The position numbers were made by a program, and so were the translations under genes. A stretch of 20,000 nucleotides of DNA from an uncultured virus (IMG/VR IMGVR_UViG_3300033148_003715). Its lineage: Duplodnaviria; Heunggongvirae; Uroviricota; Caudoviricetes. Below, in pieces: positions 1 to 20,000 of this stretch. The notes under the pieces were generated by a model. That model did no database searches and had not been told where the DNA came from. It saw only the letters and a list, made by a program, of their open reading frames with translations. The stretch's first letter is position 1; each line of letters opens with the position of its first letter. The stretch lies in IMG/VR virus record IMGVR_UViG_3300033148_003715; one strand, given 5' to 3'.

Positions 1-762
1 ACCGGCTACGACATGACGCCCGACTCGGGGGCGACGATCGTCTGGTTCGTCCAGCGCGCGTACTCGCTCGAGAACCTGCCGAGCGGGAACCCCTCGAGAA
101 CGATCCCCTCGGACCAGGTCGCGGGCGAGGTCCCGGACGCGACCCCGACCCAGAAGGGGGTCATGGTCTTCGCCACCGACGGAGAGGTCGCGGCAAGCAA
201 GGCCGTCCAGGGCAACGACTCCAGGCTGGCGAGTGGGAACGTCCCGGTCGGGACCGTGATCGACTGGCTCCGTCCCACCACGGGCGTCGCGGTCCCGACC
301 GGGTACTGGCCCTGTGACGGCTCCACCGTCACCGCCACCGGGGGGATCTTCGACGGCTTCACCACGCCGGACCTGCGGGACAAGTTCGTCCGCGGCTACT
401 CGGGCGCGCTCGGTTCCTACCCGCCGTTCACCACGGGCGGCTCCGACACCCACACCCACGGCAACACCGGGAGCGCGAGTCCGAACACGAACAGCCAGTC
501 GCCCGGCACGGATAGCCAGGGCGGTCACGACCACACCGGCACCACCGGCACCACGAACATCGGAACCTTCGTCGCCAGCTCCGGCGGGGACGCGCTCGCC
601 CTCACCGCGGCCGGTCACTCCCATACGATCGGCACCGACGGGGCCCACACCCACACGGTCAATTCCCACTCCCACACGGTCGACAGCCACGCCCACACAA
701 CCGGCTCGGGCAACAACGTGCCCGCATGGGTCGGGCTCTACAAGCTGCTCCGAGTCACATAG
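1..762 (+). CDS. Phage tail fibre / tail-collar domain protein (C-terminal part, 5' truncated by window)
   Basis: Frame is open from position 1. PDATPTQKGVMVFAT resembles the tail-fibre repeat. VPVGTVIDW..VPTGYWPCDG..TTPDLRDKFVRG is a tail-collar motif. Repeated HxH motifs follow (HTH, HDH, HSH, HTH, HSH, HAH), then an NNVPAWVGL..L end typical of collar-type fibres. Confidence 0.85.
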   Translation, partial: TGYDMTPDSGATIVWFVQRAYSLENLPSGNPSRTIPSDQVAGEVPDATPTQKGVMVFATDGEVAASKAVQGNDSRLASGNVPVGTVIDWLRPTTGVAVPTGYWPCDGSTVTATGGIFDGFTTPDLRDKFVRGYSGALGSYPPFTTGGSDTHTHGNTGSASPNTNSQSPGTDSQGGHDHTGTTGTTNIGTFVASSGGDALALTAAGHSHTIGTDGAHTHTVNSHSHTVDSHAHTTGSGNNVPAWVGLYKLLRVT

Positions 763-785
763 GAACACCAGACAGGAGAGAAGGA

Positions 786-1061
786 ATGAAGACACTCGCG
801 TTGGGATTCGTGTTCGCGCTCGCGGGCTGCTGTTCGTGCCCGCACGCGGTCACGACCGCCAAGGGCATGATCTCCACCCTGAAAGGAGACATGAACGACG
901 ACTCGCTCCCGATCGAGGCCAGGGAGATCGCCACCGACGATCACGACGCCTTCTGGGCGATCGTCAACCACCTCGACGACACCCCGCTTCCCGAGGACGT
1001 CGCTGCCCGCAAGGCGGTCAGGGACGAGGCGAAGAAGGCCGCGGCCGGAGGCGGCCAGTGA
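786..1061 (+). CDS. Small predicted lipoprotein
   Basis: AGGAG and AAGGA purine tract before ATG786. MKTLALGFVFALAG|C has a basic N-terminus, a hydrophobic core and an LAGC lipobox. The stop overlaps the next GTG (GTGA). Confidence 0.75.
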   Translation: MKTLALGFVFALAGCCSCPHAVTTAKGMISTLKGDMNDDSLPIEAREIATDDHDAFWAIVNHLDDTPLPEDVAARKAVRDEAKKAAAGGGQ

Positions 1062-1579
1062 GCGAGCAGATCAAGGCTGCGCTCGTCGACCTCCTCAGGG
1101 AGAAGACGAGCGGCGAGATCGGCTCCCACCTCCTCTCGCAGGAACCGAAGGAGTGGATCGACAAGGCAAGTATACTCCTCGGCGACCGCGGCGAGGGCTG
1201 GCTCGACGAGGTCCTCGACGCGGGCGAGGACCTGGTCGACGCGGAGGCGGACGGCGAGTACGCCAAGGCCGGCGCGGAGGCGATCACGCTCCTCAGGGAG
1301 AACAAGCAGCCGTTCCTCCGCATGGGCGACGTGACCCTGGCCTGGGTGGCGGCCAACTTCGACGACGACCAGGAGGAGGCGAAGCGCGTCTACATGGCGA
1401 CCCGAGCCACCTACGCGGAGCGCCGCGCGTACAAGCACGCCCTCACGGACCATCTGATCGACTGGACCGCCGAGGCCAGCGACGCCTGGGACGCGGTCGC
1501 GGACGTGTTGGGCAAGATCGGGAACATCGGCCTCAGGCTGATCACCAAGGCAGCGCTCGGCACGATCGGGCTCGCCTGA
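1058..1579 (+). CDS. Hypothetical alpha-helical protein
   Basis: 3' part of ORF 314..1579. GGAGG lies upstream and GTG1058 is coupled to the TGA of the lipoprotein gene. Protein-like composition starts at VSEQIKAALVDLL. Confidence 0.75.
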   Translation: MSEQIKAALVDLLREKTSGEIGSHLLSQEPKEWIDKASILLGDRGEGWLDEVLDAGEDLVDAEADGEYAKAGAEAITLLRENKQPFLRMGDVTLAWVAANFDDDQEEAKRVYMATRATYAERRAYKHALTDHLIDWTAEASDAWDAVADVLGKIGNIGLRLITKAALGTIGLA

Positions 1580-1582
1580 GAA

Positions 1583-1600
1583 GTTTGGGATATCGCAAAG
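1583..1600. promoter_or_regulatory. 18-bp palindrome copy 1 (GTTTGGGATATCGCAAAG, 2 mismatches)
   Basis: Between stop 1579 and the AAGGAG RBS of the next gene. 16/18 match to GTTTGGGATATCCCAAAC. Confidence 0.7.
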
Positions 1601-1615
1601 CGAAAGGAGTAGACG

Positions 1616-1990
1616 ATGGACAAGTGGAGTGAGGGGCAGTTCACAAAGCTGCTCGAGGAGGTGCAGGAGCCGTTCCAGGACGGCTTCGACTGGGAGGACA
1701 TTCCCAAGGCGCTCAAGACGAGCCTCGATGTCGTCCAGGGCCTCGACGAGCTGACCAACACGGAGAAGCGCGACGGGGCGATCAAGCTCGGCCGGGGGCT
1801 GCTCGAGAAGCATCTACCCGTGCTGCTCGACGAGCACGACCTACCGTGGGTGCCGGCCATGCTCGAGAAGACCGTCGTCGACCCGTGGCTGCTCAAGGGA
1901 GCCCTCTGGGCCTACGACCGGTTCGCACCCGATCTGTTCACCTGGGTCGTCGACGCCGCCAAGGGGAGGCTTGCGATCAAGCAGGGATAG
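1616..1990 (+). CDS. Hypothetical protein (possibly membrane-associated or holin-like)
   Basis: AAGGAG RBS, ATG start, good codon bias, moderately hydrophobic C-terminal half. Last gene before the terminator. Confidence 0.75.
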   Translation: MDKWSEGQFTKLLEEVQEPFQDGFDWEDIPKALKTSLDVVQGLDELTNTEKRDGAIKLGRGLLEKHLPVLLDEHDLPWVPAMLEKTVVDPWLLKGALWAYDRFAPDLFTWVVDAAKGRLAIKQG

Positions 1991-2030
1991 CTGCACTGGT
2001 CGACCCCCCACCGGGTCGTCCGACTTCCGA

Positions 2031-2073
2031 AGCTGCGGCGTTGCGGGGTGTTCCTGCAACGCCGCAGTTCTTT
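2031..2073 (+). terminator. Probable intrinsic terminator ending the virion module
   Basis: Perfect 12-bp stem CTGCGGCGTTGC (2033-2044) / GCAACGCCGCAG (2056-2067), extendable with G-U and G-C pairs, followed by TTCTTT. About 40 nt after stop 1990. Confidence 0.65.
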
Positions 2074-2133
2074 GATGGGCCGAGGGGTCTAATAGAGAGA
2101 CCTTTGAGAAAAGCAGTTAAAGGAAGAAGTACT

Positions 2134-2640
2134 ATGCAGATCACGTATAAGGATCTGGGCCAACCCTTCCTTGTCTGGTGGCAATCGGTCCCGTGGAGGA
2201 AGACCCCGATCTTGACCGTGTCGTGGCCTGGCCTGATAGTGATCGGGGCCGATCCAGAGTGGCCGGACGGGTTCACTCCCTCAAGGTTGGACGGGTGGGG
2301 CAAGTGCTCGTTCAGGTTCGCCAAGGTAAGGAATCTCCCGGGCGTGCGTTCCCTCCCCGATGTACCGGTCCCGAACCTCGAGCCTGTTCTCGATCTCAAA
2401 CGCGGCCACCTCCAGAAGGGGAAGCCGGGTTTGAGATCGGATCGTGAGATCAAGTTCGGCGAGCGTGGGGTCTATTTGGGTATGGGAGACAGATCCAAGA
2501 TCAGGAGAGCGCTCGGGACGTCCTCGAGTCAGATCCTCGAGTTCCGACTGTTCGAGTCCGAGGAGCCCGAGGGACTGAAGGTGATCGTCTACAAGAGCAA
2601 GAGGATGAGGGTGATCGCGTCGGTCTCGGAGGGAGAGTGA
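2134..2640 (+). CDS. Hypothetical protein
   Basis: AAGGAAG upstream of ATG2134. 3' part of ORF 1846..2640. The stop overlaps the GTG of the SNF2 gene. Confidence 0.65.
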   Translation: MQITYKDLGQPFLVWWQSVPWRKTPILTVSWPGLIVIGADPEWPDGFTPSRLDGWGKCSFRFAKVRNLPGVRSLPDVPVPNLEPVLDLKRGHLQKGKPGLRSDREIKFGERGVYLGMGDRSKIRRALGTSSSQILEFRLFESEEPEGLKVIVYKSKRMRVIASVSEGE

Positions 2641-4352
2641 TCCTCGTCTCCCTGACCCGGGCGGGCACGGTCGGGCTCAGACCCAAGACCAGAGCCGACC
2701 GTGCCCGCCTAAGGTCTATCCCGTACGTGAAGCGGACCCGCAGCGGGGTCGGGGCTACGTGGTGGACCTATCTGTCGGATCTGCGCCGAGACGTGCCGGC
2801 TCGTCAGCTCTGTTGGGACCCAGGGGTGGTCGGCCGTCTCCGCGCGTTGAAGCTCTCCCTGGACGAGCGCCTCAAGGGCGACGACGACGAGGTCCTGCGT
2901 GAGTTTGCCGACGGGGTCGAGCCATACCGGTTTCAGATCCAGGCGATTCATTGCGCGCTCAACGTGAAGCGCCTCCTGATCGCCGACGACACCGGGCTTG
3001 GGAAAACCATTGAGACCATCGGGACCATGCAGGTCGCGATGGCTAGAGGTCTGGTTCGGCGTGCGATCCTAGTCGTCCCGTCCGGGGTGAAGGTCCAGTG
3101 GTACGAGGAGATCCACCGCTTCGCTCGTTGTCCGCCTGATCCGATCGTGGTCGTCATGGGGGGATCGCCCAAGACCAGGAAGACCATCTACAAGAAGTCC
3201 TGGCGGGTCCTGGTGATCAACCCCGAGCTGGTCAGGATCGACAGCCGACACATCGACCGCGTGGAGGATGTCGACTTCGTCGTCCTCGACGAGGCGAGCT
3301 GTATTCGGAACCCCGACACAGCCATCGCCTACACGATGAAGGAGCTGTTCAAAAGGACCAAGTTCCGACTCGCCCTCACGGCGACACCGGTCGAGAACCG
3401 ACTCGCCGATCTTTGGTCGGTCTTCGAGTGGGTGGACAGGCGCGTGTTTCTATCGAAGAGGTACTTCGATAGCCGATACATCGTTTGGAAGAAGCGCAAG
3501 CTGACCGTCTACAGTAATCGGCTCAAGCGCAATGTGACGATCACCAAAGAGGAGCCTTTGCGATATCGCAAACTCCGTGAGGTTCAGGCGAAGATTCGAC
3601 CCGCCTACATCCGACGTCGAGTCAGCGACGTCGAGATTGAGCTTCCAGGCTTGATCGTCAAGTGGGAGACGATCCACCTTCCCAAGAGACAGAGGCTCGT
3701 CTACGAGGCCATCAAGGACAAGGTCATCGCCAAGCTCGCGGGACTGCGAGGTGCCGCGCTCCGGGCTCCCCTCCAGGCCCTCAGGCAGGCGTGCAACAGC
3801 ACGGCACTGGTGGAGCGGGCCGGGGGGCAGAAGCCCGTCCACGCCAAGGTGGACCGGATCCGGGAGCTGCTCGAGACCGAGCTGGCCGGCGAGCAGGTGA
3901 TCGTCTTCACCGACTACGAGCGGTTCGTCAGGCTCATGATGGACGAGCTGCGCCAGTACCGCCCCGTGGCCTACACGGGGAAGATGACCAAGCGGGACAA
4001 GCAGCGGGCCGTAGAGGCGTTCCGGCTCGGGGACCGGCGGCTCCTCCTCGGGACCAAGGCGCTCGAGCGCGGGCACAACCTCCAGAACGCCTCGATTGTG
4101 ATCAACGTCGACCTGCCCTGGAACCCGGCCGCGGTAGCCCAGCGGATCGGGAGGATCCGCCGGATCGGGTCCGAGCACGGCACGTGCAGGTTGATCAACA
4201 TGATCGCCAAGGGGACGGTCGAAGAGAAGCTGATCATGCGGAAGCTCTACCTCAAGAACAAGCTGTTCCTGGATCTGTTCGAGTCAGCGAGTGACGTCAC
4301 GTTTGACCTGTTCGAATCCATGGGCGGGGCGGAGGTAGCGGACTTCCTGTGA
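2637..4352 (+). CDS. SNF2-family (SF2) helicase/ATPase
   Basis: Motifs YQ-like PYRFQ, LIADDTGLGKT (I), VVLDEAS (II), LTATPVENRLADLWS (III), VIVFT (IV), GHNLQNASIVINVDLPWNPA..QRIGRIRRIG (V/VI). Confidence 0.93.
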   Translation: MILVSLTRAGTVGLRPKTRADRARLRSIPYVKRTRSGVGATWWTYLSDLRRDVPARQLCWDPGVVGRLRALKLSLDERLKGDDDEVLREFADGVEPYRFQIQAIHCALNVKRLLIADDTGLGKTIETIGTMQVAMARGLVRRAILVVPSGVKVQWYEEIHRFARCPPDPIVVVMGGSPKTRKTIYKKSWRVLVINPELVRIDSRHIDRVEDVDFVVLDEASCIRNPDTAIAYTMKELFKRTKFRLALTATPVENRLADLWSVFEWVDRRVFLSKRYFDSRYIVWKKRKLTVYSNRLKRNVTITKEEPLRYRKLREVQAKIRPAYIRRRVSDVEIELPGLIVKWETIHLPKRQRLVYEAIKDKVIAKLAGLRGAALRAPLQALRQACNSTALVERAGGQKPVHAKVDRIRELLETELAGEQVIVFTDYERFVRLMMDELRQYRPVAYTGKMTKRDKQRAVEAFRLGDRRLLLGTKALERGHNLQNASIVINVDLPWNPAAVAQRIGRIRRIGSEHGTCRLINMIAKGTVEEKLIMRKLYLKNKLFLDLFESASDVTFDLFESMGGAEVADFL

Positions 4353-4387
4353 CCGCCGCACAGGGATCTAATCAGATAGGAGGACGC

Positions 4388-4975
4388 ATGAAGATCGAGA
4401 TCGGGCAAGGCGAGGAGATCGTGATCACCCTGGAGGATACGGACGGGGAGTTCACGATCAAGTGGGGAGAGGAGGCGCTCACGATCGAGGCCGACCTACC
4501 CGACGACGAGGGGCGCGGCGGGCACGTCGAGCTGAACGAGCGCAAGGTCGACCCTGACCAACCGGACTGCGACCCGGTCATCTACCGGGAGACGTTCGGG
4601 CGCGACATGGACGAGGGGGGGAACAAGATCCCGCCGGTCGGGGTCGTGACGATCAGTGGCGGTTACGGGCCCGACGGCGAGCCGCTGGAGCAGAAGGTTG
4701 AGATCGTGGGCGGACTTCGGCATCGCGACAAGCTCCTCGGGGACCTCGCGGCGGAGCTGAAGCGGCGCGACCACCACAACGCCAAGGTCCAGCTCGAGAA
4801 CCGCGGCCACATGCAGACGACGAACGTGATCCACATTCACGCTCGCCTCGTCGACGCCGAGGGTGAGGTGCTGCTCGACGGCTACTTCGGCACGGTCCTC
4901 GAGTACGTGGTCGAGGACATCTACTGGGACGAGAACGGCGACTGGGCCGACGCGGTGCGGGTCGAGTTCGAGTAG
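4388..4975 (+). CDS. Acidic hypothetical protein
   Basis: AGGAGG RBS before ATG4388 (alternative coupled GTG at 4349). Strong GC3 bias and D/E-rich. Confidence 0.75.
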   Translation: MKIEIGQGEEIVITLEDTDGEFTIKWGEEALTIEADLPDDEGRGGHVELNERKVDPDQPDCDPVIYRETFGRDMDEGGNKIPPVGVVTISGGYGPDGEPLEQKVEIVGGLRHRDKLLGDLAAELKRRDHHNAKVQLENRGHMQTTNVIHIHARLVDAEGEVLLDGYFGTVLEYVVEDIYWDENGDWADAVRVEFE

Positions 4976-4988
4976 GTCCTCGGTCTTC

Positions 4989-5010
4989 GAGTTTGGGATA
5001 TCCCAAACTC
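4989..5010. promoter_or_regulatory. 18-bp palindrome copy 2 (extends to perfect 22-bp GAGTTTGGGATATCCCAAACTC)
   Basis: Perfect palindrome in the gap immediately before the dnaE RBS (AAGGAG). Confidence 0.8.
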
Positions 5011-5022
5011 TCAAGGAGAAGC

Positions 5023-8000
5023 ATGGCTCGTAAGAAGACCTTCTTCCCGATGCTTCACACTCATGACGAATACAGCATCAAGGACGGATGCAGCACGGTC
5101 GAGACCTACGCGAAGATCGTGAAGGGGCTCGGGGGTGACTCGCTTGCCGTGACCAATCACGGCCAGGCGGCGGGATTTGCCCGGCAGTGGTTCGCTTGCA
5201 AGGACCAGGGGATCAAGCCCATCTTCGGCCTCGAGGCCTACCTGTGCGAGGACCGCCACTCTACCGTCAGGGATGTCCTGGTCGAACTGAGGAAGAAGGA
5301 CAAGAAGGCGAAGGGCAAGGACCTCTCGATCCGCGCCAAGATCGCCAAGGCCGACGCTTTCCTCAAGGAGCGGTTCCGGCCGAGCCCTCATTCGGTCTTG
5401 CTGGCCCAAACCCGGGAGGGATACCGCAACCTGGTCCGAGTCTCGTCCGACTCCTGGCAGCGCGGCTTCTACTACGTGCCCAGGACCGACACGGCGTTTC
5501 TCGCCGAGCACGCCGAGGGGCTCGCCTACTCAACGGCCTGCATGGGCGGCTACATTCCTAAGCTCGCCAGGGACGACCCCGAGAAGGCCCTCAGGGAGGC
5601 CAGGAGGCTTCAAAAAGCATTCGAGGGGAGATTCTATGTCGAGCTGCTCATGACCGAGTACGGGCCCCAGAGGGAGTCCAACCAGGCTATGCTTGAGCTG
5701 GCCCACGAGATCGGGGCTCGGACGATCCTGACCTGCGACGTCCACTACGCGCGCCCGCGGGACTCGAAGGCGCAGGACACGCTCCTGCTAATGCGGGACA
5801 AGAAGACCATCAAGGACCGCGAGACCGGCGGCGAGGTCTGGCAATTCGAGACCAAGGACCTCTACTGGAAGACGCTCGAGCGCGTCGTCGAGTGCTGGCG
5901 AGACCATCACGGCGACTACCTGGATCGGAAGACGTTCAAGCGGTCGGTCAGGAACACCTACGCGCTCGCGGAGTCGATCGAGCACATAGAGTTCGACACG
6001 AGCCTGAAGCTCCCGGGGGTGTTTGAGAATCCCCAGGCCACGTTGAGGGAGCTGGTCGTGGTAGGGCTACGCCTCCGGGTGGCTCGTGGCGAGGTCCCGG
6101 CCAGTGGGAAGACGAGGCGCGACTACGTGGACCGGATCAAGCGCGAGCTGACCGTGGTCAACGTGAAGGGGTTCGCGGAGTACTTCCTTGTCCTGCACGA
6201 CGTGTGCGACCACGCCCGGAAGATTGGCTCGCGCATGGGCCCCGGCCGGGGGAGCGCGGGCGGTTCGCTCCTTGCGTTCCTCCTGCGAATCACCGAGATC
6301 GACCCACTGCGATTCTCGCTCCTGTTCGAGCGGTTCCTGGACGAGAACAGGCCAGACCCGCCCGACATCGACCTCGACTTCTCTCCCGAGCACCGCGACG
6401 CGATCAAGCAGTACGTGCAGGACCAGTACCCGGCCACGGCAACGATCGGATCGTTCGGCACCTTCAAGCCCAGGACGACGATTCAGAACGTGGCCCGCGT
6501 CTACGGGCTCGACCACCGCGAGGTCCTGAAGATCACCAAGCCCCTCGGGACCGACGCGGATAAGAAGACGTGGGATGAGGTGTTTGATCTCTGGCCTGAG
6601 GTCGAGGAGTTCGCCGACGACAACCCCGAGGCGTGGGAGGTGATCAAGACCCTCCGGGGGTTGATCTCCCACCGGGGTAAGAACGCCGCCGGGGTCCTGA
6701 TCGCGCCGGCTTCGGCTCTGGACGAGATCCCCATGATCGTCGAGCCCGACACGGGCCAGGTCGTGACTGCGTTTCCAGACAGCCAGGGCGATGGGGTCAC
6801 CTATCACGGGCGTGAGCTGACCAGGTTGGGCTACTTGAAGCTCGACATCCTCGGGGTCCGCAACCTCAATATCGCTCCTTTGGCGGCCGAGATCCTCGAG
6901 CGCGAGACCGGCGAGATGGTCGATCTGTCGGTGTCGTCTATGCCGCTCGACGACGCTCCGACTCTCGCGACGGCCTCGACGGCTGTCGTGCCTGGCGTAT
7001 TCCAGCTCGACTCGGCGACGACGCGCCCGATCCTCAAGCACGTCGGCGTTGACTCGTTCATTGACCTCGTCATGGTGACCGCGCTCTGTCGACCCGGCCC
7101 GCTCAAGCACGAGATCCATCGCGAGTTTTCACGACTCAAGCGGGCCGGCGGCGAGTGGAAGCGCGGCCTCCACCCGAAGCTCGTCCCGCTTCTCCGGGAG
7201 AGCCGCGGACTCATGATTCTCCAAGAGGATGTTATGGCCGTCGTCCAGGTCCTCGGGGGTCTCACGTTCGGCGAGGCCAACATGGTGCGTAAGGTGATCG
7301 GGAAGAAGCTCGACCCGGCTGCATTCAAGCCCTGGTGGGAGAAGTTCCTCGAGGGCGGTCTCGCTTTGGATCATTCCAAGGAGGAGCTAGAAGGAACGTG
7401 GTCGAAGATTGTCACCTTCGCCCGCTATGGATTCCCGAAAGCTCACGGGGTCGCCTACATGCTGACTAGCTATCAGCAGCTCTACATGCTCACCCACCAT
7501 CCACTGTTCTACTTTGCCGCGCTCCTCGCCCAGACCCCGCGCTCGAAGAAGACCAACTGGGGCGAGGAGAAGCTCGTCGGATTCATGCGGTCCGCCATGG
7601 GAGGCAGCCTGTCCGTGTTGGGTCCAGACGCGAGAGCCGGTTCGATCGAGTTCGACGTCGAGGACGGGGCGATCAGGTTCGGCCTCTCGAAGATCAAGGG
7701 AGTCGCGAGCGCGGCCGAGGCCGTCCTGGCCGCGCGACCCTTCTCGACCCTCTCGGAGTTCCACGACAAGATCGAGAAGAAGAAGGCGAACGCGCGAGTC
7801 GTGAAGGCCTTGATCTACTCCGGTGCGCTAGACGGACTCCGGCTCGGACGCGGTCTCGAGCGGGCCGAGCACGAGGCGCGCGAGCAGGGCGTTTTCCCGG
7901 AGGAGATCGAGTGGAGGAACGTGCTCATCGCGGGCTATCACGCCCTGCGGAAGACCAAGGGCGATCCTGACGTGTTTCTCTCGGGCTCGCTCCTCGATCG

Positions 8001-8406
8001 CGAGAGGGAGCTGATTGGGTTTGCGTTCTCCTGGTGGGGGTCTAATCAGAAGGGAGAGCTGAGAGAACAGGAAGGGCTCGAGACGATTGCCTGGCACGAA
8101 GAGGAAGACGTGACTCGGACGGAGATCCTGGCCGAGGTGACGAGGGCAAAGATCCACAAGAGCAAGCGCGGCCCTATGGCGTTCCTGACCCTGGCTGACG
8201 AGACCGGGTTGATCGAGAATGTGACGATCTTCGCCGAGCAGTGGAAGCACTACCGGGACCGTCTCAAGCCCGGGAGGATCGTGGTGATCCGCCTCAGACG
8301 GCGCGAGAGCACCAACCCACGCTACGGCGAGTTCAGCTACTACCTGGACGACCGCGCCGACGAGCAGGTCGAGCCCGCACAGCGCGCCCTCAGGAGAGGT
8401 AGGTGA
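5023..8406 (+). CDS. dnaE: DNA polymerase III alpha subunit (DnaE-type, family C)
   Basis: PHP domain motifs LHTHDEYSIKDG, TNHG, IKPIFGLEAY, TCDVHY. Polymerase motifs GPGRGSAGGSL, LLFERFL..RPDPPDIDLDF, LKLDILG, GVFQL, RPGPL, YGFPKAHGVAY, IRFGLSKIKGV. C-terminal OB fold (MAFLTLADETG). AAGGAG RBS before ATG5023. Confidence 0.97.
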   Translation: MARKKTFFPMLHTHDEYSIKDGCSTVETYAKIVKGLGGDSLAVTNHGQAAGFARQWFACKDQGIKPIFGLEAYLCEDRHSTVRDVLVELRKKDKKAKGKDLSIRAKIAKADAFLKERFRPSPHSVLLAQTREGYRNLVRVSSDSWQRGFYYVPRTDTAFLAEHAEGLAYSTACMGGYIPKLARDDPEKALREARRLQKAFEGRFYVELLMTEYGPQRESNQAMLELAHEIGARTILTCDVHYARPRDSKAQDTLLLMRDKKTIKDRETGGEVWQFETKDLYWKTLERVVECWRDHHGDYLDRKTFKRSVRNTYALAESIEHIEFDTSLKLPGVFENPQATLRELVVVGLRLRVARGEVPASGKTRRDYVDRIKRELTVVNVKGFAEYFLVLHDVCDHARKIGSRMGPGRGSAGGSLLAFLLRITEIDPLRFSLLFERFLDENRPDPPDIDLDFSPEHRDAIKQYVQDQYPATATIGSFGTFKPRTTIQNVARVYGLDHREVLKITKPLGTDADKKTWDEVFDLWPEVEEFADDNPEAWEVIKTLRGLISHRGKNAAGVLIAPASALDEIPMIVEPDTGQVVTAFPDSQGDGVTYHGRELTRLGYLKLDILGVRNLNIAPLAAEILERETGEMVDLSVSSMPLDDAPTLATASTAVVPGVFQLDSATTRPILKHVGVDSFIDLVMVTALCRPGPLKHEIHREFSRLKRAGGEWKRGLHPKLVPLLRESRGLMILQEDVMAVVQVLGGLTFGEANMVRKVIGKKLDPAAFKPWWEKFLEGGLALDHSKEELEGTWSKIVTFARYGFPKAHGVAYMLTSYQQLYMLTHHPLFYFAALLAQTPRSKKTNWGEEKLVGFMRSAMGGSLSVLGPDARAGSIEFDVEDGAIRFGLSKIKGVASAAEAVLAARPFSTLSEFHDKIEKKKANARVVKALIYSGALDGLRLGRGLERAEHEAREQGVFPEEIEWRNVLIAGYHALRKTKGDPDVFLSGSLLDRERELIGFAFSWWGSNQKGELREQEGLETIAWHEEEDVTRTEILAEVTRAKIHKSKRGPMAFLTLADETGLIENVTIFAEQWKHYRDRLKPGRIVVIRLRRRESTNPRYGEFSYYLDDRADEQVEPAQRALRRGR

Positions 8407-9026
8407 GCGAGTGCCAGGTCTGCCGCGGCTCACGGCACGTCTGGGACAAGGAGGCCGGGTCGTGGGTGTCGTGCGAGTGCCTACAGACCGAGCGAGCCCT
8501 GGCCCGGTACCGGTCGGCCGGGGTGCCGACCTGGCTCGAGGGGATGACGTGGCGGAGTTTCCTCGATTCACATCAGGTCTCGGACCCGGCTACGCTTCTT
8601 CGAATCGCAGCCAAGCTCAGGCGGGGTGAGCTACCGTGCGAGGGTCTCCTCGTTCACGGGAGGCCATCGCGGTCCAGAACCACGGCCGCGGCTCTCGTGC
8701 TCAGGTCCGCGTGTGATGCCGGGCTCGGGGTCCACTCAGTCACGATTCCGGCCTTGATCGACATCGAGTTTGACCGTGACCGCTCGCATCCCGAGGCTCT
8801 CGAGGCTGACGTGTTGTCGATCAGGTGCGGGGGCGAACCCGCGCACAAGTGGAACGGCTACGTCCTCGAGAAGGTGTTCCGATCCAGGGCCACAGCGGGC
8901 CTGTTCACCATGGTCGTCGCGGATCGTGATCCGGGTAGGCTCGAGGCCCTTTATAGGTCTGGTACGGTCGCGGACACGCTCAGACAATTCGTCAAGACAC
9001 GGGTCGCCCCGGAGGGAGTCGAGTGA
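8403..9026 (+). CDS. DnaC/IstB-like helicase-loader homolog with N-terminal Zn finger and degenerate P-loop
   Basis: CQVCRG..CEC..RYRSAGVP N-terminus as in phage DnaC-like proteins. GLLVHG followed by RPSRSRT instead of xxGxGKT. C-terminal R...GLFTMV sensor-like region. Directly upstream of and coupled to dnaB. Confidence 0.65.
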   Translation: MSECQVCRGSRHVWDKEAGSWVSCECLQTERALARYRSAGVPTWLEGMTWRSFLDSHQVSDPATLLRIAAKLRRGELPCEGLLVHGRPSRSRTTAAALVLRSACDAGLGVHSVTIPALIDIEFDRDRSHPEALEADVLSIRCGGEPAHKWNGYVLEKVFRSRATAGLFTMVVADRDPGRLEALYRSGTVADTLRQFVKTRVAPEGVE

Positions 9027-10387
9027 GCGAGGCCGAGCACACCGTTATAGCCGGGATCCTCCAGTCGTCGTCGAGGCTGGCCGACGTTGGAGGGCTGCGC
9101 CCAGAGTTCTTCGGACTCAAGGAGACCAGGGCCCTGTTCGAGTACGCGACTGCCTACCACCGCAAGCGCGGGAGGAAGAACGCCCTCGACATTCCCCTGG
9201 CGCGGTCGAGGCTGGAGGCGTCCAAGTCCAAGATTGCCCTGGCCTTGCTGGAGTTGGTCGACGACTACTCGGACCAGGAGCCCGTCACGGAGGCGGAGTT
9301 CAAGGACGCCCTCGAGGTCCTGGCCTCCGAGAGGAGGCACCACGTCTTGCGCCGGCACGGGGCCGCGGCCCTGGAGGCGGTGATCGAGGGAGACCTGGAC
9401 GCGGCCACGAGGCGCATGAGGCGAGGCTTGGTCGAGGCGGGCGACGCGAGCCTTGACGACGACTCCCCCGTCGACGTCAGGTCCAAGAGGGAGATCGCCG
9501 AGGAGAAGCGTCTGCTCGAGCCCCCCGAGGAGGGGGAGGAGGAGCAGAGTTTCGACGTCGGCTTCCCGCGGATCACGAGGGCCGTCTCGCTGCGCCGCAG
9601 GGAGCTGACGATCCTCGGGGGATATAGCTCGGACGGGAAGAGCCAGTGGTCGAAGGCGCTCGTCTACAACGCCTCGCGCCTGAGCAGGGCCAACGTCCTC
9701 TTCGTCGCGCTGGAGATGAGCCGGAGGGAGATGCGCGTCCTGTTCGTGGCCCAGCACGCGGCGTCCCTCGACCGGCGCGGCGTCGACTACCGGGCGATCC
9801 TGGAGAGGAACGCGAGCGCGGACGACAGGAAGCTCTATCGGCGGGCCCTCGATGAGTTCGGCATCGAGGGCCACGAGGACCAGGAGGAGATCCGCTCCGA
9901 GGCCGGGGCGCTGATCGTGTGGTCGCCGAACAAGCGGATCAACATGGACGACTTCACCGACCGCATTCGGGCCATGCGGCGCGACGCCGGGATCGACATT
10001 GTCGTTGGCGACTTCCTAGAGCTGATCCAGCCGAGCCGCAACCTTGGGCAGTACAGGCTCAACCTGAAGGACATGGTCGAGGAGAGCAAGGCGCTCGCCC
10101 GCGAGGAGGGGGTGTGGATGATCCTCAACCACCAGATCAGTCGGAAGGGCAGAGACGACGCAGAGAAGAGGAAGCCCAGGCCCTACTATCTGATGCGCGA
10201 CCTGGGGGAGACGAGTGGGATCGAGCGCGCGGCCGACTCATTCCTCTGGGTCTACTACGACGAGGACCTCGAGGACGACCGCGAGGCCATCGTGGGTGTC
10301 GGCAAGGCTCGGAAGGGACGGAAGATCGTGCGAGGTTTTCCGGTGTTCGCCAACTACTCACGCGCCCTGATCGCGGAGATTGACTAG
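9023..10387 (+). CDS. dnaB: Replicative DnaB-family helicase
   Basis: LTILGGYSSDGKS (H1), LFVALEM (H1a), IVVGDFLEL (H2), LNHQISR (H3), DLGETSGIERAAD (H4), KARKG. N-terminal EAEHTVIAGIL..LRPEFF. Confidence 0.9.
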   Translation: MSEAEHTVIAGILQSSSRLADVGGLRPEFFGLKETRALFEYATAYHRKRGRKNALDIPLARSRLEASKSKIALALLELVDDYSDQEPVTEAEFKDALEVLASERRHHVLRRHGAAALEAVIEGDLDAATRRMRRGLVEAGDASLDDDSPVDVRSKREIAEEKRLLEPPEEGEEEQSFDVGFPRITRAVSLRRRELTILGGYSSDGKSQWSKALVYNASRLSRANVLFVALEMSRREMRVLFVAQHAASLDRRGVDYRAILERNASADDRKLYRRALDEFGIEGHEDQEEIRSEAGALIVWSPNKRINMDDFTDRIRAMRRDAGIDIVVGDFLELIQPSRNLGQYRLNLKDMVEESKALAREEGVWMILNHQISRKGRDDAEKRKPRPYYLMRDLGETSGIERAADSFLWVYYDEDLEDDREAIVGVGKARKGRKIVRGFPVFANYSRALIAEID

Positions 10388-10894
10388 GTGTCGTGGAAGT
10401 GCCCGACTTGTGGCCCGGTCGACGCCCCCATGTTCGGCGAGGACGAGCAGTTTCATTGCTCCAAAGTGGGCTGCGACGAGGTCGTCTCGATCCTCTCGGA
10501 GGCCGAGAGGATCGCCGCGCAGGGCTGGAAGAAGTTCAGTATCGGTCCTGGGCCGAGGAGGAACCACGCGAAGGAGGAGCAGGACAGCAGGACTGCGACG
10601 GCCGAGGGTAAGAGGATCCTGGCCAACATGGCCGCACGGAACGAGGCAAGATCGAGAGGAACGACGATCGTGAAGAAGACCAAGAAGAAGGCTGGAGTCA
10701 AGGACCAGAAGAAGTCGGCGGCGGCCAAGAAGAAGCCCGACGCGACCTCGGCCGAGGTCGCGGCGATCGAGACCTGCCTCCGCGCGCTCGAGGGACTTGA
10801 CGCGGCCGAGTCGGTGATTCGCTACGTGGCTCGCCGGCACGGTCTCTCGGTCCTCGCCGTTGGACAGAACGCGACCTCGACTCGCGCCCTATAG
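10388..10894 (+). CDS. Zn-ribbon protein with Lys/Ala-rich segment
   Basis: WKCPTCG..HCSKVGC N-terminus, then KKTKKKAGVKDQKKSAAAKKKP and a short helical C-terminus. GTG start immediately follows the dnaB stop; GGAG upstream. Confidence 0.7.
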   Translation: MSWKCPTCGPVDAPMFGEDEQFHCSKVGCDEVVSILSEAERIAAQGWKKFSIGPGPRRNHAKEEQDSRTATAEGKRILANMAARNEARSRGTTIVKKTKKKAGVKDQKKSAAAKKKPDATSAEVAAIETCLRALEGLDAAESVIRYVARRHGLSVLAVGQNATSTRAL

Positions 10895-10912
10895 GTTTGG
10901 GATATCCCAAAC
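10895..10912. promoter_or_regulatory. 18-bp palindrome copy 3 (perfect)
   Basis: GTTTGGGATATCCCAAAC fills the whole gap between TAG (10892-10894) and ATG10913. Confidence 0.8.
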
Positions 10913-11569
10913 ATGGGTGAGGTCGGGAGGAGGATCGCGCGAATCAAGCTGGTTCCGTTCGAGGACGCCCTCAGGACGGTCGCCCCCGCCTGGCTCGAGA
11001 TCCCCGACTCGCTCCCGGCGATGATCGAGTGTCCGCTCCCCGACCACGATGACGTGACTCCCTCGTGTTGGGTCCAGCCGCACCGCTGGCACTGCTTCGG
11101 GTGTGGTTGCGGTGGCGATGTTTTGGATCTGGTCCAGGGGTTGATCGGGGTGGAAGTCGTCGCGGCCCTCCGGGTGGTCGAGCACGCACTCGGGTTCCGT
11201 CAGGGCGAGGACGAGGAGCTGTTCGAGCTGCTCGCCAGGTCTCGGGCCCGGCCGAGTCCGACCATCGATCGCCGTTCCTGGGAGGCCGAGTTGGAGCAGA
11301 TCGAGCGAGACTACTTTGATCGGGTCCGCCCCTATCTGAGGTGTCGTGATCCGATCGTCTCGGGTCGGGCCTGGTCGGTTTCCGATTACGTCTTCGCCCG
11401 GCTCGCTCTCGCGGCCTGGCCGGTCCCGAAGACCGCGCGCCGAGCCCGTGAGGTGACGCGCCGGCTCCGGTCGTGGTCGCAGGCCTACGCGGCCGGGCTC
11501 GAGGCGGACGTCGAGAGGATCACGGGCAAGGATCGCCTGGATGTCTCGCTCCAGCATTGGCTGCAATAG
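10913..11569 (+). CDS. CHC2 (DnaG-type) zinc-finger protein without TOPRIM domain
   Basis: CPLPDHDDVTPS..WHCFGCGCGGDVLDLV..G.....AL is the DnaG Zn-binding domain. The remainder is a short helical region with no EGxxD or DxD TOPRIM motifs. Confidence 0.85.
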   Translation: MGEVGRRIARIKLVPFEDALRTVAPAWLEIPDSLPAMIECPLPDHDDVTPSCWVQPHRWHCFGCGCGGDVLDLVQGLIGVEVVAALRVVEHALGFRQGEDEELFELLARSRARPSPTIDRRSWEAELEQIERDYFDRVRPYLRCRDPIVSGRAWSVSDYVFARLALAAWPVPKTARRAREVTRRLRSWSQAYAAGLEADVERITGKDRLDVSLQHWLQ

Positions 11570-11606
11570 GGTTACAACCTTCTCGGGATCTTTCTGGTTT
11601 CACCCC

Positions 11607-11641
11607 TTGTGGGGTGGGTATGACCCGGCTATAACGTGGGT
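11607..11641 (+). promoter_or_regulatory. Putative sigma70-type promoter (TTGTGG-N17-TATAAC), possibly giving a leaderless transcript
   Basis: TTGTGG 11607-11612, 17-bp spacer, TATAAC 11630-11635. ATG11642 follows 6 nt later with no SD. Overlaps the inverted repeat CACCCC-TTGT-GGGGTG (11601-11616). Confidence 0.45.
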
Positions 11642-12064
11642 ATGAGCAGCACAACCAAGACCCGCCGCCGACCCAAGAACATGGCCGAGAAGAACCTGAC
11701 CTGCTCGCGCTGCAAGGGCACCGGCTACGTCGACTCCCCCGTCCTCTACGCGGGCCGCCCCGGTGGCTGCTTCAAGTGCGCCACCCGCGGAACGGTCCCG
11801 AACCGGGCCAAGCAGTACCGGCTCGACCTCGAGGAGGCCCGCTCCAACCTGGTCGAGGCTCAGAAGGATGTCCCCGAGGCTCGCAGGCTGATCGAGGAGG
11901 CGGTCGTGGCGAAGCGGGCCCGCTATGAGGCCAAGGGGACGGAGTTCACCGCCAAGCGCGAGGCCAGCTACCGCGGGCGGCTCCAGAGCGACGTCGACCG
12001 TGCCTTGAAGGCCCTCTCTTACCGCGAGGCCGAGCTGGCCGCCTTTGTCGACGAGGGGATTTAG
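11642..12064 (+). CDS. Small Zn-finger (CxxCxGxG, DnaJ-like repeat) coiled-coil protein
   Basis: CSRCKGTG..GGCFKCATRG followed by a helical, charged C-terminus. Strong GC3 bias. Start could alternatively be ATG11681. Confidence 0.75.
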   Translation: MSSTTKTRRRPKNMAEKNLTCSRCKGTGYVDSPVLYAGRPGGCFKCATRGTVPNRAKQYRLDLEEARSNLVEAQKDVPEARRLIEEAVVAKRARYEAKGTEFTAKREASYRGRLQSDVDRALKALSYREAELAAFVDEGI

Positions 12065-12105
12065 TTGTAAGGGCGACGAATAAGAACAACACGAAGGAGA
12101 CAACC

Positions 12106-12558
12106 ATGAAGAAGCAGACCAAGCTCGATCGCGCCCAGATCCTCATCCTCGCCAATTCCGAGGAGGGAGGGTCGGTCAGTGTCTCGAGCCGGTATGGTGG
12201 GCCGAGCTGGGCCGAGGGTACCGGCATCGGGCTCGGGACCATTCAGCGGGCCGCGAAGATCCTCGAGGATCGGGACCTGCTCCGCACCCCCGGCTACAAC
12301 AACCGGTCGAGCCACTACCACCGGACGACCGAGGCCGAGCGGCGCGAGGCTCGCGAGGTCACCCACCGCCGCCACGCCGCCGACGCCGAGTCGAAGGACG
12401 TCCGGGCCACCCTCGAGGGCCACGGGGTTGAGACCAAGAAGGACTACGGGACCGACATCATCATGACCGCCGCCAACGCCCGCAAGCTCCTCGCCCTGAT
12501 CGGGTCCAGCGCGGACGCCGAGACCCTCGCAGCGGTCCGGGCCCTGCTCACCAAGTAA
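12106..12558 (+). CDS. Hypothetical protein (possible winged-helix-like N-terminus)
   Basis: AAGGAG RBS, ATG start, strong codon bias. GTGIGLGTIQRAAKILEDRDLL resembles a wHTH recognition helix. Confidence 0.8.
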   Translation: MKKQTKLDRAQILILANSEEGGSVSVSSRYGGPSWAEGTGIGLGTIQRAAKILEDRDLLRTPGYNNRSSHYHRTTEAERREAREVTHRRHAADAESKDVRATLEGHGVETKKDYGTDIIMTAANARKLLALIGSSADAETLAAVRALLTK

Positions 12559-12580
12559 CCAAGCCCAGAAGGCGACCGAC

Positions 12581-12604
12581 AAGGAGGCGACTATGACCAA
12601 GTAG
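12581..12604 (+). other. Minigene: AAGGAGG RBS + ATG ACC AAG TAG (Met-Thr-Lys-stop)
   Basis: Full SD at 12581-12587, 5-nt spacer, ATG12593, stop at 12602-12604. Confidence 0.5.
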
Positions 12605-12610
12605 TCGGCA

Positions 12611-12671
12611 GCGTGTCTAAGGCGGATTGGCCCTCGGGGGTCGGTGACGGGTTCGACTCCCGTGGCGCGCG
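12611..12671 (+). ncRNA. tRNA-like small RNA (acceptor stem + canonical T-arm; no D-stem; 4-nt loop in place of the anticodon loop)
   Basis: Acceptor GCGTGTC (12611-17) / GGCGCGC (12664-70). D-loop-like TAAGGCGGATT. Stem GGCCC-TCGG-GGGTC. Linker GGTG. T-arm ACGGG-TTCGACT-CCCGT. Discriminator-position G, then TCA. Confidence 0.65.
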
Positions 12672-12703
12672 TCAACCCTGATTAGTAGACCAAGGAGAAG
12701 GCT

Positions 12704-13105
12704 ATGAAGACCACCACGACCCAGAAGATCATGAACGCGATCCGGGACCTGCATGACTCGACCCCGAAGATCGTCGCCGCGACCGGCCTGGCGGCCTCGA
12801 CGGTCCGGCGCAATCTGTCCGTCCTGCGCGAGTCCGGCCAGATCGTCGCGGCCGGTCAGGCCCGGCCCCGGGGCTACACCTACTCGCTCCCGACCCCGGA
12901 GCCCATGCCGGAGTTCGTCACCACCGCCACCCCGGAGGAGACGATCATCGCCACCCTCGAGGCCCCGACCCCGTTCGGCCTCATCGCGGCCCGGACCCGG
13001 ATCAAGCGGGTTCGGCTCCAGGCCGTCCTGGTCCTGCTCGTCCAGGACGGGAAGCTGATCCGGGAGCGGATCAGCGGCGGCTGGGTCTACCAGCGGACCG
13101 CGTGA
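12704..13105 (+). CDS. Tandem winged-HTH DNA-binding protein
   Basis: AAGGAG RBS. Two wHTH-like units (STPKIVAATGLAASTVRRNLSVLRESGQI and TPFGLIAARTRIKRVRLQAVLVLLVQDGKL) joined by a Pro/Thr linker. Confidence 0.8.
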   Translation: MKTTTTQKIMNAIRDLHDSTPKIVAATGLAASTVRRNLSVLRESGQIVAAGQARPRGYTYSLPTPEPMPEFVTTATPEETIIATLEAPTPFGLIAARTRIKRVRLQAVLVLLVQDGKLIRERISGGWVYQRTA

Positions 13106-13219
13106 CCCCTCAGGGGCCGCTCACAGGTCTCGATCTCCCCCTGGGGGGATCCGGGCCTGTCGGGCGAGATCGTGCGCGAGGCGAGCCCGGAGAGCGTCAC
13201 AGGGCACGCCCGGGAGAAG

Positions 13220-13237
13220 GTTTGGGATATCCCAAAC
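13220..13237. promoter_or_regulatory. 18-bp palindrome copy 4 (perfect)
   Basis: GTTTGGGATATCCCAAAC in the intergenic region about 40 nt upstream of ATG13277. A second perfect palindrome, GACCCCCCGGGGGGTC (13243-13258), is adjacent. Confidence 0.8.
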
Positions 13238-13276
13238 TCCTTGACCCCCCGGGGGGTCTACTTGGGAGAGGAGACC

Positions 13277-13444
13277 ATGGTCGATCAGGAGAGATGGAAG
13301 AGGGTTAGGAGGGCCGCCAAGGTTAGGCGAGACACGCTCCTCAGGGAGTTGTTCGAGGCCGAGGAGCGCGGCAACTCGACTCGAGTCGAGATTCTGCGGA
13401 TAGGGATCTCAACCGCCGACCGAGAGGCGAGGGGGGAGGCGTGA
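13277..13444 (+). CDS. Small hypothetical protein (55 aa)
   Basis: GAGGAG RBS before ATG13277. The stop overlaps the next GTG (GTGA). Confidence 0.6.
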   Translation: MVDQERWKRVRRAAKVRRDTLLRELFEAEERGNSTRVEILRIGISTADREARGEA

Positions 13445-14550
13445 TCGCCGAAGGGGAGTTTACCCTGCACGAGATCCGGGCCCAGCAGGTCAGGCTCGAC
13501 CAGATCACGTCCCGGCTCGGGACGTTTCGGGAGTCGCTCTCCTTCAAGAGGGCCACGGCCGCCGCGGGGGAGACGGAGGCCGAGGCCCGCACGCTCGGCG
13601 AGGCCCTCAAGGTCGAGGAGTTCCGCGAGGCCCTCGAGGCGTACTCGACGGCGCGGGATAGGGAGCGGCAGGCCCAGAAGGCGTTCAACCGATGTCGTCG
13701 CACCAGGAGGGGCGGCTACACCGAGACCGGCGAGACCAGGAGGAACGAGCTGGCTGGGGCTCAGTCGAGGCTCAACTCGGAGCGCCTGCGCGTCCTGGAC
13801 CTGGCCGACCGCCACGGGGTCCCGGTCAACCTCGCGGCCTACGGCTCGGGGTCGCTCCTAAGTGACCTCAAGTGGCGACTCAAGAATCTGATCGCCAGTT
13901 ACCGGGACGGGGATCTCCCGGCCCTGATCTCCGGCACCGAGAGGGAGGAGCGCGAGTTCCGCGAGGCCCTGGACGCCATGCGGGGATCCCAGATCACGCC
14001 CAAGCGGGTCCGCCTGTTCGGACTCTACCTGAGCCTGAAGGCGCAGAAGACCCTCGTCAAGCTCTCGGCCGGGTACCAGCCCAAGAAGAAGACGATCGAG
14101 AATCAGGCGGCGACCTATGACGTCCTCGTTGACCTTGGCATGATCGAGCGGACAAGCCGGGTCTCGGTCGAGGACTTCGGGAGGGACGTCGCGGAGTGGC
14201 TTGAGCTGAACGTGTTGGTCCCGGATGTCAAGACCGCGGAGGCCAGGTCGGTCCCGCTGCGCGACGTCAAGAAGGCATTCACGGAGGACGAGCGGGGAGA
14301 CATGGTGACTCGGGCCAGGACAGAGTTGGCCCGGATCGTCGCGGAGGGCGAGGACGACCTGAGCACGATCCAGCTCGGCGTCGACGGGGCCAGCTACGAG
14401 ATCCTCAGGACCCGAGGGGCGCTTAGGTGGTTCCTGCGAATGATCGGTGGTTTGGCGGAGAAGCAGCCAGGCGTGAGAGCCAGGATCCGCTCGAGGAAGC
14501 GCCCTCCCGCGTTCGTCCCAGGGAGGATCGTCAATGTCGGACAGGCGTGA
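13441..14550 (+). CDS. Hypothetical protein, coiled-coil-rich
   Basis: 369-aa ORF with GGAGG RBS, coupled GTG start and good codon bias. No recognised motif. Confidence 0.75.
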   Translation: MIAEGEFTLHEIRAQQVRLDQITSRLGTFRESLSFKRATAAAGETEAEARTLGEALKVEEFREALEAYSTARDRERQAQKAFNRCRRTRRGGYTETGETRRNELAGAQSRLNSERLRVLDLADRHGVPVNLAAYGSGSLLSDLKWRLKNLIASYRDGDLPALISGTEREEREFREALDAMRGSQITPKRVRLFGLYLSLKAQKTLVKLSAGYQPKKKTIENQAATYDVLVDLGMIERTSRVSVEDFGRDVAEWLELNVLVPDVKTAEARSVPLRDVKKAFTEDERGDMVTRARTELARIVAEGEDDLSTIQLGVDGASYEILRTRGALRWFLRMIGGLAEKQPGVRARIRSRKRPPAFVPGRIVNVGQA

Positions 14551-14586
14551 TATGACCCCTGGTCTGTGGGTGCAACCGTGAGAGAG

Positions 14587-17500
14587 ATGTCGGACCAGGA
14601 CGAGCTGATCGACGCCGCCCGCGAGGTTCTCCTGCACCCGCTCGTCTCCGGGAACGCGGTCGCGCGGAAGCTCCTTGAGTTGCTCGAGGACGATCCCGAC
14701 CAGGTCCTGTCTCTCGTGCTCGGCGAGACCTCGCCCCGAGGGAAGCCGACCGTGCAGGCCGTGTTGGAGCGGAAGAAGGCGCACCAGAGAAGCAAGAAGA
14801 GGAAGCCGAGGAGACGTGTCTGTAGGACGGAGCCGATCCCCCAGCTCAGGCTCTACACGTTGGCCGAGCGCCCTTCCCGGCCCCTCACGGTGGTCGATGT
14901 CCCGACCGAGGGAGGCCAGGTCTGTCCCGCTTCGGAGTTCCCCTACCACGACCTCGGGCACGAGGAGTTGAACCCGATCCAGACCGCGGTCCTGCCATGG
15001 GTCGATAGGGACGTGAATCTGGTCGTGGCGGCGGCGACCTCCGCGGGTAAGACGATTGCGGCTGAGATGATGATCGCGGACGGTCTCGCCCGGGGTGGTA
15101 AGGGGATCTTCCTCAGTCCGCTCCGCGCCGTCAGCCAGGAGAAGCACGACGACTGGACGGGTGATCATCCTTGGAGCGAGTTGGGGGTCTCGATCGTGAC
15201 CGGTGACTACTCCCTCACGGACAAGCGGAGACGGGAGCTGCGTAGGGCCGATGTGGTCGTCATGACATCGGAGATGTTGGATTCAAAAAGCAGGAGAATG
15301 AGCAATCAGAACGAGTTCCTGAACGAGGTGCTCGCGCTCGTCGTGGACGAGGCCCACCTGCTCACCATGAAGGGCCGAGGGGATGCGCTCGAGTGTGGGG
15401 TGATGCGATTCACGAGGAAGAACCCGAGCGCGAGAGTCATTCTTCTGAGCGCGACCATGCCCAACGTGGACGAGCTGGGGACGTGGCTGACGTGCTTGAA
15501 CGGGAAGCCCTCGGTGGTGATTCGTTCGGACTGGCGCCCGACCCGGCTCACCGTTCACTGGCCCACCTACCGGGTCAGCCACGGCCGGGGCAGTTACCAG
15601 CGGAACGAGGCGAGCAAGCGCAAGGTGACGCTCGACCTGGTCGATCGCTACCCGGACGACAAGTGGTTGATCTTCGTCCACGGGAAGAAGGCCGGCTGGA
15701 GCTTGCTCGAGGAGCTGCACGAGCTGCACGAAGAAGCCGAGTTCCACAACGCCGACTTGGCCCGTGACAAGAGGATCGAGCTGGAGCGACGATTCAGATC
15801 CGGCTCCCTCCGGGTGGTGGTCGCGACCAGCACGCTCGCCTACGGGTGCTACAGGCACGGGACCGCGGTGGCGCTGGCCGACGGGACCCTCAGAGCCATA
15901 GAGAAGGTCGGACCAGGAGACGATGTCCTGTCCCTTGTCGACGGTCGATTTATATCCAGCCGGGTTCGATTCGCAGCGGAGAAGCAGGTTGAATCTGCCC
16001 TGAGGATTCGCCTCCAAACGGGCGAGACGTGCGATGTCAGCCGCGATCACGTGTTCTACGGGGCCGTCAGGCGGGACTCTCCTGCCTGGGTAGAAGCTCA
16101 CGAACTGGTTGTCGGGGACTTCTTGGCGGTTCCCTCGAATCTCGAATCGCCTCGGTTCATGATCGGCGAACAGGTCGAGGACGAGTGGGCCTATGTTCTG
16201 GGGTTCGTCCACGGTGATGGGTCGATCTGTCGCGCAGGATCCCACGCGGACGGAAAGTCGAAGCTGCAACTTGACGTCTCCGCAGGACATGAAGACGCAG
16301 ATCATCTGCATTGTTTCTGGGGGATACTCGAGGACGTCACTGGCGAACGGTTCCCAGAACCGAGGAGACGCCGGGACGGGGTCTGGCACATGGTCACCAA
16401 GCGTCGGGCCGTCGTTGATGCTATCGCGGCTGAGTTCGGACCGTGGGACAAGGCGTCTCTAGGTATTCCTGATCGAGCCTCAGACAACACGCGGTCGCTT
16501 CGGTCGTATCTGCGCGGTCTGTTCGACACCGACGGCTGGGTTCAGAAGCACGGCGAGAAGAACTTCTCGGTCGGACTCAGCAGCATCAGCGAGACCCTCA
16601 TCAGACAGGTTCAACACCATCTTCTGAGGTTCGGCGTCCGAGGCAGCGTTACTCGCCACCGCATGAGGGATTCGGTGTTCGGCGAGAGGATCCAGCCGGC
16701 CCGCCGCGACTACTCATGGAGGGTCACGATCTACAACTTCCAGGCGATCAGGTTTCGCGAGCGCATTGGGTTCCGTCTGGAGCGGAAGCGCGACCGACTG
16801 GACGAGTTCGAGTTCGGGGGAACCGAGCCCAACGCGACGGCCGATCTGATCCCCGTTCGTGGCCTGATCGACGATCACCTCTTGGTTAATCAGACTTCTC
16901 CTTCTGATCTTGAGAGGGAAACAGGCCAGAGACGTTGGTGCGTGGTGAATAGGAAGGACATCACCCGTGCTTCTGCTCAGAAGATCATCAAGGCGTTCCC
17001 TGACTCGTCTGCTCTGAACGATCTAGTTGACCAGAACGTCCTCTGGAAGAAGGTGGTCGAGATCGAGGACGTTGAGGGAGGCAGGTTCCAAGACATCACC
17101 GTCGACGGACAGAACTTCGTCGGTGCCGGGATCGTCTCGCACAACTGTAATCTGCCCGCCCGCCGAACTCTCATTCTTGGGGTCCACCGGGGCATCTCCG
17201 AGGTGGACCCGATCGACGTCAAGCAGGAGTGTGGACGCGCCGGTAGGACGGGCATGGACTCAGAGGGGGACGCCTACGTGTTGATCCCCGAGAACCGGGC
17301 TAGACAGGTCAGGCAGCGGTTCAGCCTCGTCCCCAGGATCGAGTCCAGGATCAACGACGTCGACGTTCTCGCGTTCCACCTCACGGCGGAGGTCGCGGAG
17401 GGTGACGTGCGGACCCTGGCCGACGCGGTCGCGTGGCACTCGAGGAGCTTGGCCGCCCACCAGGGCAACGGCCTCGAGGAGGACGGCGCACTGGTCTCGG

Positions 17501-18193
17501 CCGAGAATGTGGTTGAGAAGCTGATCCAGGCGGGGATCCTGAAGCGTGACGAGGACGGGACCCTGTCCGCGACCTCGCTCGGCCGGGTCTCGTCATGGCT
17601 CTACTACAGCCCGTTCGACATCGCGGACTGGTGCAGTAACTTCCGCCGCCTCGTCGAACTGGACAAGACCCGTGACGACGACTGCCTCGCCTGGGCACTC
17701 GGGAAGATCCGCACCGCGTACAAGACCACCTACCTGCCGAAGGAGCACGAGCGAGACCTGAACGAGCTGGAGTGGCGGCTGAGAGCCAAGGGGATCGAAC
17801 AACTCGTTCCATGGCATGATCGCCGGGCTCGACTACAAGGGAATCCGGTCCCAACAGAGACAGCTCACCTACGACTCCGAGAGGATCGTCCAGGCCCTCA
17901 AGCTGATAGACCAGCACGTCCTCCAGTCACTCGGGTCGACCTATTTCGGTTTGCTCGGGCTCCGGCTCCGCTATGGGTGCGGGTGGAAGGAGGCCGACTT
18001 GTGCTCGATTCCGGGCGTGGGTGCCAAGCGAGCCAGGCTCCTTGCCCGGGAGGGAATCTCGTCGGTCGAGGACGTGGTCGATCATCGTGGATCTGTGATG
18101 GCCGCGGTTGGGAAACGCCTTGCGATCAACGTCGTCAGGGGCGCCAAGCAGGTCCTGAAGGAACGACGGCGTGGGGGGTTGCAACGCGGTTAG
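14587..18193 (+). CDS. Hel308/Ski2-like SF2 DEAH helicase, intein-containing, with apparent +1 frameshift near 17783-17816
   Basis: LNPIQ (Q motif), AATSAGKT, SPLRAVSQEK, VVDEAH, LSATMPN, WRPTRL, LIFVHGKK, VATSTLAYG/NLPA, QECGRAGR. The Hel308-like C-terminus (LRYG..L.SIPGVGAKRARLL..GI.S) lies in the +1 frame ORF 17816..18193. Start is ATG14587 or GTG14566. Confidence 0.85.
15847..17145 (+). mobile_element. Intein (433 aa) with LAGLIDADG homing endonuclease
   Basis: Starts CYRHGTAVALADG (block A). Block B VSRDHVF. LAGLIDADG-like WAYVLGFVHGDGS and YLRGLFDTDGWV. Ends FQDITVDGQNFVGAGIVSHN followed by +1 Cys. Removal restores STLAYG-CNLPA (helicase motif V). Confidence 0.95.
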
Positions 18194-18247
18194 GTTTGAG
18201 CTAAGATTGGGGAACGACGGGACAACCGTCGAGATTAGAGGAAAGAC

Positions 18248-18508
18248 ATGACGCAGTCGAAGAAGACCAAGAAGAGGATGAAGCGAACCGCCGAGGAGCC
18301 CGGTCAGGTTTGCGATATCCCAAACCCCACAGACGTCGTCAAGCACGTCTCAGACTCACCGTGCTCGATCGAGTTCAGCCGAGACGCGAAGGGTCAGCCC
18401 AGGTGGGCGATCAAGCTCTACGGCGAGCGCGACGACATGGACGACGTCCTCAACGACACCCTCAACCTCGATCGCAGGCTCCGTGAGGAGATGAAGAGTG
18501 GCACCTAA
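18248..18508 (+). CDS. Small hypothetical protein
   Basis: GAGGA RBS and ATG. Basic N-terminus, then SIEFSRDAKGQPRWAIKLY beta-hairpin and a helix. Contains palindrome copy 5. Confidence 0.65.
   Translation: MTQSKKTKKRMKRTAEEPGQVCDIPNPTDVVKHVSDSPCSIEFSRDAKGQPRWAIKLYGERDDMDDVLNDTLNLDRRLREEMKSGT
18308..18325. promoter_or_regulatory. 18-bp palindrome copy 5 (GTTTGCGATATCCCAAAC, 1 mismatch; intragenic)
   Basis: 17/18 match to the consensus. Flanked by an extra G/C pair (18307 and 18326). Confidence 0.75.
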
Positions 18509-18881
18509 GCGGAGGATCAGAAGACGAAAGAAGCCGGCCCCGACGGAGTCCGCCGGGTTGAGGCCTCGGCAGCCCGAGGATCTGACCATGACCGAGATGC
18601 TCGAGCGTGTCCCGAGGGACGAGTACCTGACCACGCCCGAGATCCAGCACGTGTTCGGTGGGGTCCACCGGGTCACGGTCAGCAAGTGGGTGGCTCAGGA
18701 GAAGCTCCCCACGTATCGGACTGGCGCCCGAGGGCGAGCGAACCTATTCCACCGAGATGACGTGATCGCGTTGATCAAGCGGCGATTCACTCCTCGGCCA
18801 TCCAACTCAGGGAGGACGAGTGTCAAGAAGGGGAAGCGTGCGGGAGGCCCCGTTCGGAAGACCAAGAAGGCTCGCTCGTAG
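18498..18881 (+). CDS. Excisionase-like / MerR-type HTH DNA-binding protein
   Basis: EYLTTPEIQHVFGGVHRVTVSKWVAQEKLPTYRTG..LFHRDDV fits the HTH_17-type pattern, with basic tails at both ends. GAGGAG RBS. Confidence 0.8.
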   Translation: MAPKRRIRRRKKPAPTESAGLRPRQPEDLTMTEMLERVPRDEYLTTPEIQHVFGGVHRVTVSKWVAQEKLPTYRTGARGRANLFHRDDVIALIKRRFTPRPSNSGRTSVKKGKRAGGPVRKTKKARS

Positions 18882-18900
18882 TGAGGTCAAGCCCGGGGAC

Positions 18901-19440
18901 GTGCTCGAGATCAGAGGGGCTTTCGAGGCCATCGCGAATCGGATTCACTCGCACTCTGCCCTACGTGATTGGGTGGAGCGAGAGGACCTGGTTCAGGAGG
19001 TCCTGTTGAAGGTCTTGCTGGAGCTGGAGTCGTTCCGGGGGGAGTCGTCCCTCAGGACGTGGGCGACATCGATCGCGCGGAATCACTTGCTGAAGTTGGC
19101 CCGCGCGGCAGCAAAGACTCACCGACCCAGGGCCGGAGGGGATCTGTCCTCGACTGCACGGGAAGAGGATCCAGTTCGGCGCATGGAGTTGCGTGGGACC
19201 ACGAAGGAACTGCTTGGGTGGCTGAGGTCGAACCCGAGCGAGGTCGATCGGGGGTGGGAGGTGTTGAACCTGCTTCTGTGGAGTCATGGGAACTACAACT
19301 ACGTGTCTATCGCGCTGATGATCCACACGGGCAAGCCGTGGTCGGTGCGGGATGTGAAGAAGACAGTCGAGAAGATCAAAGGAACCAGGAGGGGGCTGGC
19401 TCTGTGCCAAGCTCTCGGGATTGACCAAGGAGGTCTGTAG
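18901..19440 (+). CDS. ECF-like RNA polymerase sigma factor
   Basis: Sigma region 2 signature EREDLVQEVLLKV..LESFRGESSLRTWATSIARNHLL. Divergent region 4. Start uncertain (GTG18901, or GTG18820 of the ORF track). Confidence 0.8.
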   Translation: MLEIRGAFEAIANRIHSHSALRDWVEREDLVQEVLLKVLLELESFRGESSLRTWATSIARNHLLKLARAAAKTHRPRAGGDLSSTAREEDPVRRMELRGTTKELLGWLRSNPSEVDRGWEVLNLLLWSHGNYNYVSIALMIHTGKPWSVRDVKKTVEKIKGTRRGLALCQALGIDQGGL

Positions 19441-20000
19441 TGGCGAAGACGAAGAAGGCAAAGGCAAAGGCGAAGAAGACGGACCCGATCGAGGATCTCG
19501 AGGCGGAGATCGATGCCGACCTCGGGAACGAGTTCGAGTTCGAGGATGGCGACAGCGACGAGAGCAGTTCGCTCATGGGCCAGACCGTCACGTTCGAGAA
19601 CGACGACGGCAAGACGATCACCGGCAAGGTCGTCGAGGAAGACGGCAACGACCTGGTGGTCGAGGACGACGAGGCGTTCTGGGAGACGACCCGGAAGATC
19701 GTCGAGGTCGAGAAGAAGACCCCGGCCAAGAAGCCCGCCAAGGGGGAGGAGACTCCCAAGGCCCCGGCGAAGGAGAAGAAGACCGAGGGCAAGGCCGCCA
19801 AGAAGGCCACCAGGGACCCAGCAGCCAAGACCGAGAAGAAGGACGAGCCCAAGGATGGTCGGCCCCGTCGGATGCTCGCTCTGGACGCGATCAAGGTCCC
19901 GAAGTCCATGGCGCGAGACGTCGACAAGGATGGGACCAAGTACAAGCAGATGCTCGCCGACTTCAAGAAGCGCAAGCAGCGCGACTCGATCAAGGTCCAG
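19440..20000 (+). CDS. Lys-rich/acidic protein with probable ParB-like domain starting at the window edge (3' truncated; not in ORF track)
   Basis: AAGGAGG (19427-33) before GTG19440; the frame stays open to the window end. Reads MAKTKKAKAKAKK, an acidic tract, a small beta domain, a PAKK linker, then LALDAIKVPKSMARDVDKDGTKYKQMLADFKKRKQRDSIKVQ, which resembles the ParB N-terminal pattern. Confidence 0.7.
   Translation, partial: MAKTKKAKAKAKKTDPIEDLEAEIDADLGNEFEFEDGDSDESSSLMGQTVTFENDDGKTITGKVVEEDGNDLVVEDDEAFWETTRKIVEVEKKTPAKKPAKGEETPKAPAKEKKTEGKAAKKATRDPAAKTEKKDEPKDGRPRRMLALDAIKVPKSMARDVDKDGTKYKQMLADFKKRKQRDSIKVQ

Follow-up and report, generated by a model that had tools for sequence, protein, structure and literature searches.

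Phages have been known since at least 2015 to carry scattered dyad repeats, to which neither a function nor a reader has been assigned. In Cluster O mycobacteriophages more than 30 near-invariant copies of a 17-bp dyad repeat, TGTTCGGNNNCCGAACA, are found, many of them intergenic and about one third in coding sequence (Cresawn et al., 2015; PMC4351075). These phages encode ParB-like domain proteins and glycosyltransferases and, in the part of the account drawn on here, have no integrase or parAB; its authors predicted that the repeats are bound by a dimeric protein, left the function unassigned and, in the same part, proposed no binder (PMC4351075).

A further comparison is offered by proteins of the ParB family. 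The NBS sites of Noc are scattered over the chromosome. Noc is a ParB paralogue of Firmicutes that lacks a ParA and binds these palindromes (PMC8429893, PMC7383237). Changes in the recognition helix switch specificity between ParB and Noc by two bases per half-site, via four residues (PMC7383237). KorB of plasmid RK2, a ParB-family helix-turn-helix (HTH) protein, binds short dispersed palindromes (OB, core TTTAGCGGCTAAA) and exerts its effect from afar by sliding along DNA as a CTP-dependent clamp (PMC11790492).

The window, by which we mean the whole 20,000-nucleotide stretch of an uncultured virus (IMGVR_UViG_3300033148_003715) that was analysed, holds a replication and regulation module of a tailed uncultured phage of 64% GC, and a protein identical to its polymerase is recorded on a 131-kb contig. 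The repeat that the window carries is a fresh variant of this already known, unexplained repeat type. The stoperators of Cluster A mycobacteriophages are asymmetric sites that follow the direction of transcription and are used by a lysogenic repressor. Like them (L5 gp71; PMC4351075), the repeat is present as tens of short-site copies in short intergenic gaps genome-wide; unlike them, its window-type sites are perfect palindromes in 11 of 16 copies (window and the two fragments described below). Stoperator-like roadblocks are among the options of an earlier note on this DNA; a roadblock of this type, belonging to a temperate phage, is disfavoured: the sites have no orientation, and neither an integrase nor an immunity repressor was found among the proteins scanned (Pfam or PHROGs, covering some of the genes predicted in the ~210 kb examined; the genome is incomplete). 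The phage probably has a lytic lifestyle. With the Cluster O class the repeat shares its tens of invariant dyad copies, mostly intergenic with some in coding sequence, in a phage without obvious signs of a temperate lifestyle. The sequences, however, are unrelated, the Cluster O repeat has a 3-bp spacer whereas the window repeat is an uninterrupted 18-bp palindrome, and a motif switch between relatives is not reported in the part of the Cluster O account cited (PMC4351075).

A palindrome repeated in the window and in fragments of the same phage type

A search of the window for TTTGSGATATCSCAAA at up to three mismatches returned six copies against 0.01 expected by chance, and none of 200 shuffles reached six (Table 1). 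The motif described in the earlier note thus stands well clear of a chance background, and more copies are present in two fragments from IMG/VR that belong to the phage type of the window and also have GATATC-type sites: seven in G001, where a reversed control pattern gave none, and eight in G002, where the control pattern again gave none. Window and fragments together hold 16 or 17 copies. Sixteen base pairs, TTTGSGATATCSCAAA, make up the fixed core of the repeat, with a spacing that is constant in every copy; the copies are sharply bounded and the flanking sequence is unconserved. In G001, the window tail and G002 combined, 16 of the 18 GATATC hexamers fall in sites.

Table 1. Repeat copies and genes of the window discussed in the text.
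Feature	Position	Strand	Remarks
Site copy GTTTGGGATATCGCAAAG	1583..1600	.	Two mismatches: C13>G and position 18
SNF2-family helicase gene	2637..4352	+	Hosts site 3556
Site copy CTTTGCGATATCGCAAAC	3556..3573	.	In SNF2 helicase CDS; both half-sites are the 'C' variant
Perfect site copy	4991..5008	.	Between stop at 4975 and SD-ATG 5023 of DNA polymerase III alpha
Perfect site copy	10895..10912	.	Whole spacer, from stop 10894 to ATG 10913 (primase zinc-ribbon protein)
Tandem winged-helix (wHTH) protein	12704..13105	+	Alternative binder; only 25% identical to G003 positional analogue
Perfect site copy	13220..13237	.	3' of tandem-wHTH gene
Conserved small ORF, 86 aa	18248..18508	+	Site 18308 in variable N-terminal part
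Site copy GTTTGCGATATCCCAAAC	18308..18325	.	G6>C; within conserved small ORF
HTH_17 (excisionase/MerR-type) protein	18498..18881	+	Alternative binder; 39% identical to G003 homologue
ECF-like sigma factor	18820..19440	+	In HTH_17/ParB-like operon
ParB/Noc/KorB-like protein, 5' part	19440..20000	+	186 of 439 codons; full length is P0131

The earlier note had listed five copies, three of them perfect. All five are in place and the three perfect ones are those at 4991, 10895 and 13220, but the sixth copy, at 3556-3573, had been overlooked. The earlier note's description of the imperfect copies as carrying one half-site change at symmetric positions 6 and 13 is correct for G6>C at 18308 and C13>G at 1583, except that the latter is also mismatched at position 18. 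Four copies had been assigned to gene junctions and one to a coding sequence; we count three clear junctions and one probable one, and two coding copies with the addition of 3556. Site 1583 has a stop codon 3 nt before it and ATG 1616 15 nt after it, and site 4991 lies 15 nt past a stop and 14 nt ahead of ATG 5023. Site 13220, 114 nt past the stop at 13105 and 39 nt ahead of the SD-preceded ATG 13277, would be in coding sequence if the alternative GTG start at 13172 were used. Most copies occupy the gap that separates the stop codon of one gene from the ribosome-binding site of the next, co-directional gene, with spacers that for most sites measure 18–50 bp. The head and tail modules of G001 and G002 also hold copies, which bears out the genome-wide character proposed for the system.

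Two versions of the motif at shared genomic places

The relative G003 is syntenic with the window phage, sharing its gene order and having a polymerase that is 63% identical. No window-type repeat was found in G003 at up to three mismatches; instead it carries 32 copies of nnTTGCGGTACCGCAAnn. Across the sister phages there are about 50 copies of TTGCGGTACCGCAA and none of the window-type repeat. The architecture of TTGCGGTACCGCAA is that of TTTGSGATATCSCAAA, with GGTACC in place of GATATC at the centre, and the two motif types agree at 16 of 18 positions. The GGTACC type was also found in four further relatives from other samples, and one copy in G007 has GCGC as its central 4 nt. The two types come from different samples, and relatives with a capsid 78% identical to that of G002 still carry the other motif.

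Sites were matched between the lineages at homologous junctions for 10 of 17 overall: for five of the nine in G001 and the window the homologous junction in G003 also carries a site, and five of the eight in G002 have a G004 site within 70 nt of the homologous point. Site 13220 has its counterpart at G003 46128, 1 nt past the analogous gene, and the position of site 3556 is conserved at G003 33754. The two motif versions differ at two of nine half-site positions and occupy the same genomic places, and this natural pair makes the question of their reader testable.

The copies within genes are informative about what is being maintained. Both phages encode PLRYR[K/N]L at the site in the SNF2 helicase, and the synonymous codons track each phage's own motif; in the window phage these include the rare codons CCT, TTG, CGA, TAT and AAA (shares of 7.4, 7.1, 9.3, 13.5 and 3.1%, respectively). 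The small ORF opens an operon of small ORF, HTH_17, sigma and ParB-like genes, and the counterpart of its site, G003 53501, is equivalently placed but read in a different frame, the peptide there being unconserved. The DNA at the two in-gene sites follows each phage's motif, while the protein is either kept (helicase) or freely changed (small ORF). These comparisons show that the sites are real, are selected as nucleic acid and have changed in concert between sister lineages.

The sites as DNA dyads or RNA hairpins

That most copies follow a stop codon and precede the ribosome-binding site of the next co-directional gene would suit a role as RNA: a short hairpin between cistrons might terminate or attenuate transcription, signal processing or stabilise the mRNA. 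The predicted fold of the consensus has -8.6 kcal/mol, and at G002 23686 the addition of 11 complementary bases on each side gives a 40-nt perfect hairpin. However, four of 16 copies have a single-sided G/C change that leaves a fold of -1.5 or -2.3 kcal/mol, and the palindrome continues through the central 4 nt (ATAT, GTAC), which would form an unpairable loop in any hairpin. Since the one-sided variants would wreck the fold and the central four bases are symmetric though unpairable, the hairpin reading is disfavoured. A hairpin would moreover need neither an identical sequence everywhere nor a concerted switch between lineages, and conserved copies lie within the helicase gene and the small ORF. 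In G003 there is no co-variation between the outer positions 2 and 17, no copy is followed on its 3' side by a T run or U tract, a terminator scan found nine matches against 9.9 expected from shuffles with none at a site, and an Rfam search gave no family match to the sites. We consider it very unlikely that the sites act as RNA; the preference of the earlier note for the site of a dimeric protein is upheld by the one-sided variants, the palindromic loop and the conserved copies in coding sequence.

The sites are most probably DNA docking sites for a dimeric, sequence-specific DNA-binding factor. One subunit of a two-fold symmetric phage protein would occupy each half-site of 9 bp, which reads GTTTGGGAT and tolerates GTTTGCGAT.

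A candidate reader of ParB/Noc/KorB fold

Our best candidate for this reader, put forward tentatively and at slightly less than even chances, is the ParB/Noc/KorB-fold protein encoded from 19440 onwards. The full-length protein, P0131, consists of an acidic stretch, a small beta-barrel, a basic linker rich in lysine, alanine and proline, a ParB N-domain, a ParB-type HTH and a C-terminal domain (residues 360-439) that is family-specific and confidently modelled. A profile of five homologues matched Noc (7nfu) with an E value of 9e-6 over the N-domain, the HTH and the LP motif that follows, and the PHROG match is to 'ParB-like partition protein'. Matches to TIGR00180 (parB_part) had E values of 5e-10 and 2e-11, at 39.5 and 44.2 bits, which is under the NCBIfam cut-off of 58.45, and Pfam ParB_N did not match the window part of the protein at E <=0.05. 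The best PDB matches of the AF2 model (pLDDT 78.7) in Foldseek were Noc, ParB-CTP and KorB (E ~1e-9, probability 1.0), at an identity of only ~18–22%, with the DNA-binding domains 6s6h, 1r71 and 6y93 also among the fold matches. With the full length recovered, the Noc profile match and this fold, the earlier description of the protein as ParB-like holds.

The ParB family has CTP-binding boxes named GERRxR and ENLQR. The family of P0131 comprises about 22 representatives of 430–530 aa; in 23 family members R159, G197, R200 and N234 are invariant, and R237 nearly so. The GERR box reads GLHR or GLRR in this family, with the glutamate absent, and the CTP clamp chemistry is uncertain. The gene is present in both lineages (46% identity), thus co-occurring with the sites in two of two, and its operon carries a site in both. 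The recognition helix starts ISGSDVSKM in the window phage and LSESQLSKM in G003.

Noc is the best match of P0131 in both sequence and fold, and the two motif types differ per half-site in a similar way to the sites of Noc and ParB; Noc, however, is chromosomal and membrane-tethered, and the N- and C-terminal parts of P0131 differ from it. KorB chains also rank among its best matches by fold, whereas KorB is part of a partition system that has a ParA-type partner, and works with KorA (PMC11790492), and P0131 belongs to a phage element, has an altered GERR box and is without a ParA/CbiA partner in the proteins scanned, which came from the window, G002 and parts of G003 and G004 (incomplete genomes).

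By analogy with KorB at OB and Noc at NBS, the ParB-like protein would use the scattered sites as loading points from which to affect neighbouring DNA genome-wide, and after loading it might regulate transcription or organise or coat the phage DNA. We infer that a protein dimer reads the sites and, more weakly, that this dimer is ParB-like and what would happen after binding. A concrete candidate is thereby named, a divergent ParB/Noc/KorB-fold protein with a recognition helix that differs between lineages; if the link holds, CTP-clamp-type genome-wide control would reach large phages, beyond plasmids and chromosomes.

Other readers and other readings of the repeat

Another phage regulator (HTH_17, the tandem wHTH or an ArsR-type wHTH) could bind the palindromes, which would then be classical operators or roadblocks setting the timing of early and middle gene expression. 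All three are conserved in both lineages, the tandem-wHTH gene is followed by a site in both phages, ArsR-type wHTH genes end in sites (four clustered copies in G004, two in G002), and in G003 the HTH_17 operon has at its head a promoter-like element with a site ~70 nt downstream. Against this, the tandem wHTH is only 25% identical between phages whose motifs agree at 16 of 18 positions, and a promoter would not fit in the 18–50 bp spacers of most sites. HTH_17/excisionase-type proteins usually bind direct repeats as monomers, and no dimerisation domain is evident in this one, both of which count against it. We regard this reading as doubtful. The ECF-like sigma factor was also considered and is implausible as the reader of a palindrome. 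A host protein, either nucleoid-associated or a global regulator, with two motifs for two hosts, would be compatible with the sampling of the two types and with the reader being itself only a candidate. It is nonetheless quite improbable: in one genome per species from 185,579 species the exact 18-mer was found as 24 singletons in unrelated phyla, with no contig on which it is repeated, and the G002-like relatives mentioned above use the other motif. Coding of a methylase peptide explains some of these singletons. A REP/BIME-type host repeat, for which many chromosomal copies would be expected, finds no support in the same search.

Several copies flank lineage-specific genes, such as the 168-aa gene before window 10895, and G003 copies adjoin intein/endonuclease inserts, as would be seen if the copies were the edges of exchangeable gene cassettes or a selfish palindrome resembling PeSL, REP or attC that recombination maintains. 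The 10 of 17 sites at conserved-gene junctions or inside conserved genes speak against this, as does the lack of a transposase or RAYT-like gene among the proteins scanned, and the concerted sequence switch together with the rare-codon copy points to a trans-acting reader, making a cassette origin highly improbable. The concentration of GATATC in sites would also be expected if GATATC and GGTACC were recognised by a restriction-modification or DNA-modification enzyme, with the flanking bases incidental. The phages encode N6/N4 DNA methylases, a ParB_N-only protein of G002 adjoins a glycosyltransferase, and phage ParB-like activators of DNA-modifying enzymes have been published (PMC13229309). 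We judge this extremely unlikely, as the conserved unit is 16–18 bp, longer than 6 bp, and GGTACC is not avoided in G003 (39 observed against 27 expected), where several lie outside sites.

Spacing and clustering of the sites

The sites of G003 are spaced more evenly than random (CV 0.45; none of 20000 random sets was as even), whereas by the same test those of the window phage are not significantly even. Returning to the ParB-like protein as reader, a speculative and rather unlikely extension is that of a virus-encoded nucleoid organiser, in which a partner-less ParB/Noc-type clamp with a histone-H1-like basic linker would load at evenly spaced palindromes and coat or organise the 130-kb genome, the sister lineages having re-keyed the system, with GATATC giving way to GGTACC at all sites as the recognition helix changed. 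If such re-keying were true, each phage could tell its own DNA from that of a competitor in a co-infected cell.

Two copies in G002 lie just upstream of a promoter-like element, an arrangement that, like the extended hairpin at G002 23686, could also be that of a terminator or of a classical operator. Sites cluster tightly in one place only, G004 30347-30549, where four copies 60–69 bp apart adjoin the 3' end of an ArsR-type wHTH gene, away from the ParB-like gene, a location that counts against the ParB-like protein as reader.

The palindrome recurs across the window and on further fragments of the same phage type

A pattern search of the window with the 18-bp palindrome GTTTGGGATATCCCAAAC, which has GATATC at its centre, recovered all five copies listed in an earlier note and a sixth, at 3556, that had been overlooked. 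Six copies compare with 0.01 expected, and none of 200 shuffles reached that number. The half-site change that the note had described at mirrored positions of the two imperfect copies, at 18308 and 1583, is present in both, but the latter carries an additional substitution, and where one copy had been placed inside a coding sequence and four at gene junctions there are two in coding sequences, the remainder lying mostly at junctions. A looser regular expression gave TTTGSGATATCSCAAA, with fixed spacing, as the constant unit of the sites. With the sites oriented along the genes, most copies fit into the very short stretch that separates a stop codon from the ribosome-binding site after it, and at 10895 this gap consists of the palindrome alone. 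The flanks are not conserved and the palindrome ends at 18 bp, except at 23686 of the IMG/VR fragment G002, where 11 more bases on each side can pair. Site 13220 has GC-only palindromes on either side, CCCCCTGGGGGG and CCCCCCGGGGGG (approximately 13139-13150 and 13245-13256), and the frame past the winged-helix (wHTH) stop codon near it remains open with high GC3.

Pfam and PHROGs matches show that the window holds the last part of a tail-fibre gene and, after it, a module for replication and regulation, with every gene on the plus strand. The ECF-like sigma factor has a clear region 2, and the first 62 nt of its gene overlap that of HTH_17. No near match to the window was found among GenBank phages; identity between its polymerase and those of Streptomyces phages does not exceed 30%. 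The exact polymerase protein is recorded on a 131-kb contig; a locus search using it as a single protein gave no match, and no sequence continuing the window beyond 20000 was found in IMG/VR.

Features of the window, and sites of the fragment G001 and the window that have a counterpart in the sister-phage record G003.
Feature	Position	Strand	Detail
Palindrome copy	1583		two mismatches, C13>G and C18>G
Palindrome copy	3556		CTTTGCGATATCGCAAAC, C variant in each half; in coding sequence
Palindrome copy	4991		perfect; pattern search
Palindrome copy	10895		perfect; pattern search
Palindrome copy	13220		perfect; pattern search
Palindrome copy	18308		one mismatch, G6>C; in coding sequence
SNF2 helicase	2637-4352	+	
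DnaE-type polymerase III alpha	5023-8406	+	
DnaB helicase	9023-10387	+	
Primase zinc-ribbon protein	10913-11569	+	
Tandem winged-helix protein	12704-13105	+	weak match
DEAD helicase with LAGLIDADG intein	14566-18204	+	
HTH_17 protein	18498-18881	+	
ECF-like sigma factor	18820-19440	+	
ORF leaving the window end	from 19440	+	full protein is P0131
Shared G001/G003 site	before gene at G001 12070		
Shared G001/G003 site	before gene at G001 22788		
Shared G001/G003 site	within SNF2 helicase		
Shared G001/G003 site	after tandem-wHTH gene		
Shared window/G003 site	within small ORF preceding HTH_17		

The genome-wide spread that had been proposed holds outside the window. In IMG/VR, G001 (47 kb) matches window 1-18157 at 99.8% identity and continues upstream across a myovirus tail module; two more perfect copies, at 2959 and 11934, lie on it, as does a degenerate one (four mismatches) at 22935. 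G002 (31 kb), which encodes capsid, protease, portal, large terminase and a series of small early genes, has six perfect and two one-mismatch copies. G001 and G002 have no proteins in common. Their counterparts are G003 and G004 respectively, and since these two sister-phage records come from the same sample we take G001 and G002 to be two parts of one genome type, not necessarily of one molecule.

Elsewhere the exact 18-mer is never repeated: only singletons were found, 24 in genomes of 185,579 species and 27 in JGI metagenomes, at loci none of which is related to our phage. Six of these 51 loci (L029, L030, L031, L057, L060 and L067) lie about 100 nt from sequence resembling the C-terminus of the G002 DNA methylase. 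At these loci, in unrelated bacteria, the 18-mer translates as V-W-D-I-P-N, and the methylase-linked singletons are therefore probably chance coding of a conserved methylase peptide.

Sister phages carry a related palindrome at corresponding places

G003 (83 kb) has a polymerase 63% identical to that of the window, the only close relative of it in IMG/VR, and its tail and replication modules are syntenic with G001 and the window. Its polymerase and DnaB are longer than the window versions, and probably contain inteins there too. The earlier note had suggested scanning relatives for the motif; in G003 no copy was found at up to three mismatches, and a related palindrome is present instead. The commonest long words of G003 are all parts of TTGCGGTACCGCAA, which has 32 copies at up to two mismatches. 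Its 18-bp form, GTTTGCGGTACCGCAAAC, with a GGTACC centre, differs from the half-site tolerated in our phage, GTTTGCGAT, only at position 8 and its mirror, and the two motif types agree at 16 of 18 positions. G004 has 21 GGTACC-type copies at up to one mismatch, and four more relatives from other samples have 2 to 4 each. A hypothetical intermediate, TTGCGATATCGCAA, occurs in IMG/VR mostly as singletons among the matches listed; three of the listed contigs have two or three copies and none of those listed has a high number.

For five of the nine sites of G001 and the window, G003 has a site at the homologous junction, and for five of the eight G002 sites a G004 site lies within 70 nt of the mapped point, the other three being in non-homologous DNA. 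Within the SNF2 helicase both phages encode the peptide TITKEEPLRYR(K/N)LREV at the site, written CCT TTG CGA TAT CGC AAA in our phage and CCC TTG CGG TAC CGC AAC in G003; five of our six codons are rare, with shares of 3-14% in our phage. In the small ORF preceding HTH_17 the C-terminal two thirds are kept, and the motif falls in the variable N-terminal part, in a reading frame that differs between the phages. These in-gene and junction comparisons show that the selected entity is the nucleic-acid word itself, switched at all places together. Such a joint change of motif is what a trans-acting reader of changed specificity would leave behind, and on this reading the in-gene copies show that a site is wanted there despite its coding cost.

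Among 80 loci near more distant polymerase relatives, a long repeated palindrome was found in the G003 locus only; none of the 80 had a ParB-core match within 10 kb on either side, a result too weak to bear on association. Directly after an HU-family gene, G003 67561-67595 (L153 7561-7595) holds two overlapping tandem hybrid sites, GCTTGCGATACCGCAAAG, in which one half matches our motif and the other half that of G003.

The properties of the sites favour a DNA dyad

The earlier preference for a dimer-binding site over an RNA hairpin is borne out by one-sided variants, palindromic loop bases and outer positions that do not co-vary. The consensus would fold into a hairpin of -8.6 kcal/mol, whereas four one-sided variants of our phage, one of them at a positionally conserved site, reach only -1.5 or -2.3. 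Although a hairpin would have to leave the four central bases unpaired, these are self-complementary in all versions (ATAT, GTAC and, in one copy of the further relative G007, GCGC), and outer positions 2 and 17 vary in G003 without co-variation. No T tract follows any copy, a terminator scan gave background level only, and Rfam and tRNA scans gave no match. The weak one-sided folds, the palindromic loop and the absence of co-variation and T tract favour a predicted DNA dyad read by a dimer, and a secondary RNA effect may operate at some sites. A promoter for the phage sigma factor was ruled out: the site is a perfect 18-bp palindrome, abuts the start codon at 10895 and also lies within genes.

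A ParB-like protein is a candidate reader

The protein starting at 19440 had been called ParB-like, and recovery of all 439 aa (P0131) upholds this, as profile, family and fold matches agree. A five-sequence profile of the family matches Noc (7nfu) with an E value of 9e-6 across the ParB N-domain and HTH; NCBIfam parB_part gives 5e-10 and 2e-11, yet under its cut-off, and PHROGs assigns a ParB-like partition protein. An AlphaFold model (mean pLDDT 78.7, with residues 141-340 mostly 85-96 by block) has Noc, CTP-bound ParB and KorB as best PDB matches (E approximately 1e-9). P0131 is thus assigned, on sequence and model, to the ParB superfamily. An exhaustive profile search found about 22 full-length family representatives of 430-530 aa, with ordinary ParB-sized proteins beyond. 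The proteins scanned from the window, G002 and parts of G003 and G004 included no ParA; tblastn of the ParB-like protein against GenBank phages gave no match, and locus searches with the family in IMG/VR found G003 alone.

The G003 homologue is 46% identical. Residues R159, G197, R200 and N234 do not vary across the family and R237 hardly does, but the sequence at the GERR box is GLHR or GLRR. The recognition helix begins with ISGSDVSKM in our protein and with LSESQLSKM in that of G003; E-S-Q recurs in two closer relatives of the latter when proteins alone are compared. Four interface residues switch ParB/Noc between sites with two differing bases per half-site (PMC7383237, in part). The operon of small ORF, HTH_17, sigma factor and ParB-like gene is conserved, and both phages have a site in its first gene. 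P0131 is quite possibly, if still tentatively, the reader of the palindromes.

The assignment is kept tentative because the HTH_17, tandem wHTH and ArsR-type wHTH proteins compete with it. HTH_17 is a possible reader that is conserved in both phages at 39% identity. The tandem wHTH protein, also possible and also present in both, is just 25% identical, a poor fit with two motifs that have 16 of 18 positions in common. The possible claim of the ArsR-type protein comes from its own gene: in G004 30347-30549 (L271 10347-10549) four GGTACC-type sites, 69, 60 and 60 bp apart, lie in the 3' part of its 328-aa ORF, each encoding AVPQT, and a perfect and a degenerate copy occur at the corresponding end of the G002 homologue (L018 10652-10701). 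The G004 cluster might serve as a centromere-like loading region, or just as well as the autoregulatory or packaging site of the ArsR-type wHTH protein.

Site spacing and known systems

The G003 sites have a mean gap of 2.4 kb (CV 0.45, largest gap 5.5 kb), and none of 20000 random sets was as even; in our phage spacing is wider and its evenness is not significant. The even G003 spacing fits a factor that would reach all of the genome through many points of entry, with junction placement perhaps reflecting largely where an 18-bp palindrome is tolerated. Binding might then result in repression, timing, compaction or protection. KorB offers a parallel, acting on promoters as far as 1.5 kb away from OB (PMC11790492, in part). 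In mechanism, the nearest models are KorB/OB and Noc/NBS. The closest published description, from the part of PMC4351075 available, is the 17-bp dyad repeat of Cluster O mycobacteriophages, which has the same distribution as our sites, a function given as unknown and a dimeric binder predicted by its authors. The searched literature contained neither motif (as 16- or 14-mer) and nothing relevant on a phage-encoded ParB with parS. The kind of repeat is already known; what gives the case its value is the natural specificity-switch pair together with the codon-level evidence.

Neighbouring elements

A promoter-like element, conserved and about 90 nt long, lies at window 11557-11648, at G003 53413 and in G002 (L018 approximately 340-430, 885-980, 3090-3180 and 3710-3800). 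It contains TGCAATAGGGTTAYGA, CCCTTGYGGGG and then GGCTAYAAC / GGCTATAAC / GGGTATGAG with 11-nt spacing, and it lies ahead of small early genes. Two of the G002 elements come immediately after a palindrome, and the G003 element heads the HTH_17/sigma/ParB-like operon, about 70 nt upstream of the operon's site. Beside the portal gene, the minus strand of G002 (L017 8930-15092) encodes an N6/N4 DNA methylase, a 206-aa ParB_N-only protein without HTH, a GT4 glycosyltransferase and an NAD epimerase, a set that may be a DNA or capsid modification module (cf. PMC13229309, in part).

What the first reader, a model, noticed from the sequence alone, without database searches (positions are those of the whole stretch)
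12611..12674. 61-nt tRNA mimic lacking D-stem and anticodon loop
Seen: a 7-bp acceptor stem (two U-G pairs) stacked directly on a canonical 5-bp T-stem with TTCGACT loop. The D-arm is reduced to an unpaired GG-containing loop (TAAGGCGGATT). The anticodon arm is a 5-bp stem closed by only 4 nt (TCGG). There is no encoded CCA. Established: this layout resembles the tRNA-like domain of tmRNA and other tRNA mimics (mascRNA, the tRNA-like module of bacterial Y RNAs), but it lacks tmRNA's G3:U70 and an mRNA-like domain. Inference: it cannot decode, so it may be a decoy (for anticodon nucleases, SmpB, EF-Tu or a synthetase) or an RNase P/Z processing signal that cuts the early transcript. All stems are intact, which argues against random decay.
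Basis: partly seen in the sequence, partly recalled or inferred. Interest (0 to 1): 0.8.

Follow-up and report, generated by a model that had tools for sequence, protein, structure and literature searches.

The report
Anticodon-less tRNA look-alike in phage
An uncultured high-GC phage carries, just ahead of a small regulator gene, a 61-base RNA fold that keeps only the "top half" of a tRNA and cannot read codons; a distant relative keeps it at the same spot, so it most likely marks where host tRNA-trimming enzymes cut the phage message.

Summary
Window 12611-12671 (+) has a 7-bp acceptor stem stacked on a canonical T-arm (loop TTCGACT). A 29-nt core replaces the D and anticodon arms. There is no CCA. 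ARAGORN and Rfam call nothing.

It lies in the 145-nt gap between two + strand genes of a phage replication module, 32 nt upstream of a winged-helix gene.

Alone it is weak: 34 of 1000 shuffled windows give such a motif. The one relative whose sequence reaches the site and keeps the downstream gene (L005, DnaB 53% identical) has the same design there. It has an identical T-loop, the same 29-nt core length and two compensatory pair changes, while the flanks and core are at random identity. Chance would give this in 3 of 300,000 shuffles. So it is neither chance nor a recent deletion pseudogene.

Best reading (about 0.45): a cis-acting tRNA-like processing signal for RNase P and RNase Z, like plant mitochondrial t-elements or mascRNA. 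A trans-acting decoy is not excluded. No RNA data exist.

Earlier unchecked notes of this scan describe similar elements in other phages. I found none in print for phages.

Verdict: new variant of a known kind, moderate interest.

The parts
12611..12617 (+). Acceptor stem, 5' half (GCGTGTC)
   Evidence: Pairs 7/7 with 12664-12670, including two U:G pairs. The L005 counterpart is GCCCGCA, with one compensatory and two one-sided changes and one broken pair.
12618..12646 (+). 29-nt non-canonical core replacing the D and anticodon arms. It consists of a G-rich 8-nt linker (12618-12625), an 8-bp hairpin with a UCGG loop (12626-12645), and 1 nt.
   Evidence: Constrained fold. L005 has the same 29-nt length but unrelated sequence (7/29 identical) and a 6-nt linker, 6-bp hairpin with 9-nt loop, and 2 nt. 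cmscan aligned the hairpin to the variable arm of tRNA-Sec, which is not significant.
12647..12663 (+). T-arm: stem ACGGG/CCCGT, loop TTCGACT
   Evidence: The T-loop is 7/7 identical in L005. Pair 49:65 changes A:U to C:G and pair 50:64 changes C:G to U:G.
12664..12670 (+). Acceptor stem, 3' half (GGCGCGC)
   Evidence: 6/7 identical to L005.
12671..12673 (+). Discriminator G followed by TC; no encoded CCA. Inferred RNase Z-type cleavage site.
   Evidence: GTC is identical in L005 (3/3). The cleavage itself is inference.
12106..12558 (+). Upstream gene (150 aa, no family). Its stop codon lies 52 nt before the element.
   Evidence: GC3 is 0.91. No homologue except itself and one weak 26-residue stretch. 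It is unrelated to the upstream gene of L005.
12692..13105 (+). Ribosome-binding site AAGGAG (12692-12697) and downstream winged-helix/HTH gene (ATG at 12704, 133 aa). This is the gene the element precedes in both phages.
   Evidence: GC3 is 0.96. Weak HTH_IclR, HTH_5 and MarR-like matches. 25% identity, pairwise E=0.001, to the L005 gene at 9107-9616.

Best explanation
The element is a conserved, non-decoding tRNA-like RNA module: an acceptor/T-arm 'top half' plus a compact 29-nt core. It is embedded in the rightward polycistronic transcript of the phage replication module, in the leader of a winged-helix regulator gene.

Proposed mechanism (inferred, not shown):
1. Once transcribed, it folds like the top half of a tRNA.
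2. Host RNase P cuts at its 5' end, before G12611.
3. A 3' tRNA-end nuclease (RNase Z type) cuts after the discriminator G12671, before U.
4. This separates the upstream message from the wHTH message, gives the latter a defined 5' UTR of about 32 nt carrying its ribosome-binding site, and releases a roughly 61-nt tRNA-like RNA that may receive CCA.

In function it would be a phage counterpart of plant mitochondrial t-elements and of mascRNA.

Shown: the structure, its position, and its conservation with compensatory changes.
Inferred: transcription, cleavage, and the effect on wHTH expression.
For: 1. Structure. A 7-bp acceptor stem is stacked on a canonical T-arm with GGTTCGACTCC. This is the motif Forner et al. 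used to find t-elements (PMC1920247, passages read).
2. Position. It lies on the coding strand, in a non-coding gap (no GC3 periodicity) between co-directional genes. No terminator-like site was called between the upstream stop and the element.
3. Conservation. L005 (DnaB 53%, primase-like 48% identical) has the same design immediately upstream of its weakly homologous wHTH gene, although its upstream gene is unrelated.
   - Both copies have a 29-nt core, an identical T-loop and an identical G-T-C after the stem.
   - 23 of 24 stem cells are paired, with 2 compensatory and 3 one-sided changes. Slid controls pair 33-67%.
   - Flanks and core are at random identity: 13/50, 7/29 and 8/30 against 0.28 expected.
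   - Chance recurrence is 3 in 300,000 shuffles.
4. Distance. From the element's 3' end to the next start codon is 32 nt (window) and 38 nt (L005), and 34 nt in an unrelated look-alike in L057/L063.
5. Co-occurrence. L011, the relative that lacks the wHTH gene, also lacks the element in the region held.
6. Nearest Rfam architecture for the look-alikes is mascRNA-menRNA, an RNase P/Z-processed tRNA-like RNA: L005 14.1 bits, L057 25.3 bits with E=0.0038, both below the cut-off of 42.5.
7. t-elements are cleaved, CCA-tailed and base-modified but not aminoacylated (PMC11658184, passages read). This shows that tRNA-end enzymes alone can give such elements a function.
Against: - There are no RNA data of any kind. 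Transcription, ends and cleavage are untested.
- Only two homologous copies exist, so covariation has no statistical weight. The shuffle control reached the observed values in 119 of 500 runs.
- Pair 7:66 is broken in L005 (A.G).
- In the window copy a non-tRNA fold is 4.5 kcal/mol more stable than the tRNA-like fold.
- Thermodynamic z-scores are modest: -2.0 for the window and -0.8 for L005.
- Only one such element was found in each record fragment (47 kb and 83 kb). It is therefore not a general punctuation system.
- A processing role does not explain why the core length is held at 29 nt.
Confidence: 0.45

Rival explanations
1. It is a trans-acting small RNA. The released, CCA-tailed tRNA top-half mimic is itself the functional product. 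It would act as a decoy or sponge for a host factor that reads the acceptor/T-arm/elbow and not the anticodon. Candidates are an acceptor-end-modifying defence toxin, a synthetase, EF-Tu, the CCA-adding enzyme or a tRNA-modifying enzyme. Any processing would be only its maturation.
For: - Exactly the parts read by acceptor-end enzymes are conserved: T-loop 7/7, 3' acceptor half 6/7, discriminator G.
- The constant 29-nt core length and the G-rich linker in both copies could preserve a tRNA-like elbow (inference).
- ARAGORN-negative tRNA-like minihelices with perfect 7-bp Watson-Crick acceptor stems recur in unrelated viral contigs. They occur in 5 of 43 loci (4 distinct sequences), where about 0.2 is expected by my own estimate.
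- Some of these sit in tRNA clusters. One (L064) is followed by a terminator-like hairpin with a T-run, seen by eye, like a stand-alone RNA gene.
Against: - No own promoter or terminator was found in the window.
- It has a fixed place 32-38 nt ahead of one particular gene and is absent together with that gene in L011.
- No CCA-adding enzyme gene is present in the two record fragments (0 of 2; both under 50% complete).
- No target is known.
- Plant t-elements, the nearest analogue, are not aminoacylated (PMC11658184).
Confidence: 0.2
2. It is a cis-acting leader structure without cleavage. The tRNA-like fold would act as a 5' stabiliser or a translational control element for the wHTH mRNA. For example, it could bind the wHTH protein itself or a tRNA-binding factor to autoregulate.
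For: It is linked to the wHTH gene and not to the upstream gene. The distance to the start codon is constant. In the window an alternative fold competes with the T-arm, which could act as a switch.
Against: The alternative fold is not shared by L005. Nothing in the wHTH protein marks it as RNA-binding; it gives only weak HTH matches. A canonical T-loop is not needed for a mere stabilising hairpin.
Confidence: 0.12
3. It is a non-functional relic of a phage tRNA gene, possibly class II, that lost its D and anticodon region by deletion in the common ancestor and has simply not yet decayed.
For: The related record G002 encodes real tRNAs about 13 kb away, so this lineage carries tRNA genes. Truncated tRNA-like pieces lie inside tRNA arrays of other phages. 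The D-loop-like GGCGGATTGG and the variable-arm-like hairpin of the window copy recall class II tRNAs (a resemblance recalled from memory; the tRNA-Sec alignment is not significant).
Against: Neutral decay should have erased it. The flanks and the core are at random identity, yet the stems keep pairing through two compensatory and three one-sided changes, and the T-loop is 7/7. The core length is the same in both copies.
Confidence: 0.12
4. It is an attP-type recombination site or a copy of the 3' end of a host tRNA gene.
For: Integrating actinobacterial elements commonly carry the 3' part of a tRNA gene (recalled knowledge).
Against: - The 5' acceptor half is present and covaries, which an att core does not need.
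- No tyrosine integrase was found in either record fragment (0 of 2; both under 50% complete; serine recombinases were not searched).
- The site lies inside a replication operon.
- The 25-nt T-arm plus 3' acceptor string, with up to 3 mismatches allowed, hit 3 of 401 sampled Actinomycetes-class genomes. All three hits had exactly 3 mismatches and carried changes inside the T-arm. The reversed control pattern hit once.
Confidence: 0.03

Closest known systems
t-elements of plant mitochondria (Hanic-Joyce et al. 1990, cited in PMC11658184; Forner et al. 2007, PMC1920247; PMC11658184)
   Same: They are tRNA-like elements with a conserved GGTTCRANYCC T-arm and an acceptor-like stem but a non-canonical cloverleaf. 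They sit in the leaders or trailers of protein-coding genes and have no decoding role. In plants they are cut by RNase P and RNase Z to set mRNA ends, then CCA-tailed and base-modified but not aminoacylated (passages read).
   Different: The genetic systems are unrelated, so this is an analogue, not a homologue. Plant t-elements are recognisably derived from particular tRNA genes and are mostly tRNA-sized (about 74 nt). This element is 61 nt with a 29-nt core and no traceable parent tRNA. Cleavage is shown in plants and only inferred here.
mascRNA / menRNA (Rfam RF01684)
   Same: These are tRNA-like RNAs of about 58-61 nt with an acceptor stem, a T-arm and a reduced core. They are excised from a longer transcript by RNase P and RNase Z (abstract starts of PMC8457004 and PMC11693755 in the listing; Rfam description). 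This is the best-scoring Rfam architecture for the look-alikes: L005 14.1 bits, L057 25.3 bits.
   Different: It is a vertebrate nuclear lncRNA family. All scores here are below the 42.5-bit cut-off, and the window copy gives no match at E<=10. There is no homology.
tRNA-like domain of tmRNA
   Same: An acceptor stem stacked on a T-arm, no D-stem and no anticodon.
   Different: There is no G3:U70, no mRNA-like domain or tag reading frame, and no long P2 helix. ARAGORN tmRNA search is negative even at the 80% threshold.
Small 'stable RNAs' in the tRNA clusters of phages T4 (species 1 and 2, rnaC/rnaD) and T5 (recalled from memory; also named in the scan's earlier unchecked notes)
   Same: Phage-encoded, non-decoding RNAs with tRNA-like ends, presumably matured by tRNA-processing enzymes. 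Their function is unknown.
   Different: Those are larger (about 100-140 nt, recalled) and lie within tRNA gene arrays as separate genes. This element is 61 nt, solitary, and sits in the leader of a protein gene.
Canonical tRNA or tRNA pseudogene (Rfam RF00005)
   Same: Acceptor stem, T-arm, discriminator, and no encoded CCA, as I recall for many actinobacterial tRNA genes.
   Different: Only 29 nt lie between the acceptor and the T-stem, where a class I tRNA has about 41-42 (41-42 in the ARAGORN-called class I tRNAs of L010 and L023). There is no D-stem of canonical form and no 7-nt anticodon loop. RF00005 finds nothing at E<=1 at either copy.

Membership tests
Canonical tRNA (RF00005) | Cloverleaf with a D-arm, and an anticodon arm with a 5-bp stem and a 7-nt loop | tested here: not met
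   ARAGORN gives 0 genes and none at relaxed thresholds. Rfam gathering gives 0. RF00005 at E<=1 has no match in G001 and none at the L005 copy. The core is 29 nt with a 4-nt hairpin loop.
Canonical tRNA (RF00005) | 7-bp acceptor stem stacked on a 5-bp T-stem with a TTCRANN loop | tested here: met
   The feature is conserved in L005.
tmRNA (tRNA-like domain) | G3:U70 alanine identity pair | tested here: not met
   Pair 3:70 is G:C in the window and C:G in L005.
tmRNA (tRNA-like domain) | mRNA-like domain with a tag reading frame between the two halves of the tRNA-like domain | tested here: not met
   Only 29 nt lie between the halves. ARAGORN tmRNA search is negative.
mascRNA-menRNA (RF01684) | Score at or above the Rfam gathering cut-off (42.5 bits) | tested here: not met
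   The window has no match at E<=10. L005 scores 14.1 bits and L057 scores 25.3 bits.
YrlA / bacterial Y RNA | Match to the Rfam model (tRNA-like module plus Ro-binding helix) | tested here: not met
   No such match at E<=10 in window 12400-12900 or at gathering score in the window or G001.
t-element-type processing signal (functional class) | Conserved T-arm motif GGTTCRANYCC with an acceptor-like stem and a non-canonical core | tested here: met
   GGTTCGACTCC at 12650-12660 and a 7-bp acceptor stem. The motif definition is from PMC1920247.
t-element-type processing signal (functional class) | Located in the leader or trailer of a protein gene, on the transcribed strand | tested here: met
   It is on the + strand, 52 nt after one stop codon and 32 nt before the next start codon. 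The position is the same in L005.
t-element-type processing signal (functional class) | Transcript ends coincide with the element's ends; cleavage by RNase P and RNase Z | not testable with these tools
   This needs RNA end mapping or in vitro cleavage.
attP / copy of a host tRNA 3' end | Near-identity of the T-arm and 3' acceptor half to a host tRNA gene | tested here: inconclusive
   3 of 401 sampled Actinomycetes-class genomes matched, all at 3 mismatches and with changes inside the T-arm. The reversed control matched once. The true host is unknown.
attP / copy of a host tRNA 3' end | Integrase gene in the element | tested here: inconclusive
   PF00589 was found in 0 of 2 record fragments. 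Both are under 50% complete, and serine recombinases were not searched.

The most novel reading that the evidence does not exclude
Phages of several unrelated lineages encode solitary, anticodon-less 'top-half' tRNA mimics. These are matured by host RNase P and RNase Z, CCA-tailed, and act in trans as decoys for host factors or defence toxins that attack or read the tRNA acceptor end or elbow. Candidates include nucleotidyltransferase or acetyltransferase toxins acting on the acceptor end (a candidate class named from memory). The element would then be a new class of RNA-based counter-defence, and its place in an mRNA leader would merely be its way of being expressed early.
Probability: 0.12. 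Interest if true: 0.85.

Novelty: new variant of a known kind. Interest (0 to 1): 0.55.

Why it matters
If host tRNA-end enzymes cut phage messages at such elements, phages use the same 'tRNA punctuation' trick as mitochondria to split polycistronic transcripts and set the level of a regulator. Standard annotation would miss this layer of phage gene control, because tRNA finders and Rfam do not see these elements.

If the released RNA instead acts in trans, it would be a compact RNA decoy aimed at the acceptor end of tRNA, a target of several bacterial toxins.

Either way the 61-nt module is a small, testable substrate for RNase P, RNase Z and the CCA-adding enzyme.

The case is limited by having only two homologous copies and no RNA data.

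Tried and rejected
- **Close DNA or protein relatives in GenBank phages.** blastn of 12000-13400 and of 12540-12710 gave no match. tblastn of both flanking proteins gave no match. PolIII alpha hit 1215 records, all below 60% identity, the best about 30% in Streptomyces phages.
- **Flanking proteins in the large protein collections.** The wHTH protein found only itself. The upstream protein found itself plus one 26-residue stretch.
- **IMG/VR scans.** The upstream protein and DnaB as single queries found nothing. The exact 24-nt T-arm/acceptor string found nothing.
- **The window's own assembly** is not held. I used the near-identical record G001 instead.
- **Sequencing runs.** None was listed and no RNA holder was listed.
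- **Relatives L006 and L007** end 200-300 nt after the primase-like gene and cannot show the site.
- **Covariance model R1,** built from the two copies and run over 245,617 bases in 54 held sources. Only the two training copies scored above 70 bits. The next best was 27.8 bits, among loci that had been picked for the same T-arm.
- **Second copies.** A relaxed motif scan found none in G001 or G002.
- **Relaxed ARAGORN** (80% and 60% thresholds, and mitochondrial mode) gave only overlapping low-grade calls on both strands. One was a 'tRNA-Ala(tgc)' spanning the L005 copy. I treat all of these as noise.
- **Class II tRNA origin.** The idea rests on the tRNA-Sec alignment, 15.3 bits, which is not significant.
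- **CCA-adding enzyme** (PF01743) and **tyrosine integrase** (PF00589): none in the G001 or G002 fragments.
- **Literature.** Four full-text searches found no paper describing t-element-like processing signals or anticodon-less tRNA minihelices in phage mRNA leaders. PMC10690425 (passages read) mentions phage tRNA-like candidates only in general terms, and its supplements were not read.
- **Chance** was rejected.
- **The minus-strand ORF 12061-12675** was rejected as a shadow frame (GC3 of 0.64 against 0.91 for the + strand gene).

Full report
**1. What is there**

Window 12611-12671 (+) reads as follows.
- 5' acceptor half: GCGTGTC.
- A 29-nt core.
- T-stem ACGGG, T-loop TTCGACT, T-stem CCCGT.
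- 3' acceptor half: GGCGCGC.
- Discriminator G, then TCA.

All seven acceptor pairs form, two of them U:G, and all five T-stem pairs form. Pair 3:70 is G:C, and no CCA is encoded.

With the acceptor and T stems imposed, the core folds into three pieces.
- An 8-nt G-rich linker, TAAGGCGG.
- An 8-bp hairpin with a UCGG loop at 12626-12645.
- One further nucleotide.

There is no 7-nt loop, so there is no anticodon.

The detectors do not see it.
- ARAGORN finds no tRNA or tmRNA in the window or in the near-identical 47-kb record G001. Relaxed thresholds give nothing in the window.
- Rfam has no match at gathering score.
- The only overlapping weak match is tRNA-Sec, 15.3 bits against a cut-off of 47, E=3.5. 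It deletes the D and anticodon arms and aligns the hairpin to the variable arm.

**2. Context**

The window is part of a phage-like, 64% G+C contig. All its genes lie on the + strand.

| Feature | Coordinates |
|---|---|
| Tail-fibre-like gene | 13-762 |
| SNF2 helicase | 2637-4352 |
| PolIII alpha | 4993-8406 |
| DnaB | 9023-10387 |
| Primase-like zinc-finger protein | 10913-11569 |
| Small gene | 11636-12064 |
| Small gene | 12106-12558 |
| Gap holding the element | 12559-12703 |
| Winged-helix/HTH gene | 12704-13105 |
| Intein-bearing DEAD helicase | 14566-18204 |
| Sigma factor | 18820-19440 |

- GC3 is 0.91 for the gene before the gap and 0.96 for the gene after it. The gap has no such periodicity, and the minus-strand ORF across it is a shadow frame.
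- No terminator-like site lies between the upstream stop and the element. No + strand promoter-like site was called in 11500-13500.
- The element ends 32 nt before the ATG of the wHTH gene, whose AAGGAG ribosome-binding site is at 12692-12697.
- The proteins of this phage occur on a contig of 131,306 bases, so the genome is large.
- The nearest isolated phages are Streptomyces phages at about 30% PolIII identity. One relative sits in a MAG labelled uncultured Actinomycetes. An actinobacterial host is therefore likely but only inferred.

**3. Is it more than chance?**

Alone, barely. A scan for TTCRANN, a 5-bp stem and a 7/7 acceptor at any spacing of 10-69 hits only this site in the window. 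It also hits at least once in 34 of 1000 dinucleotide shuffles. Folding energy is modestly better than shuffles (z = -2.0, 5 of 200). The unconstrained MFE in fact replaces the T-arm with a 10-bp helix, at -32.0 against -27.5 kcal/mol for the tRNA-like fold.

**4. The comparative evidence decides it**

The two flanking proteins have no relatives. DnaB has a family at 45-60% identity. Its alignment retrieved four distinct related loci.
- L005 (the same contig as L008), an 83-kb IMG/VR contig.
- L006 and L007, both short.
- L011, a 99.6-kb contig of a MAG.

L006 and L007 end 200-300 nt after the primase-like gene and are uninformative.

L005 is informative. After its primase-like gene (48% identical) comes an unrelated 438-aa gene, then a 159-nt gap. 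The next gene is weakly homologous to the wHTH gene (25% identity, pairwise E=0.001). The gap holds the following.
- Acceptor GCCCGCA/GGCGGGC.
- T-stem CTGGG/CCCGG.
- T-loop TTCGACT.
- Discriminator G followed by TC.
- Again exactly 29 nt between the acceptor half and the T-stem.
- 38 nt from the element to the ATG.

An ungapped comparison of the two copies gives these identities.

| Segment | Identical positions |
|---|---|
| T-loop | 7/7 |
| 3' acceptor half | 6/7 |
| G-T-C after the stem | 3/3 |
| Core | 7/29 |
| Upstream 50 nt | 13/50 |
| Downstream 30 nt | 8/30 |
| Random expectation | 0.28 |

The stems hold through change.
- 23 of 24 cells form standard pairs.
- Pair 3:70 changes G:C to C:G and pair 49:65 changes A:U to C:G; both are compensatory.
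- Three pairs change on one side only (U:G to C:G twice, C:G to U:G once).
- Pair 7:66 is broken (A.G) in L005.
- Sliding the partners by 1-3 columns gives 33-67% paired.
- With two sequences the shuffle control is uninformative (119 of 500).

A motif of this kind with a 27-31-nt spacing arises in 3 of 300,000 shuffles of the L005 gap.

In L005 the MFE is itself the tRNA-like fold. Its core is a 6-nt G-rich linker, a 6-bp hairpin with a 9-nt loop, and 2 nt. That is the same layout as the window copy with different sequence.

L011 (DnaB 45% identical) has neither the wHTH gene nor the element between its primase and helicase genes.

Each record has only one such element. G002, the record of L005, has two real tRNA genes about 13 kb away.

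Three conclusions follow.
- The element is old and under selection for the acceptor/T-arm minihelix and for core length.
- It is tied to the downstream gene.

**5. What it is not**

- **Not a tRNA or a tmRNA.** See the membership table.
- **Not supported as an att site.** The 5' half covaries. No tyrosine integrase is present in the two record fragments. The T-arm plus 3' acceptor string has no near match among 401 sampled Actinomycetes-class genomes beyond noise: 3 hits at 3 mismatches, with 1 hit for the reversed control.

**6. Look-alikes elsewhere**

An IMG/VR scan for the T-arm followed by nine free bases and GTC gave 43 loci.
- 5 of the 43 loci (L035, L040, L057, L059, L061; four distinct sequences) have all-Watson-Crick 7-bp acceptor stems at non-canonical spacings of 57, 30, 13 and 36 nt. 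ARAGORN calls none of them a tRNA. About 0.2 would be expected by chance, by my own estimate.
- Two further matches (L023, L042) are ordinary ARAGORN-called tRNAs.
- L040 and L057 come from a complete 37.5-kb phage with terminal repeats. Their element has a 30-nt core, ends 34 nt before the first gene of a leftward operon, and gives the best sub-threshold Rfam match to mascRNA (25.3 bits, E=0.0038).
- The other look-alikes lie inside tRNA arrays, or before a terminator-like hairpin with a T-run seen by eye.
- A second scan added L075, which has a 39-nt spacing and the same 3' acceptor half as the window.

These are analogues in unrelated contexts, not homologues. They show that ARAGORN-invisible tRNA top-half mimics recur in phages.

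Earlier unchecked notes of this scan report the same kind of thing on other phage DNA. One carries the same t-element reading (e1-6067212). I had reached that comparison independently.

**7. How it most likely works**

What is conserved is the acceptor stem, the T-arm, the discriminator and the base after it. From established knowledge, these are the parts read by RNase P, RNase Z and the CCA-adding enzyme, none of which needs an anticodon arm.

Plant mitochondrial t-elements share the T-arm motif and the non-canonical core.
- They sit at mRNA leaders and trailers and are cut by RNase P and Z to set mRNA ends (PMC1920247, passages read).
- The excised pieces are CCA-tailed and modified but not aminoacylated (PMC11658184, passages read).

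mascRNA is a tRNA-like RNA of 58 nt excised in the same way (abstract starts).

I therefore favour a cis-acting processing signal. It would separate the wHTH message from the upstream message and give it a short, defined leader. I put this at 0.45.

The U after the discriminator fits what I recall of RNase Z preference on CCA-less precursors. That is recalled, not tested.

Rivals:

| Reading | Confidence |
|---|---|
| Trans-acting decoy or other small-RNA role | 0.20 |
| Uncleaved leader structure controlling stability or translation | 0.12 |
| Relic tRNA | 0.12 |
| att site | 0.03 |

The remainder covers chance and explanations I have not thought of. Processing and a trans role are not exclusive.

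**8. Novelty and limits**

The kind is known in organelles and vertebrate lncRNAs: a non-decoding tRNA-like element used by tRNA-end enzymes. Phages are known to carry odd tRNA-like stable RNAs (recalled).

A solitary 61-nt top-half mimic conserved in the leader of a phage regulator gene was not found in print in four searches. Supplements of PMC10690425, which lists thousands of phage RNA candidates, were not read and might contain related motifs.

The evidence rests on two homologous copies and no RNA data.

Noticed in passing
window 14566-18204 (+): A DEAD/Helicase_C helicase is interrupted by an intein with a LAGLIDADG homing endonuclease (Intein_splicing, LAGLIDADG_3 and Hint matches). 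The L011 homologue matches residues 33-428 and 852-1068 contiguously, so it lacks the roughly 420-aa insert.
   Followed up: partly
L005 4363-6771 (+): The DnaB homologue of the related phage is matched in two pieces, residues 1-207 at 4363-4980 and residues 195-451 at 6001-6771, with about 1 kb between them. This is probably another intein or insertion. The database protein P0022 is 688 aa.
   Followed up: no
L013 1501-1658 (G002 58168-58322): The related phage carries tRNA-Ile(TAT) followed 2 nt later by an 84-nt tRNA that ARAGORN reports as 'tRNA-???' with a four-base anticodon (aaat). RF00005 scores it at 41 bits.
   Followed up: no
window 12581-12604 (+): A strong Shine-Dalgarno sequence AAGGAGG is followed 5 nt later by a three-codon ORF (ATG ACC AAG TAG). 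The ORF ends 6 nt before the element. It has no counterpart in L005, which instead has an 11-bp GC-rich hairpin there, seen by eye.
   Followed up: partly
L040/L057 (= L063 ~5094-5157, minus strand); L059/L065; L061; L035/L066; L055/L058/L064; L022/L032/L052; L075 352-422: Unrelated viral contigs carry tRNA-like acceptor/T-arm minihelices that ARAGORN does not call. The cores are 9, 13, 30, 36, 39 or 57 nt long. Some lie inside tRNA arrays, one lies 34 nt before a first operon gene, and one lies about 35 nt before a terminator-like hairpin with a T-run, seen by eye.
   Followed up: partly
L026, L049-L051, L053, L054, L062 (match at ~401-425): A recurring 72-nt tRNA-shaped sequence has a normal D-arm but a 6/7 acceptor stem and an odd anticodon region. 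ARAGORN does not call it. It lies within tRNA arrays (Ser, Thr, Pro) in several viral contigs of about 47-52% GC.
   Followed up: no
window 18498-19440 (+): An HTH_17 (excisionase/MerR-like) gene is followed, with overlap, by a sigma-70 region 2 protein. The phage may therefore redirect transcription with its own sigma factor. Its promoters would not be seen by the sigma-70 consensus scan.
   Followed up: no
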